Source of the DNA: a phage | Direction: 5' to 3' (one strand) | DNA length: 52,976 bases | Assembly (NCBI GenBank): GCA_014691105.1 | Contig: GCA_014691105.1_4891.1 | Shown: in pieces, positions 1-52,976 of the stretch | Layout of the letters: each line of letters starts with the position of its first letter | How positions within the stretch are numbered: position 1 is the first letter of the stretch | Program-made: the position numbers and the translations under genes | The notes under the pieces: generated by a model | The model's input: the letters and a program-made list of their open reading frames with translations, nothing else | Databases searched by the model: none | Told to the model about the DNA's origin: nothing

Positions 1-144
1 AAAAAAAATAAAAAACCGGACTGATAAATAATTCGTAGGCATGTCTAAAGCCAGGCGTGGCAAGCTTCGGTGATATTTACTATGTTATTGTATGTTAGTG
101 TGCGTTATAATATATTTATTATTCAACAGATGAGTTGTGCAACT

Positions 145-651
145 ATGGATCCAATTGTAAAAGTATTTGAAGGTAAAAATATCACATTTTCATCAATTAA
201 GAGGGGTACCAAAATGGCATCCCTCATTGTTGTTAAAGGAAGCGATTTAGCTAAAGCGCTGGGCTACAGCTACGCGGAAAAACTTTATAAAAGGTTAGAC
301 AGCGATTATAAAATTACTGATGACAAAGGAGCAGTATGGGCAACTGAACCTGGTATTTATCAGGCTATATTCGGTTCGCAGCTTGAATCAGCTAAAGCAT
401 TTCAGCGCTGGGCATACGAAGAAGTATTTCCCACCATTCGTGGGAATGGTTATTACGTTACACCAGAGCTTCAACCAGCGCTGGATCTACTGTCTGATGA
501 AATAGACTTACTACGTGCATATGCTACAGCTGACTGCCACGGAAGAGCAAGGCTTAAGTCAAGAATTATGACGGTATGGAAAAAACAAGTAGAAAATGGT
601 AACTCTTTGGACCGCGTAGTCCAGATTTTAAAAGGAAACAGTGCATGGTAA
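145..651 (+). CDS. Bro-N/KilA-N domain protein (antirepressor-like DNA-binding protein)
   Basis: N-terminal VKVFEGKNITF...VVKGSDLAKALGY resembles the Bro-N motif; the ORF track starts at GTG 70 but in-frame ATGs at 130/145 precede the domain; stop overlaps the next start (ATGGTAA). Confidence 0.5.
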   Translation: MDPIVKVFEGKNITFSSIKRGTKMASLIVVKGSDLAKALGYSYAEKLYKRLDSDYKITDDKGAVWATEPGIYQAIFGSQLESAKAFQRWAYEEVFPTIRGNGYYVTPELQPALDLLSDEIDLLRAYATADCHGRARLKSRIMTVWKKQVENGNSLDRVVQILKGNSAW

Positions 652-1076
652 ATATTCGTGTTATTGGCCAGAACTTTGAGAGAAAGATGGCTAAAAAATT
701 CAACGAATCTTTTGGACTTGACTGCCAGCGTAACCTGCAGCAATCAATAAATGGCGGGGATGACTTGCTTGGTGTACCGTTTTTCAGCGTTGAACTGAAG
801 AAGCACAAGACCAAGTCTATCGGAACATGGTGGAGACAGTGTGCGGCATCAGCAAAGGCTCAGAACAAGATGCCGGTACTGATATACGAACTACCAAGAA
901 AACAGCCTACCGTGGTGATGAATAAGGCTGATGTGATTGACTGTTTTCCAAGTGGCACGACTTTTAACGAGGCATCGAACCGCCTCTTTGTGGGTCTAGT
1001 AGAATTAACATGGGAACAATTTTGCCGGGTCTACAACTATTACGTTGCGCCCGGCACTCAATATCACGTCAATTAA
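645..1076 (+). CDS. putative PD-(D/E)XK nuclease, Hjc-like resolvase fold
   Basis: GQNFERK...GGDDLLGV...FFSVELKK matches a G.FER / D / E.K nuclease motif arrangement; translationally coupled to the upstream Bro gene. Confidence 0.4.
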   Translation: MVNIRVIGQNFERKMAKKFNESFGLDCQRNLQQSINGGDDLLGVPFFSVELKKHKTKSIGTWWRQCAASAKAQNKMPVLIYELPRKQPTVVMNKADVIDCFPSGTTFNEASNRLFVGLVELTWEQFCRVYNYYVAPGTQYHVN

Positions 1077-1258
1077 TCTTGTTTCAGCTCGTCGCAAATA
1101 ACACGCTGATTTTTGGCGGGGATAATACCAAGATTTAGCAGGGTGTATGGACTATCAGCGACGCATTGTTCAACGGTAGTCCATTCAGGTTTGGATTCAA
1201 CAATTTCGTAATTACAGTCGTGAGCTGCAATACATGTTGCCAGGATTAAGCCAATCAC
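1073..1258 (-). CDS. hypothetical small early protein
   Basis: ORF track; GTG start overlaps the stop of an upstream unlisted small ORF (GTGA). Confidence 0.4.
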   Translation of the reverse strand: MIGLILATCIAAHDCNYEIVESKPEWTTVEQCVADSPYTLLNLGIIPAKNQRVICDELKQD

Positions 1259-1434
1259 AAGTAATCTCCATCAACCAGAAACTCAAACAATTGGTTGTAG
1301 ACGTTGCAACCTTTAGCGAAAGAGCTTTCAGCAGGTTTACCATCGCGGACAATCATCATATACTCACCGCCATGGATGTCCACCCAGTATTGCATGCCAC
1401 CTTTGACCGGATTACGTTGCAGAAATTTAAACAT
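1255..1434 (-). CDS. hypothetical small protein (59 aa, below ORF-track cutoff)
   Basis: Hand translation of the minus strand gives MFKFLQRNPVKGGMQYWVDIHGGEYMMIVRDGKPAESSFAKGCNVYNQLFEFLVDGDYL; ATG overlaps the upstream stop (TAATG) and its TGA overlaps the downstream GTG. Confidence 0.4.
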   Translation of the reverse strand: MFKFLQRNPVKGGMQYWVDIHGGEYMMIVRDGKPAESSFAKGCNVYNQLFEFLVDGDYL

Positions 1435-1679
1435 TATTTGCTCCTGATTCCAAGTTTATTCAATAACCAAATTGTCATGTCAACCCAGGTTAACGGTACA
1501 GTTTTCGGGGGTTGATAATCCCAGCAGCTTGCAGTTCTTTGTATTTCTGCTTGGCGCCGCTCCGCTTCGCGTAATACCGCATCGTCAGAAGTGCCGGCAG
1601 AAAAAAGATCGGTAACACCAGATAAATCGCGTTGATTAACACGTCGAGCAATGTCATATAAATCATCCTTAGAAAACAT
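1434..1679 (-). CDS. hypothetical protein
   Basis: ORF track, same strand as neighbours, coupled to downstream gene. Confidence 0.45.
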   Translation of the reverse strand: MFSKDDLYDIARRVNQRDLSGVTDLFSAGTSDDAVLREAERRQAEIQRTASCWDYQPPKTVPLTWVDMTIWLLNKLGIRSK

Positions 1680-1855
1680 AAGCCAATACCATAAGAATTA
1701 TCAGAAAGATCCCAACCAGCTTCCTCATAGCCCGACCTTCAGCATATGCAGGATTCACAACAGAATACTCAACAACATGTTTACAGCGGACCATAAGGCC
1801 TCCACTTGTGGGTTAATTCAATCATGAGGACTTTTGGCAAATCCTCATTGTTGAA

Positions 1856-2059
1856 TCACTCCATCATTACCTGAACTATTATTATACACTCTTTATTGAA
1901 GCGGGTAAACACCTTTCCTCCATTGGTGCGTTTAGCCCCAGATTTTAGAGCTGACTGGCACCAGACCTGCCACTCCTCAACTGTCAAGAATTTTTGCTCA
2001 GCTTTGGGTGGTAGTCCATTGGCAAGGTCTACCGTAGTAAATTTGACTAATGGCATCAC
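1856..2059 (-). CDS. hypothetical protein
   Basis: ORF track; start overlaps the stop of the 2056..2478 gene. Confidence 0.4.
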   Translation of the reverse strand: MMPLVKFTTVDLANGLPPKAEQKFLTVEEWQVWCQSALKSGAKRTNGGKVFTRFNKECIIIVQVMME

Positions 2060-2478
2060 TTGACCTCAAATTTTGACTCGTCATATTCCGGATCAGTCAC
2101 GTCCCGGGTCGCACAATTTTTGATTGCCTCCCAGTAACGTTGGGCGTCATCGCCATCGACATAAACTGTCCAGTGGCCGTAACCACCTTCAAATCTGTCC
2201 CAGGCTTGTTCCCAGACTTTGCCATCTTCCAGCTTGTACCAAGTTGGACGACTGTCAAACTCGCGGATTGGATGGTACCCCATCAAAGGATTCATCAGGT
2301 CAATAATGTCTTCCCGACTAATCTCCTGGTTCTCCCACAGCACCGTCATGAATTGCTCAAACTTGAAGGCGTTTGGCAGAACTTTGATGACTTCACCATC
2401 ACGATATACGGTATAGGTGCCATCTTCGCATTTTGCACTGTACATGTTTCTCTCTCCTATTGATATAATTTCAATCAT
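2056..2478 (-). CDS. hypothetical protein (140 aa)
   Basis: ORF track; no recognisable motif. Confidence 0.5.
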   Translation of the reverse strand: MIEIISIGERNMYSAKCEDGTYTVYRDGEVIKVLPNAFKFEQFMTVLWENQEISREDIIDLMNPLMGYHPIREFDSRPTWYKLEDGKVWEQAWDRFEGGYGHWTVYVDGDDAQRYWEAIKNCATRDVTDPEYDESKFEVK

Positions 2479-2513
2479 GAACTATCACAACTTTGGATAG
2501 TTCATTGTTGAAA

Positions 2514-2702
2514 CTATACTAACTTTGTTGCGATCTGAATTGTCAGCCGGAAATCTTCCATCAAGTTATCAAACTCTTTGGAACCACCAACAGCATCAGA
2601 TATTTGATCTTTCACGATTTGGGCATTTGATTCCAGTAATTCAATCAGGTGCGCCAATTCGTCTTCAGTCAATTTCAGGTCTTTCATAATGCATCCACCC
2701 AA
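2514..2702 (-). CDS. small early protein, MKDLKLT paralogue family member 1
   Basis: Likely true start at internal Met (about 2687) giving MKDLKLTEDELAHLIELLES...; N-terminus shared with two other small ORFs. Confidence 0.5.
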   Translation of the reverse strand: MGGCIMKDLKLTEDELAHLIELLESNAQIVKDQISDAVGGSKEFDNLMEDFRLTIQIATKLV

Positions 2703-2941
2703 GCCATAACTTTTGCCAGTCTTACAACGTCTTCATGGTCCCGCTCGCCATCAGAAAATTCGCTGGCGATGATACCCATAATTGACGCCAGATTCATGTT
2801 GATGATGTAGGCGTGTTGGCGCACTTCATCAATTCCTGAATCTATCACCAGTTCCGCAAATTCTTGTGAACCTTCATCCCATTCAGCCCAATACTGCTCA
2901 GCATAAAAGTCCAGTTCTTTTTTCATCTCAATATCAGTCAT
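2684..2941 (-). CDS. hypothetical acidic protein (85 aa)
   Basis: ORF track. Confidence 0.5.
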   Translation of the reverse strand: MTDIEMKKELDFYAEQYWAEWDEGSQEFAELVIDSGIDEVRQHAYIINMNLASIMGIIASEFSDGERDHEDVVRLAKVMAWVDAL

Positions 2942-2946
2942 TTTGA

Positions 2947-3147
2947 TTACTCCTCAGAACCTGAAAATTTGTCGTCAATGGCTTCAACAATATAATCAAG
3001 AGTTGAAGTGTGAGAACTATCAGAAAAAGTGCCCATCTTCTCTAACTCAATCATCATATCCCGCAAGGCCATCGCCTGGTCTTTGGTCAGTTTGATTTTA
3101 AGCATGTTTCTCTCCTGTTGATTGTGAATAATTTCAATTGATGGCAC
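2947..3147 (-). CDS. small early protein, paralogue family member 2
   Basis: Internal Met (about 3105) gives MLKIKLTKDQAMALRDMMIELEKMG..., similar N-terminal pattern to the MKDLKLT proteins. Confidence 0.45.
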   Translation of the reverse strand: MPSIEIIHNQQERNMLKIKLTKDQAMALRDMMIELEKMGTFSDSSHTSTLDYIVEAIDDKFSGSEE

Positions 3148-3169
3148 TACTTGAGTGCCATCTCAAAAA

Positions 3170-3796
3170 TTACTCTTCAGTTTCTTGTGCTTCAGTTTCA
3201 GGTTTTTTGCCAGTTACTGATTTGCCATCAGTCACTTTACCAGATTTTACATCATTACGGTAATAGGACATATAGGATTGGACAACACGTTTTGCCCTAA
3301 TATCATCCGCTTCCATCCCACAGGCTTTCATGGCATCGGCCAGCGCCAATTTGGAATCTTCTTTGTCCATCAAATTGTAGTCCTTGAATACTGCATAGCA
3401 GGTATCTTTGGTTGACGGACCGGATGAAGTTTTGCGGGTGCCACCAGCAGATGCTCGTGTTGTCGCAACTTTGACCTCTTCAACTTCCAGTTGGTTAAGC
3501 TCATCAAATAGGGCTTTCACCAGCACTTCTTTTGAGTCTTTGACACTTACAGAACTTTCATCATTAAGGGACTTAATCATCTTAATGATCTGGTTATTGG
3601 CAAAGTACTGCAGGCTATCCATCTGCACTACAATAGTCCCAAGACTTTCAGTAGTCAGACCAGATTTTACAGACTCGACAGAAAAAGCGGAAGTCAGGTA
3701 AACATAGTTGATAGTAGTCATTGATGTATCCTCGTCAATAGAATTTTGGTAAGCGCCAATCCCTGGCAAGTAAGTCCAAACATGACAACTTGACAA
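3170..3796 (-). CDS. hypothetical protein (up to 208 aa)
   Basis: ORF track; probable start at an internal Met (MTTINYVY...). Confidence 0.5.
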   Translation of the reverse strand: MSSCHVWTYLPGIGAYQNSIDEDTSMTTINYVYLTSAFSVESVKSGLTTESLGTIVVQMDSLQYFANNQIIKMIKSLNDESSVSVKDSKEVLVKALFDELNQLEVEEVKVATTRASAGGTRKTSSGPSTKDTCYAVFKDYNLMDKEDSKLALADAMKACGMEADDIRAKRVVQSYMSYYRNDVKSGKVTDGKSVTGKKPETEAQETEE

Positions 3797-3814
3797 AAGT
3801 TGTCATGATTGAAA

Positions 3815-3994
3815 TCACTTCAATTTGTTAAGTATTTTGGTCAATAGCTCAACTCTTTCTTCCTGGTCAGTAGGGTCAAAGTTTTCAATTGACTCCTTCC
3901 AGTCCTCCAGCAGTTCCTTTTCATTAAATATTGAAATGTCAAGAAATTCAACCAATAACTCAACTTCTTTTTTAGTCAATTTCAAATCTTTCAT
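3815..3994 (-). CDS. small early protein, paralogue family member 3 (59 aa, unlisted)
   Basis: Hand translation: MKDLKLTKKEVELLVEFLDISIFNEKELLEDWKESIENFDPTDQEERVELLTKILNKLK, preceded by a GAGGG-type RBS; the overlapping plus ORF 3825..4025 is low-complexity and probably spurious. Confidence 0.5.
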   Translation of the reverse strand: MKDLKLTKKEVELLVEFLDISIFNEKELLEDWKESIENFDPTDQEERVELLTKILNKLK

Positions 3995-4008
3995 CTTGTA
4001 TGACCCTC

Positions 4009-4212
4009 TTACCCTTGATATTTGACTACTTGCGACTGGATGAAATCAACACAATCTTCCACGTCCATTGATTCAAAATCTGGAACTGGTCCATTATTAA
4101 TGTTGACACACCATAGCCCTTCATTACAATCGTACCAAAGCGTATAGTTGTCTTTCATAATAGTTACTCCTGCTATTAGTTTCCAGGCGTGGCTACTGCT
4201 TCCAATAGCCAC
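4009..4212 (-). CDS. hypothetical small Cys-containing protein
   Basis: ORF track; likely start at internal Met (MKDNYTLWYDCNEG...) preceded by AGGAG. Confidence 0.4.
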   Translation of the reverse strand: MAIGSSSHAWKLIAGVTIMKDNYTLWYDCNEGLWCVNINNGPVPDFESMDVEDCVDFIQSQVVKYQG

Positions 4213-4518
4213 TAGTTGAAACTATTACCAGCGTTACTATCAACAAGAAACATGTTACCAAATTGTTAAAGAGCGGTCTGGTACTATTCGACCAGGTAAA
4301 GTTATTATTTGCGCATCTTGACGACACGCGCCAGACAAGACGCTTGACACATTCATCATTCGTCTTGATGTAATAATTATAGGCCAGTCAATCAATGTTG
4401 TACATAAAAGAATTGCAAGTTTATGCAAGTTTTTAGAAATGATAATCACTTGCGATTGAGAGTGGTTCTCATATGCAATTGATATAGTTTCACATGTAAT
4501 TACTCACTTCAAAATGGT

Positions 4519-4575
4519 CGGCAGGGGTTATAATCACATAGGGGTGCCACTTAAAGGAGCCGGCGAAATTATTTA
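4519..4575. repeat. copy 1 of a ~55-bp intergenic repeat (GGGGTTATAAT..AGGGGTGCCAC..AGGAGCCGGCGAAATT)
   Basis: Aligns at roughly 70% identity with 4693..4750 when read by eye; contains a perfect TATAAT. Confidence 0.6.
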
Positions 4576-4692
4576 TAAAAATATAATTTCAATCTGAATT
4601 ATAGACGCTTTGTGCTATAACGGCTGAAGTAGTTCATACGGTAATTGTATCAATCGCAATAGTTACCAGAGTAATCATTTCAATTGAAATAG

Positions 4693-4750
4693 GTGCGGCG
4701 GGGGGTAATTTCGCAGGGGTGCTACCTGCCAGGAGCCAGCGGAATTTTTT
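4693..4750. repeat. copy 2 of the intergenic repeat (GGGGGTAATTT..AGGGGTGCTAC..AGGAGCCAGCGGAATT)
   Basis: See copy 1; both lie in the divergent control region between the leftward and rightward early genes. Confidence 0.6.
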
Positions 4751-4967
4751 ATTTTTTCTCTATTTTCTCCTTATCAGGACCAATCATCATCAGAGTAACA
4801 CGGCAGGAGCTAACCTTTTGCTTATCACAATAATAAGTGAAGCCCCTCTAAAATTTTTTTATATTTTTCGGAAATTGTGTAGACACTCACTAAAAAGTGG
4901 TGTACTTTCTCTCCTCCACGCGCTATCATTAATGTGAATCATCAAACGGCCTCACGGTCTCCTACTT

Positions 4968-5456
4968 GTGGGTAACATTATGAAAATTGTTCAATTAGAG
5001 CCATATCCGCCTCAATTGGCTATCGTTTGCAGCGAAAAAGAGCACGAAGAGCTCCAAAAACTGATGGATTTGCCTGATTTTGGCAACTGGAATGACCGGG
5101 AAACACGTAATGCATCTACCTTTACATTCTCTCGCGTTAACTATCCGTACCTGTTAATCGTCGTCGAACTGTACCACCCGGACGACCTGAAGTACAACAC
5201 CATTTCCCACGAGGGCATTCACGTAATGTCGTCGCTGATGAACTATGTAGGGCTTAAATACGACCCAGAAAACGATGAATGGTACGCATATCAGCATGAT
5301 TTCATCGTAAATGCCATTTGTAAGGCCCATGACGAGTATATAGAGCGCCAAAAAACGCCAAAAACTAAGCCAAAAATAGAAACAGGTAACCATCCTGCAA
5401 TACTGCCACAAGACGTAATGAACTCGCTTTTGACTGACACTACTGGGGACTTTTAG
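4968..5456 (+). CDS. hypothetical protein with HExxH motif (possible zinc metallopeptidase-like)
   Basis: HEGIH motif in ISHEGIHVMSSL; first gene of the rightward block; start could be GTG 4968 or ATG 4980. Confidence 0.45.
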   Translation: MGNIMKIVQLEPYPPQLAIVCSEKEHEELQKLMDLPDFGNWNDRETRNASTFTFSRVNYPYLLIVVELYHPDDLKYNTISHEGIHVMSSLMNYVGLKYDPENDEWYAYQHDFIVNAICKAHDEYIERQKTPKTKPKIETGNHPAILPQDVMNSLLTDTTGDF

Positions 5457-6131
5457 GTGATTAATATAATCTTTGCAATGGGCCAAAATGGGGAATTCGG
5501 GTTGTCTCCGGAGTTTATGAAGCATCAGGTTAACTCGTGCAAGACCATGGAAGAGGTCCGTGCGCTTCCTAAATCGGGTCTGCCCTGGAAATGTCCGTCA
5601 GACATGCTCTTTTTCAGGACTATGACTAATTCAGTTGCGACAGAACCAGGCTATAATGCATATCAGCAACTACGTGGACAGTTCCCACAAGACCAGTTGC
5701 GAAACATGATAGCAGATGTAACGGTAAAAATGGTAGGACATAGTGTATTGTTAGCCGGTCGTAACACGTATATGACTATGAGTCTGCCTATGTCAGCCCA
5801 CAGAATACTGCTGCCGGTATCTCGCCAGATTATGGCTTCAGAAGGCTACAATAATTTGGGTGAGATGGCAGCAGACCTTGAATCCAGAGGTACTGACGTC
5901 TGGATTGTAGGCGGTGCCGAATTGATACTTTCGGCCCTTGAAGAACACGCAAAAGACTTACTCCGTATCGACAACATGTTTATCAGTACGATCAAGCAAT
6001 CAGGTCCAAGTGATATTTTAATGGATTGTAGCAAATTAATGATGTACATTGATAGCGACTTTACATATAATGATGAATATGTTGATAACAAACAAGTTCT
6101 GATACAACGGTACAGGAGTTTACATAAATGA
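5457..6131 (+). CDS. dihydrofolate reductase-like protein
   Basis: DHFR-like blocks IIFAMGQNGEFG, GLPWKCPSDMLFFRTMT, VLLAGRNTYMTMSLPMSAHRILLPVSR and VWIVGGAELI, with an insertion after the first strand. Confidence 0.55.
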   Translation: MINIIFAMGQNGEFGLSPEFMKHQVNSCKTMEEVRALPKSGLPWKCPSDMLFFRTMTNSVATEPGYNAYQQLRGQFPQDQLRNMIADVTVKMVGHSVLLAGRNTYMTMSLPMSAHRILLPVSRQIMASEGYNNLGEMAADLESRGTDVWIVGGAELILSALEEHAKDLLRIDNMFISTIKQSGPSDILMDCSKLMMYIDSDFTYNDEYVDNKQVLIQRYRSLHK

Positions 6132-6634
6132 ACATCATAATCGAGGGTCCGGATAATGCTGGTAAAACTACAGTTATTGAGTTCCTTAAATCTCATACTG
6201 GCCGCAGTGTTACTCATAATACTGTTGACAAAGATCCCGAATCGGTCATGGCTAAACAGACCAAAGAAAACGCGTTGGAAGGCGATTGTATTTATGACCG
6301 TAGCGCTGTTATATCTGAGTATATCTATTGTCTGGTTCTTCAACGTACGCCTGTCATCAATATTAATGTATCACATGTAGCAGATATGTGCGACAACGCC
6401 ATCGTTATCTTTTGTATGCCGCCTGTTGAAAAGGTACTGGCAACTACAAAAGACGAGATGCCTGGTGTTGTGGAAAATCTTGAGGCGTTATACAATCAGT
6501 ATGACAACCTCATTGACGAACTGGTTATGATGAGTAAGCAGTTCTTCATTTACGACTGGACTGTTGAAGAAGATGGTCCTGAAGCAGTTCTAGAATATAT
6601 CAACGAACGTATTAATAAGGAGTGGAACAAATGA
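6128..6634 (+). CDS. P-loop nucleoside/deoxynucleoside monophosphate kinase (thymidylate-kinase-like)
   Basis: P-loop GPDNAGKTT followed by a DRS motif (YDRSAVISEY); ATGA overlap with the DHFR stop. Confidence 0.5.
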   Translation: MNIIIEGPDNAGKTTVIEFLKSHTGRSVTHNTVDKDPESVMAKQTKENALEGDCIYDRSAVISEYIYCLVLQRTPVININVSHVADMCDNAIVIFCMPPVEKVLATTKDEMPGVVENLEALYNQYDNLIDELVMMSKQFFIYDWTVEEDGPEAVLEYINERINKEWNK

Positions 6635-7332
6635 GCCCAGTATACAATACCTCAGTCACGCTGTCCGCAACCGTAGGGGGCGTCAACAAGACTGTTACTG
6701 TGGGTTCAACTAACCCTAACCTATCAGGCGAAGACCTGTTGCGCATGGCTAAACGTGCTCTTGAAGATAACGAAGTGACTGGTACTGAAGGTGTCAGCAT
6801 TGAGATTAACATCGAGGGTTATGAAGAAAGCATCAGCATTGCTACTTCTGACGATGAAGCTTGTGAACAGCTAAAGTTCAACGATGAGCTGGAATATCGT
6901 ACCGGTGAGATGTTCAGCAGTGCGCTAAACTGGTACTTGTACAAGGCTTCAAACTACGCTGGCGCTCCTATGTCAGACCGTATGTTAGCTGACATGTCTG
7001 CACGTGAAATTGCTAAAGGCTGGGCGCATGTACAGATGCTGCAGGAGCGTATCTGCAAGCTGAAAAGCTGCAATAAAGACGCGTCTGAGCTTATTACTGC
7101 CTATAAGCGACAGATTAACGACCTGCAGCAACTGATGGGCAAACGCGCTGAAGAATATGAGGCTGAGATTCGCAGTCTTAACGGCACAGCTGTTGCTAAC
7201 AACCGTGCTTTCAGCGAAGAGCGTAAAGCGCTTATCGCCCAGCGTGACGCTGAAAAACGTCGTGCAGACGACCTGGCAGACCGTCTCAACTTTATCCGTA
7301 AGCATATGGATGCTATGGAAGGGGTAATCTGA
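6622..7332 (+). CDS. hypothetical protein (coiled-coil C-terminus)
   Basis: ORF track; start may be the Met at 6631. Confidence 0.5.
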   Translation: MEQMSPVYNTSVTLSATVGGVNKTVTVGSTNPNLSGEDLLRMAKRALEDNEVTGTEGVSIEINIEGYEESISIATSDDEACEQLKFNDELEYRTGEMFSSALNWYLYKASNYAGAPMSDRMLADMSAREIAKGWAHVQMLQERICKLKSCNKDASELITAYKRQINDLQQLMGKRAEEYEAEIRSLNGTAVANNRAFSEERKALIAQRDAEKRRADDLADRLNFIRKHMDAMEGVI

Positions 7333-7622
7333 TGGACCTGTTCGATATGGTCGAACATCCTGAAGTAAACGGCTTGGCGGAAGCTAAGCCTTTTAACTGG
7401 GATGAATTCGTAGCAGGCAAACCTGCTGTAACCCACAACGGGCAGATTGCATATTACGGAGGCCATAGCGAACATCCGATGTGCACTCACCTGTACAACG
7501 CTATAACAACCATAACCGACGAAAACGTTATTAAATACGGAAAAGAAGTAATGTCTTTTCTTGTAGATGAACGCGGTTACTTCGAAGGTAAATGGTTCCC
7601 GTTTCTGGTAGAAATGGCATAA
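7332..7622 (+). CDS. hypothetical protein
   Basis: ORF track; ATGA overlap with the upstream gene. Confidence 0.5.
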   Translation: MDLFDMVEHPEVNGLAEAKPFNWDEFVAGKPAVTHNGQIAYYGGHSEHPMCTHLYNAITTITDENVIKYGKEVMSFLVDERGYFEGKWFPFLVEMA

Positions 7623-7738
7623 AAACCGGATAAATATAAAGGCGTCTAAGCTAGTTCTTCATCTATATAAGCTACTTATTCGCCTTTCTGCTGTAGACTT
7701 TCTCATCATCTCTCTAGACACTTCATTTTTATATTCTG

Positions 7739-7767
7739 TTTACTTACTTCGCGTAACTCGTTATAAT
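7739..7767 (+). promoter_or_regulatory. sigma70-like promoter TTTACT-N17-TATAAT
   Basis: TTTACT at 7739-7744 and TATAAT at 7762-7767, upstream of the terminase genes. Confidence 0.55.
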
Positions 7768-7799
7768 CCCGACTATCCGGATTAACGAGGACGATACCA

Positions 7800-8090
7800 A
7801 TGGCAAAACCGAAAAAAACCCGTGAGGCAACAGAAGAGCTGTTGGCCACTATGCGACGTATCCAACTGGACCCGTTGGAAGTTATGCAACGAGCTATCAT
7901 CCTTGCTGAACGTGAAGACGACTATAAAGCAATGATGGATGGTGCGCTTGGTGTTATGCCGTACATGTATCCTAAGCTGAAAGAGTCCGTTGTTAAAGCT
8001 GACATCGACCAGAACTTGTCTGGCAATGGCGTTAGCCTGAATATTACGATCGGTGACCAGAAAGTGGTAGACGTTACTGAGGAAGAGTAA
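7800..8090 (+). CDS. putative terminase small subunit
   Basis: 96-aa basic/acidic protein immediately upstream of the large terminase; assignment by position only. Confidence 0.45.
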   Translation: MAKPKKTREATEELLATMRRIQLDPLEVMQRAIILAEREDDYKAMMDGALGVMPYMYPKLKESVVKADIDQNLSGNGVSLNITIGDQKVVDVTEEE

Positions 8091-8093
8091 TAA

Positions 8094-9542
8094 ATGAACC
8101 TTGACTTTCACCTGCATGACAGACAAGGTGCCGCTCTGCAGTCTCAGGCAACTGAGATTCTGTACGGTGGCGCCGCTGGTGGTGGTAAGTCTCACCTTAT
8201 GCGTGTAATGTCAATTATCATGTGCTGCATGATACCTGACTTGCAGATTTACCTTTTCCGCCGAAACTATAACGACCTTACGGCTAACCACATGGTTGGT
8301 CCCACAAGTTATCCTGCCTTGCTGGACGGTATGTGCAAAGCTGGCAAGTGCAAGATTAACTACTCGAGCAACACGATTAAATTCTGGAACGGTGCGAACA
8401 TCAAACTCTGTCACCTCCAGTACGAAAAAGATATTTATACCTACCAGGGTGCGGAGATTCACGTTCTGCTGATGGATGAGCTTACTCACTTCACAGAAAC
8501 GATGTACCGCTTCTTGCGTAACCGTGTCCGACTCGGTGCTCTTAAAGTCCCTGAGAACTTTTTCCGGCCACTGCCACTCATCTTTTGTGGGTCAAACCCC
8601 GGTGGTGTTGGTCACAACTGGGTCAAGCGTACTTTCGTAACTGCTGCTCCTCCGATGAAAATCGTTAAGCAAGATAAACGCGAAGGTGGTATGGCGCGTC
8701 AGTACATTCCGGCTAAGATGACTGATAACCCTACGCTGATGGAAAACGATCCTGACTACGGTGACCGTCTTGAAGGTCTTGGTGACCCGGCTCTTGTTGC
8801 TGCTATGAAAGAGGGTGACTGGGATATTGTTGCTGGTGGTGCGCTTGACGACGTATGGTCAACCAAGTGTATTCTGCCTCGTATGCGTATTCCAAAAGGC
8901 TGGACTATCGAACGTTCTCTTGACTGGGGTTCTACTCACCCGTTCTCTGTTGGTATCTGGGCTATTGCAAATGGCGCTTCGCTTACAGACGACGAAGGCA
9001 ATGAGTACTTTATTCCGCGTGGTTCAATTATACGTATAGCTGAATGGTATGGGTGCTCTGAAAAAGAAGCTAACAGGGGTATTAAGCTATCTGCTGCCGA
9101 AGTCGCTCAAGGTGTTCTTCGCCTACAGGAAAATCTGCAGGCTGGTGGCTGGATTCAAAGCAACGTTAATCCTGGTCCGGCGGATAGTCAGATTTATGCG
9201 TGCAAGGAAAAAGACGTTGAGACTATCGCGAAGAAAATGGAAGACGAAGGCGTAACCTGGGTCAAGGCCGACAAGTCACAAGGTTCGAGAATAAATGGCT
9301 TAGAGCTATTCCGTCAGCTTCTGAAAAATGTTAAGATGGACGAAACGGAAAAGCCGGGCATTTATTTCATGGAAAACTGTCCAGCAGCCATAAACACGTT
9401 GCCGGTTCTGCCGCGTGACAAGAACAACACGGAAGATGTCGACACGAACTCTGAAGACCACGTATACGATGATTGTCGTTACATGGTGTTGCGTGGCATC
9501 AACCGTTATACTACCAAGCTCAAAATAAATATGGGACGGTAA
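8094..9542 (+). CDS. terL: terminase large subunit
   Basis: Walker A GGAAGGGKSH, Walker B-like VLLMDELTH, C-terminal nuclease-like region; followed directly by the portal gene. Confidence 0.85.
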   Translation: MNLDFHLHDRQGAALQSQATEILYGGAAGGGKSHLMRVMSIIMCCMIPDLQIYLFRRNYNDLTANHMVGPTSYPALLDGMCKAGKCKINYSSNTIKFWNGANIKLCHLQYEKDIYTYQGAEIHVLLMDELTHFTETMYRFLRNRVRLGALKVPENFFRPLPLIFCGSNPGGVGHNWVKRTFVTAAPPMKIVKQDKREGGMARQYIPAKMTDNPTLMENDPDYGDRLEGLGDPALVAAMKEGDWDIVAGGALDDVWSTKCILPRMRIPKGWTIERSLDWGSTHPFSVGIWAIANGASLTDDEGNEYFIPRGSIIRIAEWYGCSEKEANRGIKLSAAEVAQGVLRLQENLQAGGWIQSNVNPGPADSQIYACKEKDVETIAKKMEDEGVTWVKADKSQGSRINGLELFRQLLKNVKMDETEKPGIYFMENCPAAINTLPVLPRDKNNTEDVDTNSEDHVYDDCRYMVLRGINRYTTKLKINMGR

Positions 9543-9543
9543 A

Positions 9544-11106
9544 ATGTCGATAACCCCAAGCAGCACGCCGAACGTCGGATACCAGCGTCCTGAGCTGACT
9601 AAGAACGCTGGTAAGTACCGAATGATTAAGGACTGCATCGAGGGTCAGGAAGCTGTTAAAGCACGCGGTGATTTTTATCTGCCTCGCCCTGACCCTACGA
9701 ATTGCACAGAAGAAAACCTGATGCGGTATAATTCGTACCTGCGCCGCGCTGTGTTCTACAACGTACTGCAGCGAACTCTTTCGGGTATGACTGGCCTGGT
9801 ATTCCAGCAGCAGCCTGAGATGCTGATGCCTGACGATATGGAAGTGCTGAAAGTAAATATCGACGGTGCAGGCATTGGTGCTATTCAGCAAATGCGTAAG
9901 TGCTTCAAGTCTGTTCTGGCTTTTGGTCGAGCAGGTCTGTTGACTGACTTCCCTAAAGCACGTATCGGTGAGTTTGGCGAGTCCATTGGTTTTACCCGTA
10001 AAGAGCTGATGGATGGAGAAGTACAGCCGACTGTAACGCTGTATATGCCATGGCAGATTATAAACTGGCGGGAAGAGTATCGCAACGGTAAAGTGATGCT
10101 TACTCAAGTTGTCATTTGCGAACAGATACCGGGTGTTACTGATGGCTTTCAGCAAGACTACACACCCGTGTGGCGTCACCTTTACCTGGATGAAGAAGGC
10201 AATTGCAACCAGTCTTTGTGGGTCAATAAGGGCGACAAGAACGCGCAGAACGTATCCGGCGGTGCGGTGTATGTCACGCAGGAAAATGTTGTCTTACGCG
10301 ACTCCAATGGCTTACCGTTGAAGTTTATTCCGTTCCAGTTTATTGGTTCTGAAACAAACAGCGCTGAGATTGACCCTCCGCCGATGTACGACTTAGCTGT
10401 GCTTAATATTGCACACTACCGTAACTCTGCTGACTACGAAGAATCATGCTTCGTAACAGGTCAACCCACAGTATGGGCGTCTGGTCTTACTGAAGCATGG
10501 GTTGAAGATGTTCTGAAGGGTGAACTGCGACTCGGTTCGTTTGGTGGTATTCCGCTGCCGGCTAACGCCGCTGTAGGTATTATCCAGACCAACCCTAACA
10601 CCCAGCCGTTTGAAGCGATGAAGCAAAAAGAAGCGCAGATGATTGCAATCGGTGCTCGACTGATTCGTGAGAATGGTAAGGTAGAACGACGCGAAGTTGA
10701 GATTAAGAATGAAGCGGCGTCTGAAGCTTCGCTTATCGTAACTGTTGCGCAGAACGTTGAAGCTGCTTATCGTAAAGCAATCGAATGGTGTGGCCTGTTC
10801 TACGGACACCCTAAAGAAGAAATTACGATTAACCTCAGCTACAACTTCATTTATAGCCAGTTGACTTATCAAGAACGTCAGCAGCTGGTTAACGAATGGA
10901 TTGCCGGTGCTATCACGTTTAGTGAGATGCGTAGCAATCTTAAACAGGCTGGCATTGCTAAGCTCACCGACGAAGAAGCCAAGAAGCTAATTGATGAAGA
11001 GCTGGCTGAACGCGATGCGCGTGAGGTAGCAAAAGAAGCAGAAAAGAACGCTCAAGCAGCTAAGAACAGCGATGGGCAGGAAAATAATCCAGAAAAAACT
11101 GAATAA
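9544..11106 (+). CDS. portal protein
   Basis: 520-aa protein directly after terL with an acidic C-terminus; call by size and position. Confidence 0.65.
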   Translation: MSITPSSTPNVGYQRPELTKNAGKYRMIKDCIEGQEAVKARGDFYLPRPDPTNCTEENLMRYNSYLRRAVFYNVLQRTLSGMTGLVFQQQPEMLMPDDMEVLKVNIDGAGIGAIQQMRKCFKSVLAFGRAGLLTDFPKARIGEFGESIGFTRKELMDGEVQPTVTLYMPWQIINWREEYRNGKVMLTQVVICEQIPGVTDGFQQDYTPVWRHLYLDEEGNCNQSLWVNKGDKNAQNVSGGAVYVTQENVVLRDSNGLPLKFIPFQFIGSETNSAEIDPPPMYDLAVLNIAHYRNSADYEESCFVTGQPTVWASGLTEAWVEDVLKGELRLGSFGGIPLPANAAVGIIQTNPNTQPFEAMKQKEAQMIAIGARLIRENGKVERREVEIKNEAASEASLIVTVAQNVEAAYRKAIEWCGLFYGHPKEEITINLSYNFIYSQLTYQERQQLVNEWIAGAITFSEMRSNLKQAGIAKLTDEEAKKLIDEELAERDAREVAKEAEKNAQAAKNSDGQENNPEKTE

Positions 11107-11111
11107 AGCTA

Positions 11112-11140
11112 TTTACTTTCGGTTTACCTGGCTATATAAT
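11112..11140 (+). promoter_or_regulatory. sigma70-like promoter TTTACT-N17-TATAAT
   Basis: TTTACT 11112-11117, TATAAT 11135-11140; a long hairpin (11152..11217) follows at the predicted transcript 5' end. Confidence 0.55.
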
Positions 11141-11283
11141 CCTTCATGTCAACCGCGCAACAGCCGGCCACGAGAGTCTGCAGGGCTCAGTGGATTTCGG
11201 ATGGCTGGCTGCGCGGTTTGACCCAAACCTGTTCGGAGCCCACTTGAGTGGATTGAGCCCCTCTCATATAGGATTGTAAAATT

Positions 11284-11997
11284 ATGGCACTTAAAACAGT
11301 TGTAACTGACCTTAACGAAGTTGATGAAGGCTTCCGTGGCCTGTATATCAAAGACGACGCGTCCGGTGCGTTTCGTTTGGATGTTGAACCAGACGAAAAA
11401 ACGCTGAAAGAATTAGAAGACCTGCGCAAAGAAAAACAGCGTATGGAGCAGCACACCAAAAAACTTCTCGAAGAGAAGAAAAAAGAAGCTGAACGTGCTC
11501 GCCTCGCTGAAGAAGAACGCGCACGTCGTGAGCGTGATGTTGAATCTCTTGAGCGTTCAATCAAAGAGAAGCATCAGGCTGAACTTGAACAGTATACCAG
11601 TCGTCAGGCACAGCTGCAAGCACAGCTGGAAGCGCAGATGGTTGATAACATCGCGTTGAACCTGGCTAACCAACTCTCTGACACCCCGGCATTAATTATG
11701 CCACACATCAAGGCCCGACTGCGCGCTCAGGAAATTGATGGTAAGTGGCGTACTATCGTCGTGGATGTTATGGGTAACCCGACTGCTACAACGCCAGATG
11801 AGCTAGTGGAGCATATGCGCGCTGATAAGCAGTTTGCACCTCTTGTGCGTGGAACCAAGGCTGGCGGTGGCGGTGCCAACGGCGGCGGAGCTAATCCTGG
11901 TGGGAACGGCGGTGGCGAACAGCACACTTTCGGGGGCGGGGATGACCGCATAGCACGTGCTCGTGCTAAAATCCAAAACACACAATGGGGCAAATAA
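11284..11997 (+). CDS. putative scaffolding protein
   Basis: Charged coiled-coil sequence (EEKKKEAERARLAEEERARRERD) and Gly-rich C-terminus, between portal and major capsid genes. Confidence 0.5.
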   Translation: MALKTVVTDLNEVDEGFRGLYIKDDASGAFRLDVEPDEKTLKELEDLRKEKQRMEQHTKKLLEEKKKEAERARLAEEERARRERDVESLERSIKEKHQAELEQYTSRQAQLQAQLEAQMVDNIALNLANQLSDTPALIMPHIKARLRAQEIDGKWRTIVVDVMGNPTATTPDELVEHMRADKQFAPLVRGTKAGGGGANGGGANPGGNGGGEQHTFGGGDDRIARARAKIQNTQWGK

Positions 11998-12000
11998 GTT

Positions 12001-12978
12001 ATGTCACTGTATATTTTTAACGAACAAGTACGTTCTACCGCCACCGAACTGGTCGACCAGGACGTACAGAAGTTCAACGAAGCTTCTGCAGGTACCCTTA
12101 TCCTGGGTAACCAGTACGTAATTGGTGATTACGTTGAGCAGGCAATGTGGCAGCTGGTTGACGGCATCGCTACTCGCCGTAATGCTTACGCAGGCACCAA
12201 CAAAGTTGATGCACAGACTCTGGGCCAGATTCTGGACCGCTCTGTTAAAATCGACGGCCGTGTTGGTCCTCTGAACATTACCGGTACTATGATGCGTCGC
12301 ATCGGTGCAGGTGATACTGAACCAGCAGCTGTTGTTGCTGCACAGGCATCTGCTGCAATGTTCCAGGATTACCTGAACACCACTGCTGCATGTCTGGTAG
12401 CTGCTATCGGCGCAAACGCTGATGTTGTTCTGGACGTAACTTCAGGCTCCGGTGCTGCTGCAAACATCACCATGCAGAACCTGAACAAAGTCAACGCGAA
12501 GATGGGTGACCGTTCTCAGCAGATTCGTGCGTACATCATGCACTCTACTGCGTTCCACTCCCTCATCGACCAGGCTATCAACAACACAGAACACCTGTTC
12601 CAGATTGGTGACCTGAACGTGTACAAAGACTTCCTGGGTCGTCGTTATGTCGTTTCCGACATCCCGGCTCTGGTTGATGGCGCCGGTGCTTCCGCTAAGT
12701 ACCGCACTCTGGGTCTGACCCCGTCTGCTGCAATCGTTCAGGTCGGCGGCCTGTACGACATGGTTACCTCCGAGCAAACCGGTGGTGAAAACATCCTGCG
12801 TCAGATGCAGGGTGAATACGACTTCAACGTGTCGCTGAAAGGCTACAGCTGGGTCGGTCACAAAGCTGGTCAGTCTCCGACTGATGAAGACCTGGCTGCT
12901 CAGGCGTCCTGGTCTAAAGTTGCGACTTCCAACAAAGACACCGCCGGTGTTATGTTGCTGGCTAAGTCTGCAATCTAA
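12001..12978 (+). CDS. major capsid protein
   Basis: 325-aa ORF after the scaffold, followed by a strong intrinsic terminator; call by position and size. Confidence 0.6.
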   Translation: MSLYIFNEQVRSTATELVDQDVQKFNEASAGTLILGNQYVIGDYVEQAMWQLVDGIATRRNAYAGTNKVDAQTLGQILDRSVKIDGRVGPLNITGTMMRRIGAGDTEPAAVVAAQASAAMFQDYLNTTAACLVAAIGANADVVLDVTSGSGAAANITMQNLNKVNAKMGDRSQQIRAYIMHSTAFHSLIDQAINNTEHLFQIGDLNVYKDFLGRRYVVSDIPALVDGAGASAKYRTLGLTPSAAIVQVGGLYDMVTSEQTGGENILRQMQGEYDFNVSLKGYSWVGHKAGQSPTDEDLAAQASWSKVATSNKDTAGVMLLAKSAI

Positions 12979-13000
12979 CCCACAAACGGGACTAACAAAA

Positions 13001-13030
13001 GGCGAGCTGACGAGCTCGCCTTTTTTATTT
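13001..13030 (+). terminator. rho-independent terminator
   Basis: 8-bp stem GGCGAGCT/AGCTCGCC with GACG loop followed by TTTTTTATTT. Confidence 0.75.
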
Positions 13031-13056
13031 ACACGTATAAAGTTCTGGTATATAAT
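13028..13056 (+). promoter_or_regulatory. sigma70-like promoter TTTACA-N17-TATAAT
   Basis: TTTACA 13028-13033, TATAAT 13051-13056, then GGAGG RBS before the 13083 start. Confidence 0.55.
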
Positions 13057-13082
13057 CGGACTAAACTTGCTGGAGGCTTTCT

Positions 13083-13583
13083 ATGGCATACACACTTGTT
13101 GTGGAAGACGGTTCAATTGTTCCGGGTGCTAACTCGTATGTTAGCACTGCAGAAGTTGATGAGTTTATCACTAACGAAGGTATTCTTATTCAACCAGGAA
13201 CTGACCCGTACTACCAAGCTGCCAAAGCAGCTATTCGACTGGATAACCAATTTAACTGGTTAGGTCGTAAGGTCAGCAAAGCGCAGAACATGGCTTGGCC
13301 ACGTACTGGCCTCGGTGCATGCAATGTTGACATCGCGGAGTCTGTAATTCCGCGAGAAGTTAAGCTGGCACAGCTTTATATGATGGCCAGTGTATTGAGC
13401 TATGACGGCGAAGAAGGTGTGCGTAGCGACCAGGCTTTGCGCCGTAAGAAAGTTGGTAACCTGGAGATTGAATACTTCGACTCCAAATCAGGCGTTACCG
13501 GTGCAACTGACCTTTGGACGTCAGACGTCAGGGCCATGCTCAAGCACCTTGTGGGTGCATCACTGAGAGCGCGGAGAGTATAA
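13083..13583 (+). CDS. putative head completion / head-tail adaptor protein
   Basis: Position after the capsid gene; no diagnostic motif. Confidence 0.3.
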   Translation: MAYTLVVEDGSIVPGANSYVSTAEVDEFITNEGILIQPGTDPYYQAAKAAIRLDNQFNWLGRKVSKAQNMAWPRTGLGACNVDIAESVIPREVKLAQLYMMASVLSYDGEEGVRSDQALRRKKVGNLEIEYFDSKSGVTGATDLWTSDVRAMLKHLVGASLRARRV

Positions 13584-14071
13584 TGATTCGTATACGCCTT
13601 GAACGTCGCGACAAACAAAAGTTCGAGTTCACCTACCGTGCCTTTAAGTCGTTTGAAGGTCAAGGCGTATCAGTAGGTGTTCATCCAGAGCACAACAGAC
13701 GTATAAATCCCAGGGACCGTATAACAAACGCCGAGCTAGCAATGGTGCATGAGTACGGTCTTAACGGTCTGCCAGAACGAAGCTTTCTTCGTAGTGCTGT
13801 TGGTGGCAGGGGTAAAGGCCGACAGGCAATAAACAAAGCTTTCCGCGATAATGTACCTGCTGTTCTCAGAGGAAGCATGACTGCGCATGAGCTTAACGAC
13901 AAAATAGGTCGTATGCTTGTTGACGCTGTTCACGATAGAATGGACAGTGACGTGCCACCTCCTAACACCGAGCTGACAGAAGAACGCAAACGCGGGCCAG
14001 GTACACTTAGAGAATCTATGCAGTTGTATGATTCGATAGGGTACAAAGTTGGCAGAAACTGGAGGCTATAA
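13583..14071 (+). CDS. putative virion morphogenesis protein
   Basis: Track ORF 13514..14071; ATG at 13583 overlaps the upstream stop (TAATG) with a GGAGAG RBS. Confidence 0.35.
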   Translation: MIRIRLERRDKQKFEFTYRAFKSFEGQGVSVGVHPEHNRRINPRDRITNAELAMVHEYGLNGLPERSFLRSAVGGRGKGRQAINKAFRDNVPAVLRGSMTAHELNDKIGRMLVDAVHDRMDSDVPPPNTELTEERKRGPGTLRESMQLYDSIGYKVGRNWRL

Positions 14072-14448
14072 TGCTCAAGATAACTTCACTAATGAAGGAT
14101 AAAACCTTTGTAGCATTAACAGATGTTCTTCTCCGAAATGATTCACGCTTACCAAACGGCGACTTCGAAGACGAATATACAGCTGCAAAGTATCTGTGTA
14201 ACATTCAACCTGGTGCAGCTACTAACCAGCCTAACCTGTTGACTAAAGACGATGGCGAGCATGAGTTCCCACGTATTGCGATATACTGTGGACAAGAACT
14301 AAAGCTCGGAGACTTCGTTATATACGAAGACCAGCCATACCGTGTATTCCGTATCGACCCATGGAGTCGTCATGGCCACTACTACGTTACAGCAATTCTC
14401 CATAAAGGACCTCAGGGAGCTCGTTCAGAAGCTTTTAACATTACCTGA
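14071..14448 (+). CDS. hypothetical structural protein
   Basis: ORF track; its 3' end overlaps the next ORF by about 77 nt. Confidence 0.35.
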   Translation: MLKITSLMKDKTFVALTDVLLRNDSRLPNGDFEDEYTAAKYLCNIQPGAATNQPNLLTKDDGEHEFPRIAIYCGQELKLGDFVIYEDQPYRVFRIDPWSRHGHYYVTAILHKGPQGARSEAFNIT

Positions 14449-14899
14449 CGGTGCATGCATTATTGGTGAAGAGTCTGGTACAGTTGATGGTACGCCGTAT
14501 GTTTATCTGCGTCCTGGTGATGCTTATGACTTCGGACCTCCTAGAACCAGACAAGGCTCTGACGGCTTTGAGTACGTCAGCAAGCCAATGATGACAGCTG
14601 TACGTATTACAGCTGTCGGTAAGAATGCTGCTGAGCTAATGCGTAAGCTACACATAGCGCTGGGTAGTTCACCAGCTAAGCAGTTTAACCGTTTACGGCA
14701 TTATGCAATAACCAAAATATCGAAGATTGATAATGTCGGTGGTGCTATTGGTGCAGGCTATGCTCAGAAGTCAATGCTGACTGTTGATATTAGCTATGTG
14801 CATAAAGTTAAAATTGAGCAACCGTACATCTACAAGGTTGACATCACTTGTATGGATGACAACGGTAACAAAGCGACTGGTACAGTAGAGGAACCGTAA
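14372..14899 (+). CDS. hypothetical structural protein
   Basis: Track ORF 14342..14899; first ATG at 14372 (MATTTLQQF...). Confidence 0.35.
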   Translation: MATTTLQQFSIKDLRELVQKLLTLPDGACIIGEESGTVDGTPYVYLRPGDAYDFGPPRTRQGSDGFEYVSKPMMTAVRITAVGKNAAELMRKLHIALGSSPAKQFNRLRHYAITKISKIDNVGGAIGAGYAQKSMLTVDISYVHKVKIEQPYIYKVDITCMDDNGNKATGTVEEP

Positions 14900-15522
14900 T
14901 GGCAACTGAAGTAGACCCGGAACTGCAAGCGCAGCTGGATAAGCTAACCACTGCTGTCCAGCTCATTCATGACTTCGGTATGTCAGGCGACCCAAACATC
15001 CCTAACCCGGAAGGTGGTGTCATACGCACACTCGAAGGCATTAACGCTGCAATCAACGAAGCTATACCAAACTTTGAAAACGCTAACGAAGCTGCTATCC
15101 AGGCGCGTGCTGCTCGTGACGCGGCTATTGCAGCCAAAGAAGCTGCAGAAACGGCAGCTGAACAGGCCACAGTAGCTTCGACGTCAGCAATCTATGAGTA
15201 CGGTAACGTTGCAAGTGCAGCTACAGTGACTATACCAGCTGCGTCTAAAACAATTGTCAGCCTTACTCTTAACCAGCCAAACACCGTAATTAATATCGGT
15301 GGTGTGTCTGACCCGTCTACTGTTGCGCGTCAGATTACTATTGCTATTAAGCAAGGCACTGGTTCTAACAAGGTGACTTCTTGGGATCCAAGAATAAAAT
15401 GGGCCAACAACAGGAAGCCCGTTCTGTCATTCCTTGTGGGTTACACAGATGTTGTTACGTTGCTGACCTTTGACTCAGGCGCAACTTGGATGGGTTTCTT
15501 TAACGGTGGATGGATTAAATAA
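14899..15522 (+). CDS. hypothetical structural protein (Ala-rich coiled-coil N-terminus)
   Basis: ORF track; ATGA coupling on both sides. Confidence 0.4.
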   Translation: MATEVDPELQAQLDKLTTAVQLIHDFGMSGDPNIPNPEGGVIRTLEGINAAINEAIPNFENANEAAIQARAARDAAIAAKEAAETAAEQATVASTSAIYEYGNVASAATVTIPAASKTIVSLTLNQPNTVINIGGVSDPSTVARQITIAIKQGTGSNKVTSWDPRIKWANNRKPVLSFLVGYTDVVTLLTFDSGATWMGFFNGGWIK

Positions 15523-18479
15523 TGCACACGATGTTGCTTAAAGACGGATCAGACCATCGAGCTAATGTCGAAAGCCTTATCGAAGGTCACCACCATTTTC
15601 TTGAGCGCAATACTGGCAGAACTGACGACGCTACGCGTCAGCACTATATCTTCAATCCAGAAGGAGTAGTGTCGAACAACCGCCATTTTATTGCACACAC
15701 CATGATGGAGTATCAACCTAACGGTGATGCTCCGTCTGAAAGTCAGTCGCTGCTAATACTCGGCGAAATTCACGCGTACCTTGCTACTAAGGAACAGCGG
15801 TACCTTGACAAAGCAATTGAGTACTTCAATGCTTACGTCAAGTACTATTACGAGGGGGACCCAATCCCTGATACTCCTCGTCGCTGGATCGCTAACTGGC
15901 TTTGTAATGGCAAAGAGCCTGTGCTAGCCAGCTTCCCAATCAACCCTGATTCACCAACACAAGGCGGCTATAAAAATGTGCCAGTTAAATTTGTTAACGG
16001 CAAAGCACAAATCCCTCATGGTTCTCCTTTCTGGGGCGAGTACCTGGATGTTGCTACTTGGGCCCACAGGGGACACATGGCTTGGCCTGCTATTAATGGT
16101 GGTGTCCGTGTTATTAAAAATAAAGTTGACTGGGACGATATTTACAACAATTATCGCATCACTACCATGCCAGCTGACCCGTGGAATCAGTTAGCCTGGA
16201 TTGACTGGCCGAGGTATCTGGGTGAACCAAGCTACACTGTGGACTGGTCAGCGGCTGAACCTCCTGTACATCTCATCGAGTATATTGTTGCATGGACCAA
16301 TAACAAGATTGGTGTTCTACCTGGCAAAAACGATGAGCTATGGGGAGGCGAGATTCTTGAGACTGGACTGCCTGACTCTCGCAGAGGTGAGATTCAGCTC
16401 CGTGACCACACTGTTAACGGTGTGTATCTGCTTAACTATGCCGTTAAGCTTCCTGTTGAACACGGTGGTTATTTGCTTAAGCGAAATGAAGTATGGCACA
16501 ACAGACCGGTAAACGTTCCATTGTACGGCGAGCTTCAACGCGGTAATGCTGCTGATGCTGAGTTGTGGTTCTGTGACTGCTGCTATATGCTGTGGCGAAT
16601 TACTAACGAGCAAAAGTATTACAACGCTTGGCAAGCTGTCCTGTTTACACTGGAGGAGTATATTGACATCGATAAACAAGACCAGTTCTTCCGACAAGAC
16701 ACTCACGCGTCGTCTCCGTTTACTGATGGCATCTCTTATGATTGGTCTTATCCTGAACTGGCACAAGCTATATATTCACGTGATGAAAATGGTTATATAG
16801 TTCTACGTCAGAACGAAAAAGCTCAATCATCTCTGGAGCAGCAGGCTGTATGGTTTAAGTGTAAGCCAACAGCTAAGATACGTACAGAAGTTGGGGGCAA
16901 AGATGATGCTGGTCAGAATATCAGTGTCAAGGTGGAAATGTACATGAACCGTGAAAAGGTTGACGTCGAGCAAAACATCTATCGTTTTGTCACACAGCTA
17001 CCTGCTCTTGGTGCTTCACCTGCTAACTACGACATTCCATTAAGCGATTTTGTCGCAGGTACTAAGCCAGATGGTTCTGAGTATATCTTAGCTGATATTC
17101 GTTCATCCACTGACTATGGCAATGCCACTACTGCAGTGTCTTACCGTACTGACATACTTGACAACAGACGTGGCAACACTGTCCGTATGACAATACCGGA
17201 TAGTTCGTCAGGTGCCATTATAGGCTTTTGGCTACTGGAATCTTCCCAGGCACCTTTAAACTCGCTGACGTATACTTCTACAGGTCCGTTGTGCATCAAA
17301 GTAACTGACGCGCAAGGCTGGAGTTGGGTACGTGATTTACCTGCCGCACCAGGATGGGTAACTCAGCAGATTCGCACCTGGGAGTTCAGGCTGGCGTCAT
17401 ACCAGGAAAACACAGGTACACCACCAGCTAGCCCACAATTCGGCGAGATTAAGCAGTTCTCGTTTGTACTGCCTGACGGCGTTAATACGTCGACAAGTAT
17501 TAGCTGGTACTGTGTGAATGATGTTCCGCCTCGCTATAACTGGCCAATTGGTTATACGATTAAGTATCGTCTTACTTTCTCGGCTGATAACCCGTACACA
17601 GCTAGGCTTGGCGACTGTACTGTGCTGGACTATGAGAATGATAACCTTGCTTACACGCCAGGTGTTATTCCGTTCTCCAACATTTATAACCCTGATTCTA
17701 AGCAGTTCGATGGTTGGCACGGTATACCTTACCCTGGCTATCAGTATCCGTTTGTCTTTACGCATGACGATACTGCAGCAGGTACAATCAGGCTGAACAA
17801 CATGGTTAACTTTTTGTACGATTCTCAGCAATGGTACTATAAGAAGTTTGGTCAGCTAGGTCCTGGTGCATCTGCTTTTATCTGGAACCGTTGGGATAAC
17901 TTTAAATACGGTGTACCTGATACGTTTACCATGTATCACTGGGGTAATGGTAGTGCATGGTCAGGTTACCAGCCTCGTGCTTATTTCTCCGCAGCACGTG
18001 GATGGTATGAGCTAGTAAACCGTGGTAAGCCAGTTCCGAGTAAGCTTATTGCTTATGTGGATAACTGGTCAAAATGGTTGCTTGACTTCATGGAAAGGTC
18101 AGGAGGTGTGTCGCCTTCTAACTTCCCACAAGAAGGTGTTGCTCTGCCAGTCCCTTCAGACTTCACAGGTCACATGTGCGGACTATGGCTTGCTGGTGCA
18201 GCTATGTCAGCCCTTTGTGGGTCAACAGTATCAGGACTGGATAAGCTGATGGACATGCTTGTCAATGAGCTGGAAGACCATTACGACATAACTGGTATTC
18301 CGGGGCATGTAATGGATGGTGGTTGGTCACCAGCGTTACGCCTTGAAACTGGTTCAGGACCTGAAAGCAACGCCATGTACTATGGTTTTTACTCTGGCGA
18401 AATATTACGAGGGTTGGGCTTATACCTGCTGTACAAAAACAAAGGGGCTAAAGCAGATATTTATGATTTAGGCCCGTAA
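15522..18479 (+). CDS. large virion-associated protein (985 aa), possible carbohydrate-active tailspike-like protein
   Basis: Long Trp/Tyr-rich ORF inside the structural operon; function guessed from composition only. Confidence 0.4.
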   Translation: MHTMLLKDGSDHRANVESLIEGHHHFLERNTGRTDDATRQHYIFNPEGVVSNNRHFIAHTMMEYQPNGDAPSESQSLLILGEIHAYLATKEQRYLDKAIEYFNAYVKYYYEGDPIPDTPRRWIANWLCNGKEPVLASFPINPDSPTQGGYKNVPVKFVNGKAQIPHGSPFWGEYLDVATWAHRGHMAWPAINGGVRVIKNKVDWDDIYNNYRITTMPADPWNQLAWIDWPRYLGEPSYTVDWSAAEPPVHLIEYIVAWTNNKIGVLPGKNDELWGGEILETGLPDSRRGEIQLRDHTVNGVYLLNYAVKLPVEHGGYLLKRNEVWHNRPVNVPLYGELQRGNAADAELWFCDCCYMLWRITNEQKYYNAWQAVLFTLEEYIDIDKQDQFFRQDTHASSPFTDGISYDWSYPELAQAIYSRDENGYIVLRQNEKAQSSLEQQAVWFKCKPTAKIRTEVGGKDDAGQNISVKVEMYMNREKVDVEQNIYRFVTQLPALGASPANYDIPLSDFVAGTKPDGSEYILADIRSSTDYGNATTAVSYRTDILDNRRGNTVRMTIPDSSSGAIIGFWLLESSQAPLNSLTYTSTGPLCIKVTDAQGWSWVRDLPAAPGWVTQQIRTWEFRLASYQENTGTPPASPQFGEIKQFSFVLPDGVNTSTSISWYCVNDVPPRYNWPIGYTIKYRLTFSADNPYTARLGDCTVLDYENDNLAYTPGVIPFSNIYNPDSKQFDGWHGIPYPGYQYPFVFTHDDTAAGTIRLNNMVNFLYDSQQWYYKKFGQLGPGASAFIWNRWDNFKYGVPDTFTMYHWGNGSAWSGYQPRAYFSAARGWYELVNRGKPVPSKLIAYVDNWSKWLLDFMERSGGVSPSNFPQEGVALPVPSDFTGHMCGLWLAGAAMSALCGSTVSGLDKLMDMLVNELEDHYDITGIPGHVMDGGWSPALRLETGSGPESNAMYYGFYSGEILRGLGLYLLYKNKGAKADIYDLGP

Positions 18480-18485
18480 CCACTA

Positions 18486-18514
18486 TTTACTTAACCGAGG
18501 CGCCAGCCTATAAT
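18486..18514 (+). promoter_or_regulatory. sigma70-like promoter TTTACT-N17-TATAAT with flanking palindrome
   Basis: TTTACT 18486-18491, TATAAT 18509-18514; the -10 lies between inverted repeats GCGCCAGC and GCTGGCGC. Confidence 0.5.
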
Positions 18515-28502: not shown

Positions 28503-29674
28503 TGGGCTCTGTAACTAGCACAGGCTATGTTCCCGTCAAGCTCGACGACTGGATCAGCAGATTCGAAACGCTCTTCCGTCGTGTGTACGGCGCGGATATT
28601 GATTTGTCAGCTAAGTCTGCTGACGGACAAATGGTTGGTATTCTGGCGCAGATGTTTGCAGACCAGGACGAGCAAGTTGCAATTCTGTTTTCTATGCTTG
28701 ACCCTAACCAGGCATCTGGTGTATACGTAGACCAGTTCCTTGCCTACGTAGCGCTTCAGCGTAAAGGCGAGATGTCAACGCTGTTGACCAGGGTTAAGAT
28801 TGAAGGTGACCGTAACACTATTATACGTACTCCTTACTACGTAACTGACAGCTCGAATAACGTGTACCAGCTTAACTCCACTGTTGCGCTGGATGATAAC
28901 GGTGTAGTCGAAACAAGCTTCAGTTCTGTTAAGACTGGCCGCTTTGTCGTACTTGCAAACGATGAGCTTAAACCACAGACCATCGTTTCTGGTGTGCGTA
29001 AAGTTACCAACATGCAAGTGTCGTCTGGCGGTGCGTCCACTGAGCTCGACTCTGAGGCAATAGACCGTGCGTATAACTCTTACGGCAAACCTGGCACGAA
29101 CAGCTTAGACGGTATTGTTGCTGAGATTCGTCAGATGACTGATGTTATCGCGTGTAACGGTTACGAGAACGAAGAAGATACTCGGGACCCGTTAACTGGC
29201 TTACCTCCTCACAGTATGCAGATTGTTGTGGATGGTGGTTCGCCTGCTGCTATTGCTGACTGTATCTTCCGTCGTAAGACTAATGGCTGTAAGCAGATTG
29301 GCACTGTGTCTTATCAGATTACGGATAAGTCAGGTACACAGCGCACAATGAAATGGAGTCAGCCTACTTATGTTGAGGCTTATGCTTCACTTGTTGTAGC
29401 CCGTAAGGAACTGTTTACCGACGTTTCCGAGGAACTTATTAAGAATGCTATTCTGTCCAAGGTATACAATATCGGTGAAGAGGTATCAACCTATGAACTT
29501 GGCCAGCTGATTCAAGAAGCGAATGGCGTAAGCCCCAACTTCTACATCAAAACTTTCTTTGTGGGTAAATCAGCTAATCCGTCGACAGATACGATTCTGC
29601 GTATCACTGCTCTTGAGCGTGCAATATTCACTGCAGACCGTATCACTATTGCAGTGGTGAATGCTGATGGCTGA
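28502..29674 (+). CDS. putative baseplate wedge protein (gpJ-like)
   Basis: 390 aa, position and coupling in the W-J-I triplet. Confidence 0.5.
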   Translation: MGSVTSTGYVPVKLDDWISRFETLFRRVYGADIDLSAKSADGQMVGILAQMFADQDEQVAILFSMLDPNQASGVYVDQFLAYVALQRKGEMSTLLTRVKIEGDRNTIIRTPYYVTDSSNNVYQLNSTVALDDNGVVETSFSSVKTGRFVVLANDELKPQTIVSGVRKVTNMQVSSGGASTELDSEAIDRAYNSYGKPGTNSLDGIVAEIRQMTDVIACNGYENEEDTRDPLTGLPPHSMQIVVDGGSPAAIADCIFRRKTNGCKQIGTVSYQITDKSGTQRTMKWSQPTYVEAYASLVVARKELFTDVSEELIKNAILSKVYNIGEEVSTYELGQLIQEANGVSPNFYIKTFFVGKSANPSTDTILRITALERAIFTADRITIAVVNADG

Positions 29675-30320
29675 ATATCATAAACTACTTATTCAACAGT
29701 ACGCTGATAAGCCAAAAGCTGTTGCAACTATTAATGGCTTCGATGATGCAATTCAGGGTATCTGGGACGGCGCCCAACAAGTTGTTGATAGCCTTAATAT
29801 CGATAAAGCTTTCGGTAAAGGTCTTGATAATGTTGCAGCCCGCGTCGGCGCATCTCGTGTTCTTAAAAAAGGCGTAGACCGTAAGTTCTTCGGCTTTACC
29901 AACAAAGTACCAGACGTGCTTGGTTTCGGCGGTTCGTCTGGTAATAAAGGTGGCCCGTTCTATCGCTACGGTGCATCAGTATGGGACCCGGTAATTCTTG
30001 ACGACATTGACCTGCGTACTTACATCAAGATGAAAATCTGGAAGAACATGCAAGACGGTACTATGCCGTATCTAATTGACTTCCTGATTGAATTCTTCGG
30101 AATGAATAACTTCGTTATAACTGACAACGAAGATATGACAATGACTCTGGAGATATACAGTACTCTGACACCACTTAAGCAAGTGCTGATTCAGAACTAC
30201 GATATACTTCCGCGCCCCACAGGGGTAAAGATTGAACTTAACACGAGCGTTGACGTTACGGATAGTCTGTATCGTTATGCTACTGTAAACTTACCAGCAC
30301 AGGTGAATGTATATGGCTGA
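29661..30320 (+). CDS. putative baseplate/tail-fibre attachment protein (gpI / Mu gp48-like)
   Basis: 219 aa after the J-like gene, overlapping starts. Confidence 0.45.
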   Translation: MLMAEYHKLLIQQYADKPKAVATINGFDDAIQGIWDGAQQVVDSLNIDKAFGKGLDNVAARVGASRVLKKGVDRKFFGFTNKVPDVLGFGGSSGNKGGPFYRYGASVWDPVILDDIDLRTYIKMKIWKNMQDGTMPYLIDFLIEFFGMNNFVITDNEDMTMTLEIYSTLTPLKQVLIQNYDILPRPTGVKIELNTSVDVTDSLYRYATVNLPAQVNVYG

Positions 30321-31647
30321 TGTACAAACAAGACCCGATAACGACATCTTCGCCAGCTCCGCGGGTACTGGTGAACTGCTGCCGTTCGGTGACCTTGCTC
30401 GTGGCTGGGGTGCAACCCTTGGCTACTCTGAAGGTATTCCTCCGATGGAGTGGTTTAACTTTATCGGTAACCGTACTGACAAAGGTATCCACTATATCCT
30501 TCAGCAGGGTGTTGATGTATGGGTAGAAACTGAGACCTACCCGGTTGGTGCACTGGTTAAAGTTAACGCCGACAATATGTTGTACCGTTGTCTGGTGCAG
30601 AACATTAATATGCCACCGTCTGCTAACCCTACACAGTGGCGCCCTGTACTCGACCTGACTGCGGCAACTGCGGCAGCACGACAGGTTGGTAAAGCTTCTG
30701 GTAACGTAATCCAGGTCGGTGCATTTGGCTTAGGTGGCAACGCTGAGGTAGTTACTAATGCTAACAGCATTGTAAACGACGGTATCTACCAGCTTCCAGC
30801 GTCAGGTACGGGCGGACCTACTAACGGCGTTGAGACTGAGATTCTGCATATCAACTGGGATGAGAAAAACGCTTCACAGTGGGGACGCACCAAGGGTAAG
30901 CGCGTAATAACCATGCGTGAGAAGGTTAACAATACCTGGGGCGGATGGTCATACTCTTACGGGCCTGATAATAAACCTACGGCATCTGAGCTGGGCATTA
31001 ACCAGGACTTCATCCCTATGGATGGTTCTGACTCAATCCGCGGCAACTTAGGTACTGTAGGCTGGTTACATATTGCACGTACTACTTCCGACTTGCTACG
31101 TGCTGCTAACTCCGCCGGTGTAGGTACTGTTGAGTATTCTGGTAACATCGCAGGCGGTACTGCTGTTCAGGAGTTGCTGACTTCAGTTTCTGTAGCGGCT
31201 AACAGTAATGTTGTCACTGCTGCTCGCTGGGGATCTGTGCCTATGTCGCACATCCAGCACATCCTTGTGGCTGGCGGTGCTACACAGATTAACATGGCAG
31301 TATGTCGCCCTGGTGGTATTGCCGACCGCCGTACAGTAGCTTTGCAGGTGGATGGCCTTAACAGCCGAGTAACTACCACAAATAGCTTTATTTTATGTGA
31401 GAATGGTGTTAGAGTATATTCACCTAACAACCCGCAGCCTATCGATACTTCAGCCGGTAACGTTCGGGGTATTCGACTCGGCGCTCGTATTGCTGCTGGT
31501 GTATCCGAGTCAACGTTCTACCCTGGGCATGTAATGACTGGCTGGCGCTTCGGCAATAAGAAAGAGCTGCGCGGTGGTACATACTGGTCAGCGCCGTTAC
31601 AGTATTATATCAACGGCACTTGGATTAACGTAAGCAACGTATCGTAA
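30307..31647 (+). CDS. tail fibre protein
   Basis: 446-aa ORF followed by two tail-fibre-assembly chaperone genes; likely start at ATG 30313. Confidence 0.55.
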   Translation: MYMADVQTRPDNDIFASSAGTGELLPFGDLARGWGATLGYSEGIPPMEWFNFIGNRTDKGIHYILQQGVDVWVETETYPVGALVKVNADNMLYRCLVQNINMPPSANPTQWRPVLDLTAATAAARQVGKASGNVIQVGAFGLGGNAEVVTNANSIVNDGIYQLPASGTGGPTNGVETEILHINWDEKNASQWGRTKGKRVITMREKVNNTWGGWSYSYGPDNKPTASELGINQDFIPMDGSDSIRGNLGTVGWLHIARTTSDLLRAANSAGVGTVEYSGNIAGGTAVQELLTSVSVAANSNVVTAARWGSVPMSHIQHILVAGGATQINMAVCRPGGIADRRTVALQVDGLNSRVTTTNSFILCENGVRVYSPNNPQPIDTSAGNVRGIRLGARIAAGVSESTFYPGHVMTGWRFGNKKELRGGTYWSAPLQYYINGTWINVSNVS

Positions 31648-31656
31648 AGGTTTATT

Positions 31657-32199
31657 ATGACTAAGCATAAGGTGTTCCGTAACTTTACCATGTACCATCC
31701 TGAGGTAACAGAAGAGAACGAGAACATTGTAAATGCTGGTGCAATCTTCCTCAAGGATGAGGAAGGTCGCGACTGGTACAATCTAGCAAAAGAGTTCGCT
31801 GTCAAATACGAAGGCGCAACGTTCTTGCAGGTAGATAAGAACGGAGTTGTAATTGCCGCACATACCGACCCGACTATGTTCCATCCTGTGGGCTGTGATA
31901 TGGTTGTAACGTACGACCCGCCTTTCAACATCTTCGAGACTGTTGGTGAATGGCTGTTCGATGGTAAAGAGTTTACGCTTAACGCACCAATGATGAAGGA
32001 GATTGCTCGTGAGCGTAAAGAACAAGCTCTGTCCATCGCTTCGACCAAGGTCAGTGTTTTACGCGACACAGTTGATAGTGGCAATGCTACCGATGAAGAA
32101 AAAGAGCTATTTGCTAAATGGCGTGATTACAGGATTGCTGTCAATCGTCTTGACATTAACCTTGGTTCCGCTATGGTTGTTCCACCTATGCCGGAGTAA
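31657..32199 (+). CDS. tail fibre assembly protein (Tfa/gpG-like), paralogue 1
   Basis: C-terminal WRDYRIAVNRLDINLGSAMVVPPMP resembles the Tfa tail W..YR..L.RVD.S.AP.I.WP..P; paralogous to the next gene. Confidence 0.6.
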   Translation: MTKHKVFRNFTMYHPEVTEENENIVNAGAIFLKDEEGRDWYNLAKEFAVKYEGATFLQVDKNGVVIAAHTDPTMFHPVGCDMVVTYDPPFNIFETVGEWLFDGKEFTLNAPMMKEIARERKEQALSIASTKVSVLRDTVDSGNATDEEKELFAKWRDYRIAVNRLDINLGSAMVVPPMPE

Positions 32200-32202
32200 A
32201 CC

Positions 32203-32706
32203 ATGCAACTGTCATTTTTCAACTTTACAGAATACAACCCACAAAGGACGGCGGAGACACTTCCGCTGATTAAGCAAGGCGTTGTATTCATCAAGGATAA
32301 CAACGGTAATGACTGGCGCAAGCTGGCTAAAGAGCTGGCTAAGAATAAAGAGCTGGTTCATTACATTGTTGTGGACAAGTACAATGCTGTTGCCGCGTAT
32401 GCTAACGATCCTACGCTACTGTTTCCTGTTAATTGCGATTTGCATATTGTTGAGTCTGCCCCTGTTGCTAAGTTTGCGGATTGCTATTACGAATGGTCGT
32501 ACGTTAATGGCAAGTTTGTTAAGCACTCTGAACTGCAGAAGGTGATTGCAGAAGAACGCCTGCAGGAAGAACAGGCTTGGGTTGAAGGACAACTCGACAC
32601 TGAAGAAGATGAGGAACGTATTATCGCTCTCCATAAATTCCGTGCCGATTTGTTGCTGCTTGTTATGTCAGATGCGCCGCATATCGACTGGCCTGTACGA
32701 CCGTAA
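32203..32706 (+). CDS. tail fibre assembly protein (Tfa/gpG-like), paralogue 2
   Basis: N-terminus NFTEYNP...FIKDNNGNDWRKLAKELA parallels paralogue 1; C-terminal HKFRADLLLLVMSDAPHIDWPVRP. Confidence 0.6.
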   Translation: MQLSFFNFTEYNPQRTAETLPLIKQGVVFIKDNNGNDWRKLAKELAKNKELVHYIVVDKYNAVAAYANDPTLLFPVNCDLHIVESAPVAKFADCYYEWSYVNGKFVKHSELQKVIAEERLQEEQAWVEGQLDTEEDEERIIALHKFRADLLLLVMSDAPHIDWPVRP

Positions 32707-32712
32707 CTAATT

Positions 32713-32754
32713 GCTACCAGCAAGCTTGTGCAGTTGCTGGTAGTGTTTCTTTTA
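32713..32754 (+). terminator. rho-independent terminator
   Basis: Stem GCTACCAGCAA / TTGCTGGTAG followed by TGTTTCTTTT. Confidence 0.6.
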
Positions 32755-32774
32755 CGCTTGAGTCGTGCTATAAT
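32746..32774 (+). promoter_or_regulatory. promoter-like element with TATAAT -10 upstream of the lysis cassette
   Basis: TATAAT at 32769-32774; weak -35 TTTCTT at 17-bp spacing. Confidence 0.4.
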
Positions 32775-32807
32775 CCACTCTGGGTATACAATAAACCGGA
32801 GATATGG

Positions 32808-33069
32808 GATGTTTGACTACAACGACAAGTCTTCCCTTATTGGACAGTTTGTGGCTTGGGTAACAATAACAGTAAGTACTTTATCACTAAGTGATTGGGG
32901 TACTCTTATCGGTATACTCAGTTCCTTGGTGATGCTGATTGTTGTTACGTATAACCAAACACGGCGAACCAAAATTATGTCGGATTATTACAATCGTAAG
33001 AAGCCGATAGAGGATGAAGTCGCATCGAAAGAAGAGGTGTTGCGTGAGTCTGAAATCAGCAGCGACTAA
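32808..33069 (+). CDS. holin (two predicted transmembrane segments)
   Basis: Track ORF 32728..33069 but the promoter lies inside it; ATG 32808 gives MFDYNDKSSLIGQFVAWVTITVSTLSLSDWGTLIGILSSLVMLIVVTY with two hydrophobic segments. Confidence 0.55.
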
Positions 33070-33589
33070 AGGAGGTTGCAGCGTGCTGGCTATTATCGGG
33101 CTTGTATTGTCGATGACTAGTACACATGTCCGTACTAATAAAGAAGGTCTTGAAATAATCGGTAATGCAGAAGGTTGTATGCGCAACCCGTATGTATGTC
33201 CTACTGGTTACTTAACAGTTGGCATTGGTAGCCGCATCTACAGCGATGAGCCCGCTGTACGGCGCGAAGGCCTGACAGACCAGGAGATTGCTGACCGCTG
33301 GGTCAAGAATATTCAAGAGGCCGAAAAGTGTGTTAACGACTGGTTTCACGGTAAAGACATGAACACCAACCAGTTCAGCGCCATGACCTCTATGGTATTT
33401 AACCATGGTTGCACTAGACTCCGTAAGAACAAGGATGGTTCACCTACCAAAATATATACTGCTGCTCGTAAACAAAACTGGACTGAAATGTGTAATCGCA
33501 TAACGGACTGGGATATGGGTGGTAAGTACAGGGGCTTGACAATACGTAAGCAAAAGGAAAAAGCGCTATGTCTAAAACCGGTGCAATAA
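33014..33589 (+). CDS. SAR endolysin (T4-lysozyme-like fold, P1 Lyz-like)
   Basis: N-terminal Gly/Ala-rich weakly hydrophobic segment AATKGGCSVLAIIGLVLSMTS, then catalytic region NAEGCMRNPYVCPTGYLTVGIGS; alternative GTG start at 33083 with a strong AGGAGG RBS. Confidence 0.7.
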   Translation: MKSHRKKRCCVSLKSAATKGGCSVLAIIGLVLSMTSTHVRTNKEGLEIIGNAEGCMRNPYVCPTGYLTVGIGSRIYSDEPAVRREGLTDQEIADRWVKNIQEAEKCVNDWFHGKDMNTNQFSAMTSMVFNHGCTRLRKNKDGSPTKIYTAARKQNWTEMCNRITDWDMGGKYRGLTIRKQKEKALCLKPVQ

Positions 33590-33897
33590 TTGCAGTTATT
33601 CTCGGCCTCGCCATTGTGTTCCTGTCTTTGTGGGTACGTGAGCTGAAAGGCGATATTACCGACCGCGACGGTATAATCAAACAGCTTAACAAGACTAATG
33701 GCGAGTTGTCTGCTGCTAATCAAACGCTGATTAATTCTGTAAAGGATGAACGTGAGGCCTCAGCCAAACGCGCCAGTAAGATAGCTGAACTTGAACAACA
33801 ACTGCGTGATAAGAAGGGTAAATATGACGAAGCGACAAAATATGATTCGTGCGCTAATACCGTTGCTCCTTCTGCCGTTCTTGAACTCATGCGCTGA
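33568..33897 (+). CDS. i-spanin (Rz-like)
   Basis: N-terminal transmembrane helix AIIAVILGLAIVFLSLWV followed by a coiled-coil region. Confidence 0.6.
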   Translation: MSKTGAIIAVILGLAIVFLSLWVRELKGDITDRDGIIKQLNKTNGELSAANQTLINSVKDEREASAKRASKIAELEQQLRDKKGKYDEATKYDSCANTVAPSAVLELMR

Positions 33898-34099
33898 TAA
33901 GCCTGAAGTTGTTTATGTTGATAGGGTAGTCAAGGTTTATCCGCCTGGTGCGTACCTGGTTAAATGCCATAAGCCTGAATTAACAGGTAATACATGGAAG
34001 GCAATAGGTCAGTTAGCTATTGAACGTGGAACAGCTCTTGATGATTGTGCAGACAAGATGGACAGCATAATTAACTGGAGTAACAAAGGGGCCGAGTGA
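33824..34099 (+). CDS. o-spanin (Rz1-like lipoprotein), overlapping the i-spanin in another frame
   Basis: MTKRQNMIRALIPLLLLPFLNSCADK: signal peptide with a lipobox-like LNSC; track ORF 33791..34099. Confidence 0.55.
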   Translation: MTKRQNMIRALIPLLLLPFLNSCADKPEVVYVDRVVKVYPPGAYLVKCHKPELTGNTWKAIGQLAIERGTALDDCADKMDSIINWSNKGAE

Positions 34100-34112
34100 T
34101 GGCCCCTTTATC
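34086..34112. terminator. bidirectional intrinsic terminator at the convergence point
   Basis: AAAGGGGCC GAGTGAT GGCCCCTTTA: GC stem flanked by A-run and T-run, between convergent genes. Confidence 0.7.
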
Positions 34113-34114
34113 TA

Positions 34115-34339
34115 TTAGCGTTTTCCTTTCAGCTCGTTATACTGCGCACATGCAGCACACAGCACTGTACCGGGTAAAAGCTGACGTCGTTTTTCTTCAA
34201 TGTCTTCCCCACACTGGTAGCACGTCAGCGGGCTTACTCCGGTGTATCTTACTCGGTTCGATAGTGCTGCGTCCCGGGCAACTTGTTCAGCTTCAGAAGC
34301 CATATCAGTAATGTCCGATGTGCGCATAGTCTCAATCAT
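34115..34339 (-). CDS. TraR/DksA-family C4 zinc-finger protein
   Basis: CYQC...x17...CAAC zinc-ribbon motif near the C-terminus; 74 aa. Confidence 0.65.
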   Translation of the reverse strand: MIETMRTSDITDMASEAEQVARDAALSNRVRYTGVSPLTCYQCGEDIEEKRRQLLPGTVLCAACAQYNELKGKR

Positions 34340-34614
34340 TATTTTCCCTCTTCTTCACAATACAGGGTTTCTAATTCATCGCATAGCTGTTGCGTCCAGT
34401 AATCATCCTCGCCACGTATCTGGAAGCACAGCACAGGAATATCCTGTCGTAAAATATCGCTCTTGTAAATCTTTTTGGCAACAGCTTCTGGTTCTTCCTG
34501 GAATATCTTCATAAACCAGTCCAGGCCTGACGTGCAGCCTGAGGCGTCTAGTATCTCCTTTGCCCTTAACTTAAGCGTTTCATCTGCCTCATACTCTAAA
34601 CCTATCTTAGACAT
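34339..34614 (-). CDS. hypothetical protein
   Basis: ORF track; coupled to neighbours. Confidence 0.45.
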   Translation of the reverse strand: MSKIGLEYEADETLKLRAKEILDASGCTSGLDWFMKIFQEEPEAVAKKIYKSDILRQDIPVLCFQIRGEDDYWTQQLCDELETLYCEEEGK

Positions 34615-34629
34615 ATTATAGACCTTTAA

Positions 34630-36597
34630 TTAGTGCGCCTCTGCCCAGTTACTTTCTATCTTAGCATCAGTAAGAACAGGTACACGAAGCGGTAGCACAG
34701 TTTCCATGACCCGTACGAAATCGTAGAATCCATCTTCTGCTTGCTTACCAGTTGGTAGAGAGAAGTTAAGCTCATCGTGTACCGTCAGGCGAGGTACGCC
34801 AATCACGTCGAAGTAACCGTCTTCATACCCTTTCAGCATTGCAGACTTCATCTGGTCTGCTGACGACCCTTGCAGCACTCGGTTGATTGCCTTGTGGGTG
34901 TCTGCCAGTTTAATGTTTGGGCCATACTCCTGACGTGCTTCTTCAAATGGCAAAGGCATCTTCCCGAATCCACCACGTTTTGGGACCCATTTGTTGAACC
35001 ACGTTTTCCGGCCCATAAAGGTTTCTACATACCCCTGGCTATAACATAAATCTTCATAATGCTTCATGGTAGCGCCAATGAATGGTGCACCCTGATGGTA
35101 CGCCTTCAGAACAGGTTCTGCTTCTTCAGGCGTCATTGCTAACTTACGGGCAAGAGCATTAAGCATCATGCCGTATAACAAACCAAAGTTGATGGTCTTA
35201 GCCGGTTTACGCTCTATAACGTGACCTGAGGCTTCCTTGATAATATCGACCATAACATTGTGGTAATCTGCTTCCGGGTTAGCCGCGAAAATTGCTCGTA
35301 ACTCATCAGCGCCCGGGCCGACTGCAAAATGCGCCATGAATCGATATTCAATTTGGGCGTAGTCTGCTGATCCCCATCGGTGTCCGACATCCGGTACGAA
35401 ACAAGCACGAAGGAGTGGTCCCAGTATTTTGTGTCTAGACGGTATATTCTGCAGATTAGGGTCAGATGAGCTAAACCGACCACTAACGGTTCCACCGTCA
35501 TCACCGCGCATTTGATGGAATTGACCGTGAAGGAAGCCATTTGTATTCATCCCCAATATATAGCCACGAATAAACGTGGACTGGATTTTCTCATAAGACT
35601 TAATCTCAGACACCAGTTCCGCAAACGGATGGTGCAAGCCTGCTAAGAAGTCCGCTGTAAACGACGGATTACCCGCCGCTGTTTTGAAGTACTCCAGACC
35701 TAAATGGTCAAATGCAAGTGCTAAATCAGGACCGGAGTTAACGTTAATGTTAAAGCCAATCTGGTCTTTAATCTGCTGGTGCATTTTCCTTATTTCAGCG
35801 CTAAGCGTATCATCCGCCTCTTTGGCCTTGTCAAGGTCAACACGCACACCTGCAAAACGCATCTTAAGCATTAATGGAATGAGCTTGCACTCCATATAGA
35901 ATACGTCTGTTAAACACCAGCGACTTAACAATGGCCACTGGGCTTTGATAATGTGTATTGGTAAGTCGGCGTCAGATTCAGCATAGTAACCCACAAGACG
36001 AGGAGGTGTTTTGTAGATGTACTTTCTGGCTTCACCTGTTGGCTTACAGCCATAAGCGTCTGAAATCCATTGGTACATCTCGGCTGAGTCTTTACCTTCG
36101 CCTACATACTTTCGTCCAAGTCCTTCAAGTGCAACACGCGCGCCTGGGTCGAGTAATGCTTCCGCGAATTGTACATCCATGCACAATCCTTTAACTTCCA
36201 CGCCTTCTGCTGCAAGCCAGCCCAAGTCATATGTGATGTTAGCACCGACTTTAACTTGGTTAGGTCGCGAGAGTTCGAGCCGAAGCCAACCAAGTACTTC
36301 CTCAGCTGGAAGGTTATCCTCTTCGCCGAGCTCGTGTCTGATTGGGTAGTAAGCTTTGAAGCCGTTGTCCGTAGCGATACTAACTCCAACGATATGACCC
36401 TCCCTCCTGGCCCAACCACTACCATTTGTATCCATCCCTGGGTCGTATGTTTCACAGTCAAGACCGATAATCTTTGCAGAAGACAAGTCCGGGTAATGCG
36501 CGCGCGGCCGCCATCCAGTATCCCTGACGTATGGTATAGGACGGTTGATAGGTTTAACATTCTTTGCACCTTCAAAGCTATCGAATAAAAAGCTCAT
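34630..36597 (-). CDS. family A DNA polymerase with 3'-5' exonuclease domain
   Basis: Exo motif GLDCETYD; polymerase motif A DYAQIEYRF, motif B RKPAKTINFGLLYGM, motif C VHDELNF. Confidence 0.9.
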   Translation of the reverse strand: MSFLFDSFEGAKNVKPINRPIPYVRDTGWRPRAHYPDLSSAKIIGLDCETYDPGMDTNGSGWARREGHIVGVSIATDNGFKAYYPIRHELGEEDNLPAEEVLGWLRLELSRPNQVKVGANITYDLGWLAAEGVEVKGLCMDVQFAEALLDPGARVALEGLGRKYVGEGKDSAEMYQWISDAYGCKPTGEARKYIYKTPPRLVGYYAESDADLPIHIIKAQWPLLSRWCLTDVFYMECKLIPLMLKMRFAGVRVDLDKAKEADDTLSAEIRKMHQQIKDQIGFNINVNSGPDLALAFDHLGLEYFKTAAGNPSFTADFLAGLHHPFAELVSEIKSYEKIQSTFIRGYILGMNTNGFLHGQFHQMRGDDGGTVSGRFSSSDPNLQNIPSRHKILGPLLRACFVPDVGHRWGSADYAQIEYRFMAHFAVGPGADELRAIFAANPEADYHNVMVDIIKEASGHVIERKPAKTINFGLLYGMMLNALARKLAMTPEEAEPVLKAYHQGAPFIGATMKHYEDLCYSQGYVETFMGRKTWFNKWVPKRGGFGKMPLPFEEARQEYGPNIKLADTHKAINRVLQGSSADQMKSAMLKGYEDGYFDVIGVPRLTVHDELNFSLPTGKQAEDGFYDFVRVMETVLPLRVPVLTDAKIESNWAEAH

Positions 36598-37592
36598 CAG
36601 CCCCCTCTCACATACGCAATTACAACTGTACGAGTTGAGTTTTCCATTTTGAGCGCCTGACTACCAAGCCCTATTCTTTCCATGCCTTTAGCCAGTTTAC
36701 TCATCTGACTAATAACACAGTTGAACGGTTTACTAAACTTAGTCGACTGGAACTTAATGTCGACGGACATCTTAGGAATAATCTTGTCTGGTAAGTCTGC
36801 TTTTGCTGTTGACTCGCCAGTTATCTCCAGAATGGCTTGACCTTCGTCATACCCAGTAAGCTGGTCCATTACTTCCAGGAACTCAGGAGTGATGGCCTGC
36901 ATATCCATTTCCATATTGAAGAACTTCGATACGTCTGGCCATTTGGCTGCTAGTACCGGAGCATCCATCTGTACACCATCCGCAAAGCCGAAGAACATCT
37001 GGCCGCGGGCGTAACCTACACTTGTGGGTTCCATCTTCAGCTTAACCAGAGCCTCAAGCATTGGTTTGGCTATGGCACATTCAAATTCAAAATCTACATT
37101 CAACTTCTCGCGTATCATATACTTACCGTTAGTTGCGTAAGCATAACCATCGCGCAGAAGTAAAGATGTTGCCCATATCTGCGGTGCTTCGTTAGGTACC
37201 CATTTGGCTAAGGCAGTTAATACCGGGAGTAATTCGCCATGCGCTGAATACCAGTTGTTAACTGTAGCAAGTGGTGGTATTGGTTCATTAAGCGCTTGCA
37301 TTCTTGTTTTAAGTACACCTGCTGTGACTGTGAGGTTTCCAGCGGCTGTAATGTTAAAAGTAATCTGTTCAGTTCTTGCCGCATTAACGGCCTTACGAAA
37401 TGATTCAGCATCCACTTGCAGGTCTGGGAATCCTTTACATGGCGCTCGTAGTAATACGTTCTTGTAGTACGAATGGATTGTTCCGTCTGCAATCCATATT
37501 TTGCCCATAAGACCACTATCAGTATACTTGATGGGACGAGCTTGTTGAACGGCAGTCTGTATTTGTTTGGTGTCATAGTTAAACTTGCTCAT
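36597..37592 (-). CDS. hypothetical protein, translationally coupled upstream of the DNA polymerase
   Basis: 331-aa ORF whose stop overlaps the polymerase start; no motif recognised. Confidence 0.45.
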   Translation of the reverse strand: MSKFNYDTKQIQTAVQQARPIKYTDSGLMGKIWIADGTIHSYYKNVLLRAPCKGFPDLQVDAESFRKAVNAARTEQITFNITAAGNLTVTAGVLKTRMQALNEPIPPLATVNNWYSAHGELLPVLTALAKWVPNEAPQIWATSLLLRDGYAYATNGKYMIREKLNVDFEFECAIAKPMLEALVKLKMEPTSVGYARGQMFFGFADGVQMDAPVLAAKWPDVSKFFNMEMDMQAITPEFLEVMDQLTGYDEGQAILEITGESTAKADLPDKIIPKMSVDIKFQSTKFSKPFNCVISQMSKLAKGMERIGLGSQALKMENSTRTVVIAYVRGG

Positions 37593-37622
37593 AGTATAAC
37601 GGGGCCTAAGCCCCGCTCCATC

Positions 37623-38507
37623 TTATACGGCCATTTGGAGTTTGATGTTTGGCATTGGTTTGTACTTCTCAACCATTGGCGTAACATCGGCAGGAGTGAA
37701 GTCAAACACTGACACGTCGTAAATTGCGTTAATGTCAGGACGACCTTCAAAGTTAGTGTCCAGTGTAGTATCAGAATTGCTTACGATACGTTGCAGGAAA
37801 ATCTTTGCCGCATCGATATGATTCTGATAGATATGATAATCACCCAGCGTAACAGTCATGTCGCCAACACCAGTACCCAGCTCAGCAGCAATGGTAATCT
37901 GCAGCATTTGATGCAACAGAATATCGTGAGGCAGACCAAGAATAACATCCGCGCTACGCATATGGAACATCAGCTCTAATTCATTACGGTTGTTAATGAA
38001 CAGCTGAAAACCATGGTAACAAGGCGGAAGGGCCATGGCATCCATCTCTTGTGGGTTCCACGCCGTAATGTACGCCCGGCGGTCGGTAGGCTTAACCTTC
38101 AGCGTTTCAATAACGTCTTTAAGCTGGTTAGTAAGAACACCATTCTTATAGAATGGCTTAATCCATTGCACGCCGTACACAGGACCTAAGTCACGGTTGT
38201 CTGGCGTACCCCAACGTTTGTTTGCGTCCTGCAGGTTACCTTCCCACCAGTTGCAGCCAAAGCCTTTGAGCGTGTCGACGTTTGAAATGCCGTTGATAAA
38301 GCAGTAAAGCTCAGCAGCAACAGCTTTGATGTTAACAGGTTTAAACACCGGCACCATCAGTTTGTTGTCGTTGAAAGCCAGTTTAAACGCCGTACCAAAA
38401 CAACGGCGGGTACCAACACCTGTACGGTCTACAACATCCTCGCCTTTACGTAAGATAAAAGAAATGATGTCGCTGTAAAGAGAATCGACAGTGCTGTATG
38501 TTTTCAT
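37623..38507 (-). CDS. thymidylate synthase superfamily enzyme, probable dCMP C5-hydroxymethylase or methylase
   Basis: TS-like blocks DRTGVGT, LGPVYGVQW, TAWNP, catalytic Cys in ALPPCYHGFQLF, RSADVILGLPHD and GDYHIYQNH; Asp replaces the TS Asn in LGLPHD (TS has LGLPFN). Confidence 0.7.
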   Translation of the reverse strand: MKTYSTVDSLYSDIISFILRKGEDVVDRTGVGTRRCFGTAFKLAFNDNKLMVPVFKPVNIKAVAAELYCFINGISNVDTLKGFGCNWWEGNLQDANKRWGTPDNRDLGPVYGVQWIKPFYKNGVLTNQLKDVIETLKVKPTDRRAYITAWNPQEMDAMALPPCYHGFQLFINNRNELELMFHMRSADVILGLPHDILLHQMLQITIAAELGTGVGDMTVTLGDYHIYQNHIDAAKIFLQRIVSNSDTTLDTNFEGRPDINAIYDVSVFDFTPADVTPMVEKYKPMPNIKLQMAV

Positions 38508-39100
38508 TAAAACAGTTCCTTTTGAGCCGGGTTAACGTGTGCGTCGATAATGGCCTGGATGTCAGGTGCTTTCCATCCTTCAGGCTTAACAATATCCTGA
38601 CTAGACTTATGCTTGCTGTTGCTTGCATCAGGCTTAGCGCGTTCTTTCGCCATGTTAGCAGCCTGTACCGCATCCCATGCTGCGTCAAGTGGCCAGTTGT
38701 TGTTTGCGCACCAGGTAATCAGGTGGATAATTAACTGGGCCAGACGGTCGCAATGAGTGTCTTCAGTATCCTTAACGTATACAATAAGGCCATCAGCATC
38801 GAAACGGTCCATAAATCCGCAGGGCGTAGTTAACAGAATCGGATACTCAAATTCGTTGGTGAACCATGCAGTCTGGTCGTACAGGTATAACGTACCTGCA
38901 GCGATGTAAATTAAATCTACAATACCGTCTAAGAAGCCAGCTTTGTCGCCGTCTTTCTTAGCTTGCTTAATTTCTTCCATCTCCTCAATAAGACGGTCGT
39001 AACGAAGCTTGAACTCAGGTTTACCGCCTTGACTAACAGGCTTGAGGTCAAACTTCTCATGAAAAGCGGTAACGCCTGCAGCAATTTTACTGAATCGCAT
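38507..39100 (-). CDS. MazG-like nucleoside triphosphate pyrophosphohydrolase
   Basis: All-alpha NTP-PPase signature RLIEEMEEIKQA...DGIVDLIYIAAG; coupled to the TS-like gene. Confidence 0.55.
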   Translation of the reverse strand: MRFSKIAAGVTAFHEKFDLKPVSQGGKPEFKLRYDRLIEEMEEIKQAKKDGDKAGFLDGIVDLIYIAAGTLYLYDQTAWFTNEFEYPILLTTPCGFMDRFDADGLIVYVKDTEDTHCDRLAQLIIHLITWCANNNWPLDAAWDAVQAANMAKERAKPDASNSKHKSSQDIVKPEGWKAPDIQAIIDAHVNPAQKELF

Positions 39101-39485
39101 TTCGTAACTCCTTACAAACAGTTTCGATAAACTTACGTTTAATTTCTGTAGACCAGATAATATGACGAGCCTGTTCTAAAGTGTCCCAACGTTCTTTACC
39201 CACAGGAAAGGGAACAATGAAAAGGCCGGTACGGGATATGCGCTTGATAAACGGGAATTTACAGCGCATGGTTGTTTCAAACTTGATAAAGTTTGTTTGC
39301 ACATCACGTGTAAACTTGACCTTATCAAATTCATGCTCAAGAGTTTGAGCAATGTTGCATACTTCCTGGAAAGAAGATGCAGGCAAGTAATCTTCGCGGC
39401 CGACGGTGTTCACGTAGTCGATTTGGCCTTCTAGCCGAAGTATCCAAATCCTGTAATAAGCTTCAGCAACACGTTGTAGATTCAT
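39087..39485 (-). CDS. hypothetical protein
   Basis: ORF track; preceded on the minus strand by a promoter and RBS. Confidence 0.5.
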   Translation of the reverse strand: MNLQRVAEAYYRIWILRLEGQIDYVNTVGREDYLPASSFQEVCNIAQTLEHEFDKVKFTRDVQTNFIKFETTMRCKFPFIKRISRTGLFIVPFPVGKERWDTLEQARHIIWSTEIKRKFIETVCKELRNAIQ

Positions 39486-39511
39486 TGTATCTCTCCTCTA
39501 AAAGATAACTT

Positions 39512-39540
39512 ATTATACCACATCACTCTCTAGTGGTAAA
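39512..39540 (-). promoter_or_regulatory. sigma70-like promoter TTTACC-N17-TATAAT (minus strand)
   Basis: Minus-strand TTTACC (plus 39535-39540) and TATAAT (plus 39512-39517), 17-bp spacer, then GAGGAGAG RBS and ATG at 39485. Confidence 0.55.
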
Positions 39541-39560
39541 GCACTTTTTACGCTTCTGGT

Positions 39561-39594
39561 AAAAATAAAAAGGACCAGCGTTAACTGGCCCTTT
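39561..39594 (-). terminator. rho-independent terminator (minus strand)
   Basis: Minus-strand hairpin GGGCCAG TTAACG CTGGTCC followed by TTTTTATTTTT. Confidence 0.65.
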
Positions 39595-39855
39595 TGGCAG
39601 GGTGGCGTAAGGAGATACAAGGCATCGTAACTATGCAACCAGGCAGCGCATATGAGATTGGCCAAAAGATTTACCATTTTAATCCCCGCGACGAGACGAA
39701 AAAGGAGGTGTCATCGAGTAGCCAATCACATATGCGTTACTTGCTGTGTGCTCTCACCGCGGAAAGTATAGAGCGTTGCACTTATCACACCGATGGAGTG
39801 GCAAAAGCACACAGCAAGTACAACCTTAGTTGTGGTGTCTTAGCACCTGAGTTAT

Positions 39856-39864
39856 TGTGGATAA
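39856..39864 (-). promoter_or_regulatory. consensus DnaA box (TTATCCACA) in a long non-coding region
   Basis: Plus strand reads TGTGGATAA at 39856-39864; a single perfect 9-mer. Confidence 0.3.
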
Positions 39865-40163
39865 CCTGCACCCGACGGGTGTCAAAAAGATACGCCAAAA
39901 CACCACAACTAAAATTGTGACCGCCGTCTACACCAGGCGCCTGGGGTCAAGGTAGCGAGCCAATACCCTTTTCAGCGTCGGAGGAATCGAACCTCACACA
40001 TCACGGCTTTTACCAAATCTCGGTCAGCGAGCAGAATTGAACTGCATTCACTGGACACCCTCACTGTTTCAACACACCAGGCTTAATTGATTGTTGATAA
40101 GAAGAGAGATGTAAGGATGTCCATTGAATGCACCTCCGTAGAGGTGCGTTCAGATCAGCGCTA

Positions 40164-40691
40164 TTATTCAGCAGCTTCTTCGTTGTCGCCTTCGATCGCG
40201 CCAGCCAGTTTAGCAGCTTCAGCTTTAGCAGCTTCTGCTTTCTGGCGAGCTTTTTCAGCTTTCTCTTCAGCTTTGCGAATCTGCTCAGCAGCTTTCGCTT
40301 CGGCTTTTTCAGCTTTGATGCGAGCACGCTCTTCAGCTTTACGCTGTTTTTCAGCGGCTTTAGCAGCATCGCGTTCTGCTTTAGCGGTATCAACACGCTT
40401 AGCCAGAACTTTACCAGTGGCTTTACGCCAGTAGGTCAGCTGGGAAGAAACAGTACCACGGGACATTTCGGTAGTGGCAACAACTTCGTCCATAACGTCA
40501 GAGCTGGACTTGCCTTCTTCATGGGCTTTATCAGCCAGGTCCCATACGTAACGTGCGCCAGTACCAGCTGCTGGATACAGTACGCCGTTAACTTCTTCTT
40601 TACCAGTTACAAAAGTCAGTTTCTCGCTCATAATTTTTTCCTCGTCTACAGGGCTTAATGTTTGTTCGTTACGTGAGTTAATATACGTCAT
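40164..40691 (-). CDS. KfrA-like DNA-binding protein with Ala/Lys/Glu-rich coiled-coil tail
   Basis: N-terminal SRGTVSSQLTYWRKATG resembles the KfrA N-terminal DNA-binding motif; C-terminus AKAERDAAKAAEKQRKAEERARIKAEKAEAKAAE; likely start at the internal Met near 40631. Confidence 0.4.
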   Translation of the reverse strand: MTYINSRNEQTLSPVDEEKIMSEKLTFVTGKEEVNGVLYPAAGTGARYVWDLADKAHEEGKSSSDVMDEVVATTEMSRGTVSSQLTYWRKATGKVLAKRVDTAKAERDAAKAAEKQRKAEERARIKAEKAEAKAAEQIRKAEEKAEKARQKAEAAKAEAAKLAGAIEGDNEEAAE

Positions 40692-40708
40692 TTAAAAGAG
40701 TGTGTAAA
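40680..40708 (-). promoter_or_regulatory. sigma70-like promoter TTTACA-N17-TATATT (minus strand)
   Basis: Minus-strand TTTACA (plus 40703-40708) and TATATT (plus 40680-40685). Confidence 0.45.
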
Positions 40709-40737
40709 CACCTTTTTTAAACTTTTTTCATTAGTGT

Positions 40738-40959
40738 CTAGAAAGGCACATCATAGTCAAAAAGTTTACATCCGGAAGACAGGACTGCCGGCGGTGGTGT
40801 TTTGCCTCCGGATAACAGGCAACCTCCTGCCTGAAAACTACGGCAGTTTGCACAGCTCATATCCTGCAAGTATATAATAAGCTGTCGGCGAACATGCCGT
40901 GGTAAAGCTTTAGCCTGGGTTGCTACCCGTTCAAATAGTTCTCTGTCATCGAGCGCCAT
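40738..40959 (-). CDS. hypothetical Cys-containing small protein
   Basis: ORF track. Confidence 0.4.
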   Translation of the reverse strand: MALDDRELFERVATQAKALPRHVRRQLIIYLQDMSCANCRSFQAGGCLLSGGKTPPPAVLSSGCKLFDYDVPF

Positions 40960-42616
40960 AGCCGTTTCCCCAGTCGTAGTTCATGATTTGTGGGTAGGGT
41001 CGTTTAATCCATACCTTGATGCGCTTAGGAATAGCCAGCTCACCCTTACGGCGAATAAACTCATCGCATGTTTCAGGCGGTTCTGTTCCTGCAGCATTAC
41101 GCCACCAGGCGTCTGCCATTTGCTTAGCATTACCATGGGCCTCTATATTTACCCATGTTGTATACACTTCCAGGTTTGAGTAGTACACAACCTTTATACT
41201 GTCAGGTCGTCCCTGCTTCTGGAATAAAGAATAGTTTACCAGCGTAACATCTTTATCCACAACACGAAGCTGACCGTTAGTCATTACCTCTTCTTCTGAT
41301 GAAGTGAAGGCAATAGCAGGTCCGTTAACTGTAAACTCAAACTCATGCCCGCACATCGGATATACACCATTCTCGTCCGGCGTACTTCCTTTAGCCGGAT
41401 GCTTACACGTACGGGCTGCATAACCACTTACCTGGTGGCAGATAGGGCACTCTTTACCGCCAGGTGTTTTCTCTGACCGTTTCTTTTTCTTCTTACCAAG
41501 ACGTGGCGGAACAGCCGGGTCATCAATAGGACCAAGGTCAATGGTGTTAGATGTAAAGTCCATGACAAGACAGTCATGCTTACCAGGCGCTGTACGTAAT
41601 CCTCGACCGAGTATCTGCACCCACAAAGCAACTGACGTGGACGGGCGCAAGATGCCGAGCATATCAATCTCAGGATAGTCAAATCCTGTCGTCAATACGT
41701 TTACGTTTACACAGACCCGTGCTCGTCCGCTTGTAAACTCTTCAAGTGCGGCTTCACGTTCTTTCTTTGTAAGACCGCCATGCACAACTACAGTCTGCCA
41801 ACCTCGCAGATTAAACTCGTCTGCTATGTTGTGGGCGTGCTCAACACTTGTGGCAAATACAAGAACGTGGTTCCTGTCTTTACCGTAGTGCATCATCTCA
41901 CGAATAGCCGCGACTGTTATACTATGTTGGTTGGCTACCTTCTCAAGCTCTGACGGGATGTAGTCACCCATCCTTTCACCAACATTACTGGTGTCAATCT
42001 TGGTTAACACTTTCTTGTTGACCAGGCGTGACAGGAAGCCTTCATTTACCAGTCTGGTAAAGGCGTCAGGTGTTGTAAGGTCGTAGCAGATGTCGGTAAA
42101 TATACCACAGTCCAGCAAGTGACCCCCTGCCAAGCGATATGGAGTTGCTGTGAGTCCTGTTACCTTTACCTTAGGATTAAGCTCTTTGAAGTGAGCAATA
42201 ACCTTACGGTATGTTGTTTCAGACTTCTCAGGAACAAGATGGGCTTCGTCAATGAATATAAGATTGAACTTACCTGCTTCTTCCAGGTTCTTAATGATTG
42301 ACTGTACTGATGCTACAACGATACGACCTGAAAAGTCTTTGTGTCCTGCACCTGAAGAGTAGATTGATACTGGTGCTTGTGGCCAGTGACGAACAATTGC
42401 TTTGGCGTCTTGCTCAACCAGCTCCTTGACGTGAGTCAGTATAAGAATACGCTGACGGGGATAGCTGGTAAGAATATCCTTCATCAGCATACCAAGCACA
42501 GGTGATTTGCCTGAACCTGTTGGCATGACAATAAGTGGATTACCACTATAAGAATTGAAGTACGACCACCAAGCTGTGACCGCTTCTTGTTGATACCAGC
42601 GAGCTTCAAAAGCCAT
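40946..42616 (-). CDS. SF2 DEAD/DEAH-box DNA helicase with C-terminal zinc-ribbon
   Basis: Motif I MPTGSGKS, motif II FIDEAHLV, motif III GLTATP, motif VI QILGRGLR; C-terminal CPICHQ...CKHP...CGHE cysteine cluster. Confidence 0.8.
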   Translation of the reverse strand: MAFEARWYQQEAVTAWWSYFNSYSGNPLIVMPTGSGKSPVLGMLMKDILTSYPRQRILILTHVKELVEQDAKAIVRHWPQAPVSIYSSGAGHKDFSGRIVVASVQSIIKNLEEAGKFNLIFIDEAHLVPEKSETTYRKVIAHFKELNPKVKVTGLTATPYRLAGGHLLDCGIFTDICYDLTTPDAFTRLVNEGFLSRLVNKKVLTKIDTSNVGERMGDYIPSELEKVANQHSITVAAIREMMHYGKDRNHVLVFATSVEHAHNIADEFNLRGWQTVVVHGGLTKKEREAALEEFTSGRARVCVNVNVLTTGFDYPEIDMLGILRPSTSVALWVQILGRGLRTAPGKHDCLVMDFTSNTIDLGPIDDPAVPPRLGKKKKKRSEKTPGGKECPICHQVSGYAARTCKHPAKGSTPDENGVYPMCGHEFEFTVNGPAIAFTSSEEEVMTNGQLRVVDKDVTLVNYSLFQKQGRPDSIKVVYYSNLEVYTTWVNIEAHGNAKQMADAWWRNAAGTEPPETCDEFIRRKGELAIPKRIKVWIKRPYPQIMNYDWGNGYGAR

Positions 42617-42674
42617 TTATCATCTCCTCATTAACTTTATATATTATACCACTTCCTTGTGATAAAGTATACTT

Positions 42675-43553
42675 TTATTTTAAGGAAAGTTTAACGGGCT
42701 TCTCATCCTGTGGGAAGACATCAGCGGGGCGATAATCATCACAAGCTGCTAATTGTTCTTCGATTGTTTCGAGCTCTTTCTGGTGCTTGTTGCAATACCA
42801 CACTTTGCCCTGAAGCGGTTTACTGTAATGGCAGGTTCTGCAGTTCCTGTCAGGCATTGCTCCTTTGTGGCACAAGTGGTGGTACTCACACATTCCTGGC
42901 TTGCACTCCCACCAGATAGGCGATTCAGAAATCTTCGGCATATCCAAACCAGATTCCGCATATACAACAGCCTCCGCTTTACTCAGTTGTATGTCGCTTT
43001 CCAGTAAGTCAATCTCGACCACTTCAAAATACATCTCGTCGGTGTTCTTGTTGATTGCAATATACACAGCTTGGTTAAGCTTAAGCTTCCGCATGTATAC
43101 CTGCATCTGGGCGTAGTGTACCGGCTTACTTGCTTTAACAGACTTGAGCTTGACTAACTCTTTAAACGACTTATCGCCATGCGTCTTGAATTCAGCAAGT
43201 GCCCATACGCCTTTGTATTTGATCACACAGTCACAAGACCCAGAGAAGATGCCATTGAATTCATGTATGCGCCATTGCTTACCAGTCTTAGGATTGACGT
43301 CCAGCACTTCGTCACATACTGAACGAAGCCACTTTATAATTCTGCTTTCTTCAAGGTTACCACGTTCAAACAGACGAAGTTGCTTAGCCGTAAACTTCTC
43401 CTTGAACGACCAGTGCAGTACATGCCAAAGATAGCGATAGCAGTTGTGCCCTATCTGCGATGCTCCAAGATGCCCGCGTCGTTCTTCTCTTTCGTGGGCT
43501 TCGACTATCTTGATGTCAATACGTTTCTGCAGGTCGTCAAACGGACTGGACAT
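42675..43553 (-). CDS. PD-(D/E)XK nuclease of the Cas4/RecB-like exonuclease family
   Basis: D...EFK core (CDCVIKYKGVWALAEFKT), QhxxY motif (YAQMQVY) and a C-terminal cysteine cluster; track ORF extends to 43670 but the Met at 43553 is the likely start. Confidence 0.6.
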   Translation of the reverse strand: MSSPFDDLQKRIDIKIVEAHEREERRGHLGASQIGHNCYRYLWHVLHWSFKEKFTAKQLRLFERGNLEESRIIKWLRSVCDEVLDVNPKTGKQWRIHEFNGIFSGSCDCVIKYKGVWALAEFKTHGDKSFKELVKLKSVKASKPVHYAQMQVYMRKLKLNQAVYIAINKNTDEMYFEVVEIDLLESDIQLSKAEAVVYAESGLDMPKISESPIWWECKPGMCEYHHLCHKGAMPDRNCRTCHYSKPLQGKVWYCNKHQKELETIEEQLAACDDYRPADVFPQDEKPVKLSLK

Positions 43554-44022
43554 TGTTAAACTCCTCAACACTGAATTCATCGTACACAATGTTATGTGCC
43601 CACAAATGAGCGACGGCATTTGCCATGCTATCCTTCCATTTGGATTGTGAAGCTGTATGCGCCAATGCAACTACACGTACCAGGCTAAGGTTGGCTATCA
43701 GCATGTCAGCACAATGTTCGCACGGCGGGTAGGTTATGTAGATGGTAACCGGGCCTAAAGAAGGAGTGTCTAACTCCCTCCTTATATTAGCTAAGGTGTT
43801 TATCTCGCTATGAATAGTTAGAGCGTTCTTGAGGCTATTAGGCACTATTCTTATAGAGTCTAACTGCGTAGGCAGACCGTTATATCCAGTGGAAATAATA
43901 CGCTTGTTCTGGTCAACAAGAACGCTACCGACTTGACGTTTCGGGTCCTTCGACCAGCTTGCAACTTCACAAGCTATGCGCATAAACCGCCTGTCCCACT
44001 TGTCCATCTTCTTCTTTTGCAT
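43537..44022 (-). CDS. dCMP deaminase
   Basis: Cytidine/dCMP deaminase zinc motifs HSE (LTIHSEINTL) and PCEHC (YPPCEHCADML). Confidence 0.8.
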   Translation of the reverse strand: MQKKKMDKWDRRFMRIACEVASWSKDPKRQVGSVLVDQNKRIISTGYNGLPTQLDSIRIVPNSLKNALTIHSEINTLANIRRELDTPSLGPVTIYITYPPCEHCADMLIANLSLVRVVALAHTASQSKWKDSMANAVAHLWAHNIVYDEFSVEEFNNVQSV

Positions 44023-44083
44023 GGTAGTCTCCGTATACGAAAATAGGGGCCGAAGCCCCTATTGAATATCTACTCGGCAGGGA

Positions 44084-44629
44084 TTATTCTTCCCAAGGAG
44101 CTGCTGCACCGTCATCAGCACCAGGTGCCGTTGCAGTAGCACTCGCCTTCGTTGAAGTACCCGCACCTGCACCTACTTTCTTCGTCGTCGATGCAGTTGC
44201 TTGAGAATGACCGCCTACTGCAGTAGTTGCTTCAGTTGACGCTTTGTATTCGCGAATATCGTTTTGTGGGTCGTACTCACCGGTCTTGTCGATACGAACA
44301 CCAACTTTACCAGCTACAATACGGTTTTCCAGTAAGTCGGTAGAAGTCAGTTCAACAATACCCAGCGCACGACACAGCGCAGACAGTTTGCGATGACCGA
44401 TTTCAACAGCTTGTGCATTAGGGTTGGAGTAGGTAATCATGTCAAATACAACACGGTTAGCGAACTCACCTTCCTGCACTTTCAGACGCAGGGACAGGTA
44501 AGAACCAGTGCCTGCTTTAGTCGGCTTCAGCTCAACCTCTTCAATCATGAAGTTGTACCAGCCTTTCGGGATCGGGTCAAAAGACTGTTGCGGTTCGACG
44601 GTAGAGCTGTTGAAGTTTAATTCAGCCAT
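44084..44629 (-). CDS. Sak4-associated protein, possible ssDNA-binding protein
   Basis: Adjacent to the Sak4-like ATPase; low-complexity Ala/Thr/Gly acidic tail; family assignment tentative. Confidence 0.35.
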   Translation of the reverse strand: MAELNFNSSTVEPQQSFDPIPKGWYNFMIEEVELKPTKAGTGSYLSLRLKVQEGEFANRVVFDMITYSNPNAQAVEIGHRKLSALCRALGIVELTSTDLLENRIVAGKVGVRIDKTGEYDPQNDIREYKASTEATTAVGGHSQATASTTKKVGAGAGTSTKASATATAPGADDGAAAPWEE

Positions 44630-44736
44630 TGTTTGGTATCCTGTTTAAGTTTAGTTTAATTTCGTTTAACGCTTTACCGGCAGCGTTCGGCCGTGATGCT
44701 TATTATACGCCACTTTTTATCATGGCGTAAACACTT

Positions 44737-45621
44737 TTATTCGCTGGTTCCTTTCTCAGCTTGAGCGGCTTTCTTCGCCATCCAGGCTTGGTGCTTCTCT
44801 TTCGATTCGTCCGAACCGATTTTAGTGAGCTGCACGTTCGGGTCGTCGTTCTGCATCTGTTCTGCAGCTCGACCTGTCAGGAGCAGGTAGCTGTCTGACT
44901 CCGGATGATAGTACCACAGCTGGTAAGGATGATAGCCTTGCAGCTTGTCATAAATCCAGCCCAGGTCTGCAGGTTCACGTGCATCCAGCTCACGACCTGG
45001 TGCGTTACGGCACTTAGCTTCCCATTGGTAGTCAGGCTGGGTCTGAATGTAGCGCTCGCTGTTACCGTTGGCGTCAGGCGCAGTCATACGTAAAGCAAGT
45101 ACCGCATCCATCAGGTACGGCAACTGCTTAGGTAGCTGTTGGCCAGGCATAAGAGGTGAGTACAGCATTGCACCAGTAACCTCGTCCTTGTTCTTCTCAA
45201 GCTTGCACAGGTATGCAACGCTGAAAGGCAAGTCACGGAACTGACGCATGATATACATCATCTTGTCGTTGGTGTTACCATACGCCTGTCGTTTGTCATT
45301 AACCTGTGACTTCTCGTAGTCCAGACAAACTTCAGCCACATCTGACAGCGAATCGAAAATCAGATGCTCATACTTCTGCGCATCCTTACTTTCGGTAAGC
45401 CATTTGTACAGCGCCAGAATGTCGTTGAACGTATTGATTGGTGTAGAGTCGATGTCAGCGTCTGCAATCGACATCAAACCGCCTTCAGCGTTAATGACAA
45501 GAACCTTATCGTGAGGCAAGGTCTTAGCCAGGCTGGTTTTACCAACACCTGATGCGCCGTAAATAGCGACCTTAGGTCGCTTATTTTCTACGGCTTGTTT
45601 AGTAGATACAATCTGAACCAT
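44737..45621 (-). CDS. Sak4-like RecA-fold ATPase (AAA_24-type recombination protein)
   Basis: N-terminal KVAIYGASGVGKTSLAKTL...VLVINAEGG matches the Sak4/AAA_24 Walker A context. Confidence 0.65.
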   Translation of the reverse strand: MVQIVSTKQAVENKRPKVAIYGASGVGKTSLAKTLPHDKVLVINAEGGLMSIADADIDSTPINTFNDILALYKWLTESKDAQKYEHLIFDSLSDVAEVCLDYEKSQVNDKRQAYGNTNDKMMYIMRQFRDLPFSVAYLCKLEKNKDEVTGAMLYSPLMPGQQLPKQLPYLMDAVLALRMTAPDANGNSERYIQTQPDYQWEAKCRNAPGRELDAREPADLGWIYDKLQGYHPYQLWYYHPESDSYLLLTGRAAEQMQNDDPNVQLTKIGSDESKEKHQAWMAKKAAQAEKGTSE

Positions 45622-45890
45622 TAATGATAGTCCTCGTAAAGTGATTCTTCATCGCAGTACATACGATAAAGAGCTTCTTCGGCTTCTTCCAGTGTGTCAA
45701 ACTCCTCGCCACAGACGGAGTATTTTGTGGGTTCATCGAATGACTCGACGATGTGCCAGTCATGATGAATACCGTATGTCCACAAGTCGCAGTCATCTTT
45801 TGCAACAAGCTTACGTGTGGAACGAAATTGTGCTAGAGTGTTGATGCTCATATTCTCTCTCCTCATGTGTATAGAGGTATTATACCCCAC
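45621..45890 (-). CDS. hypothetical protein
   Basis: ORF track. Confidence 0.4.
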   Translation of the reverse strand: MGYNTSIHMRRENMSINTLAQFRSTRKLVAKDDCDLWTYGIHHDWHIVESFDEPTKYSVCGEEFDTLEEAEEALYRMYCDEESLYEDYH

Positions 45891-45911
45891 TTACATGGGG
45901 TAAGTACACTA

Positions 45912-46394
45912 CTATTTTACACTAACAGCTTGACACGATAGCCGCGACAAACCGAGGTTGGCTATAACGCCATCGAGCAATACTCCTGCATGTTCTTCAT
46001 TGTATGCTTCTACCCACAAAGGGATGGTGACGCCTTTCAGATGGTCGCTGTACACGTTGAACCTATATACCTGTTTGTGTGCTTTGTCAACACGTACAAC
46101 AGTAAGGTTACCATCTTCGTAAGGAGGAAGCTCAACGCCTTTCTTGCTCCAGAAGTTACGGAACTCAGCACTATTAACAATGCCGTGCACAACACGCTCA
46201 GTAAGTTCTGTTTTGAGGTCTGCACGTGCCTTTGTACTGATAAAGAAACGGCAAGAGAAGAAAGCATTGACGTTTATCACATCAACCGCGTACACAACGT
46301 TATGCTCTTCAGCGGTTGGTGCTTTATAAACAATGTATTTAGTTTTGAACAGGTCCATAGTACTCTCCAGGGAGGAAGACTGGCGGGCTTGCAC
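45912..46394 (-). CDS. hypothetical protein
   Basis: ORF track. Confidence 0.45.
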   Translation of the reverse strand: MQARQSSSLESTMDLFKTKYIVYKAPTAEEHNVVYAVDVINVNAFFSCRFFISTKARADLKTELTERVVHGIVNSAEFRNFWSKKGVELPPYEDGNLTVVRVDKAHKQVYRFNVYSDHLKGVTIPLWVEAYNEEHAGVLLDGVIANLGLSRLSCQAVSVK

Positions 46395-46406
46395 CCGCCT
46401 AAGTTA

Positions 46407-47312
46407 TTACAGCAGTTCTGCTTTCAGTGCAGCGATACCATCGAGCAGTGCTTTGATGTCCGGGTTAGATGCCGCCAGGTCAGCAACAACTGACTGACGA
46501 CGACGTTCCAGCTCTTTCTCAACTTCCAGATCGAGGCGTGCTGACGCTTCACGCAGTAAGTCTTCAACCTGCTGACGACGCTGATACTTGTTAAAGTCAG
46601 GCACATCAACCAGCCATTTGAGAGTTGCAGTGTTGTAGCCAGAAGTATTGGCTGCACTTACAGACACAACATCAACGAGTTTGGTACCATTCAGCTCCGG
46701 ATAGTTAACATTGCGAACGTCAACAACCGCTTTATCACCTACACTTACTTTGCCGATGTACTTGTAAGTGTACACACGACCATTCGGTTCAAACTTAACA
46801 CCAACAAACTTCAGTTTGTCGTCTGCAATAACTTCTTCCTCAACTTTGAAGTTGATTGCAGTGTTCTTGACAGGTGCAGCCGCTTTGAGCTTAGCAACCA
46901 TGTACTGTTCTGAATGAGACGGACGGCACAGACGGAAGACGTCTTCATTGTACGTCAGCCAGTTACCAGTCTCATCCATGCATGCAATCTGATTAGTGCC
47001 ATCCAGCGAACGAACACCCGGACGATTCTTCTCAACACGATACAGCTTACCTTCTTTCAGGTTAGCATAAGAACGGCGGGCGATACCCCAGTTGTGTTTT
47101 TCAGATTCATACTTAGCGAAACGGTCAACACTGAAGTTCTGCTTCAGACCCCGGTCGTCAATTACCCATAAGTTATCGTAAGCACCGCCGAAAGAACCCA
47201 GGTTGGCATACACTTTGCCCTGCGTCAACAGGGAAGTGTTTCCCTCGTCAACACAGATAACAAAACCCAGAGCTTCGTGTGCTTTACCGCTGCGGTCAAA
47301 TACTGTAGTCAT
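46407..47312 (-). CDS. hypothetical protein (301 aa)
   Basis: ORF track; no recognisable motif. Confidence 0.5.
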   Translation of the reverse strand: MTTVFDRSGKAHEALGFVICVDEGNTSLLTQGKVYANLGSFGGAYDNLWVIDDRGLKQNFSVDRFAKYESEKHNWGIARRSYANLKEGKLYRVEKNRPGVRSLDGTNQIACMDETGNWLTYNEDVFRLCRPSHSEQYMVAKLKAAAPVKNTAINFKVEEEVIADDKLKFVGVKFEPNGRVYTYKYIGKVSVGDKAVVDVRNVNYPELNGTKLVDVVSVSAANTSGYNTATLKWLVDVPDFNKYQRRQQVEDLLREASARLDLEVEKELERRRQSVVADLAASNPDIKALLDGIAALKAELL

Positions 47313-47426
47313 TTCTTGTTTCCTTGTATACCAGTTTGATTGTATGCCAGAGACATTCCCTGCGCATGTGCTTTATTGCTTAACCGTTAAAGACATTATA
47401 TCATTAGTGAGTGGTGACGTACACAT

Positions 47427-47717
47427 TTATTTTAAGGCAGAAGTGCAAATAGCATCACACAAACAATAATGAGCACGGTCGTAGTCTTCAAACAAGAACA
47501 CTTCGCCATTGGCGACAACTTCATTACTGTTGACCTGCAGGCTAATACCTGAATGCAGAAGCACATCCATAGCCTGGTCCTTGTTCTTGTACGGGTCCCA
47601 AATAAGCTGGAAGCCTGACCCACAAAGGAGACACCCCTTGAGCTCCGGAAGAGTTGACTCCTTCACAGTCACATTACAAATCTTAGCCAGTTTAGCACGA
47701 GAATCTAGAGTACTCAT
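47427..47717 (-). CDS. hypothetical protein
   Basis: ORF track. Confidence 0.4.
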   Translation of the reverse strand: MSTLDSRAKLAKICNVTVKESTLPELKGCLLCGSGFQLIWDPYKNKDQAMDVLLHSGISLQVNSNEVVANGEVFLFEDYDRAHYCLCDAICTSALK

Positions 47718-48016
47718 TTACGTTTACCTTTACGTTTGTGTAGCGGAGTATATGTTTTCTTTGGTACGCCAAACATAGCCGCATATGTACCGACTTCTTT
47801 CTTTGTTGGCTTAGCAACAACCTCGTCAAGCACAACGAAGTTACTGTTAAAAGCCCGGTCCATATTGCCAAAGGCTTCGGTTACTCTTTTCTCAACAGGA
47901 GTAAAGTCAATAACCAGCTCTTTGCCTATCAGGCTTTCTTTGAACTTGTCAAATAGCCATTTGTCACGCGGACCAGGATTGCCCATAAACATAACATGCA
48001 TCTGCTTATTGCCCAT
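47714..48016 (-). CDS. hypothetical basic protein
   Basis: ORF track; ATGA coupling with the 47427 gene. Confidence 0.4.
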   Translation of the reverse strand: MGNKQMHVMFMGNPGPRDKWLFDKFKESLIGKELVIDFTPVEKRVTEAFGNMDRAFNSNFVVLDEVVAKPTKKEVGTYAAMFGVPKKTYTPLHKRKGKRK

Positions 48017-48106
48017 GGATGATATACCCCGTTATTTGTGTTGCCAGGTACAAACCGTATACCACACACCCAACTAGTATGGCATCAAGAATCAGATGAG
48101 CTATCT

Positions 48107-48409
48107 TCACGATTGACCCCCAGCCTTGATTGTAACGTTACGGCTGTTAACCACTTCCAGGCTGGTGCCATCCTTTTTGTGGGTTACACGAATAAATGCA
48201 ACACCCTCAGCCTGTGCCTGCTCAATAGCTTTATTCAGCACAACATTATCCTGTACCATATGGCGTACGCGAGGAAGGATATTGCAAAGAGGTTCCATCT
48301 CATCCATTCCTGCAGTACGCATAATTGACTTGAGAATGCCGAGGTGGTGACGGTAACGGTCTTCAACATTATACTTCTTGCCGTTATGCTTTAACATGAA
48401 AGTCTCCAA
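48107..48409 (-). CDS. hypothetical protein
   Basis: ORF track. Confidence 0.4.
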   Translation of the reverse strand: METFMLKHNGKKYNVEDRYRHHLGILKSIMRTAGMDEMEPLCNILPRVRHMVQDNVVLNKAIEQAQAEGVAFIRVTHKKDGTSLEVVNSRNVTIKAGGQS

Positions 48410-48441
48410 AAGTCAGGGGGCTTGTGCTAAGCCCCGTTTAA

Positions 48442-48927
48442 TTACTCGGCTTCTTCCGTAGCTGCCGGGGTGAATGTTACAGTCGGAATACCAGGTGAAG
48501 TCTTAACAACAGGGTCGACGATAGCCAGTTGTTCTGGTGTCAGGTTACGGTATGCAGTAACTGACATTTCATATTTGGTTTTAAACAGCTTGGCAACAAC
48601 AGTCTTCGGTAACTTCTTCATTACGTCAGGCACAAGCTTCTGGTCGAGTGTGCGGTTAACCTTCTGCTCAACCTTGAGCTTACCAGGTACGCCATGCATG
48701 CTGAACTCAACCGTTTGCGTACCTTCTTTACCACGATTGATAATCATGTCACGTTCAAGACGTGCTTTAATGGTCCGGCGCAACGTCTCCTGGTCAGCTT
48801 TAGCTTGTGCCATCCAGCGGTTCAGATTCGCCAGCTTGTCGTACAGCTGTTCCGTGTCCATCGATTCCAGTTCTTGTGGGGTCAGTGCCATCAGTTGTTT
48901 CCTCAGGTTGCATGTGCATAGTTGCAC
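48442..48927 (-). CDS. hypothetical protein
   Basis: ORF track; overlaps the 48800..49162 ORF, so the true start is probably an internal Met (MALTPQEL...). Confidence 0.4.
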   Translation of the reverse strand: MQLCTCNLRKQLMALTPQELESMDTEQLYDKLANLNRWMAQAKADQETLRRTIKARLERDMIINRGKEGTQTVEFSMHGVPGKLKVEQKVNRTLDQKLVPDVMKKLPKTVVAKLFKTKYEMSVTAYRNLTPEQLAIVDPVVKTSPGIPTVTFTPAATEEAE

Positions 48928-49162
48928 CGATCAGTAAGCAATAGTTATTGAACATTGTACGTAGCGCTTGGCCCGCAGCAATATCCGTTACGTCTATTAT
49001 ACCACTTTTAGTGGTGACGCGTAAAGCTTTTTCTTTCTTTGTTTTTTCCACGAATGCAATGCTGATGATTTCTTCCGCATGAATTACGTGGATAGTACCT
49101 GCAAACTCACCAGTCTTAGCTGGTGCCTGGTACACTAACGACATAGACGGTTGGTTACTCAC
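48800..49162 (-). CDS. hypothetical protein
   Basis: ORF track; its C-terminal 40 residues overlap the next ORF. Confidence 0.35.
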   Translation of the reverse strand: MSNQPSMSLVYQAPAKTGEFAGTIHVIHAEEIISIAFVEKTKKEKALRVTTKSGIIDVTDIAAGQALRTMFNNYCLLIGATMHMQPEETTDGTDPTRTGIDGHGTAVRQAGESEPLDGTS

Positions 49163-49172
49163 TTAATTGCTC

Positions 49173-49610
49173 CTATTTATATAAGTCCATCCAGTTACGA
49201 TACTCGTCATAAAACCGGTCAAACTCGTTTTTGGTGAGTGCAATAGCAACACCATTCACCAGGTGCATTGTCCGTGTTTTGATGTTGACATACATGACAT
49301 TGCTGTACGGGAATAAGCTACCGTCATTGTCAGTGAAATAAGTAGGCGTAATATGAAGCGCATCACGCAATGCAACCAGCGATTCAACAGCTTCAGCGTG
49401 CCATTCACGTCTGAAGGTCATGCAAGGCGGTGCACCGTCTTCGTCCTGGGTACCACGCAAAGTAAGGTATACAACTTCGGCAGTATCATTGTGTACAATT
49501 ACGCTAATGTCGACGATGTCGCTGGTACGGAAGGTAACAAAGTGCTCTTCAATTACTTGTTCGTCGGTATTAGGGCTGACGCCCTGAAAGGTCTTGAGTG
49601 TGTGAAACAT
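49173..49610 (-). CDS. hypothetical protein, first gene of the leftward replication block
   Basis: Track ORF extends to 49694 but AAGGAG plus ATG at about 49610 (MFHTLKTF...) is the likely start. Confidence 0.45.
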   Translation of the reverse strand: MFHTLKTFQGVSPNTDEQVIEEHFVTFRTSDIVDISVIVHNDTAEVVYLTLRGTQDEDGAPPCMTFRREWHAEAVESLVALRDALHITPTYFTDNDGSLFPYSNVMYVNIKTRTMHLVNGVAIALTKNEFDRFYDEYRNWMDLYK

Positions 49611-49703
49611 TGGTTGTATCTCCTTAGCAGAATGTACGTTTATTATGTATATAAAGGAGGGGAAAGTAAATAGATATAAATGTATAAAATACATAAAAGT
49701 CTA

Positions 49704-49733
49704 TTTACTCTGGTTTAATAACGTGTATATAAT
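49704..49733 (+). promoter_or_regulatory. sigma70-like promoter TTTACT-N18-TATAAT
   Basis: TTTACT 49704-49709, TATAAT 49728-49733, in a 150-bp AT-rich divergent region. Confidence 0.5.
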
Positions 49734-49763
49734 GAGAGCCCCACAAACAAGAGGAGAGACTCA

Positions 49764-50096
49764 ATGATAAAGCCAAAACTGTTGCGGCATATTCGCAACG
49801 GTATTAAGCTACTCGCTGAAGGCAATGAGTATGCCTGCAAGCAACGCGGTATTACAAAAGTCGGCCTGTTCAATAAAGAGTTACCAACTCGCTACTTTAC
49901 CAAATCACCACTAACACTCGTACCTGCAGCGGAGTATTATAAAGACCCCGAAGCAGCCAGGGCTAAAATCAAGGAAGGTCTTGACCGACTTGTAGAGGAA
50001 GGCTATTTGACAGTACGTCAACACACTGAATCATCTTATTACTACAAGCCAACTTCTAAGGTAACCAGCAATGACAATGACGAGTCAGCCGAGTGA
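49764..50096 (+). CDS. hypothetical protein
   Basis: ORF track; overlaps the primase start. Confidence 0.45.
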   Translation: MIKPKLLRHIRNGIKLLAEGNEYACKQRGITKVGLFNKELPTRYFTKSPLTLVPAAEYYKDPEAARAKIKEGLDRLVEEGYLTVRQHTESSYYYKPTSKVTSNDNDESAE

Positions 50097-52605
50097 TATT
50101 CTCGGTCTGAAATACTTTAAGCCAGAAGGGATTCCCCAAGTCTTCAAAGATATGAAGCGCTGGGCTATCTTTGAGCTGACGTACGAAGACGAGACCCTCG
50201 AAGTTCAATCCAAACCTAAGAAACCTGCAAGAGCGCCATCAGGCCGTTCCTTCAGCACAACAGTGCCTGAAGAGTGGATGACTTTCGACGACGCCCTGAC
50301 ACGTTGTATCCGCAATCGTGAAATGAAGATTAAAGCTGTACAGGGTAACATCACCTTTGTGCCGGCTTTGATTGTTCCTCGCCAGTGGTACTTTGTTGAC
50401 CTGGACAACCATGATGATAATCCAGACATTGAAGCTACCCACAAAGCGATAATTGAGGGGACTCGTGGCGCTTATGCTGAGACGTCAATCTCCGGCAAAG
50501 GGCAACACATTGCAATCCCTTTACCCTGGACTGCAGCAACATCCAAAGAGAAAGACGAACAGCTGGACATCAAAATCCAGAAGGCTGAGATGTTCCTGGT
50601 AATGACAGGCAATGTATTGAGCGAGTTCAATGCTAATCCTGTTTCAGCCCGTGAATGGCATGCAGCAATTGAGAAGTTCTTTCTTGAATCAAGCGCACCT
50701 GACATTGATGTTGAGTTTGAGCAAGACGAAGACCGTGGCGAAGAGTATGACAAAGAGCTATACGAACAGTTAGCCGACAATACTCGCTGGGCGCTTGAAC
50801 ATTATCTTAGCGACTATGCACCAGACGGTGTTGGTGTGAGTAATGACGGTTCCGAACGTTTAAGCCGCATACTCAAAGACTTGCTTCGTGTAACCCGTAA
50901 CTATGAAGTTACACAACGCATCTTCATGGCCAGCAAAGCTGCAGCATATGAAGGCCGCAGACCAAGTCGACATAACCTGTCTGTTGATAAGTATCATCAG
51001 TGGTTCAGTCGTGTCGGTAAGACTGTGCTGAAAGAGATGCAACGTGACGGCTTATTCGTTAAGACCAAGTTTGCTCTTGACATCAACAAAGAGTTAGCCA
51101 AGAATTCAGGTGTCTCCCTGGCTGAGAACGTTGAGTTCAAGGTCAACGACGACATTCTGCCTTCTGATGTATTCGTCAGGACGGCCCCGTCCGGGTTTAA
51201 ACGGCTTATTGCTGAGATACAGGATAACATATCTCCTGCTAACAGGGTTAACGACTATGCCATCGGCACAGCTCTTAACATCCTGAGCAACTGCGCCGGT
51301 CGCAAGTATGTTTGTCCAGTAGGCGGTCATGCTAACTTCCTGGTAACCAACATCATTCTTGTGGGTGGTTCATCAATCGGTAAATCCCTGTATACCGAAA
51401 TGTTCCCACAAATCCAGGCAAGTTTACCTGACACATCACCTATCAGTCTTAACCGTATCCCAAGGGAACAGACTTTTGCAACCAGGACGTTTGCTGAACT
51501 GATGTCCAACCCGTCATACCATTCAGTTCAGTTGTTCTATCCTGAATTTGGTCTGGCTTTAGGTTCAGGCTTACGCATGAATCCTAACAACCCGGACAAC
51601 TTTCAGAAAGCTCTGATGGACGCTTCAACCAAGCGTAAGGTTGGCGGTATACTGACAGGTATCAAACGTGCTAATGCTGACAATGATGTCAAGACAGTAA
51701 GTGAACCGTGTTACTCTATCCTGGGTGACTCAACTCAAGAGCTTATCCTTGACAACACCCGGAAGCAAGACTTCTCAAGTGGCTTTTTGCCCCGCTTCCT
51801 GTTCATCCCGAACTACGAACGAGCGGAGTTTGCCAAACCTGAGAAGGTAGGACGTCGCCAGCAGATTCGCCGTACGTCCTTTTCAAAAGAACTGATTGAG
51901 AAGCTGGAAGCAATCGCTTATGTGAATGCTATCCCGCCTAACGGTAAACTAAGGCACGACCCGATTCCTATTTACGATGAGTCGGACGATGATGACTTCC
52001 TGTACGAGTACCAGTGCAATATTAATGATATGCGCCAGTATTACAGGGACAACGAAGTAGCGTCTGCCTTTGTGGGCCGAATGGGTGAGTATGTATTCAA
52101 TATAGCAGCACTGATTGGCTTACTCGACAACTGGGATGCTCCTGTAATGACCAGGGACAACATCGAATGGGCTTACAAATATGTTCTTCGTTGTATAACT
52201 GCCTGGGTCAATAACACAAGCAGGATAGTCGCACCACCAACTACCAACGCCGAAGTAGTGGACGGCTTCCTCAAAGTCTACAGGGACATTTTGGCCCTTT
52301 ACACCAAAAGAGGATGGTCTGGCATAGTCAAGCATTATCCTGAAGGTGTTGTAAGAAGCTTACGGGAAGACCATCTGAAAATGAACGGGCTTAGCATATA
52401 TGCTATCCGGCAATCATTAAGTTGGTTCAAATCCAATTACGGCTTTAACATAACCGCTAATAACAAGGTTATTGACGGTATGTTGCAGGATATGATTGAC
52501 CAGGACTATTTAGCAGTCCAAATATACAAACCCACAAGAGGGAAATCGGCAAATATCTACTGTTTAACCGAACGGGGATACGACGAAGCCAAGAAACTTA
52601 AGTAA
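50071..52605 (+). CDS. bifunctional primase-polymerase (AEP) fused to an SF3 helicase
   Basis: AEP motif I WYFVDLDNHDD and motif II SISGKGQHIAIPL in the N-terminal third; Walker A LVGGSSIGKS in the C-terminal half. Confidence 0.75.
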   Translation: MTMTSQPSDILGLKYFKPEGIPQVFKDMKRWAIFELTYEDETLEVQSKPKKPARAPSGRSFSTTVPEEWMTFDDALTRCIRNREMKIKAVQGNITFVPALIVPRQWYFVDLDNHDDNPDIEATHKAIIEGTRGAYAETSISGKGQHIAIPLPWTAATSKEKDEQLDIKIQKAEMFLVMTGNVLSEFNANPVSAREWHAAIEKFFLESSAPDIDVEFEQDEDRGEEYDKELYEQLADNTRWALEHYLSDYAPDGVGVSNDGSERLSRILKDLLRVTRNYEVTQRIFMASKAAAYEGRRPSRHNLSVDKYHQWFSRVGKTVLKEMQRDGLFVKTKFALDINKELAKNSGVSLAENVEFKVNDDILPSDVFVRTAPSGFKRLIAEIQDNISPANRVNDYAIGTALNILSNCAGRKYVCPVGGHANFLVTNIILVGGSSIGKSLYTEMFPQIQASLPDTSPISLNRIPREQTFATRTFAELMSNPSYHSVQLFYPEFGLALGSGLRMNPNNPDNFQKALMDASTKRKVGGILTGIKRANADNDVKTVSEPCYSILGDSTQELILDNTRKQDFSSGFLPRFLFIPNYERAEFAKPEKVGRRQQIRRTSFSKELIEKLEAIAYVNAIPPNGKLRHDPIPIYDESDDDDFLYEYQCNINDMRQYYRDNEVASAFVGRMGEYVFNIAALIGLLDNWDAPVMTRDNIEWAYKYVLRCITAWVNNTSRIVAPPTTNAEVVDGFLKVYRDILALYTKRGWSGIVKHYPEGVVRSLREDHLKMNGLSIYAIRQSLSWFKSNYGFNITANNKVIDGMLQDMIDQDYLAVQIYKPTRGKSANIYCLTERGYDEAKKLK

Positions 52606-52610
52606 AATCA

Positions 52611-52650
52611 AGGGCTTATGTAGTAAAATACGTAAGCCCTTATTTTATAT
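52611..52650 (+). terminator. rho-independent terminator
   Basis: Stem AGGGCTTATGTA / TACGTAAGCCCT followed by TATTTTAT. Confidence 0.65.
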
Positions 52651-52976
52651 ACTCTTTTTGCTCCGGTAGACTAGTTATGGAATAAATAAACCGTGTTTTT
52701 CGAATTAAGTGCACTTAAGCTACTGTTTTATATACTCTTTTCTTTTTACATGAATTAGTAAATATATGGAGCCCTTTATAAAGAAAAAGGGGGGTAATAA
52801 GGGGATCCAAGTACCGGATAAAAGGGGGTATATATTTATTTATTATTATTATTATTATTATATATTATTAATTATATTAGAAGTAATAAAAACAGCTACT
52901 TAGAGGTGTCTATATGTATGATCCGGTTTATCTCTTTATTAATATCAGAACCGGATGAAAAAAATTTACGCTGGCG
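52643..52976. repeat. AT-rich non-coding terminal region with direct repeats, a palindrome and an (ATT)n microsatellite
   Basis: TTTTATATACTCTTT at 52643-52657 and 52726-52740; palindrome TTAAGTGCACTTAA at 52705-52718; (ATT)6-7 near 52838-52860; two GGGGGTA motifs. Confidence 0.6.

What the first reader, a model, noticed from the sequence alone, without database searches (positions are those of the whole stretch)
2514..3994. Three-member paralogous family of small early proteins sharing an MKDLKLT N-terminus
Three small leftward genes begin MKDLKLTEDELAHLIELLES, MKDLKLTKKEVELLVEFLDIS and MLKIKLTKDQAMALRDMMIELEK when read from internal or unlisted starts. One (3815..3994) is below the ORF-track size cutoff and was found by hand translation. 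Duplicated small early proteins are typical of host-takeover or anti-defence factors.
Basis: seen in the sequence. Interest (0 to 1): 0.6.

Follow-up and report, generated by a model that had tools for sequence, protein, structure and literature searches.

The report
Swappable small early-gene cassettes in phage
Three tiny acidic genes in the terminal-repeat region of a Salmonella/E. coli Rosemountvirus are real, but only two of them are demonstrably related, and only over their first 21 residues; related phages swap or lose all three as accessory cassettes, and their function is unknown.

Summary
The window is a BP63-like Rosemountvirus. The three ORFs exist as described. A is 2514..2687 (57 aa), C is 2947..3105 (52 aa) and B is 3815..3994 (59 aa), all on the minus strand. 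All three are already annotated as hypothetical proteins in relatives and are under purifying selection. A and B share a homologous N-terminal 21 residues (hhalign 91%, E 1e-6), encoded by a near-identical 21-nt stretch found only twice in the window. Their C-terminal two thirds are not detectably similar. C shares only an in-register [IL]KLT motif (hhalign <1%), which looks like a common helix-capping pattern. A "three-member paralogous family" is therefore only partly supported.

Comparison with relatives shows that A-, B- and C-type genes occupy the same slots in closely related genomes. B precisely replaces A in one lineage, sits in tandem with A in another, and C-g85-A is deleted in a third. 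The crossovers lie in the shared 5' codons or ribosome-binding-site repeats and at conserved bipartite hairpins. The block lies inside the roughly 4.3-kb direct terminal repeat, which fits early expression.

No family, fold or defence-library match gives a function. The A orthologue of phage fHy-Eco03 was at most weakly toxic in a published screen. This is an ordinary phage hyperplastic ORFan region, resembling the modular shuffling seen in T4-type phages.

The parts
2514..2687 (-). Gene A, 57 aa (MKDLKLTEDELAHLIELLES...), pI 4.4. It is the most widely conserved of the three, being present in Rosemountvirus, Loughboroughvirus and fHy-Eco03-like phages. Its start overlaps the g85 stop (ATGA).
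   Evidence: It matches phrog_29626 at E 5.5e-43 and occurs in 54 phage records. Against phage emhyr there are 0 nonsynonymous and 5 synonymous differences. AF2 predicts two helices, 8-32 and 37-55, at pLDDT 74.
3815..3994 (-). Gene B, 59 aa (MKDLKLTKKEVELLVEFLDIS...), pI 4.6, GC 33%. It is a rare allele of a variable gene (variants B', B''').
   Evidence: AF2 on the single sequence predicts three helices, 8-21, 26-37 and 44-58, at pLDDT 71. It has no significant PHROG match; its best hit is the A family at E 0.088.
2947..3105 (-). Gene C, 52 aa (MLKIKLTKDQAMALRDMM...), pI 4.6. It is the first gene of the C-g85-A module. It is not demonstrably related to A or B.
   Evidence: It matches phrog_35350 at E 1.7e-40 and occurs in 45 phage records. 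The divergent allele C' is 41% identical. hhalign against A and B gives <1%. Against emhyr there is 1 nonsynonymous and 8 synonymous differences.
2667..2687 (-). The shared 21-nt 5' coding stretch ATGAAAGACCTGAAATTGACT (A copy). It is used as a crossover site in relatives.
3974..3994 (-). The shared 21-nt 5' coding stretch ATGAAAGATTTGAAATTGACT (B copy).
2684..2941 (-). g85, an 85-aa acidic ORFan translationally coupled to A. In other phages it is coupled to B or to g49 instead.
4009..4158 (-). g49, a 49-aa ORFan (MKDNYTLWYD...) immediately upstream of B. In relatives, the g49 or g49-like gene is followed by B, B', B''', A or C'.
3170..3721 (-). g183, a 183-aa ORFan that forms its own hairpin-bounded module between B and C.
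2464..2518 (-). Bipartite hairpin directly after A: lower stem TTTCAA/TTGAAA, upper stem ATGAACTATC/GATAGTTCAT. It forms the 3' boundary of the cassette slot.
   Evidence: I2. One search gives -25.8 kcal/mol, z -6.3. The same hairpin follows B, B''' or C' where those genes sit in this slot.
3768..3820 (-). Bipartite hairpin directly after B (upper stem ATGACAACTT/AAGTTGTCAT). It overlaps the B stop codon.
   Evidence: I3. One search gives -23.8 kcal/mol, z -4.2. The hairpin after B' carries compensatory stem changes.
3126..3175 (-). Hairpin after g183, a variant of the same element. It is followed by the repeated leader ATTGAAATTAT...AGGAGAGAAACATG of C.
   Evidence: It is annotated as a repeat_region in phages emhyr and rivia.
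2443..2476 (-). Repeated leader and ribosome-binding site (GATTGAAATTATATCAATAGGAGAGAGAAACATG) before g129. It is a partner of the leader before C (3103..3140). The crossover that deleted C-g85-A in SPLA11 and AV127 lies between these two copies.
   Evidence: (D17).
530..4737 (.). Inferred extent of the direct terminal repeat that contains the whole leftward small-gene block.
   Evidence: The vB_SalM_Sz record has an exact 4263-bp terminal repeat whose inner end maps to window position 4737. fHy-Eco03 has a 3699-bp repeat determined with PhageTerm that covers the homologous genes. The outer end is approximate.

Best explanation
A, B and C are real, translated-looking accessory genes. They lie in a low-GC block of tiny acidic ORFans inside the direct terminal repeat of a Rosemountvirus.

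A and B share a homologous N-terminal module of about 21 residues: an extended MKDLKLT segment followed by a capped amphipathic helix. Their C-terminal parts differ (two-helix versus three-helix models). C shares only a short in-register motif with them.

The three behave as interchangeable cassettes. Closely related phages carry an A-type, B-type or C-type gene at exactly the same slot. Whole modules are swapped, duplicated in tandem or deleted. On the 5' side, the crossovers lie in the first 10-30 nt of the coding sequence or in a repeated leader and ribosome-binding site. On the 3' side they lie at a conserved bipartite hairpin. Part of the identity of the MKDLKLT start is therefore maintained or spread by recombination. 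B-lineage alleles carry 0, 7 or 10 N-terminal residues identical to A.

The following steps are inferred, not shown. The block is probably transcribed early from promoters in the 4161-4737 non-coding region towards the genome end. The products are most likely small helical proteins that bind host proteins (modulators of host takeover or counter-defence). They are individually dispensable and not strongly toxic.
For: Gene reality: the genes are annotated in relatives, show purifying selection, and have Shine-Dalgarno sequences or ATGA coupling.

A-B homology: blastp E 3e-5; hhalign 81% rising to 91%, E 9.5e-7, over columns 1-21; a weaker signal remains for B' alone (22%, E 9e-4); a 63-nt DNA repeat and a unique 21-mer.

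C unrelated by sequence.

Cassette behaviour:
- B precisely replaces the A coding sequence with A's flanks in PP583539, and this is confirmed in four independent assemblies.
- B and A sit in tandem in KE24, and A there carries B-type synonymous codons in the 21-mer.
- C-g85-A is deleted in SPLA11, AV127 and other contigs, with the crossover in the repeated leader.
- A g49-B insertion in EcoBD_211 leaves a remnant of A covering aa 40-57.
- fHy-Eco03 (A), L027 (B''') and KE26 (C') have near-identical flanks and the same hairpin around different coding sequences.
- B''' (P0042) begins MKDLKLTEDE, identical to A's first 10 residues.

Terminal-repeat location.

Low GC: and the S144 'cluster E' description in PMC7432712.

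Dispensability: KE26 lacks both A and B, rivia-type phages lack B, and SPLA11 lacks A and C.

Toxicity of fHy-Eco03 g10, which is 73% identical to A: NGS ratio 1.50 and plating fraction 0.46.
Confidence: 0.6

Rival explanations
1. One reading: A, B and C are three true paralogues from duplication of one ancestral small early gene. They share a fold and a common host-takeover or anti-defence function.
For: The in-register motif occurs 3 times against 0.13 expected. Hydrophobic positions 4, 6, 11, 14, 17 and 18 coincide in all three (read from the sequences). Size and acidity are similar. All three types occupy the same slot after the g49-like gene in fHy-Eco03-like phages.
Against: C shows no significant similarity to A or B by blastp, shuffling or profile-profile comparison. 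A and B align only over 21 residues. The exhaustive HMM search with the A profile over 1.84 billion proteins recovers only A-type proteins. Non-homologous replacement at one slot is normal in phage hyperplastic regions (PMC2839356). C and A also co-occur as neighbours (C-g85-A, and C'-A'' in L014), which suggests partners rather than alternatives.
Confidence: 0.25
2. The shared N-terminus has no protein-level meaning. It is a nucleotide-level by-product: a conserved translation-initiation or coupling region and preferred crossover site that incoming cassettes inherit.
For: Crossovers map inside the first codons or the ribosome-binding site. KE24's A carries B-type synonymous codons. g49, A and B all start ATGAAAGAC/T, and that 11-nt identity was used as a junction in EcoBD_211. 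B-lineage alleles have A-identical tracts of 0, 7 or 10 residues.
Against: The A N-terminus is conserved at the protein level across genera despite saturated synonymous sites (pS about 0.67). B', which lacks the identical tract, still resembles A over residues 1-21. The similarity extends to codon 19-21, well beyond any initiation region.
Confidence: 0.2
3. B-type proteins are AbbA-like DNA-mimic antirepressors, as the UniRef name of birk_10 ('Antirepressor AbbA') suggests.
For: The UniRef label. The proteins are small and acidic, and B has a three-helix model. A weak motif resemblance exists: LTEDELAHLIELL in A versus FTEEEQKLLLNIL in AbbA.
Confidence: 0.04
4. The N-terminal strand plus helices form a ribbon-helix-helix-like DNA-binding regulator of the early region. 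The palindromic hairpin sequences would be its operators.
For: The alternating h-K-h-T N-terminus followed by helices, and a size of 45-60 aa, resemble RHH proteins (own knowledge). Long palindromes flank the genes.
Against: There are no RHH hits in Pfam or NCBIfam. Net charge is -5 to -7. A's first helix is 25 residues long. Fold searches list no RHH protein.
Confidence: 0.03

Closest known systems
Hyperplastic regions of T4-type phages, with PeSL regulatory cassettes that mediate modular shuffling (Arbiol et al. 2010, PMC2839356; Comeau et al. 2014, PMC4122927)
   Same: Both are clusters of small non-essential ORFans of unknown function. In both, insertions, deletions and replacements between close relatives have breakpoints in short repeated intergenic regulatory motifs that include stem-loops.
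   Different: No strong sigma-70 promoter accompanies the stem-loops here (and inspection). The stems are AT-rich and bipartite and have no T-tail, so they are not obvious terminators. Crossovers also use the first codons of the genes. The region lies in a terminal repeat of a 53-kb myovirus unrelated to T4.
Early or pre-early host-takeover gene blocks in long terminal repeats (T5 pre-early region; SPO1 host-takeover module) - own knowledge
   Same: Both are blocks of many small genes of unknown function that lie inside the direct terminal repeat and are transcribed as a unit.
   Different: Early timing and host shut-off are shown experimentally for T5 and SPO1, but not for any Rosemountvirus. 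There is no sequence similarity.
fHy-Eco03 Gp10 (orthologue of A) and PHROG families phrog_29626 (A) and phrog_35350 (C)
   Same: A is 73% identical to Gp10 and is a full-length member of phrog_29626. C is a full-length member of phrog_35350.
   Different: These families have no known function. B and its alleles belong to no PHROG.
AbbA (YkzF, PDB 2LZF), the B. subtilis DNA-mimic antirepressor
   Same: Both are small acidic helical proteins. One B' allele carries this name in UniRef.
   Different: No sequence, profile or fold similarity could be reproduced.

Membership tests
   blastp E 3e-5. hhalign 91%, E 9.5e-7, but over residues 1-21 only.
   Without residues 1-20 the shuffle p is 0.15. 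hhalign alignments stop at column 21-30. The models have 2 versus 3 helices.
   blastp E 0.14 against A and no alignment against B. hhalign probability 0.3-0.8%.
phrog_29626 | Full-length HMM match | tested here: met
   A matches at E 5.5e-43 over 1-57/57. A'' (P0034) matches at E 1.2e-7. B matches only at E 0.088 over residues 1-19, so it is not a member.
phrog_35350 | Full-length HMM match | tested here: met
   C matches at E 1.7e-40. C' matches at E 1.1e-10.
AbbA antirepressor | Sequence or profile similarity to AbbA (the 2LZF sequence) | tested here: not met
AbbA antirepressor | AbbA-like fold | tested here: not met
PeSL-type mobile regulatory cassettes | Repeated stem-loop motif at module boundaries and at recombination junctions | tested here: met
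   Four hairpins delimit the modules. Junctions lie at the hairpins and leaders.
PeSL-type mobile regulatory cassettes | Strong sigma-70 early promoter joined to the stem-loop | tested here: not met
   The promoter scan finds no good match next to the hairpins. The spacing to the next start codon is only 30-40 nt after A and after g183.
PeSL-type mobile regulatory cassettes | The stem-loop acts as a transcription terminator | not testable with these tools
   The hairpins have no T-tail. This needs Term-seq or reporter assays.
Terminal-repeat early gene block (T5/SPO1-like) | Location inside the direct terminal repeat | tested here: met
   The 4263-bp repeat of vB_SalM_Sz maps to window positions of about 530-4737. 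The 3699-bp repeat of fHy-Eco03 holds the orthologues.
Terminal-repeat early gene block (T5/SPO1-like) | Transcription immediately after infection, with a host-takeover effect | not testable with these tools
   No transcriptome was found in the library. The only functional datum is the fHy-Eco03 toxicity screen.
Ribbon-helix-helix regulators | RHH profile match, or a strand-helix-helix fold with a basic DNA-binding face | tested here: not met
   No Pfam or NCBIfam hits. The proteins are acidic. Fold searches list no RHH protein.

The most novel reading that the evidence does not exclude
A, B (with B' and B''') and C form a polymorphic effector cassette system. A conserved N-terminal adaptor segment (strand plus capped helix) is fused to variable C-terminal specificity modules. 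Recombination at fixed 5'-codon and hairpin boundaries exchanges the cassettes between co-infecting Rosemountvirus-like phages. This would let the phages rapidly change which host factor or defence system their first-expressed proteins neutralise.
Probability: 0.12. Interest if true: 0.6.

Novelty: new member of a known kind. Interest (0 to 1): 0.3.

Why it matters
If the inference holds, the terminal-repeat block of Rosemountvirus and Loughboroughvirus phages is their host-takeover toolbox, and these phages are widely proposed for Salmonella and E. coli biocontrol. A, B and C would then be natural allelic variants whose presence or absence could influence host range or sensitivity to defence systems. 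The natural knock-outs identified here (KE26, SPLA11/AV127, rivia-type, PP583539-type) provide a ready comparison panel. The clean junctions are also a compact example of microhomology- and hairpin-bounded cassette exchange outside the T4 group. None of this is surprising to a phage genomicist, and no function has been established.

Tried and rejected
- **Family and structure libraries:** Pfam, NCBIfam and PHROGs function categories, and PDB sequence searches with the A and B profiles, gave no informative hit.
- **Exhaustive HMM search:** the A profile against 1.84 billion representatives found only A-type proteins plus one divergent A''. It did not link A to B or C.
- **Word-index searches:** these showed that A and B are confined to roughly 53-kb Rosemountvirus-like genomes.
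- **AbbA lead:** the UniRef 'Antirepressor AbbA' name was tested and rejected.
- **Ribbon-helix-helix idea:** considered because of the h-K-h-T strand-like start. Rejected on charge, helix lengths and the lack of any profile or fold hit.
- **Rfam:** a scan of 1000-5000 gave only chance-level matches.
- **Promoters:** the sigma-70 scan gave no convincing promoter beside the hairpins, so a strict PeSL assignment was dropped.
- **Covariance model of the hairpins:** started (alignment A7) but abandoned, because MAFFT misaligned the A-type stems.
- **'At least one of A/B is always present':** this hypothesis was refuted by KE26, which has only C'.
Full report
**Identity of the window.** The region 2300-4300 is 97% identical to Escherichia phage BEC1-17 and Salmonella phage BP63, and 82-94% identical to about 45 other roughly 53-kb myoviruses of the genus Rosemountvirus. 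The window is essentially one such genome.

**The observation.** On the minus strand there are three small ORFs with exactly the quoted N-termini.
- A runs from ATG 2687 to 2514 and is 57 aa.
- C runs from ATG 3105 to 2947 and is 52 aa.
- B is 3815..3994 and is 59 aa.

The same coordinates are annotated as hypothetical proteins BP63_08, BP63_10 and BP63_12, and in most relatives, so none of them is a new gene call. A starts with an ATGA overlap on the stop of an 85-aa gene (g85). C has a strong AGGAGA Shine-Dalgarno sequence, and B has AAGAGGG.

Substitution patterns indicate coding constraint. A has 0 nonsynonymous and 5 synonymous differences against phage emhyr, and pN/pS is about 0.3 against other genera. 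C has 1 nonsynonymous and 8 synonymous differences. B has 0 and 2.

**Is the resemblance more than chance?** The in-register pattern M-x-x-[LIVM]-K-[LIVM]-T occurs three times among 567 candidate Met-starts, against 0.13 expected, and nowhere else in the six frames.

A against B:
- blastp gives E 3e-5, and shuffling gives a z of about 8. The signal falls to p about 0.03 without residues 1-7 and to 0.15 without residues 1-20.
- At DNA level the two 5' ends form a 63-nt direct repeat at 71% identity.
- The 21-mer ATGAAAGAYYTGAAATTGACT occurs only at these two starts.
- Profile-profile comparison of 12 A-type sequences with 9 B-type sequences gives 91% probability and E 9.5e-7, covering only columns 1-21 (earlier versions).
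- The common allele B' begins MKVLELSQEE and lacks the identical heptapeptide. It still gives a weaker signal of E 9e-4.

C gives nothing: blastp E 0.14 against A and no alignment against B. hhalign probabilities stay between 0.3% and 0.8% even after its 41%-identical allele C' is added.

The exhaustive HMM search with the A profile over 1.84 billion representatives returns only the A family and one divergent member, A'' (P0034). It returns neither B nor C.

In the AF2 models, helix 1 begins at residue 8 in both A and B. L6-T7-x-x-E10 therefore looks like a hydrophobic-staple and capping-box motif, a common local pattern (own knowledge). That could explain C's KLTKDQ by convergence.

The models differ otherwise. 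A has two helices, 8-32 and 37-55, at pLDDT 74. B has three helices at pLDDT 71 and was folded without an alignment.

**Conclusion on the family.** A and B share a homologous N-terminal module. Full-length paralogy is not shown, and C's membership is not demonstrable.

**What the relatives show.** In the direction of transcription, the gene orders are as follows.
- Window and BP63: g49-B | g183 | C-g85-A | g129-g66.
- emhyr, birk and brunost: B' in place of B.
- rivia-type: an unrelated 100-aa gene in place of g49-B.
- KE24: C-g85-B-A in tandem.
- PP583539: g49-B' | g183 | C-g85-B. Here the B coding sequence replaces the A coding sequence exactly, and the 60 nt upstream and 110 nt downstream are identical to A's flanks.
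- SPLA11 and AV127: g49-B | g183 | g129, with C-g85-A missing.
- EcoBD_211 (an unverified record): C-g85-g49-B, followed by a remnant of A covering aa 40-57.
- Loughboroughvirus ZCSE2: g49 | g188 | g87-A.
- fHy-Eco03: g49-like followed by A.
- fHy-Eco03-like contigs L027 and L028: g49-like followed by B'''.
- KE26: g49-like followed by C'.
- Metagenomic contig L014: g49-like-C'-A''.

Independent assemblies confirm the B-in-A-slot arrangement (L019 plus 3 others) and the C-g85-A deletion (L020 plus 2 others).

Alignment of fHy-Eco03 with L027 and with KE26 shows nearly identical flanks and the same downstream hairpin around three different coding sequences.

**Where the junctions lie.**
- In the shared 21-mer. 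KE24's A carries the B-type synonymous variants GAT TTG.
- In the 11-nt TTATGAAAGAC shared by the starts of g49 and A.
- In the repeated leader ATTGAAATTAT...AGGAGAGAAACATG, which accounts for the SPLA11 deletion.
- At 5-nt microhomologies next to the hairpin.

B-lineage alleles carry 0 (B'), 7 (B) or 10 (B''', MKDLKLTEDE) N-terminal residues identical to A. This fits conversion tracts of different lengths, although common ancestry cannot be excluded.

**Boundary elements.** Four long AT-rich bipartite hairpins follow g66, A, g183 and B. They fold at -21 to -26 kcal/mol, with z between -4.2 and -6.5. The lower stem is TTTCAA/TTGAAA. The upper stem, ATGA...TCAT, varies with compensating changes between copies and between phages.

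The motif CAAYxATGA...TCATxxTTGRA occurs only three times in the 53-kb window, all in this block. Perfect hairpins elsewhere are GC-rich with A/T runs, like ordinary terminators. The hairpins have no T-tail, no adjacent strong sigma-70 match and no Rfam match. Whether they act as terminators, RNase III sites or protein-binding sites is open.

**Genomic setting.** The vB_SalM_Sz record carries an exact 4263-bp direct terminal repeat whose inner end maps to window position 4737. fHy-Eco03 has a 3699-bp terminal repeat determined with PhageTerm, and it contains the orthologous genes (PMC8145870). For phage S144 the physical end was mapped next to the same low-GC small-gene 'cluster E' (PMC7432712).

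The block has 41.7% GC against 46.6% for the rest of the genome, and B has 32.8%. A, B and C therefore lie inside the terminal repeat. By analogy with T5 and SPO1 (own knowledge) this fits early expression, but no transcriptome exists in the searched literature.

UniRef names one B' allele 'Antirepressor AbbA'. I verified the AbbA sequence against PDB 2LZF and found no support for the name: hhalign 0.6%, no blastp alignment, no Pfam hit, and 2LZF absent from the fold matches.

All proteins in the block are acidic, with pI 4.1-4.6.

The only experiment on an orthologue is the fHy-Eco03 toxicity screen. For g10, which is 73% identical to A, the NGS ratio was 1.50 (non-toxic) and the plating fraction was 0.46 +/- 0.19 (borderline), and the gene was not pursued.

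Natural variants lack A, B or C in various combinations, and KE26 lacks both A and B. Each gene is therefore dispensable.

The most likely mechanism is that these are small helical proteins made first after DNA entry, which bind and modulate host proteins. Their alleles are exchanged between co-infecting relatives. This is an inference, and I put it at about 0.3.

**Comparison with what is known, and verdict.** The behaviour matches phage hyperplastic ORFan regions. The closest match is modular shuffling through PeSL cassettes in T4-type phages (PMC2839356, PMC4122927). This region differs in lacking an attached promoter, in using the first codons as crossover sites, and in lying inside a terminal repeat.

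The finding is real but ordinary. It consists of two partly homologous genes and one unrelated-looking gene, all already annotated and all of unknown function. The cassette-exchange anatomy is the most useful result. Interest is 0.3.

Noticed in passing
window 1812-1858, 2464-2518, 3126-3175, 3768-3820 (minus strand): A family of long AT-rich bipartite hairpins follows g66, A, g183 and B. The lower stem is conserved (TTTCAA/TTGAAA) and the upper stem covaries (ATGA...TCAT). The motif is confined to the terminal-repeat gene block and is unlike the GC-rich terminators elsewhere in the genome. The hairpins could be RNase III processing sites, atypical terminators or protein-binding palindromes.
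   Followed up: partly
window 1434-1679 (minus strand): This 81-aa ORF (MFSKDDLYDIARRVNQRDLSG...) is 68% identical to fHy-Eco03 Gp05, which was the one clearly toxic protein in the published E. coli screen (PMC8145870). It is probably the strongest host-takeover candidate in this block.
   Followed up: partly
window ~530-4737: By comparison with vB_SalM_Sz (exact 4263-bp repeat) and fHy-Eco03 (3699 bp), this stretch is the direct terminal repeat. The window holds it only once, as most Rosemountvirus records do. The outer boundary is approximate.
   Followed up: partly
window 4161-4967: This is an roughly 800-bp non-coding, low-GC (38.7%) region between the leftward small-gene block and the rightward DNA-metabolism genes. 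It contains the inner end of the terminal repeat and presumably the divergent early promoters. It was not analysed further.
   Followed up: no
L010 2970-3075 and L011 (SPLA11, AV127); window 2443-2476 and 3103-3140: The C-g85-A module is cleanly deleted in SPLA11 and AV127 and in three further assemblies. The crossover lies between the two copies of the repeated leader ATTGAAATTAT...AGGAGAGAAACATG.
   Followed up: yes
L012 2290-2480 (Escherichia phage vB_EcoBD_211, unverified record): A g49-B module is inserted after g85 and leaves an in-place remnant of A (codons 40-57). The junctions lie at TTATGAAAGAC and at an AACTT microhomology beside the hairpin.
   Followed up: yes
L003 2891-2941 (KE24) versus window 3781-3807: In KE24 the loop of the hairpin after B reads as the reverse complement of the window's loop (GACAA versus TTGTC) between the same palindromic stems. 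This suggests a loop flip or recombination within the stems.
   Followed up: no
L009 (PP583539.1, 'Listeria phage 220426122051'): This record is a typical Rosemountvirus, about 88-100% identical to the window in this region, but it is labelled as a Listeria monocytogenes phage. The host label looks doubtful.
   Followed up: no
window 3815-3994: Gene B has 32.8% GC against 46% for the genome, the lowest value in the block. This suggests recent acquisition from a lower-GC source or relaxed compositional constraint.
   Followed up: no
P0040 (birk_10, B' allele): The UniRef name 'Antirepressor AbbA' for this protein could not be reproduced by any sequence, profile or fold comparison, and it appears to be an annotation artefact.
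   Followed up: yes

What the first reader, a model, noticed from the sequence alone, without database searches (positions are those of the whole stretch)
4450..4967. Divergent early control region with a duplicated ~55-bp element
The ~500-bp gap between the leftward and rightward early blocks contains two imperfect direct repeats (4519..4575 and 4693..4750) sharing the blocks GGGG(G)T(T)A(T)AAT, AGGGGTGCYAC and AGGAGCCRGCGRAATT. The first copy holds a perfect TATAAT. Related GGGGGTA motifs recur in the right-end non-coding region. These could be repeated promoters, regulator binding sites or a small structured RNA.
Basis: seen in the sequence. Interest (0 to 1): 0.6.

Follow-up and report, generated by a model that had tools for sequence, protein, structure and literature searches.

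The report
Duplicated element marking terminal-repeat boundary
The two-copy element is real and ancient, and its second copy sits exactly where this phage's roughly 4.7-kb terminal repeat (and so the right end of the packaged DNA) stops, which makes it more likely part of the DNA-packaging cut signal than a pair of promoters or a small RNA.

Summary
The window is a Rosemountvirus (BP63-like myovirus). The repeat is real: 4495-4576 against 4670-4752 scores 41, against 15.4±2.4 for shuffles (0 of 2000). Both copies are present in all 8 lineages compared, always 175-177 bp apart.

The new point is location. In three relatives with determined ends, the right boundary of the long direct terminal repeat (DTR) falls inside block 3 of copy B. 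These are fHy-Eco03 (PhageTerm plus restriction digests), AEV23 (PhageTerm DTR of 3915 bp, which equals the exact distance between the homologous sites) and vB_SalM_Sz (identical 4263-bp ends). In window coordinates the boundary is GGAGCC|AGCGG at 4737|4738. The left terminus is ACGCT|GGCG at 52972|52973, 4 nt before the window's junction.

The motif GCYRGCGRAA occurs only at these two cuts and in copy A.

Rfam, RNAalifold and shuffle-controlled folds give no conserved RNA. Sigma-70-like hexamers are not positionally conserved, unlike the true early promoter at 4880-4908.

Best reading: a cis-acting DTR-boundary or packaging-termination module, with an uncut paralogue (copy A) 176 bp inside. 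A promoter role is not excluded.

It is a new member of a known kind and of moderate interest.

The parts
4495..4576 (+). Copy A of the element. It is the uncut paralogue. It comprises a TGAAA-like start, G-run plus TATAAT (4523-4534), AGGGGTGCCAC (4540-4550) and AGGAGCC|GGCGAAATT (4555-4570, with the cut-like centre at 4561|4562).
   Evidence: It is the more conserved copy (63-97% identity between orthologues). It contains GCCGGCGAAA, one of only three GCYRGCGRAA sites in the circularised genome. It is not the terminus in any of the three phages with mapped ends.
4670..4757 (+). Copy B of the element plus its T6AT6 tail. It comprises G-run plus TAATTT (4700-4711), AGGGGTGCTAC (4715-4725), AGGAGCC|AGCGGAATT (4731-4746) and TTTTTTATTTTTT (4745-4757).
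   Evidence: The 13-mer occurs only here and, inverted, at 3-15.
4737..4738 (.). Predicted right boundary of the direct terminal repeat, which is also the right physical end of the virion DNA: ...CAGGAGCC | AGCGGAATTTTTT...
   Evidence: The boundary falls at the homologous position in three relatives. In Sz the record ends ...CAGGAGCC and the next base in the left copy is AGCGG. In fHy-Eco03 the annotated repeat ends ...AAGCCCC|GGCAAATTTTTT. In AEV23 the distance from the L site to GCGCC|GACGG is exactly 3915 bp, the DTR length its authors report from PhageTerm. The LPSEYT record is broken at the same place. S144 restriction mapping puts an end in this gap.
52970..52976 (+). Left terminus core GCT|GGCG, with the cut at 52972|52973. 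The window is opened 4 nt inside the repeat and continues at position 1.
   Evidence: The Sz record starts at GGCGAAAAAAAT, and its right-hand copy is preceded by ...TTTACGCT. The fHy-Eco03 right repeat starts at ...TTGCC|GGCGCAAAAAG. In AEV23, foreign DNA is fused exactly at |GGCGG. The birk record is contiguous across the window's junction.
1..15 (+). AAAAAAAATAAAAAA run immediately inside the left terminus. It is the inverse of the T6AT6 run outside the right boundary.
1..4737 (.). Body of the predicted direct terminal repeat. With 52973-52976 it totals 4741 bp. It carries the Bro-N/Ant-like and PDDEXK/RusA-like genes and the leftward block of small early genes.
   Evidence: Inferred from the two boundary positions. 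Gene content is. fHy-Eco03 has the analogous repeat of 3699 bp with 11 genes.
4640..4681 (.). Three 15-bp-spaced iterons between copies A and B: GGTAATTGTATC, CGCAATAGTTAC and AGTAATCATTTC. In relatives these are the palindromic GTAAT-N-ATTAC.
   Evidence: They are part of the fixed 175-177-bp A-to-B spacing.
4880..4908 (+). Conserved rightward early promoter TAGACA-17-TACTTT. It is not part of the repeat and serves as the contrast case.
   Evidence: It is invariant in sequence and position in all 8 lineages.
52789..52833 (+). Compressed third relative of the element upstream of the left terminus: GGGGGGTAAT-AAGGGGAT-CCAAGTACCGGATAAAA-GGGGGTATAT.
   Evidence: Its distance to the left cut is conserved, with G-runs at -184 to -187 and -149 to -152 and CC|GGA at -157 to -160.

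Best explanation
The element is a conserved cis-acting DNA module at the inner (right) boundary of a roughly 4.7-kb non-permuted direct terminal repeat (DTR).

Copy B is the working copy. The packaged chromosome ends inside its third block (GGAGCC|AGCGG, 4737|4738). The same quasi-palindromic core, GCY|RGCGRAA, is at the left terminus (ACGCT|GGCG, 52972|52973).

The most likely mechanism has two steps. The terminase starts at the left site. After one genome plus one repeat it meets copy A, the three iterons and blocks 1-2 of copy B on the DNA it has just packaged, and it makes the terminating cut in block 3 of B. In this reading, A and the upstream part of B act as a termination-accessory signal, in the way cosQ works in lambda.

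What is shown: the position of the terminus by homology, the shared core motif, the deep conservation, and the fixed A-to-B spacing.

For: 1. Three independent end determinations in relatives put the right DTR boundary at the homologous base of copy B, and none puts it at copy A.
- fHy-Eco03: PhageTerm plus restriction digests, DTR of 3699 bp.
- AEV23: the published PhageTerm DTR of 3915 bp equals exactly the distance from the L site to copy B; the distance to copy A would be 3740 bp.
- Sz: the record has identical 4263-bp ends.

2. Supporting observations.
- S144 restriction mapping places a physical end in this gap and excludes cohesive ends.
- The LPSEYT record is broken at copy B.
- The AEV23 assembly fuses foreign DNA exactly at the left cut.
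- The window itself is opened 4 nt from the left cut.

3. GCYRGCGRAA occurs 3 times in the circularised genome: at L, A and B, all on the + strand.

4. The 13-mer A6TA6/T6AT6 occurs only next to the two cuts.

5. The left site resembles the inverted copy B better than the direct copy B in 7 of 7 usable lineages, because an A-run lies on the unique-sequence side of both cuts.

6. A and B are ancient paralogues kept in all 8 lineages.
- Their spacing is 175-177 bp, while the distance from B to the promoter varies from 142 to 169 bp.
- There is no concerted evolution: A-B identity is 0.49 within genomes and 0.485 between genomes.

7. The non-coding DNA is 70-75% identical where the adjacent protein is only 36-40% identical.

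8. The G-run motif is confined to the two boundary regions and is not spread over operon starts.
Against: No reads or virion DNA of this particular phage were available, so the terminus is placed by homology only.

The left site lacks blocks 1 and 2 at a comparable distance, so those blocks cannot be a general requirement for cutting.

Copy A has the better match to the left core yet is not a terminus. The core alone therefore does not explain cutting, and the role of A is unexplained.

One paper reports 'COS' packaging from PhageTerm for the Rosemountvirus vB_SenM-1. The S144 authors proposed short rather than long repeats.

PhagePromoter predicted + strand promoters over block 1 of both copies in S144, and copy A in the window has a perfect TATAAT.

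The GCYRGCGRAA motif was defined after seeing the three sites, so its count is descriptive and not a test.
Confidence: 0.55

Rival explanations
1. The copies are tandem rightward promoters. Each copy would be a -10-type promoter (G-run plus TAnnnT), recognised by host RNA polymerase with or without a phage factor, and would add to early rightward transcription. That the terminus lies in copy B would be secondary or coincidental.
For: There is a perfect TATAAT at 4529-4534, and TTGAAA-16-TAATTT in copy B. PhagePromoter annotations cover the homologous parts of S144. Tandem early promoters just inside the entering end are known from T7 (own knowledge).
Against: The window's own consensus scan finds no + strand promoter here. 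The -35 to -10 spacing is 14-15 nt in most copies and lineages, and the best-scoring hexamer pairs are not at homologous positions. In four lineages the copy A '-10' is TAAACG or TAATCG. The family's clear early promoters look different (TAGACA or TTTACA, 17 nt, TACTTT or TACAAT) and are positionally invariant. Blocks 2 and 3 and the fixed 176-bp spacing are not explained.
Confidence: 0.2
2. The region is a replication origin or another nucleoprotein assembly site. G-run boxes plus 15-bp iterons plus AT-rich tracts would bind an initiator, and the repeat boundary would merely lie nearby. T7's primary origin is a comparable case, with two tandem promoters followed by an AT-rich stretch.
For: There are three iterons at 4640-4681 and AT-rich tracts after each copy. 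A related G-run element lies next to a (TTA)n tract directly downstream of the primase gene. The cumulative GC-skew minimum is at 4-6 kb.
Against: The GC-skew minimum also coincides with the switch in transcription direction, so it does not discriminate between the two readings. No initiator gene or DnaA boxes were identified. This reading does not explain why the cut falls in block 3 or why the core is shared with the left terminus.
Confidence: 0.1
3. The region is a T5-like injection stop signal. The repeat-rich non-coding DNA at the inner end of the left terminal repeat would pause DNA entry so that the small leftward genes in the repeat are expressed first.
For: The layout matches T5: a long DTR full of small early genes, ending in a conserved repeat-rich non-coding block (T5 comparison from own knowledge).
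Against: There is no evidence of two-step transfer in this group. The T5 stop region was not compared at sequence level, and I expect no similarity.
Confidence: 0.05
4. The element is a small structured RNA, or an intrinsic terminator that closes rightward transcripts at the repeat boundary.
For: Copy B of fHy-Eco03 and SE1_KM folds as GCCGGGG...CCCCGGC followed by a U-run (-22.6 and -26.1 kcal/mol, z = -2.7 and -3.1). Copy A of KE25 and SOI901 also folds well (z = -2.6 and -2.2).
Against: The pairings differ between lineages. RNAalifold finds 0 consensus pairs. The window's copies fold no better than shuffles. Rfam has no match, and the terminator scan finds nothing here on the + strand. No rightward gene lies upstream whose transcript would need terminating.
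Confidence: 0.05

Closest known systems
Non-permuted long direct terminal repeats with sequence-specific start and stop of packaging (T5; phiCbK-like phages, PMC3556154)
   Same: The repeat is several kilobases long. Both boundaries are exact and conserved among relatives. The right boundary lies in a non-coding gap, and the repeat is collapsed to a single copy in most assemblies.
   Different: Here both boundaries share a short core (GCY|RGCGRAA) flanked by A/T runs, and the right boundary lies in one of two ancient paralogous elements of about 80 bp that are 176 bp apart. I know of no such description for T5 or phiCbK.
Lambda cos (cosQ-cosN-cosB)
   Same: The cut site is a partly two-fold-symmetric core (usually CGCC|GGCG at L). 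The accessory sequences differ between the initiating and terminating cuts. The proposed termination accessory signal lies on the already-packaged side, as cosQ does.
   Different: No cohesive ends are produced (S144 data). The two cuts are 4.7 kb apart and define a repeat. There is no sequence similarity, and terminase binding is untested.
T7 concatemer junction, with short repeats SRL/SRR beside the 160-bp terminal repeat and a palindrome used for hairpin-primed duplication (own knowledge)
   Same: Repeated short elements sit next to the repeat boundaries. An inverted repeat lies just upstream of the left cut (52921-52956). The single repeat copy in concatemers must be duplicated (PMC5000459).
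   Different: The repeat is about 30 times longer. The phage encodes no RNA polymerase (S144 paper). The repeated elements differ in sequence and number.
SPP1/lambda-type small-terminase binding arrays (pacL/pacR boxes, cosB R sites)
   Same: Repeated boxes flank or precede the cleavage point at a fixed distance.
   Different: No small terminase has been identified in this phage: the ORFs next to TerL have no family assignment. No binding data exist.

Membership tests
DTR terminus / terminase cut site of a non-permuted long-terminal-repeat phage | A physical end of the virion DNA maps to the site | tested here: met
   Met by homology only. fHy-Eco03, AEV23 and Sz all place the right end at the homologous base of copy B and the left end at the homologous GCY|GGCG. 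S144 restriction mapping agrees. No data exist for this phage itself.
DTR terminus / terminase cut site of a non-permuted long-terminal-repeat phage | The DNA between the two sites is present at both ends of the chromosome (two-fold read coverage) | not testable with these tools
   No reads are available. It is shown for relatives: identical 4263-bp ends in Sz, and PhageTerm results for fHy-Eco03 and AEV23.
DTR terminus / terminase cut site of a non-permuted long-terminal-repeat phage | The boundary position and sequence are conserved among relatives | tested here: met
   Block 3 (SCC|RRC followed by a T-run) and the L core (GCC|GGCG followed by an A-run) are present in all 8 lineages.
DTR terminus / terminase cut site of a non-permuted long-terminal-repeat phage | Terminase binds and cleaves the site | not testable with these tools
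   TerL is identified at 8094-9542. There is no biochemistry.
Sigma-70 promoter | -35 and -10 hexamers 16-18 bp apart, at a conserved position | tested here: not met
   The spacing is 14-15 nt in most copies, and the best hits are at non-homologous positions. This contrasts with the invariant promoter at 4880-4908.
Sigma-70 promoter | A transcription start about 7 nt downstream of the -10 hexamer | not testable with these tools
   I did not search the paper library for transcript-mapping data on this group, and none of the papers read reported any. Only in-silico promoter predictions exist, for S144.
Intrinsic terminator | A GC-rich hairpin immediately followed by a U-run | tested here: not met
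   Not found in the window. It is present only in copy B of fHy-Eco03 and SE1_KM.
Known structured RNA family (Rfam) or conserved RNA fold | A match to a covariance model, or base pairs supported by covariation | tested here: not met
   0 matches at gathering threshold and only noise at E<=10. RNAalifold finds 0 pairs across 15 copies.
Cohesive-end (cos) site | Complementary single-stranded ends that anneal | not testable with these tools
   The S144 authors saw no change in restriction pattern between fast and slow cooling and excluded cohesive ends. One paper reports COS from PhageTerm for vB_SenM-1.
T5-type injection stop signal | Two-step DNA transfer that pauses at the inner end of the left repeat | not testable with these tools
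   Only the layout matches: a repeat-rich non-coding block at the inner end of a DTR that carries small early genes.

The most novel reading that the evidence does not exclude
The left terminus and copy B are the same asymmetric site in mirror orientation: an A-run, a few T-rich bases, then GCC|GGC, read from the unique-sequence side on the top strand at L and on the bottom strand at B. A site-specific nuclease would nick the top strand at L and the bottom strand at B. Strand-displacement synthesis from the two 3' ends would then duplicate the 4.7-kb repeat. This would give a sequence-defined substrate for the old question of how long terminal repeats are duplicated from concatemers that carry one copy. 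Copy A, with the best core but no cut, would be a back-up or decoy site, or a pause signal.
Probability: 0.2. Interest if true: 0.65.

Novelty: new member of a known kind. Interest (0 to 1): 0.4.

Why it matters
Most deposited genomes of this phage group are collapsed, arbitrarily opened assemblies. Several annotate 'hypothetical proteins' across this non-coding block. Recognising the element gives a base-exact predictor of both termini and of DTR length for about 60 related Salmonella, Escherichia, Klebsiella and Erwinia phages, several of which were isolated as biocontrol or therapy candidates.

Biologically, it offers a compact, deeply conserved pair of sites, plus an uncut paralogue as a built-in control. 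With these one could test how a terminase distinguishes start, stop and 'do not cut' sites, and how a multi-kilobase terminal repeat is regenerated.

Tried and rejected
- **Known RNAs.** Rfam at gathering threshold over the whole window gave nothing, and at E<=10 over 4400-5000 gave only eukaryotic snoRNA/lncRNA noise. ARAGORN found no tRNA or tmRNA.
- **RNA folds.** Single-sequence RNA folds of both copies on both strands were no better than shuffles. Folds of all orthologues gave lineage-specific pairings only. RNAalifold on 15 copies found 0 pairs.
- **Concerted evolution or co-evolution of A and B.** Rejected: identity is 0.493 within genomes and 0.485 between genomes, and 1068 of 5040 permutations score at least as high.
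- **C-to-L spacing equal to A-to-B spacing.** Rejected: 157-160 bp against 175-177 bp.
- **Simple inverted-repeat reading of the cut core.** Weakened once more lineages showed the L core is itself palindromic (CGCC|GGCG). Only the flanking A-run carries orientation.
- **Search for more distant relatives.**
  - The invariant 18-mer in viral contigs returned only the same phages plus one chance hit, L024.
  - The 15-mer scan of metagenomes returned almost only chance hits. One true relative (L048) was 95% identical, which is too close to help.
  - tblastn with the neighbouring protein found the same 60 records.
- **AEV23 record ends.** They were unusable as direct evidence because the record carries foreign IS5/methyltransferase DNA. 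The published DTR length could still be checked against the site-to-site distance.

Full report
**What the window is.** BLAST of the region against GenBank phages finds about 60 relatives. Most are Rosemountvirus (BP63-like myoviruses of about 53 kb). Loughboroughvirus (S144, ZCSE2, SE4, AEV23) matches at about 73% identity. Four deeper lineages also match: KE25, Erwinia phage SOI901, SE1_KM and fHy-Eco03. The finding lies in the gap between a leftward block of small genes and the rightward early block.

- A gapped local alignment extends the repeat to 4495-4576 against 4670-4752. It scores 41, against 15.4±2.4 for dinucleotide shuffles (maximum 28; 0 of 2000 reach 41).
- Copy B is the best non-self match of copy A in the whole genome.
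- BLAST also aligns the window's copy B to copy A of the Loughboroughviruses.
- GGGGGTA recurs at 52790 and 52824. The total count of that motif is at chance level; what stands out is where the copies sit.

**Conservation.**
- Both copies are present in all 8 lineages aligned.
- The non-coding block is better conserved than its surroundings. Within Rosemountvirus it is 95-97% identical, against about 89% when the flanks are included.
- In the deep lineages the DNA is 70-75% identical, while the adjacent protein (4980-5456) is only 36-40% identical.
- A and B do not evolve in concert: identity is 0.49 within genomes and 0.485 between genomes. They are therefore old paralogues, each under its own constraint.
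- The distance between the centres of their third blocks is 175-177 bp in every lineage. The distance from B to the downstream promoter varies from 142 to 169 bp.

**The key result is the location.**
- *fHy-Eco03.* The record annotates a 3699-bp left terminal repeat whose last base falls in the homologous copy B...TTAAGCCCC|GGCAAATTTTTTATTTTTTT. The authors determined the termini with PhageTerm and confirmed them by restriction digests. Its right-hand repeat starts at ...TTATTGCC|GGCGCAAAAAG.
- *vB_SalM_Sz.* This phage is nearly identical to the window in this region. Its record carries identical 4263-bp ends. It starts at GGCGAAAAAAAT, preceded in the other copy by ...TTTACGCT. It ends at ...CCTGCCAGGAGCC, followed in the other copy by AGCGGAATTTTTTT.
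- *AEV23.* The paper reports a PhageTerm DTR of 3915 bp. In its record, the distance from the homologous left site to GCGCC|GACGG in copy B is exactly 3915 bp. The distance to copy A would be 3740 bp.
- *Further support.*
  - The LPSEYT record is broken at copy B.
  - The AEV23 assembly fuses foreign DNA exactly at the left cut.
  - The window itself begins 4 nt after the left cut, and birk shows that the window's two ends are contiguous.
- *In window coordinates.* The right boundary is 4737|4738, the left boundary is 52972|52973, and the predicted repeat is 4741 bp.

**What the sites share.**
- GCYRGCGRAA occurs three times in the circularised genome, at L, A and B, all on the + strand. This motif was defined after the fact, so the count is descriptive.
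- The L core is usually the palindrome CGCC|GGCG.
- A6TA6 occurs only just inside L and, inverted, just outside B.
- With 30 nt on each side of the cut, L matches inverted B better than direct B in all 7 usable lineages. L matches A better in direct orientation in 6 of 7. So both real cuts have an A-run on their unique-sequence side.
- L otherwise has its own conserved architecture: a G-run element at about -185 to -150, a (TTA)n tract, an inverted repeat, and AACCGGA at -20 and +21.
- Blocks 1-2 are therefore specific to the right boundary.

**Alternatives tested.**
- *RNA.* Rfam gives nothing and there are no tRNAs. The window's copies fold no better than shuffles. RNAalifold finds no consensus pair in 15 copies. 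Terminator-like folds exist only in copy B of fHy-Eco03 and SE1_KM, and a different fold in copy A of KE25 and SOI901.
- *Promoters.* PhagePromoter calls exist for S144, and copy A has a perfect TATAAT. Against this, the spacing is mostly 14-15 nt and the best hexamer pairs are not homologous across lineages. The family's evident early promoters are canonical and positionally fixed. The G-run motif is also not found at other operon starts.
- *Origin of replication.* Iterons, AT-rich tracts and a GC-skew minimum are compatible with an origin, but they do not discriminate, because the skew follows the direction of transcription.

**Interpretation.** Concatemers of DTR phages carry one repeat copy per genome, and it must be regenerated at packaging (PMC5000459). 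The best-supported reading is that the element belongs to the signal that defines the right-hand cut. Block 3 of B is the cut site. Copy A, the iterons and blocks 1-2 of B would act as context on the already-packaged side, functionally like lambda cosQ. That terminase reads them is inferred, and why A is spared is unexplained. The mirror arrangement of L and B is also what a staggered-nick, strand-displacement model of repeat duplication predicts. I rate that model at about 0.2.

**Contrary evidence.**
- One paper reports COS packaging for the Rosemountvirus vB_SenM-1 from PhageTerm.
- The S144 authors guessed short repeats.
- No data exist for this phage itself.

**Verdict.** The 'early control region' reading is partly right, and the RNA option is rejected. 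The element is a DTR-boundary module, a new member of a known kind. DTRs had been reported for two relatives. The papers retrieved in the searches on this phage group and on terminal-repeat boundaries do not describe the duplicated element or the shared terminal motif. Interest is moderate.

Noticed in passing
window 4640-4681: Three iterons at 15-bp spacing (GGTAATTGTATC, CGCAATAGTTAC, AGTAATCATTTC) lie between the two copies. In relatives they are near-perfect palindromes of the form GTAAT-N-ATTAC (for example TGTAATGATTACA in SOI901), which looks like an operator array for a dimeric DNA-binding protein.
   Followed up: partly
window 52921-52956 and 16-22: An inverted repeat, ATCCGGTT...AACCGGAT, lies 17 nt upstream of the left cut. 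Direct AACCGGA repeats sit at -20 and +21 around the cut. In the lineages where the script located the left cut, CC|GGA lies at about -20 and, in four of the six, also at +21. The arrangement recalls the palindrome next to the T7 concatemer junction.
   Followed up: partly
window 52789-52880: A compressed relative of the element (GGGGGGTAAT-AAGGGGAT-...ACCGGATAAAA-GGGGGTATAT) is followed by a (TTA)n/AT-only tract of about 50 bp, about 185 bp downstream of the primase gene (stop at 52605). Its distances to the left cut are conserved. It is a possible origin or packaging-initiation accessory region.
   Followed up: partly
L148 (MW413353.1 SPHG1) 2800-3065: The SPHG1 record has an inversion with one breakpoint inside copy A, between block 1 and block 2. 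The record is 47 kb. This is either a real rearrangement that splits copy A or a misassembly.
   Followed up: no
L016 / L015 (OR810919.1 AEV23): The AEV23 record contains E. coli-like DNA (an IS5 transposase and a methyltransferase) fused exactly at the phage's left terminus. The stated genome length of 55,637 bp is therefore probably an assembly chimera.
   Followed up: partly
window 4255-4449 (-), 4693-4833 (+), 4719-4937 (+): Some records (KE24, SPHG1, KE25, SE1_KM) annotate small ORFs as hypothetical proteins inside this non-coding block. The 4693-4833 and 4719-4937 ORFs overlie copy B and are broken by 7-nt and 19-nt indels in relatives. The 4255-4449 ORF contains a strong leftward promoter-like site (4404-4376). 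These ORFs are probably spurious.
   Followed up: partly
PP583539.1 ('Listeria phage 220426122051'): This record is labelled as a Listeria monocytogenes phage but is a 53-kb Rosemountvirus, 97% identical to the window across the region. The host label is probably a contaminant or a labelling error.
   Followed up: no
window 4980-5456 (+): The first gene outside the repeat is annotated as Ku/Gam-like in S144. Its homologue was detected in fHy-Eco03 virions by LC-MS/MS. Pfam gives no match here (PHROG 1365, function unknown). A virion-borne DNA-end-binding protein encoded right next to the terminus would be worth checking.
   Followed up: no
window 19248-19268: The only other GGGGGTA pair in the genome forms an inverted repeat (GGGGGTA...TACCCCC) overlapping the start of ORF 19194-21326. 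It may be a hairpin or terminator-like inverted repeat and appears unrelated to the boundary elements.
   Followed up: no

What the first reader, a model, noticed from the sequence alone, without database searches (positions are those of the whole stretch)
5457..6634. DHFR and dNMP kinase pair, with dCMP deaminase elsewhere, completing a nucleotide-rewiring toolkit
A DHFR-like gene (LPW, GR.T...LP.R, VGG blocks) is coupled to a small P-loop kinase with a thymidylate-kinase-like DRS motif, and dCMP deaminase lies at 43537..44022. DHFR is only needed if a TS-type reaction oxidises folate to dihydrofolate, which argues for methyl transfer (dTMP or 5-methyl-dCMP) rather than hydroxymethyl transfer. 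No canonical Asn-type TS is visible in the window. The chemistry of the final base is therefore unresolved.
Basis: partly seen in the sequence, partly recalled or inferred. Interest (0 to 1): 0.55.

Follow-up and report, generated by a model that had tools for sequence, protein, structure and literature searches.

The report
DHFR–kinase pair serving 5-methylcytosine DNA
Two overlapping phage genes encode a folate-recycling enzyme (DHFR) and a small thymidylate-kinase-like kinase; with a cytosine-type thymidylate-synthase relative elsewhere in the genome they most likely let this Salmonella/E. coli phage replace cytosine with 5-methylcytosine, a trick known from phage Xp12 that I found no report of for this phage group.

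Summary
The window is a whole Rosemountvirus (BP63-like) genome. ORF 5457-6131 is a divergent but intact DHFR: it passes the Pfam cut-off, its model matches only DHFRs, and its catalytic residues are invariant. It carries two inserts. ORF 6128-6634 overlaps it by ATGA and is a P-loop kinase. Its closest solved relative is the uncharacterised YorR, followed by thymidylate kinases, but it fails the curated TMPK cut-offs. GenBank already names both genes, so the pair itself is ordinary.

The context is the interesting part. The only TS homologue (37623-38507) keeps every residue needed for reductive methylation but has N177D, H147Y, Q165M and F176H, a cytosine-type pocket. That signature defines a 31-member phage clade. 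A MazG-like pyrophosphatase and an Xp12/PBCV-1-like deaminase complete a set matching the Xp12 5-methylcytosine pathway.

DNA of the sister-genus phage S144, which has identical TS motifs, resists all seven C-containing restriction enzymes tested. Its authors could not name the responsible gene.

Best reading: DHFR recycles dihydrofolate from a dCMP methylase, and the kinase phosphorylates 5-methyl-dCMP. This is a new member of a known kind. No chemistry was tested here.

The parts
5457..6131 (+). Divergent dihydrofolate reductase (224 aa) with two inserts, at about residues 16-38 and 58-94.
   Evidence: Pfam DHFR_1 scores 29.7 bits against a cut-off of 25. PHROG 316 gives E 6e-26. A profile of 18 homologues searched against the PDB hits only DHFRs, the best being Plasmodium DHFR-TS at 3.6e-8. 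The AF2 model has pLDDT 79, and all top-50 Foldseek PDB hits are DHFRs. In E. coli numbering, W22, D27, F31, T35, G43, T46, R57, G95, G96, T113(S) and D122 are invariant in the family, while Y100 is I/L.
6128..6634 (+). Small thymidylate-kinase-like (YorR-like) P-loop kinase (168 aa); proposed 5-methyl-dCMP / dNMP kinase.
4968..5456 (+). Upstream gene of the same close-packed gene run (162 aa, unknown function, HExxH motif); not shown to belong to the pathway.
   Evidence: Its stop codon directly abuts the DHFR start. It has no Pfam hit and matches PHROG 1365, of unknown function.
37623..38507 (-). Thymidylate-synthase homologue with a cytosine-type pocket; predicted dCMP C5-methylase (5-methyl-dCMP synthase) and the source of the dihydrofolate that the DHFR would recycle.
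   Evidence: Pfam Thymidylat_synt gives E 2e-62. Alignment to E. coli ThyA, Xp12 TS and T4 gp42 shows C146, L143, D169, E58, Y94, W80, W83, R21, R126/127, R166, H207, Y209 and the C-terminal tail retained, with N177D, H147Y, Q165M and F176H. This signature occurs in 29 of 31 clade members and in 0 of 89 next-best ThyA homologues.
38507..39100 (-). MazG/PRA-PH-like nucleotide pyrophosphohydrolase; proposed dCTPase that removes dCTP and feeds dCMP to the methylase.
   Evidence: Pfam PRA-PH gives E 1.9e-7. PHROG 671 'nucleotide pyrophosphohydrolase' gives E 4.6e-25. It shares base 38507 with the TS gene.
43537..44022 (-). dCMP/dCTP-deaminase family protein; proposed to convert 5-methyl-dC nucleotide into dT nucleotide, or dCMP into dUMP.
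   Evidence: Pfam dCMP_cyt_deam_1 gives E 2.5e-21 and MafB19-deam gives 3.8e-12. It is 34% identical to the Xp12 deaminase (E 1e-23). Its closest solved structure is 7FH4, the PBCV-1 dCMP/dCTP deaminase, the same nearest structure reported for the 5mC-selective deaminase mSCD-B5.
34630..36597 (-). Family A DNA polymerase with 3'-5' exonuclease; it would have to accept 5-methyl-dCTP.
   Evidence: Pfam DNA_pol_A gives E 1.5e-63. Rosemountvirus PolA is reported to be related to that of Mesyanzhinovviridae, the family that contains Xp12 (PMC11946847).

Best explanation
The pair is the folate-recycling and phosphorylation arm of an Xp12-type pre-replicative pathway that replaces cytosine with 5-methylcytosine.

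Proposed flow (every enzymatic step is inferred, none measured):
1. The MazG-like pyrophosphatase converts dCTP to dCMP.
2. The Asp-177 TS homologue reductively methylates dCMP with 5,10-methylene-THF, giving 5-methyl-dCMP and dihydrofolate.
3. The DHFR (5457-6131) reduces dihydrofolate back to THF with NADPH. About 50% of the nucleotides in phage DNA (5mC plus T), rather than 27% (T alone), can then be made by a TS-type reaction. These figures are my arithmetic from the base composition.
4. The translationally coupled kinase (6128-6634) phosphorylates 5-methyl-dCMP, and possibly dTMP, to the diphosphate. Host NDP kinase completes the triphosphate.
5. The deaminase converts part of the 5-methyl-dC nucleotide pool into dT nucleotide.
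6. The phage PolA incorporates 5-methyl-dCTP.

Shown here: the gene identities at family and fold level, conservation of the active-site residues, the gene overlap, and conservation of the gene set in relatives.
For: DHFR identity rests.

Kinase:
- Fold and nearest families.
- The P-loop Asp (EGxDxAGK) and the DR[S] motif are invariant.
- ATGA coupling is shown.
- The DHFR-kinase adjacency is kept in metagenomic relatives whose DHFRs are only 41-54% identical.

TS homologue:
- It has N177D with all hydride-transfer features retained.
- The signature is clade-wide: 29 of 31 members against 0 of 89 next-best ThyA homologues.
- The N177D-gives-dCMP rule and the L143 (methyl) versus D/E (hydroxymethyl) rule come from PMC13326640 and PMC8670742.
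- Five of seven Asp-type TS homologues tested by others made 5mdCMP.

Gene set:
- The same five Pfam domains (Thymidylat_synt, PRA-PH, DNA_pol_A and its exonuclease, dCMP_cyt_deam_1/MafB19) characterise 'modified-cytosine' viral contigs.
- Xp12, whose DNA is 100% 5mC, carries a DHFR-deaminase-TS cluster.
- All eight Pamexvirus phages encode a DHFR.

Experimental support from a relative:
- S144 has identical TS motifs and is 68-83% identical across the other four proteins.
- Its DNA is cut only by the A/T-only enzymes SspI and PacI and resists seven C-containing enzymes.
- Six of those seven sites are also resistant in authentic 5mC Xp12 DNA.

Need for a phage kinase:
- Others had to add the T4 dNMP kinase to get 5mdC or 5hodC into E. 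coli DNA efficiently.
- This fits a phage-encoded kinase being needed in enterobacteria.

No glycosyltransferase, TET or other hypermodification gene was recognised.
Against: - No nucleoside chemistry exists for any Rosemountvirus.
- The S144 digests do not separate 5mC from 5hmC. T4gt DNA resists the same enzymes.
- The kinase fails the curated TMPK cut-offs: 16.5 bits against 27, and 22.8 against 83.
- The kinase's nearest structure, YorR, is uncharacterised.
- No conserved basic residue is visible in the kinase's lid-equivalent segment, residues 97-113.
- DHFR is not obligatory. RF1 has the TS and the kinase but no DHFR.
- The kinase is not obligatory for 5mC either, because Xp12 has no homologue.
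- The L143 rule is correlative. Xp12's own methylase aligns with Asn there.
- A near-identical phage, CF2, is recorded on E. coli MG1655, a strain that carries 5mC-dependent McrBC/McrA/Mrr (my own knowledge). However, fully 5mC Xp12 DNA was only a weak or inconclusive McrBC substrate in vitro.
- DHFR Y100 is replaced by I/L.
Confidence: 0.55

Rival explanations
1. Conventional dTTP supply, as annotated in GenBank and in the S144 paper. The deaminase makes dUMP, the TS makes dTMP, the kinase is a true dTMP kinase and DHFR recycles folate. On this reading there is no base modification by these genes.
For: Database names say so. The S144 authors interpreted the five genes this way. The TS homologue exceeds the cut-off of one NCBIfam TS model, TIGR03284 (172 bits against 108). 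The kinase's nearest characterised structures are thymidylate kinases. Two clade members carry Asn at position 177.
Against: N177D, together with H147Y, Q165M and F176H, remodels exactly the residues around the pyrimidine 4-position. It is fixed in 29 of 31 clade members and absent from 89 of 89 canonical ThyA homologues. N177D or N229D alone turns TS into a dCMP methylase (literature cited). S144 DNA is resistant at C-containing sites, and its authors found no other modification gene.
Confidence: 0.1
2. A different C5 cytosine modification, such as 5-hydroxymethyl-C or a further hypermodified base. The TS homologue would release THF, the DHFR would merely support host ThyA (fed with dUMP by the phage deaminase), and the kinase would act on the modified dCMP.
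For: Asp-177 is shared with T4 dCMP hydroxymethylase. The S144 restriction pattern fits 5hmC as well as 5mC. Two of seven Asp-type homologues predicted as methylases did not yield 5mdC in others' hands. Several replication-module ORFs have no assigned function. Growth of CF2 on MG1655 would be easier to explain for a bulkier base.
Against: L143 is Leu rather than Asp or Glu. D169 is not Asn, so the 5hoC-synthase marker is absent. The C-terminal tail that closes over the folate is present, whereas T4 gp42 lacks it. No glycosyltransferase, TET/JBP or aminoacyl-transfer genes were recognised. The protein is much closer to true ThyA (E 1e-40) than to hydroxymethylases.
Confidence: 0.2
3. The 6128 ORF is not a dNMP kinase. 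It could be a deoxynucleoside salvage kinase, a DNA or polynucleotide kinase (like the 5-hmdU DNA kinases), or another small-molecule kinase. Its coupling to DHFR would then be incidental.
For: All curated nucleotide-kinase models are sub-threshold, and those matches cover mainly the P-loop. Foldseek ranks deoxyadenosine and deoxycytidine kinases just after YorR. Homologues in Gordonia phages are variously named 'polynucleotide kinase'. No conserved lid arginine is present.
Confidence: 0.15

Closest known systems
Xanthomonas phage Xp12 and the Pamexvirus phages such as AXL1: the DHFR - dCMP deaminase - TS homologue (dCMP methylase) - NTP pyrophosphohydrolase cluster, giving 100% 5mC DNA
   Same: The enzyme set is the same: an Asp-177 TS homologue, a DHFR, a short dCMP_cyt_deam_1 deaminase (34% identical), a nucleotide pyrophosphohydrolase, PolA, a helicase and a Cas4-like nuclease. 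The DNA restriction phenotype of the relative S144 is also the same.
   Different: The TS is only 28% identical to Xp12's and lies closer to canonical ThyA. It keeps L143 where Xp12 aligns with Asn, so its cytosine-type pocket was probably acquired independently. The DHFR is barely alignable (E 2e-5 over 69 residues) and carries two inserts. The DHFR sits about 30 kb from the TS, next to the packaging genes, not in the cluster. Xp12 has no homologue of the kinase. The hosts are enterobacteria and the virion is a myovirus.
T4 dNTP-synthesis set: frd (DHFR), gp1 (dNMP kinase), gp42 (dCMP hydroxymethylase), cd (dCMP deaminase), gp56 (dCTPase)
   Same: The logic is the same: clear dCTP, modify dCMP at C5 with a TS homologue, phosphorylate it with a phage kinase, and recycle folate with a phage DHFR.
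   Different: There is no second, Asn-type TS (td). The TS homologue has L143 and the C-terminal tail, so methyl rather than hydroxymethyl is predicted. The kinase belongs to the YorR/TMPK-like family and not to the gp1 family. No glucosyltransferases were found.
Engineered TS N177D (E. coli) / N229D (L. casei) dCMP methylases
   Same: The same single substitution on an otherwise complete TS scaffold (literature cited).
   Different: The natural protein also has H147Y, Q165M and F176H. These changes presumably optimise binding of the cytosine N4 amino group.
YorR (Bacillus SPbeta prophage; PDB 2AXP/3KB2) and the small 'nucleotide kinases' next to TS homologues in RB69, DLP3 and RL38J1
   Different: None of these proteins has a demonstrated substrate. 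I did not test whether the window kinase is homologous to the RB69, DLP3 or RL38J1 proteins.
Plasmodium DHFR-TS DHFR domain
   Same: It gives the best PDB sequence hits for the phage DHFR family (3.6e-8). Its alignment runs through the region of the phage protein's second insert.
   Different: The phage protein is not fused to the TS, and overall identity is about 18%. The shared insert position may be coincidental.

Membership tests
Dihydrofolate reductase (FolA type, Pfam PF00186) | Score above the curated Pfam gathering cut-off | tested here: met
   29.7 bits against a cut-off of 25, in two stretches, the best covering residues 94-163. Eighteen of 20 homologues carry a precomputed PF00186 hit.
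Dihydrofolate reductase (FolA type, Pfam PF00186) | DHFR fold | tested here: met
   The AF2 model has pLDDT 79 and pTM 0.78. All top-50 Foldseek PDB hits are DHFRs, with target TM-scores up to 0.74. The other four AF2 models were poorer (pLDDT 57-62).
Dihydrofolate reductase (FolA type, Pfam PF00186) | Catalytic acid and the folate- and NADPH-binding residues (E. coli D27, W22, F31, R57, T113, G43, T46, G95-G96) | tested here: met
   All are invariant in the 18-member family, with T113 replaced by Ser.
Dihydrofolate reductase (FolA type, Pfam PF00186) | Tyr100 (E. coli numbering) next to the nicotinamide | tested here: not met
   It is Ile or Leu in all 18 members. The Xp12 DHFR has Ala at this position. 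The residue is conserved in many DHFRs, but I do not regard it as family-defining.
Dihydrofolate reductase (FolA type, Pfam PF00186) | NADPH-dependent reduction of dihydrofolate | not testable with these tools
   Requires an enzyme assay.
Thymidylate kinase (PF02223 / TIGR00041) | Score above the curated cut-offs | tested here: not met
   PF02223 scores 16.5 bits against 27, and TIGR00041 scores 22.8 against 83.25. Both matches cover only the P-loop region. Twelve of 23 homologues reach E<=0.01 on PF02223, the best at 1.1e-5.
Thymidylate kinase (PF02223 / TIGR00041) | NMP-kinase/TMPK-like fold | tested here: met
Thymidylate kinase (PF02223 / TIGR00041) | P-loop with an acidic residue (GxD/EGxGK[ST]) and a DR[YHF] motif | tested here: inconclusive
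   E6-G7-x-D9-x-A-G-K13 and D57-R58 are invariant, but the third motif residue is Ser. The motif definitions are from my own knowledge of the family.
Thymidylate kinase (PF02223 / TIGR00041) | Lid segment with catalytic basic residues | tested here: not met
   No conserved Arg or Lys occurs in residues 97-113. The conserved residues there are M111, G113, V114, E116 and N117.
Xp12-type complete C-to-5mC replacement pathway | TS homologue with Asp at E. coli position 177 and retained reductive-methylation residues | tested here: met
   D177, with L143, C146, D169, E58, Y94, W80/W83 and the C-terminal tail retained. The signature is clade-wide.
Xp12-type complete C-to-5mC replacement pathway | Companion deaminase, pyrophosphohydrolase and DHFR | tested here: met
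   All three are present. Their activities on 5-methyl-dC nucleotides and on dCTP were not tested.
Xp12-type complete C-to-5mC replacement pathway | 5-methylcytosine replacing cytosine in virion DNA | not testable with these tools
   The evidence is indirect only. DNA of the relative S144 resists seven C-containing enzymes, and six of those sites are also resistant in Xp12 DNA.
T4-type dCMP hydroxymethylase pathway | Acidic residue at position 143, a truncated C-terminus, and glucosyltransferases | tested here: not met
   Position 143 is Leu, the tail is full length, and no glycosyltransferase was found.
5-hydroxy-dCMP synthase (RB69/DLP3 type) | D169N substitution | tested here: not met
   D169 is retained in the window protein and in all 31 clade members. 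The rule comes from PMC13326640.
5-hydroxymethyluracil DNA kinase (M6 gp54 type) | Full-length homology | tested here: not met
   hhalign aligns only 21 P-loop columns.

The most novel reading that the evidence does not exclude
Rosemountvirus, Loughboroughvirus and their roughly 45-kb relatives, which are widely isolated Salmonella, E. coli and Erwinia biocontrol phages, package DNA in which every cytosine is 5-methylcytosine. The base would be made by a ThyA-derived dCMP methylase that acquired N177D/H147Y/Q165M/F176H independently of Xp12. All thymidylate would then come from deamination of 5-methyl-dC nucleotides. The YorR-like kinase would be a dedicated 5-methyl-dCMP kinase, a specificity not yet assigned to any protein family. 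The insert-bearing DHFR might dock on the methylase to channel dihydrofolate, by analogy with Plasmodium DHFR-TS.
Probability: 0.35. Interest if true: 0.65.

Novelty: new member of a known kind. Interest (0 to 1): 0.45.

Why it matters
- It would name the genes behind the unexplained 'cytosine modification' of phage S144.
- Dozens of GenBank records label these proteins as thymidylate synthase and thymidylate kinase. They would need re-annotation.
- These phages are being developed for Salmonella and E. coli biocontrol. 5mC DNA changes their sensitivity to restriction and to modification-dependent defences. It also affects sequencing and engineering protocols.
- The pathway would be a compact five-gene route to fully 5mC DNA that already works in E. 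coli and Salmonella, including a candidate 5-methyl-dCMP kinase that Xp12 lacks. That could be useful for making 5mC DNA in vivo.
- It would be a natural counterpart of the classic N177D/N229D TS specificity-switch experiments.

Tried and rejected
- I tested whether the kinase is a 5-hmdU DNA kinase. Only the P-loop aligns with M6 gp54, so I rejected this.
- I looked for a Pfam or NCBIfam assignment of the kinase. Everything is sub-threshold.
- I looked for further modification enzymes (glycosyltransferase, TET/JBP, amino-acid transferases) among the replication-module ORFs. None was recognised.
- I asked whether DHFR always accompanies the Asp-type TS. It does not, because RF1 lacks it.
- I asked whether the kinase always accompanies 5mC. 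It does not, because Xp12 has no homologue.
- I searched other Rosemountvirus and Loughboroughvirus papers for restriction or nucleoside data. There is none beyond S144.
- I asked whether the S144 digest pattern discriminates 5mC from 5hmC. It does not.
- A kinase homologue on a 45.8-kb contig (P0043) belongs to an unrelated phage.
- The DQ163916 record of phage M6 has no annotation, so I used NC_007809 instead.
Full report
WHAT THE WINDOW IS. The 52,976-base window is essentially a complete genome of a Rosemountvirus, a BP63-like myophage of Salmonella and E. coli. The region 4900-7400 is 95-96% identical to some 45 GenBank phages. The gene order matches the annotated genome of phage SPLA12. 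Structural and packaging genes lie on the plus strand from about 8.1 to 34 kb. A replication and nucleotide-metabolism module lies on the minus strand from about 34.6 to 49.7 kb.

CHECK OF THE OBSERVATION. Both ORFs exist as described.
- The DHFR-like ORF starts with GTG at 5457, immediately after the TAG of the upstream ORF.
- Its TGA overlaps the ATG of the kinase ORF (ATGA, 6128-6131).
- The kinase TGA in turn overlaps an ATG at 6631, which is preceded by AAGGAG.
- The genes from 4968 to 7622 therefore form one tightly packed run just upstream of the terminase gene.
- The deaminase at 43537-44022 is on the minus strand and is a solid Pfam hit.

THE DHFR.
- Pfam DHFR_1 passes its gathering score (29.7 against 25). 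PHROG 316 'dihydrofolate reductase' gives E 6e-26.
- The family is small: 20 clusters in 5.8 billion proteins. It is confined to this phage lineage. The next relatives are phiKZ-type DHFRs at 28% identity.
- A profile of 18 members searched against the PDB hits only DHFRs. The best hits are Plasmodium DHFR-TS at 3.6e-8.
- The AlphaFold model has pLDDT 79, with the other four models poorer. Its top 50 PDB matches are all DHFRs.
- After adding E. coli FolA (sequence from my memory, 159 aa) to the family alignment, W22, D27, F31, T35, G43, T46, R57, G95, G96 and D122 are invariant. T113 is an invariant Ser. Only Y100 is lost, to I/L, as it also is in the Xp12 DHFR.
- Two inserts, at about residues 16-38 and 58-94, account for the extra 65 residues.

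I conclude that this is a catalytically competent DHFR. The conclusion is inferred from residues and fold and has not been measured.

THE KINASE.
- Curated models do not claim it: PF02223 16.5 against 27, dNK 18.4 against 27, TIGR00041 22.8 against 83. All of these matches cover the P-loop only.
- PHROG 761 'thymidylate kinase' matches the full length at 1.4e-25. Twelve of 23 homologues reach E<=0.01 on PF02223.
- The model is confident, with pLDDT 89.
- Invariant residues are E6, G7, D9 and K13 (a P-loop with the Asp that I know as typical of TMPKs), then D57, R58, S63 and Y67.
- No conserved basic residue is seen in the lid-equivalent segment.
- Similarity to the 5-hmdU DNA kinase M6 gp54 is limited to 21 P-loop columns.

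'Thymidylate-kinase-like nucleotide kinase' is therefore a fair description. Membership of the TMPK family in the strict sense is not established, and the substrate is unknown.

THE CONTEXT THAT GIVES THE PAIR ITS MEANING.

The TS homologue:
- The only TS homologue (37623-38507, minus strand) is a strong TS family member (Pfam 2e-62; 1e-40 to solved ThyAs).
- I aligned it with E. coli ThyA (sequence from memory, 264 aa), Xp12 TS and T4 gp42. It keeps R21, E58, W80, W83, Y94, R126/127, L143, C146, R166, S167, D169, H207, Y209 and the complete C-terminal tail.
- It has N177D, H147Y, Q165M and F176H.
- The control behaves as published, since T4 gp42 shows D143 and D177.
- Among the 120 best database homologues, 31 form a phage clade at 50-99% identity in which Y147, M165 and H176 are universal. 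D177 occurs in 29 of those 31.
- All 89 other homologues, canonical ThyAs at 38% identity or less, have H, Q, F and N at these positions.

The residue rules from the literature:
- Asp at position 177 switches TS to dCMP.
- A bulky hydrophobic residue at 143 goes with a methyl product and Asp or Glu with a hydroxymethyl product. D169N marks 5-hydroxy-dCMP synthases (PMC13326640).
- By these rules the window protein is a dCMP methylase.

Neighbouring genes:
- The gene that overlaps the TS start by one base encodes a MazG/PRA-PH-like pyrophosphohydrolase.
- The deaminase is 34% identical to that of Xp12. Its closest solved structure is the PBCV-1 dCMP/dCTP deaminase.
- That is the same nearest structure as for the 5mC-selective deaminase mSCD-B5, which converts 5mdCTP to dTTP (bioRxiv 10.1101/2024.12.05.627091).
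- That study also found that Thymidylat_synt, PRA-PH, DNA_pol_A and its exonuclease, and MafB19/dCMP deaminase domains are the signature neighbourhood of 'modified-cytosine' viral contigs. Five of seven Asp-type TS homologues tested there made 5mdCMP.

Xp12 and its relatives:
- Xp12 DNA is 100% 5mC.
- The phage has a DHFR-deaminase-TS cluster.
- All eight Pamexvirus phages encode a DHFR, and the AXL1 enzyme is functional in vivo.

EXPERIMENTAL HINT FROM A RELATIVE.
- Phage S144 (Loughboroughvirus) carries the same five genes in the same arrangement.
- Its TS active-site motifs are identical to the window's (MALPPCYHGF; RSADVILGLPHD). The other four proteins are 68-83% identical.
- Its DNA is cut only by SspI and PacI, which have A/T-only sites, and resists seven enzymes with C-containing sites.
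- The authors concluded that the DNA is modified on cytosine and found no responsible gene (PMC7432712).
- Six of those seven sites are also resistant in genuine 5mC Xp12 DNA. They are resistant in 5hmC T4gt DNA as well, so the data do not identify the base.
- I found no paper that links Rosemountvirus or Loughboroughvirus to 5mC. [quoted passage not shown]

DISTRIBUTION.
- The DHFR-kinase adjacency, again followed by terminase and portal genes where the contig extends that far, is kept in metagenomic relatives whose DHFRs are only 41% and 54% identical.
- The Asp-type TS clade extends to phages of about 45 kb with the same replication-module synteny.
- One sequenced example is Erwinia phage RF1, whose record is marked partial. 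It has the Asp-type TS and a clear kinase homologue (E 1.6e-41) but no DHFR detectable with the family profile, E. coli FolA or the Xp12 DHFR.
- Conversely, Xp12 has a DHFR but no homologue of the kinase.
- In this lineage, therefore, the kinase tracks the Asp-type TS more faithfully than the DHFR does. DHFR looks like a capacity booster, not a requirement.

MOST LIKELY MECHANISM. All steps below are inferred.
1. dCTP is hydrolysed to dCMP by the MazG-like enzyme.
2. dCMP is reductively methylated by the TS homologue, consuming methylene-THF and releasing dihydrofolate.
3. The phage DHFR regenerates THF.
4. The coupled kinase makes 5-methyl-dCDP, and host NDP kinase makes the triphosphate.
5. 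The deaminase converts part of the 5-methyl-dC pool to dT nucleotides, as in Xp12.
6. PolA incorporates 5mdCTP.

With 23% C and 27% T per nucleotide of duplex, TS-type turnovers would rise from 27% to 50% of all nucleotides. That gives a rationale for carrying a DHFR. Other groups needed a phage dNMP kinase to move 5mdCMP or 5hodCMP efficiently into E. coli DNA. That gives a rationale for the kinase in an enterobacterial host.

CAVEATS.
- There is no chemistry for this genus.
- The kinase substrate is a guess.
- The L143 rule is correlative, and Xp12 itself aligns with Asn there.
- Two clade members, both on short contigs, have Asn-177.
- The near-identical phage CF2 is recorded on E. coli MG1655, which has 5mC-dependent restriction systems. 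However, fully 5mC DNA was a weak or inconclusive McrBC substrate in vitro.

VERDICT. The pair itself is ordinary and already named in GenBank. The system it belongs to is best read as a new member of the known Xp12-type 5-methylcytosine pathway, with an independently derived methylase and an added TMPK-like kinase. I found no report of this for this much-used phage group in the literature I could search.

Noticed in passing
window 4968-5456 (+): The 162-aa ORF directly upstream of the DHFR contains an HExxH motif (ISHEGIHVMS). It has no Pfam hit and matches PHROG 1365, of unknown function. It may be a small zinc-dependent hydrolase co-expressed with the DHFR-kinase pair.
   Followed up: no
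whole window: GATC is about five-fold under-represented (30 sites against 156 expected from a Markov model). GATATC (EcoRV) is absent against 12 expected. G/C-only palindromes (CCGG, GCGC, CGCG) are at expectation. MboI (GATC) still cuts fully 5mC Xp12 DNA. Avoidance of GATC but not of C-only sites would fit a genome protected by cytosine modification.
   Followed up: partly
window 5457-6131; residues about 16-38 and 58-94: The best PDB sequence hits of the DHFR family are Plasmodium DHFR-TS, and that alignment runs through the region of the phage protein's second insert. My own recollection is that Plasmodium DHFR-TS has species-specific inserts at comparable positions. This raises the untested idea that the phage inserts mediate contact with the TS homologue.
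   Followed up: no
TS clade proteins P0059 and P0066 (contigs of 1.0-1.6 kb): Two of the 31 members of the Asp-type TS clade have Asn at position 177 while keeping Y147, M165 and H176. This could be reversion, sequencing error or a functional variant.
   Followed up: no
L012 (Erwinia phage RF1, PV942687) 40478-40993 and 12300-13232; L002/L015 (Xp12): RF1 has the Asp-type TS and the kinase homologue but no detectable DHFR. Xp12 has a DHFR but no homologue of this kinase. The two accessory genes are therefore independently dispensable.
   Followed up: yes
GenBank KY608966 (CF2), PP583539 ('Listeria phage 220426122051'): CF2 is a Rosemountvirus by sequence but is filed as Tequatrovirus and marked UNVERIFIED, with host MG1655. 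A record labelled as a Listeria phage encodes a 96% identical DHFR, which probably reflects a mislabelled host or contamination.
   Followed up: no
relatives JEP7 (MT764207) and KE24 (PP856723), region homologous to window 4900-7400: In these two phages the match is split into two pieces, with an HNH or homing endonuclease annotated under it. This suggests a mobile endonuclease insertion near the DHFR-kinase genes.
   Followed up: no
window 6622-7332 (+): The mechanical ORF starts at GTG 6622. An ATG at 6631, preceded by AAGGAG and overlapping the kinase stop (ATGA), is the more likely start. The product is a coiled-coil protein of unknown function (PHROG 37540).
   Followed up: partly

What the first reader, a model, noticed from the sequence alone, without database searches (positions are those of the whole stretch)
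7739..49733. Genome-wide family of near-consensus sigma70 promoters (TTTACN-N17-TATAAT)
Eight nearly identical promoter-like elements precede operons on both strands: 7739, 11112, 13028, 18486, 21352 and 49704 on plus, and 39512..39540 and 40680..40708 on minus. They drive early-type and structural genes alike, and no phage RNA polymerase or sigma factor gene is evident. This implies reliance on host sigma70 holoenzyme for all classes, with any temporal control imposed by small regulators or DNA structure.
Basis: seen in the sequence. Interest (0 to 1): 0.5.

Follow-up and report, generated by a model that had tools for sequence, protein, structure and literature searches.

The report
Host-type promoters of a Rosemountvirus phage
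The window is the genome of a BP63-like Salmonella/E. coli phage. The repeated TTTAC-N17/18-TATAAT elements are real, conserved promoters of the kind read by the host's main RNA polymerase, and they were already annotated in public records of close relatives, so the finding is correct but ordinary.

Summary
All eight listed sites exist. Six fit TTTACN-N17-TATAAT exactly; 40680(-) has TATATT and 49704(+) has an 18-nt spacer. Exact matches number 7 against 0.06 expected by chance.

Nearly all lie in the 7.7% of the genome that is non-coding, point the same way as the next gene, and sit 26-217 nt upstream of it. They recur at the same positions in four diverged lineages (Loughboroughvirus, KE26/fHy-Eco03, Erwinia phage SOI901).

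No sigma factor or RNA polymerase gene was found. The only transcription-related proteins are a TraR/DksA-type zinc finger (gp51) and a Bro-N/Ant-like protein. Reliance on host sigma70 holoenzyme for all gene classes is therefore the best reading.

It is not new. The BP63 RefSeq and S144 GenBank records annotate these promoters, and the S144 paper draws the same conclusion.

Extras I found:
- The -35 box is always T[T/G/A]TAC and never TTGAC.
- Structural-gene promoters have G+C-rich discriminators and replication/early-gene promoters have A+T-rich ones, which parallels phage T5.
- Several promoters sit inside conserved hairpins whose stems covary.

Transcription start sites remain unmapped.

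The parts
7739..7767 (+). Promoter candidate TTTACT-17-TATAAT, 32 nt upstream of gp19 (small-terminase-like), TerL and portal
   Evidence: Exact match. Same boxes at the same distance from the start codon in SE4, S144, SOI901, KE26 and fHy-Eco03.
11112..11140 (+). Promoter candidate TTTACT-17-TATAAT, followed by a 143-nt conserved leader, then the scaffold and major capsid genes
   Evidence: Leader structure.
13028..13056 (+). Promoter candidate TTTACA-17-TATAAT directly after the capsid-gene terminator; drives the head-tail and tail genes gp24-gp29
   Evidence: Annotated as a promoter in BP63 and S144.
12997..13024 (+). Intrinsic terminator after the major capsid gene; its T-run runs into the -35 box of the next promoter
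   Evidence: 12-bp stem plus T-run. The stem covaries and the loop TGACGA is conserved in relatives.
18486..18514 (+). Promoter candidate TTTACT-17-TATAAT upstream of gp30-gp31
   Evidence: Annotated in BP63 and S144.
18500..18524 (+). Conserved 8-bp hairpin/palindrome that holds the -10 box of the 18486 promoter in its loop
   Evidence: 93.8% of cells paired across 6 lineages, 2 pairs changed on both sides, covariation 0.308 against 0.103 in shuffles, reached by 1 of 500 shuffles.
21352..21380 (+). Promoter candidate TTTACT-17-TATAAT upstream of the sheath gene and the long tail/baseplate operon; bracketed by the inverted repeat CTGGCCA...TGGCC(A/G)G
32766..32774 (+). Extended -10 promoter candidate TGcTATAAT upstream of the holin/lysis cassette, just after a terminator-like hairpin at 32714-32743
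   Evidence: GTGCTATAAT is conserved in 8 of 9 genomes and the hairpin stem before it covaries. S144 annotates a promoter there.
39512..39540 (-). Promoter candidate TTTACC-17-TATAAT (TGg extended -10) upstream of gp57...DNA polymerase...gp51; preceded by the terminator at 39568-39595
   Evidence: The spacer is 28/29 identical in SOI901 although gp57 is about 42% identical.
40680..40708 (-). Promoter candidate TTTACA-17-TATATT upstream of gp59, with the A-tract AAAAAAGGTG directly upstream
   Evidence: Orthologs read TGTACA-17-TATACT.
42643..42671 (-). Promoter candidate TATACT-17-TATAAT upstream of the helicase gp61. The spacer holds a hairpin (42647-42664) with a conserved loop AWGGAA.
   Evidence: Hairpin 92.7% paired; stem ACCAC/GTGGT, TATCAC/GTGATA or CGCGC/GCGCG in different lineages.
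44702..44731 (-). Promoter candidate TTTACG-18-TATAAT upstream of the SSB gene gp64
   Evidence: Annotated in BP63.
45879..45908 (-). Promoter candidate TGTACT-18-TATAAT upstream of gp66-Sak4
47395..47423 (-). Promoter candidate TGTACG-17-TATAAT upstream of gp68
   Evidence: Found in only some lineages, some with CATAAT.
48996..49025 (-). Promoter candidate TTTACG-18-TATAAT (TGg) 104 nt upstream of gp72, inside the annotated gp73
   Evidence: Conserved in 6 other genomes.
49642..49670 (-). Promoter candidate TTTACT-17-CATAAT upstream of gp74; one half of a mirror-image divergent pair
49704..49733 (+). Promoter candidate TTTACT-18-TATAAT upstream of gp75 and the primase; the other half of the divergent pair
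4376..4404 (-). Promoter candidate TGTACA-17-TATAAT, 217 nt upstream of gp13, at the head of the small early-gene cluster
4901..4929 (+). Promoter candidate TGTACT-17-TATCAT with AAAAAGTGG upstream; 50 nt before gp14 (nucleotide-metabolism operon)
   Evidence: PWM score 14.3. Conserved in SE4, S144, SOI901 and KE26.
1881..1909 (-). Exact TTTACC-17-TATAAT inside the 3' end of gp06, 86 nt before gp05; lineage-specific and doubtful
   Evidence: Absent from SE4, S144, SOI901, KE26 and fHy-Eco03.
6043..6071 (+). TGTACA-17-TATAAT inside gp15 coding sequence, 56 nt before gp16; doubtful
   Evidence: Lost in SOI901 and KE26; its conservation can be explained by the coding sequence.
34115..34339 (-). 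gp51, a 74-aa TraR/DksA-family zinc-finger protein; candidate RNA-polymerase-binding regulator
   Evidence: Pfam zf-dksA_traR 35.2 bits. PHROG 54. PDB TraR 6n57_M E=1.3e-6. Has D9xxD12xA14, KRR at 50-52 and four Cys, read against the family features in PMC9239242.

Best explanation
The window is a complete Rosemountvirus genome (a BP63-like myovirus of Salmonella/E. coli). The repeated elements are sigma70-type promoters with a -35 box T[T/G/A]TAC-N, a 17-18 nt spacer and a -10 box TATAAT. This is essentially the lacUV5 pattern, TTTACA...TATAAT. About 17-19 of them split the genome into transcription units: five to six for structural and lysis genes on the + strand, and a dozen for early, nucleotide-metabolism and replication genes. 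The phage has no RNA polymerase or sigma gene of its own, so host sigma70 holoenzyme most likely transcribes every gene class. Shown here: the motif, its statistical excess, its placement and orientation, its conservation in diverged relatives, and the absence of detectable polymerase or sigma genes. Inferred: that the host enzyme starts transcription there, and how timing is set. My best guess for timing is a T5-like scheme. In it the promoter classes differ in flanking features: G+C-rich discriminators on structural-gene promoters; A+T-rich discriminators and upstream A-tracts on early/replication promoters. Polymerase-binding phage proteins such as the TraR-like gp51 would then shift the balance between the classes.
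For: Genome identity: 98% to phages CF2 and BP63. Motif excess: 7 exact matches against 0.06 expected, and 15 within one mismatch against 1.09. Ten TTTAC-N17/18-TATAAT sites but zero TTGAC-N15-20-TATAAT, although TTTAC (186) and TTGAC (192) are equally common in the genome. Placement: 14 of 17 sites are wholly non-coding in a genome that is 7.7% non-coding; all are co-oriented and 26-217 nt upstream of a start codon; 13 of 23 intergenic gaps of 40 nt or more hold one. Conservation: 8-10 TTTAC and 11-15 TNTAC sites in each of BP63, SE4, KE26 and SOI901, upstream of the orthologous genes, and again zero TTGAC versions. Per-promoter ortholog tables show the hexamers kept while the spacers change. 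No sigma or RNA polymerase in Pfam or PHROG scans. BP63 RefSeq and S144 GenBank annotate promoters at the same places, and the S144 paper reaches the same conclusion. Class difference: discriminator G+C is 0.70 for structural-gene promoters against 0.32 for the rest, Mann-Whitney p=0.007, and p=0.003 when averaged over lineages. In T5 all three classes use sigma70 holoenzyme and early and late promoters differ mainly in the discriminator (PMC7472727). gp51 carries the TraR-family features.
Against: There is no 5'-end mapping, RNA-seq or in vitro transcription for any member of this phage group, so promoter activity and timing are untested. The position weight matrix was trained on the same sites it ranks. 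Orthologous sites were located with the motif itself, so the 85-98% hexamer identity is partly by construction. 'Early' and 'late' are assigned from gene function, not from measured timing, and the discriminator contrast was noticed after the fact on 5 against 12 promoters. G at position 3 of the -35 box, one of the best-conserved sigma70 contacts, is never present. Many small phage proteins have no detectable family and could include an unrecognised sigma-like or sigma-remodelling factor. gp51 scores below the NCBIfam TraR cut-off (52.7 against 59.7 bits).
Confidence: 0.8

Rival explanations
1. The elements are sigma70 promoters, but the structural-gene ones are not sufficient by themselves. 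Late transcription would need a phage factor that acts on the polymerase or on the promoter DNA, for example the TraR-like gp51, a T5 gp026-like binder, or a protein or DNA conformation acting on the conserved hairpins. In that case 'host holoenzyme for all classes' is true only with phage-made modifiers.
For: Structural-gene promoters differ as a class: G+C-rich discriminators (TATAAT-CC in three of them) and no A-tract. Conserved, covarying inverted repeats enclose the -10 box at 18486 and the whole promoter at 21352. A TraR-family gene ends the replication operon. T5 offers a precedent.
Against: The structural-gene promoters have the best sigma70 matches in the genome (TTTAC[A/T]-17-TATAAT), which is what activator-independent promoters look like. 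Known activator-dependent phage late promoters (Mu, P2, T4) lack a -35 box. No operator-like sequence is shared among the five sites. By published TraR/DksA behaviour, G+C-rich discriminators tend to be inhibited rather than activated.
Confidence: 0.3
2. A phage-encoded but unrecognised sigma-like or sigma-remodelling protein reads T-N-T-A-C as its own upstream element, as T4 MotA/AsiA do with the MotA box. The family would then be phage-specific rather than plain sigma70 promoters.
For: The upstream box has an unusual information profile: positions 1, 3, 4 and 5 are invariant (T, T, A, C) and position 2 is free. G at position 3 is absent from every site in five genomes, while TTGAC-N17/18-TATAAT never occurs. 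About 30 small proteins have no assigned function.
Against: TTTACA with TATAAT is the well-known lacUV5 arrangement read by plain sigma70 holoenzyme (my own knowledge). The same box precedes the genes that must be transcribed first, before any phage protein exists. No sigma, AsiA or MotA family was detected. The spacing is the sigma70 optimum.
Confidence: 0.07
3. The matches are a by-product of A+T-rich intergenic DNA, or of RNA/DNA hairpins and terminators, and are not promoters.
For: Half of all TATAAT hexamers (22 of 45) touch non-coding DNA. Several sites overlap conserved hairpins or terminators.
Against: Dinucleotide-preserving shuffles give 0.06 exact matches against 7 observed. The two boxes keep a fixed 17-18 nt distance and the gene's orientation. 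They stay invariant in relatives while the spacer and flanks drift. Hairpin sequences differ from site to site, whereas the boxes do not.
Confidence: 0.02

Closest known systems
Annotated promoters of Salmonella phage BP63 (NC_031250.1) and phage S144 (MT663719.1; PMC7432712)
   Same: These are the same elements at orthologous positions. BP63 lists 'promoter, similar to TTGACA(N15-18)TATAAT with 2 bp mismatch' at the sites equal to window 13028, 18486, 39512, 40680, 42643 and 44702. S144 lists predicted promoters before the same genes. The S144 paper states that no RNA polymerase gene is present, that host polymerase is used, and that a DksA-type protein may control later genes.
   Different: Those annotations are software predictions mixed with many weaker hits. 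They omit several members (for example BP63 lacks 7739, 11112, 21352 and 49704). They do not note the invariant T at -35 position 3, the class-specific discriminators, or the hairpins.
lacUV5-type sigma70 promoter (TTTACA-N18-TATAAT)
   Same: Same -35 variant (T instead of G at position 3) with a consensus -10 box; activator-independent and read by sigma70 holoenzyme (my own knowledge of the lacUV5 sequence).
   Different: Most phage sites have the optimal 17-nt spacer. Many early ones add an upstream A-tract.
Phage T5 promoters (all temporal classes read by sigma70 holoenzyme)
   Same: A lytic phage without its own polymerase or sigma factor. Strong sigma70-type promoters precede pre-early, early and late genes alike. 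Early and late promoters differ mainly in the discriminator, which is A+T-rich (ATATT) in early ones (PMC7472727). Here early/replication promoters are also A+T-rich after the -10 box and structural-gene promoters are G+C-rich.
   Different: There is no evidence here for two-step DNA entry. No homolog of T5 gp026 was looked for. Timing classes here are inferred, not measured.
Phage T4 early promoters (UP / -35 / TGn / -10)
   Same: A-rich upstream tract, consensus -10 box and very good overall match to host elements (PMC2988021). From memory, the T4 early -35 consensus is GTTTAC, which would match the G-T[T/G]TAC of the early/replication promoters here. I could not verify this.
   Different: Only 3-4 of about 19 sites have TGn. 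T4 late genes use a phage sigma (gp55) and promoters without a -35 box, whereas here structural genes have full -35/-10 promoters.

Membership tests
sigma70 (-35/-10) bacterial promoter | -10 hexamer close to TATAAT | tested here: met
   TATAAT is exact in 15 of the 17 core sites; the others are TATATT and CATAAT. P4901 has TATCAT.
sigma70 (-35/-10) bacterial promoter | -35 hexamer close to TTGACA | tested here: met
   4-5 of 6 positions match (TTTACA, TTTACT, TGTACA and so on). The G at position 3 is never present in any site of five genomes.
sigma70 (-35/-10) bacterial promoter | Spacer of 17 +/- 1 nt between the hexamers | tested here: met
   Eleven T-N-TAC sites have 17 nt and four have 18 nt; none has 15 or 16.
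sigma70 (-35/-10) bacterial promoter | Located upstream of, and co-oriented with, transcription units | tested here: met
   All 17 are co-oriented and 26-217 nt from a start codon; 14 are wholly intergenic.
sigma70 (-35/-10) bacterial promoter | Transcription starts 6-9 nt downstream of the -10 box; open complex forms with sigma70 holoenzyme | not testable with these tools
   No 5'-end or in vitro data were found for Rosemountvirus or Loughboroughvirus.
T4-early-type promoter (UP / -35 / TGn / -10) | A/T-rich UP-like tract upstream of -35 | tested here: inconclusive
   A-tracts such as AAAAAGTG or AAAATAAAAG lie directly upstream of -35 in most minus-strand promoters but not in the structural-gene ones. 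No binding test is possible.
T4-early-type promoter (UP / -35 / TGn / -10) | TGn extended -10 | tested here: not met
   Only 39512, 42643, 48996 and the lysis promoter at 32766 have TGn.
T5-like scheme (all classes sigma70; classes differ in discriminator) | sigma70-type promoters before early and late genes; no phage sigma or polymerase | tested here: met
T5-like scheme (all classes sigma70; classes differ in discriminator) | Class-specific discriminator sequence | tested here: inconclusive
   G+C is 0.70 against 0.32, p=0.007. The classes are inferred from gene function and the contrast was noticed after the fact.
Single-subunit (T7-like) or virion RNA polymerase promoters | A contiguous conserved block of about 20 bp, and a phage RNA polymerase gene | tested here: not met
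   Only two hexamers are conserved and the spacers are unrelated. No polymerase gene was found.
TraR/DksA family (gp51) | C4 zinc finger, N-terminal DxxDxA motif, and basic pair equivalent to TraR R48/R49 | tested here: met
   gp51 has C40xxC43...C61xxC64, D9-I-T-D12-M-A14 and K50-R51-R52, aligned to TraR EARRK. The features are as listed in PMC9239242.
TraR/DksA family (gp51) | Score above the curated family cut-off; binding to the RNA polymerase secondary channel | tested here: inconclusive
   Pfam zf-dksA_traR scores 35.2, above its 24.9 cut-off. NCBIfam TIGR02419 scores 52.7, below its 59.7 cut-off. Binding is not testable here.

The most novel reading that the evidence does not exclude
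Timing in this phage group would be written into otherwise near-consensus sigma70 promoters. Structural-gene promoters would be set apart by G+C-rich discriminators (TATAAT-CC...) and by conserved, covarying hairpins that hold the -10 box (18486) or the whole promoter (21352) in a loop. They would be switched on or off through promoter-kinetics effects of the TraR-like gp51, or through DNA structure, rather than by an activator or a new sigma factor. The invariant T at -35 position 3 would be part of that tuning.
Probability: 0.15. Interest if true: 0.5.

Novelty: already known. Interest (0 to 1): 0.2.

Why it matters
As stated, the finding adds little. Predicted host-type promoters, the lack of a phage polymerase and a possible DksA-type regulator are already in the public records and in one paper for this phage group. 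Its practical value is a cleaner, conservation-filtered promoter map of about 19 sites, with doubtful ones flagged, for a genus widely used in Salmonella/E. coli biocontrol cocktails. If the class-specific discriminators and promoter-embedded hairpins prove functional, the group would be a compact second model, beside T5, for how a phage orders its genes in time using only host sigma70 holoenzyme. That question is still unresolved for T5.

Tried and rejected
1. A shared operator in the spacers. CACT-N2-8-AGTG is not enriched (13 against 8.7 expected), and the palindromes differ from site to site.

2. General masking of ribosome-binding sites in read-through RNA, relieved in promoter-initiated RNA (as for the T4 lysozyme gene). 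The Shine-Dalgarno sequence is less accessible in the longer RNA at several sites. With shuffled upstream segments as control, the effect is significant only at 42643 in 3 of 4 lineages and at 7739 in 2 of 4. I rejected it as a general rule.

3. Known RNA families and tRNAs. There are no Rfam hits at E<=1 and no tRNAs.

4. IMG/VR relatives of the helicase. Only 5 close loci came back and the rest are about 40% identical phages of other groups, so they were not useful for footprinting.

5. Verifying the T4 early -35 consensus. The review's figure is not held and the T4 genome review is not in the library, so that comparison rests on memory.

6. Sites 1881 and 6043 are exact or near-exact matches, but they lie in coding DNA and are not kept in diverged relatives. 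I treat them as doubtful.


Full report
**What the window is.** A 7-kb stretch is 98% identical to Escherichia phage CF2 and Salmonella phage BP63, genus Rosemountvirus. All 76 BP63 proteins map onto the window in the same order, offset by about 404 nt. The layout is:
- a cluster of small genes on the minus strand (1076-4158);
- an 821-nt non-coding gap;
- a plus-strand nucleotide-metabolism operon (4980-7622);
- the plus-strand packaging, head, tail and lysis genes (7800-34099);
- the minus-strand replication genes (34115-49610);
- a short plus-strand unit, gp75-primase (49764-52605).

**The observation.** With one mismatch allowed it occurs 15 times against 1.09.
- 40680(-) has TATATT.
- 49704(+) has an 18-nt spacer.

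A weight matrix built from the 17 sites scores them all at 16.5 or more, and the next genomic hit scores 14.8. This is circular, but the gap is clear. Fourteen of the 17 lie wholly in the 7.7% of the genome that is non-coding. All are co-oriented with a gene start 26-217 nt downstream. Thirteen of 23 intergenic gaps of 40 nt or more hold a member.

Two further conserved candidates came from looking at the remaining gaps. One is TGTACT-17-TATCAT at 4901(+), before gp14. The other is an extended -10 site, TGcTATAAT, at 32766-32774(+), before the holin gene and directly after a terminator-like hairpin.

**Conservation.** I assembled BP63, SE4, ZCSE2 and S144 (Loughboroughvirus), KE26, fHy-Eco03 and an IMG/VR contig, and Erwinia phage SOI901.
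- Each of the four complete relatives scanned (BP63, SE4, SOI901, KE26) has 8-10 TTTAC-N17/18-TATAAT sites and 11-15 T-N-TAC versions. They precede the orthologous genes even where the flanking proteins are 40-85% identical.
- For the five structural-gene promoters, the boxes sit at the same distance (within 2 nt) from the start codon in nearly every lineage where an ortholog was found, while the spacers differ.
- Sites 1881 and 6043 lie in coding DNA and are not kept in the diverged lineages. I regard them as doubtful.

**A peculiarity of the -35 box.** TTGAC-N15-20-TATAAT never occurs in the window, and TTGAC-N17/18-TATAAT never occurs in any of the five genomes. Yet TTGAC (192 copies) is as common as TTTAC (186). 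The box reads T, any base, T, A, C. TTTACA with TATAAT is the lacUV5 arrangement, which plain sigma70 holoenzyme reads (my own knowledge). So this does not argue against sigma70, but the uniform choice is unexplained.

**No phage polymerase or sigma factor.** Pfam and PHROG scans of 38 unannotated proteins were run as linker-joined concatenates; the Serglycin hits are linker artefacts. They found no sigma or RNA polymerase domain. The only transcription-related hits are:
- a Bro-N/Ant-like protein (ORF 70-651);
- gp51, a 74-residue TraR/DksA zinc finger.

gp51 aligns with F-plasmid TraR from the RNA polymerase complexes in the PDB (6n57_M, E=1.3e-6). It carries the DxxDxA motif (D9-I-T-D12-M-A14), the basic pair and the four cysteines that PMC9239242 lists as functionally important. 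It falls short of the NCBIfam TraR cut-off (52.7 against 59.7 bits).

**Prior knowledge.** The BP63 RefSeq record already carries 'promoter, similar to TTGACA(N15-18)TATAAT' features at the sites equal to window 13028, 18486, 39512, 40680, 42643 and 44702. The S144 record annotates promoters before the same genes. The S144 paper says that no RNA polymerase gene is present, that host polymerase is used, that 18 promoters were predicted in all clusters, and that the DksA-type protein may control later genes (PMC7432712). I found no transcriptome or 5'-end study of the group.

**Differences between promoter classes.**
- The five structural-gene promoters are all TTTAC[A/T]-17-TATAAT and lack an upstream A-tract. 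Their discriminators are G+C-rich: CCCGAC, CCTTCA, CGGACT, AAGCTG and GGCCGG. The lysis promoter has CCACTC.
- The early, metabolism and replication promoters often have an A-tract plus G directly before the -35 box (AAAAAGTG-T[T/G]TAC), a 17- or 18-nt spacer, and A+T-rich discriminators.
- Discriminator G+C is 0.70 against 0.32 (Mann-Whitney p=0.007; p=0.003 after averaging over lineages).

This contrast was noticed after the fact, and the classes come from gene function rather than timing. It does parallel T5, where all classes use sigma70 holoenzyme and early and late promoters differ mainly in the discriminator (PMC7472727). TraR-type proteins act according to promoter kinetics, without binding DNA (PMC9239242 abstract). 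That makes gp51 a reasonable, untested candidate for shifting the balance between classes.

**Structures overlapping the promoters.**
- The -10 box of the 18486 promoter sits in the loop of an 8-bp hairpin (18500-18524). The stem reads GCGCCAGC/GCTGGCGC here, TGCCAGC/GCTGGCA in KE26, GTGCCTGC/GCAGGCAC in fHy-Eco03 and AGCCAG/CTGGCT in SOI901. Across lineages 93.8% of cells pair, two pairs change on both sides, and the covariation score is 0.308 against 0.103 in shuffles (reached by 1 of 500).
- The spacer of the 42643 promoter holds a hairpin with a conserved loop, AWGGAA. Its stem is ACCAC/GTGGT, TATCAC/GTGATA or CGCGC/GCGCG in different lineages.
- The 21352 promoter is bracketed by CTGGCCA...TGGCC(A/G)G.
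- The 13028, 39512 and lysis promoters follow intrinsic terminators whose stems covary.

I tested whether such structures mask ribosome-binding sites in read-through RNA and free them in promoter-initiated RNA. Against shuffled-upstream controls the effect holds only at 42643 (3 of 4 lineages) and at 7739 (2 of 4), so it is not a general mechanism. What the hairpins do is open. Possibilities are 3'-end protection of upstream messages, weak termination, or a DNA-level effect on promoter opening.

**Verdict.** The elements are genuine and conserved. They are best read as host sigma70 promoters serving all gene classes (confidence about 0.8). The family has roughly 19 members rather than eight. 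The finding repeats what public annotation and one paper already state, so its interest is low. The class-specific discriminators, the invariant T in the -35 box, the promoter-embedded hairpins and the TraR-like protein are leads for how timing is achieved. None is demonstrated.

Noticed in passing
window 11141-11283: The 143-nt leader between the 11112 promoter and the scaffold gene is more conserved than the flanking proteins. It folds into a long imperfect hairpin (consensus -46 kcal/mol, 29 pairs in the main stem, one pair changed on both sides). No Rfam family matches. It could be a processing or stability element for the scaffold/capsid message.
   Followed up: partly
window 18500-18524: A conserved, covarying 8-bp hairpin has the -10 box of the 18486 promoter in its loop. 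Transcripts started at that promoter would lack the 5' arm. Function unknown.
   Followed up: yes
window 42647-42664 (minus strand): A hairpin inside the spacer of the helicase promoter, with a conserved loop AWGGAA. Its stem is completely replaced (CGCGC/GCGCG) in Erwinia phage SOI901.
   Followed up: yes
window 39512-39540 (minus strand): The spacer of this promoter (ACTAGAGAGTGATGTGG) is 28/29 identical in SOI901 although the downstream protein gp57 is only about 42% identical. This looks like sequence rather than structure conservation, so it may be a protein-binding site.
   Followed up: no
window 4159-4979: An 821-nt non-coding gap lies between the divergent early and metabolism clusters. 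It holds two to three copies of a repeat unit about 105-177 nt apart (CGGCAGGGGTTA at 4519, 4696 and 4801; AGGAGCCGGCGAAATTATTTAT at 4555 and 4731) and a tandem TGCAAGTTT pair at 4414/4424. It could be an origin, small RNAs or a regulatory region.
   Followed up: partly
window 4170-4231 (leader of gp13, minus strand): A long hairpin with 29-nt arms lies just upstream of gp13. The inner stem GTGGCTA.../...TAGCCAC changes to GTGACTA/TAGTCAC and GAGACTA/TAGTCTC in relatives, which are compensatory changes seen by eye.
   Followed up: partly
window 1817-1855, 2470-2512, about 3780-3813, 3106-3172: The intergenic gaps of the small early-gene cluster lack family promoters. Instead they carry a repeated palindromic element, TTCAAYMATGA...TCATGATTGAA (14 matches to the half-site against 4.3 expected genome-wide, with the perfect ones clustered here). 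It recalls the stem-loop cassettes between early genes of T4-type phages.
   Followed up: partly
window 70-651: An ORF of 193 codons with a Bro-N / anti-repressor (Ant)-like domain (Pfam 45.5 bits). It is not annotated in BP63, apparently because that linear record starts inside it. Relatives have a shorter gap at this position.
   Followed up: partly
window 39513-39677 and 39678-40163: The ORF annotated as gp58 in BP63 lies over a terminator and a promoter and is probably not a gene. The next 490 nt or so have no annotated gene here, whereas Erwinia phage SOI901 carries tRNA-Gln and tRNA-Pro at the corresponding place. No tRNA is found in the window.
   Followed up: partly
L081 (fHy-Eco03) 46302-50000; corresponds roughly to window 52.7 kb through about 3.7 kb: The fHy-Eco03 record annotates a 3.7-kb terminal direct repeat covering the resolvase and the small early genes. 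This suggests where the physical genome ends of this phage group lie and which genes enter the cell first.
   Followed up: no
window 49665-49709: The two divergent promoters (49642 minus, 49704 plus) form a 21-nt imperfect inverted repeat. Their -35 boxes are 33 bp apart, around an A+T-rich palindromic centre (GTATAAAATAC). This arrangement is kept in relatives.
   Followed up: partly
window 34085-34109: A bidirectional terminator (AAAGGGGCC...GGCCCCTTT) sits between the convergent lysis operon and the TraR-like gene gp51, overlapping the end of gp50.
   Followed up: partly

What the first reader, a model, noticed from the sequence alone, without database searches (positions are those of the whole stretch)
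11141..11283. Long imperfect hairpin at the predicted 5' end of the capsid-operon transcript
Immediately after the promoter at 11112..11140 the sequence ACCGCGCAACAGCCGGCCA (11152-11170) pairs with TGGCTGGCTGCGCGGT (11202-11217). A second GC-rich palindrome (CACTTGAGTG flanked by GAGCCC repeats) follows before the scaffold start. A 140-nt structured GC-rich leader is unusual in this AT-moderate genome.
Basis: seen in the sequence. Interest (0 to 1): 0.4.

Follow-up and report, generated by a model that had tools for sequence, protein, structure and literature searches.

The report
Pseudoknotted leader RNA of capsid genes
The hairpin is real and is part of a previously undescribed, evolutionarily conserved 126-base folded RNA (two domains locked by a pseudoknot) that forms the whole 5' untranslated leader of the phage's scaffold and major-capsid-protein messenger RNA, and most likely controls how much of these shell proteins is made.

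Summary
11152-11170 pairs with 11202-17, just downstream of a sigma70-type promoter (11112-11140).

It is more than a hairpin. Bases 11148-11273 are the most conserved 125-nt stretch of the genome against Loughboroughvirus S144: 100% identical, against 77% genome-wide.

Eighteen distinct versions were collected from Rosemountvirus, Loughboroughvirus and uncultured relatives (portal identity down to 63%). All keep one architecture:
- A long hairpin, P1-P2-P2c, with an 8-nt loop A-GGGCUCA.
- A second stem, P3-P4-P5.
- A 7-bp pseudoknot between that loop and UGAGCCC (11254-60).

On a manual structural alignment, 27 of 53 pairs show compensatory changes and 91% of cells are paired, against 31-41% in slid controls.

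P1 starts 5-7 nt after the -10 hexamer. P3 ends in or next to the Shine-Dalgarno sequence. The unit is promoter, leader, scaffold, capsid protein, then a strong terminator.

There is no Rfam match, no conserved ORF and only one copy per genome.

Best reading: a cis-acting post-transcriptional control leader (mRNA protection plus factor-dependent translation control). The function is inferred, not shown. It is a new RNA family of a known general kind, of moderate interest.

The parts
11112..11140 (+). Sigma70-type promoter, TTTACT-17 nt-TATAAT.
   Evidence: Found by the scan. It is one of 10 TTTAC-N16-19-TATAAT sites in the window, against 0.12 expected by chance. The -35, the 17-nt spacer and the -10 are kept in all 18 relatives.
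11148..11159 (+). P1, 5' strand (GUCAACCGCGCA). It starts 7 nt after the -10 hexamer, so within 0-2 nt of the predicted +1.
   Evidence: Pairs with 11210-11222. 10 of the 12 pairs show compensatory double changes and 99.5% of cells are paired. Also predicted on the unfitted MAFFT alignment.
11163..11173 (+). P2 (GCCGGCC) and its extension P2x (ACGA), 5' strand.
   Evidence: Pairs with 11197-11199, 11202 and 11203-11209. 5 of the 11 pairs show double changes.
11176..11195 (+). Apical hairpin P2c (11176-81 pairs with 11190-95), with the 8-nt loop A-GGGCUCA at 11182-11189.
   Evidence: Present in the MFE fold and in the unbiased RNAalifold prediction. 98% of cells are paired. The C11181-G11190 pair becomes U-A in L015, L017 and L018.
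11183..11189 (+). Pseudoknot 5' strand, GGGCUCA (loop of P2c).
   Evidence: Seven Watson-Crick pairs with 11254-11260 in all 17 aligned sequences, and in the 18th (L044) by reading its sequence. GGGUUCA/UGAACCC in L015, L017 and L018 is a compensatory change. Duplex energy is -12.0 kcal/mol.
11197..11222 (+). 3' strands of P2x, P2 and P1 (U11219 is bulged).
11228..11233 (+). P3, 5' strand (CCUGUU). P3 is the closing helix of domain 2.
   Evidence: Pairs with 11267-11272. 3 of the 7 pairs show double changes, for example CCAAUU/AAUUGG in L018.
11234..11238 (+). P4, 5' strand ((C)GGAG).
   Evidence: Pairs with 11261-11265. Becomes UUUAG/CUAAA in L015 and L017, and CUAAG/CUAAG in L018. 3 of the 5 pairs show double changes.
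11240..11251 (+). P5 hairpin, CCAC-UUGA-GUGG.
   Evidence: Covaries: CUAA/UUAG, CGC/GCG and CUAAA/UUUAG in other sequences. It is reduced to 2 GC pairs in the fHy-Eco03 group. 79% of cells are paired.
11254..11260 (+). Pseudoknot 3' strand, UGAGCCC, in the 3' internal loop between P5 and P4.
11261..11272 (+). 3' strands of P4 (CUCUC) and P3 (UAUAGG).
11270..11273 (+). Shine-Dalgarno AGGA of the scaffold gene. Its two G residues are the outer C-G pairs of P3.
   Evidence: Read directly from the sequence. In L015, L017 and L018 the SD lies 0-7 nt 3' of P3 instead.
11284..11997 (+). Head scaffolding protein gene.
   Evidence: ORF listed. Matches phrog_206, E = 6.7e-47.
12001..12978 (+). Major capsid protein gene.
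   Evidence: ORF listed. Matches PF20036 Gp13-like, E = 8e-104, and phrog_247.
12997..13030 (+). Intrinsic terminator that closes the scaffold-capsid transcription unit. It is followed at 13028-13056 by the next promoter.
   Evidence: 12-bp GC-rich stem followed by a T run. Fold z = -5.0. Equivalent terminators follow the capsid gene in L015 and L018.

Best explanation
Bases 11148-11273 are a structured, cis-acting 5' leader RNA of a self-contained scaffold + major-capsid-protein mRNA.

SHOWN HERE
- It is an RNA-level element on the + strand with a conserved two-domain fold.
- Domain 1 is a roughly 30-bp interrupted hairpin (P1, P2, P2x, P2c).
- Domain 2 is a stem of three helices (P3, P4, P5).
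- The 8-nt apical loop of domain 1 pairs through 7 bp with the 3' internal loop of domain 2. This is an H-type pseudoknot with a 1-nt first loop.
- The fold spans the whole untranslated region, from 5-7 nt after the -10 hexamer to the Shine-Dalgarno sequence.

INFERRED
- The module sets the output of the two shell proteins after transcription.
- The 5'-terminal helix, and the lack of long single-stranded stretches, would shield the mRNA from RppH/RNase E entry.
- P2, P2c and the pseudoknot are almost sequence-invariant, whereas P1 and P3-P5 covary freely. I read the invariant part as a recognition surface for a trans-acting factor.
- That factor is most plausibly a phage head protein such as unassembled scaffold, by analogy with the P22 scaffold and T4 gp32 feedback loops.
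- Binding of the factor would stabilise P3 and so hinder 30S access to the adjacent or overlapping Shine-Dalgarno sequence.
For: Conservation:
- The element is 100% identical to S144, where the portal gene is 78%, the promoter 78%, the scaffold gene 84% and the capsid gene 90% identical. It is the top 125-nt window of the genome.

Structure:
- 53 pairs, 91.3% of cells paired, 27 pairs with changes on both sides, 0/500 shuffles reaching the observed values, and slid controls at 31-41% paired.
- P1, P2 and P2c were also recovered on an unfitted MAFFT alignment.
- All five substitutions that the L015/L017/L018 clade carries in the otherwise invariant core and receptor are compensatory or pair-improving.

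Homology:
- A covariance model built only from close relatives finds the divergent copies at E = 1e-11 to 1e-15.
- The + strand scores 145 bits against 15 bits for the - strand.
- There is one copy per genome.
- Many conserved G-U pairs indicate that the + strand RNA is the functional strand.

Placement:
- In 18/18 sequences the order is promoter, then 5-7 nt, then P1. The leader is 133-142 nt long. The SD lies inside P3 or within 7 nt after it.

Transcription unit:
- A terminator lies directly after the capsid gene in the window, L015 and L018.
- The other structural-gene promoters annotated in S144 mostly have leaders of roughly 30 nt (up to about 60), against 144 nt here.

Energetics:
- The nested consensus (-50.3) plus the pseudoknot duplex (-12.0) is lower than the best nested MFE of -54.2 kcal/mol. 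No pseudoknot loop penalty was applied, so this is only a rough comparison.

Precedents:
- 5' structures stabilise E. coli mRNAs because RppH and RNase E need single-stranded 5' ends (PMC3997798).
- T4 gp32 represses its own translation through a leader pseudoknot (PMC3014915).
- P22 scaffold synthesis is autoregulated after transcription (Casjens & Adams 1985 and Wyckoff & Casjens 1985, as cited in PMC5529062).
Against: - No transcript 5' end, half-life, translation or binding data exist for these phages. The S144 paper only predicts promoters.
- The pseudoknot and P2c compensatory changes each rest on one evolutionary event, shared by three sequences.
- The domain-2 alignment was made by hand to fit the structure, so its counts lean towards it.
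- P5 is nearly lost in the fHy-Eco03 group.
- SD sequestration is not conserved: the SD lies outside P3 in L015, L017 and L018. A simple occlusion switch is therefore not general.
- A plain stabiliser would not need this much sequence invariance, and no RNA-binding regulator has been identified in the genome.
- The 100% identity with S144 could owe something to recent recombination, because the neighbouring capsid gene is also well conserved.
Confidence: 0.5

Rival explanations
1. Passive stabiliser or translation enhancer only. The compact fold protects the very abundant scaffold/capsid mRNA from 5'-end-dependent decay and presents the ribosome-binding site. No trans-acting ligand or feedback is involved.
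For: P1 begins 5-7 nt after the -10 hexamer in 18/18 sequences. The leader has almost no long single-stranded stretch. It heads the one unit whose products are needed in the highest copy number. The stabilising effect of 5' structures is established (PMC3997798).
Against: A single 5' hairpin is enough for stabilisation. The near-invariance of P2, P2c, the loop and the receptor, at a divergence where P1 changes 10 of its 12 pairs, suggests sequence-specific recognition or a precise tertiary fold.
Confidence: 0.25
2. A new riboswitch. The pseudoknotted fold binds a small molecule and gates translation of the shell genes.
For: The element has covarying helices plus invariant segments, lies in a 5' UTR next to the SD, and has a pseudoknot linking two domains. 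There is no known family match.
Against: Very few invariant unpaired nucleotides remain once P2c and the pseudoknot are accounted for (G11174, A11175, A11182). There is no conserved alternative (mutually exclusive) structure. SD occlusion is not conserved. There is no terminator in the leader. Capsid genes are an unusual riboswitch target.
Confidence: 0.07
3. A processing element. Either it is a new self-cleaving ribozyme, or the long P1-P2 duplex is an RNase III site. In both cases it would cut read-through transcripts coming from the portal gene.
For: No terminator separates the portal gene from the element, so read-through RNA should contain it. P1+P2+P2x form about 23 bp of interrupted duplex. 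Pseudoknotted folds are typical of small ribozymes (my own knowledge).
Against: No ribozyme family matches, even at E <= 10. A promoter is strictly conserved immediately upstream, so the 5' end does not need to be made by cleavage. There are few conserved unpaired nucleotides.
Confidence: 0.07
4. A put-like RNA that acts on the transcribing RNA polymerase to suppress pausing or termination.
For: The structured RNA is made immediately after a promoter, and the phage uses host RNA polymerase.
Against: The unit ends about 1.7 kb downstream at a strong terminator, which is followed at once by its own promoter. There is only one copy per genome. The architecture is a pseudoknot abutting an SD, not two free stem-loops.
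Confidence: 0.03
5. A trans-acting or assembly RNA. The loop and receptor would pair between molecules (pRNA-like oligomers), or the leader would bind portal or scaffold to nucleate procapsids.
For: The 7-nt loop/receptor complementarity could in principle form in trans. The element sits between the portal and scaffold genes. An mRNA-portal interaction was once proposed for P22 (Bazinet et al. 1990, as cited in PMC5529062).
Against: No terminator releases a separate small RNA. The phage has ordinary large and small terminase genes. The cis geometry is a textbook H-type pseudoknot.
Confidence: 0.03
6. Not an RNA element at all: a small protein gene, a DNA-level site (operator, pac site or origin), or identity left by recent recombination.
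For: Some records annotate small ORFs here. The identity to S144 is perfect.
Against: No ORF is conserved. All frames are interrupted in L015-L018, and the ATG at 11146 is TTG or ACG in relatives. Compensatory changes and + strand-specific G-U pairs are signatures of RNA. The genome ends of fHy-Eco03 are direct terminal repeats located elsewhere. Divergent copies keep the fold at about 50% sequence change.
Confidence: 0.02

Closest known systems
T4/T2/RB69 gene 32 mRNA leader pseudoknot (autogenous translational operator)
   Same: A phage mRNA 5' leader that carries a conserved H-type pseudoknot upstream of the ribosome-binding site. It belongs to an unusually stable, highly expressed mRNA and is used for post-transcriptional dosage control (PMC3014915).
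   Different: The gene 32 pseudoknot is small and lies 67 nt upstream of the start codon. It nucleates cooperative binding along an unstructured A+U-rich tract. Here the fold is 126 nt with two domains and six helices, fills the whole leader, and precedes scaffold/capsid genes. The binding protein is unknown and there is no sequence relationship.
P22 scaffolding protein (gp8) post-transcriptional autoregulation
   Same: The same gene class, and the same logic of matching scaffold synthesis to assembly (titles cited in PMC5529062).
   Different: To my knowledge no defined RNA structure has been described for P22. P22 is unrelated to this phage clade. Feedback has not been tested here.
ompA / papA-type 5' UTR stabilisers of E. 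coli mRNAs
   Same: A long (about 130 nt) 5' UTR whose first helix sits at the very 5' end and protects against RppH/RNase E (PMC3997798).
   Different: Those stabilisers are simple hairpins without a pseudoknot and without long invariant sequence blocks.
HK022 put antiterminator RNA
   Same: A cis-acting structured RNA transcribed immediately after a phage promoter that is read by host RNA polymerase (my own knowledge).
   Different: put consists of two stem-loops, occurs at two operon starts and precedes terminators in long operons. This element is single-copy and pseudoknotted, abuts an SD, and heads a short unit that ends at a strong terminator.
phi29 pRNA
   Same: A phage-encoded, structured RNA of about 120 nt with complementary loop sequences, linked to head morphogenesis (my own knowledge).
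   Different: pRNA is a separate small transcript that pairs in trans and replaces part of the packaging motor. Here the RNA is an mRNA leader with a cis pseudoknot geometry, in a phage with standard terminases.

Membership tests
Any Rfam 15 family (riboswitches, self-cleaving ribozymes, phage cis-elements, sRNAs) | Covariance-model match at or near the family's gathering score. | tested here: not met
   No hit in the leader at E <= 10 in the window (the best is a 15.9-bit chance match to a eukaryotic Hac1 intron model whose gathering score is 41). No hit in the leaders of four divergent copies searched at E <= 5.
tRNA / tmRNA-like element | Cloverleaf or tmRNA fold detectable by ARAGORN. | tested here: not met
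   ARAGORN found 0 genes in the whole window.
Intrinsic terminator / transcription attenuator | GC-rich hairpin immediately followed by a U run inside the leader. | tested here: not met
   No terminator-like site lies between 11141 and 11283. P1 is followed by CCAAACC.
HK022 put-type antiterminator RNA | Made at the start of the transcript, directly after the promoter. | tested here: met
   P1 starts 5-7 nt after the -10 hexamer in 18/18 sequences. The transcription start is predicted, not mapped.
HK022 put-type antiterminator RNA | Promotes read-through of downstream terminators in a long operon; present at more than one operon start. | tested here: not met
   There is a single copy per genome. 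The unit ends at a strong terminator, with a fresh promoter right behind it. Read-through itself is not testable here.
T4 gene 32-type autoregulatory leader | Pseudoknot in the 5' leader upstream of the ribosome-binding site. | tested here: met
   A 7-bp pseudoknot is paired in 100% of cells and shows one compensatory change.
T4 gene 32-type autoregulatory leader | Unstructured A+U-rich tract between the pseudoknot and the RBS, for cooperative protein binding. | tested here: not met
   The leader is base-paired up to the SD. Only 10-21 nt follow P3.
T4 gene 32-type autoregulatory leader | Bound by the protein it encodes, which represses translation. | not testable with these tools
   Needs binding and reporter assays.
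ompA-type 5' stabiliser | Stem-loop with no more than a few unpaired nucleotides at the mRNA 5' end. | tested here: inconclusive
   The geometry relative to the conserved promoter fits, but the 5' end has not been mapped experimentally.
ompA-type 5' stabiliser | Prolongs mRNA half-life in an RNase E/RppH-dependent way. | not testable with these tools
   Needs rifampicin chase experiments in rne/rppH backgrounds.
Riboswitch (generic) | A conserved ligand pocket of many invariant unpaired nucleotides, plus a conserved alternative expression platform. | tested here: not met
   Only about 3 invariant unpaired nucleotides remain (G11174, A11175, A11182). The SD lies inside P3 in most sequences but outside it in L015, L017 and L018. 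No competing conserved helix was seen.
RNase III processing site | About 20 bp or more of coaxial duplex. | tested here: met
   P1 (12 bp) + P2 (7 bp) + P2x (3-4 bp), with a 3-nt bulge. Cleavage itself is not testable.
phi29-type pRNA | An independent small RNA with its own 3' end, whose loops pair between molecules. | tested here: not met
   No terminator lies before the scaffold start codon. Whether the loop/receptor complementarity forms in cis or in trans cannot be resolved by sequence.

The most novel reading that the evidence does not exclude
The leader is an assembly-sensing RNA operator, which would be a new class. Its invariant P2-P2c-pseudoknot surface binds unassembled scaffold (or portal or capsid protein) and throttles translation of the scaffold-capsid mRNA. 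This would couple shell-protein synthesis to procapsid assembly, and would supply the RNA half of the feedback described genetically for P22 in 1985 but never defined structurally. A still bolder variant, not excluded, is that the loop and receptor pair in trans and the RNA itself takes part in nucleating procapsids at the portal.
Probability: 0.22. Interest if true: 0.75.

Novelty: new variant of a known kind. Interest (0 to 1): 0.55.

Why it matters
Structured mRNA leaders are a known kind of regulator. This one is a new family with an unusually well-supported fold: six helices plus a pseudoknot. It sits in front of the genes that build the phage shell.

Rosemountvirus and Loughboroughvirus phages are being developed against Salmonella, E. 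coli and Klebsiella. A defined control element for capsid output would therefore be useful for engineering them.

It would also give a tractable RNA with which to ask how tailed phages match scaffold and coat synthesis to assembly. That question has been open since the P22 work of the 1980s.

If the element binds a ligand or protein, it would add a second viral example to the T4 gene 32 pseudoknot. A 2010 review called that pseudoknot possibly the only viral pseudoknot used for translational autoregulation (PMC3014915).

Tried and rejected
- Small ORF. The 33-aa ORF at 11146-11247 and the ORFs annotated in KE25 and SOI901 were rejected. The start codon is not conserved, the indels are not multiples of three, and every frame is broken in L015-L018.
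- Packaging site. Rejected because fHy-Eco03 has 3.7-kb direct terminal repeats elsewhere. The genome records that start here are arbitrary cuts.
- Phage RNA polymerase promoter. Rejected because no RNA polymerase gene was identified in the S144 genome (PMC7432712).
- My first idea for the conserved core was a 2-bp helix with a GA/GGA motif. I replaced it with the 6-bp P2c hairpin that the unbiased RNAalifold run suggested. P2c explains the C8/G17 double change.
- An outer P3a helix (CAA/UUG), predicted for the window alone, is not kept in SOI901, L025, L031 or L035 and was dropped.
- Pairing of AAUCCU (11138-43) with AGGAUU (11270-75) was dropped. It is not conserved and probably lies upstream of +1.
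- CsrA-type GGA sites were considered. The conserved GGA at 11192-94 is inside a helix, so this was not pursued.
- Wider searches by pattern found only the same clade plus chance hits that the covariance model rejects. These covered IMG/VR (three scans), JGI metagenomes (one) and GTDB genomes (one).
- Portal-based searches of IMG/VR gave no new lineages.
- One more distant portal relative whose gene order was read (47% identity, L033) has a Mu-F-like gene between portal and scaffold and only a 35-nt gap before the scaffold gene. The covariance model finds no element there, nor in two other distant loci (L010, L043).
- The two P22 papers of 1985 could not be read because they are not held.

Full report
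OBSERVATION

It also shows CACTTGAGTG flanked by two GAGCCC copies. A sigma70-type site TTTACT-17-TATAAT lies at 11112-11140.

Folding 11141-11283 as RNA gives -54.2 kcal/mol, with z = -2.45 against dinucleotide shuffles. The opposite strand folds a little less well. On one sequence this is suggestive, not decisive. The element is 60% G+C in a 46% window.

CONTEXT

The window is a Rosemountvirus-type myophage of about 53 kb. It is 99.7% identical to Escherichia phage CF2 over the queried 1.2-kb region (10600-11800), and 95-99% identical there to BP63-like Salmonella phages.

The finding fills the gap between two genes:
- The portal gene (9544-11106; phrog_145).
- The head scaffolding gene (11284-11997; phrog_206).

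The scaffolding gene is followed 3 nt later by the major capsid gene (12001-12978; PF20036). Directly after the capsid gene lies a textbook intrinsic terminator at 12997-13030: a 12-bp stem followed by a T run, with fold z = -5.0. It overlaps the next promoter at 13028-13056.

The window holds ten TTTAC-N16-19-TATAAT sites where 0.12 are expected, so this promoter type is real and repeated. In the annotated relative S144 the other structural-gene promoters mostly sit about 30 nt (up to about 60) before their start codons. The one before the scaffold gene sits 144 nt before it.

The element is therefore the whole 5' untranslated region of a short, self-contained scaffold + capsid transcription unit. 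The same terminator arrangement is found in two divergent relatives.

CONSERVATION

The gap is better conserved than the genes around it. The figures below are percent identity to the window.

| Region | vs S144 (Loughboroughvirus) | vs fHy-Eco03 |
|---|---|---|
| Portal gene | 78% | 75% (flanks overall 75-85%) |
| Promoter | 78% | 71% |
| Bases 11148-11273 | 100% | 87% |
| Scaffold gene | 84% | 80% |
| Capsid gene | 90% | 85% |

Genome-wide identity to S144 is 77%. 11152-11276 is the single best 125-nt window of the whole genome in that comparison. The block of conservation starts exactly at the first paired base and ends at the last.

RELATIVES AND STRUCTURE

GenBank phages gave three sequence types. 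A portal search of 5.8 billion proteins, followed by contig look-ups, added uncultured relatives with portal identity of 78% down to 63%. This brought the total to 18 distinct leaders.

Every one keeps four features:
- A gap of about 175 nt.
- The promoter, with a 17-nt spacer.
- 5-7 nt between the -10 hexamer and the first helix.
- A leader of 133-142 nt.

The four most divergent copies (L015-L018) differ at about half of the positions yet keep the same helices through compensatory changes.

An unfitted MAFFT/RNAalifold run already recovers P1, P2 and an apical hairpin, P2c, with double changes. I then made a manual structural alignment, entered with N in place of gaps (alignment A6). On it the full model has 53 pairs, and the counts are as follows:
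- 91.3% of cells form standard pairs.
- 27 pairs carry changes on both sides.
- None of 500 shuffles reaches any of the five observed measures.
- Sliding the partners by 1-3 columns drops pairing to 31-41%.

P1 is the best supported helix: 10 of its 12 pairs are compensatory.

The model in window coordinates:
- P1: 11148-59 with 11210-22.
- P2 and P2x: 11163-73 with 11197-11209.
- P2c: 11176-81 with 11190-95, with an 8-nt loop at 11182-89.
- P3: 11228-33 with 11267-72.
- P4: 11234-38 with 11261-65.
- P5: 11240-43 with 11248-51.

PSEUDOKNOT

The loop GGGCUCA (11183-89) is perfectly complementary to UGAGCCC (11254-60), which lies in the 3' internal loop between P5 and P4. All seven pairs are present in all 17 aligned sequences, and in the 18th (L044) by reading its sequence. 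In L015, L017 and L018 the pair of strands reads GGGUUCA/UGAACCC, a compensatory C-G to U-A change.

In that clade the otherwise invariant core and receptor carry only five substitutions. All five are compensatory or pair-improving:
- C8-G17 to U-A in P2c (two substitutions).
- G7-U18 to G-C in P2c (one substitution).
- The pseudoknot pair (two substitutions).

The geometry is a classical H-type pseudoknot: a 5-6 bp stem, then 1 nt, then a 7-bp second stem stacked directly on the first. The nested consensus (-50.3) plus the pseudoknot duplex (-12.0) is lower than the best nested fold of -54.2 kcal/mol. No pseudoknot loop penalty was applied, so this comparison is only rough.

The caveat is that the pseudoknot and P2c covariations each rest on one event in one lineage.

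WHAT IT IS NOT

- No Rfam family matches the leader, in the window (E <= 10) or in divergent copies (E <= 5).
- There is no tRNA or tmRNA.
- No ORF is conserved on either strand.
- The many conserved G-U pairs, and a covariance-model score of 145 bits on the + strand against 15 on the - strand, show a + strand RNA rather than a DNA site.
- A model built only from close relatives finds L015-L018 at E = 1e-11 to 1e-15. It finds one copy per genome and rejects the chance pattern hits.
- Pattern scans of IMG/VR, JGI metagenomes and GTDB genomes found only members of this phage clade.
- Among 5,426 complete E. coli genomes the element occurs only in two 53-kb 'plasmids' that, by their size, appear to be the phage genome itself.
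- Three more distant portal relatives that were checked lack it.
- The phage group has no RNA polymerase of its own (PMC7432712). Its genome ends lie elsewhere.

HOW IT PROBABLY WORKS

What is shown: a conserved, pseudoknotted fold that occupies the whole leader of the scaffold-capsid mRNA. It runs from about +1 to the Shine-Dalgarno sequence, whose two G residues are the outer pairs of P3 in 15 of 18 sequences.

What is inferred rests on three points:
- A helix at the very 5' end, together with the absence of long single strands, should protect against RppH and RNase E. Both enzymes need single-stranded 5' ends (PMC3997798).
- P2, P2c, the loop and the receptor hardly change, at a divergence where P1 has replaced 10 of its 12 pairs. 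This points to sequence-specific recognition by a factor.
- Phage precedents for such feedback are the gp32 leader pseudoknot of T4 (PMC3014915) and the post-transcriptional autoregulation of the P22 scaffold gene (cited in PMC5529062).

I therefore favour a cis-acting control leader that combines mRNA protection with factor-dependent control of translation initiation.

The rivals, in order:
- A purely passive stabiliser is the main one.
- A riboswitch is disfavoured by the few invariant unpaired bases and by the non-conserved SD occlusion.
- A ribozyme or RNase III site is disfavoured by the strictly conserved promoter and the absence of any family match.
- A put-like antiterminator is disfavoured by the short unit that ends at a strong terminator.
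- A pRNA-like assembly RNA is disfavoured because no separate small RNA can be released.

COMPARISON AND NOVELTY

It works most like the T4 gene 32 leader or an ompA-type stabiliser. It is a member of neither: the fold, size, gene context and sequence are all different, and the defining protein binding or half-life effects are untested.

I rate it a new variant of a known kind. It is a new, clade-restricted RNA family among structured phage mRNA leaders. Interest is moderate. The fold is unusually well supported, and it sits at a point where an old question, how scaffold and coat synthesis are matched to assembly, could be tested. However, the distribution is narrow and the function is inferred.

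LIMITS

- There are only 18 distinct sequences and about five deep lineages.
- The domain-2 alignment was fitted by hand.
- P5 is weak in one group.
- There are no experimental data on transcripts for these phages.

Noticed in passing
window 12997-13056: A strong intrinsic terminator (12-bp stem plus T run) lies directly after the major capsid gene. It overlaps the -35 of the next TTTACA-17-TATAAT promoter, which sits 26 nt before the head-tail adaptor gene. The structural region is therefore cut into short promoter-terminator units.
   Followed up: yes
window 1881, 7739, 11112, 13028, 18486, 21352, 39512, 44702, 48996, 49704: Ten TTTAC-N16-19-TATAAT promoter-like sites occur where 0.12 are expected by chance. 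Each faces the direction of the neighbouring genes. This is a phage-specific promoter family that has not been described experimentally.
   Followed up: partly
window 20377-21256 (inside ORF 19194-21326): About 0.9 kb of a tail-protein gene is 94-100% identical to fHy-Eco03 (several 125-nt windows at 100%), although the two genomes are only 74% identical overall. This looks like a recent recombination patch.
   Followed up: no
H173 NZ_JBVNBN010000003.1 and H174 NZ_CP067310.1 (E. coli genomes): Two complete E. coli assemblies list a 52.8-kb and a 53.5-kb 'plasmid' that carry the leader at 99-100% identity and match the phage genome in size. This could be a carrier state, pseudolysogeny or contamination.
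   Followed up: no
L027 (JAEWER010000021.1, Bacillota MAG); PP583539.1 'Listeria phage 220426122051': A contig carrying a leader identical to the yarpen type is binned in a Bacillota MAG. A record labelled as a Listeria phage is 96.7% identical to these Salmonella/E. coli phages over the 1.2-kb query. Both host assignments look doubtful.
   Followed up: no
L017 4127-4447: One divergent relative has an extra 106-aa ORF inserted between the portal gene and the promoter/leader. The promoter and leader stay attached to the scaffold gene, not to the portal gene.
   Followed up: partly
L015 5955-6116: The gap after the capsid gene holds a terminator, a hairpin upstream of it and a long extra hairpin downstream (-57.7 kcal/mol, z = -5.3). 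Weak sub-threshold Rfam sRNA hits fall here.
   Followed up: no
L014 (fHy-Eco03) 12326-12694 and 42840-43388: HNH homing endonuclease genes are inserted after the capsid gene and within the replication module of fHy-Eco03. Both are absent from the window.
   Followed up: no
window 11236-11241: A first GAGCCC copy, overlapping P4 and P5, could also pair with the apical loop in the window-type sequences. It is absent from L015-L018 and L016, so a conserved alternative conformer is unlikely, although it is not excluded for this subgroup.
   Followed up: partly
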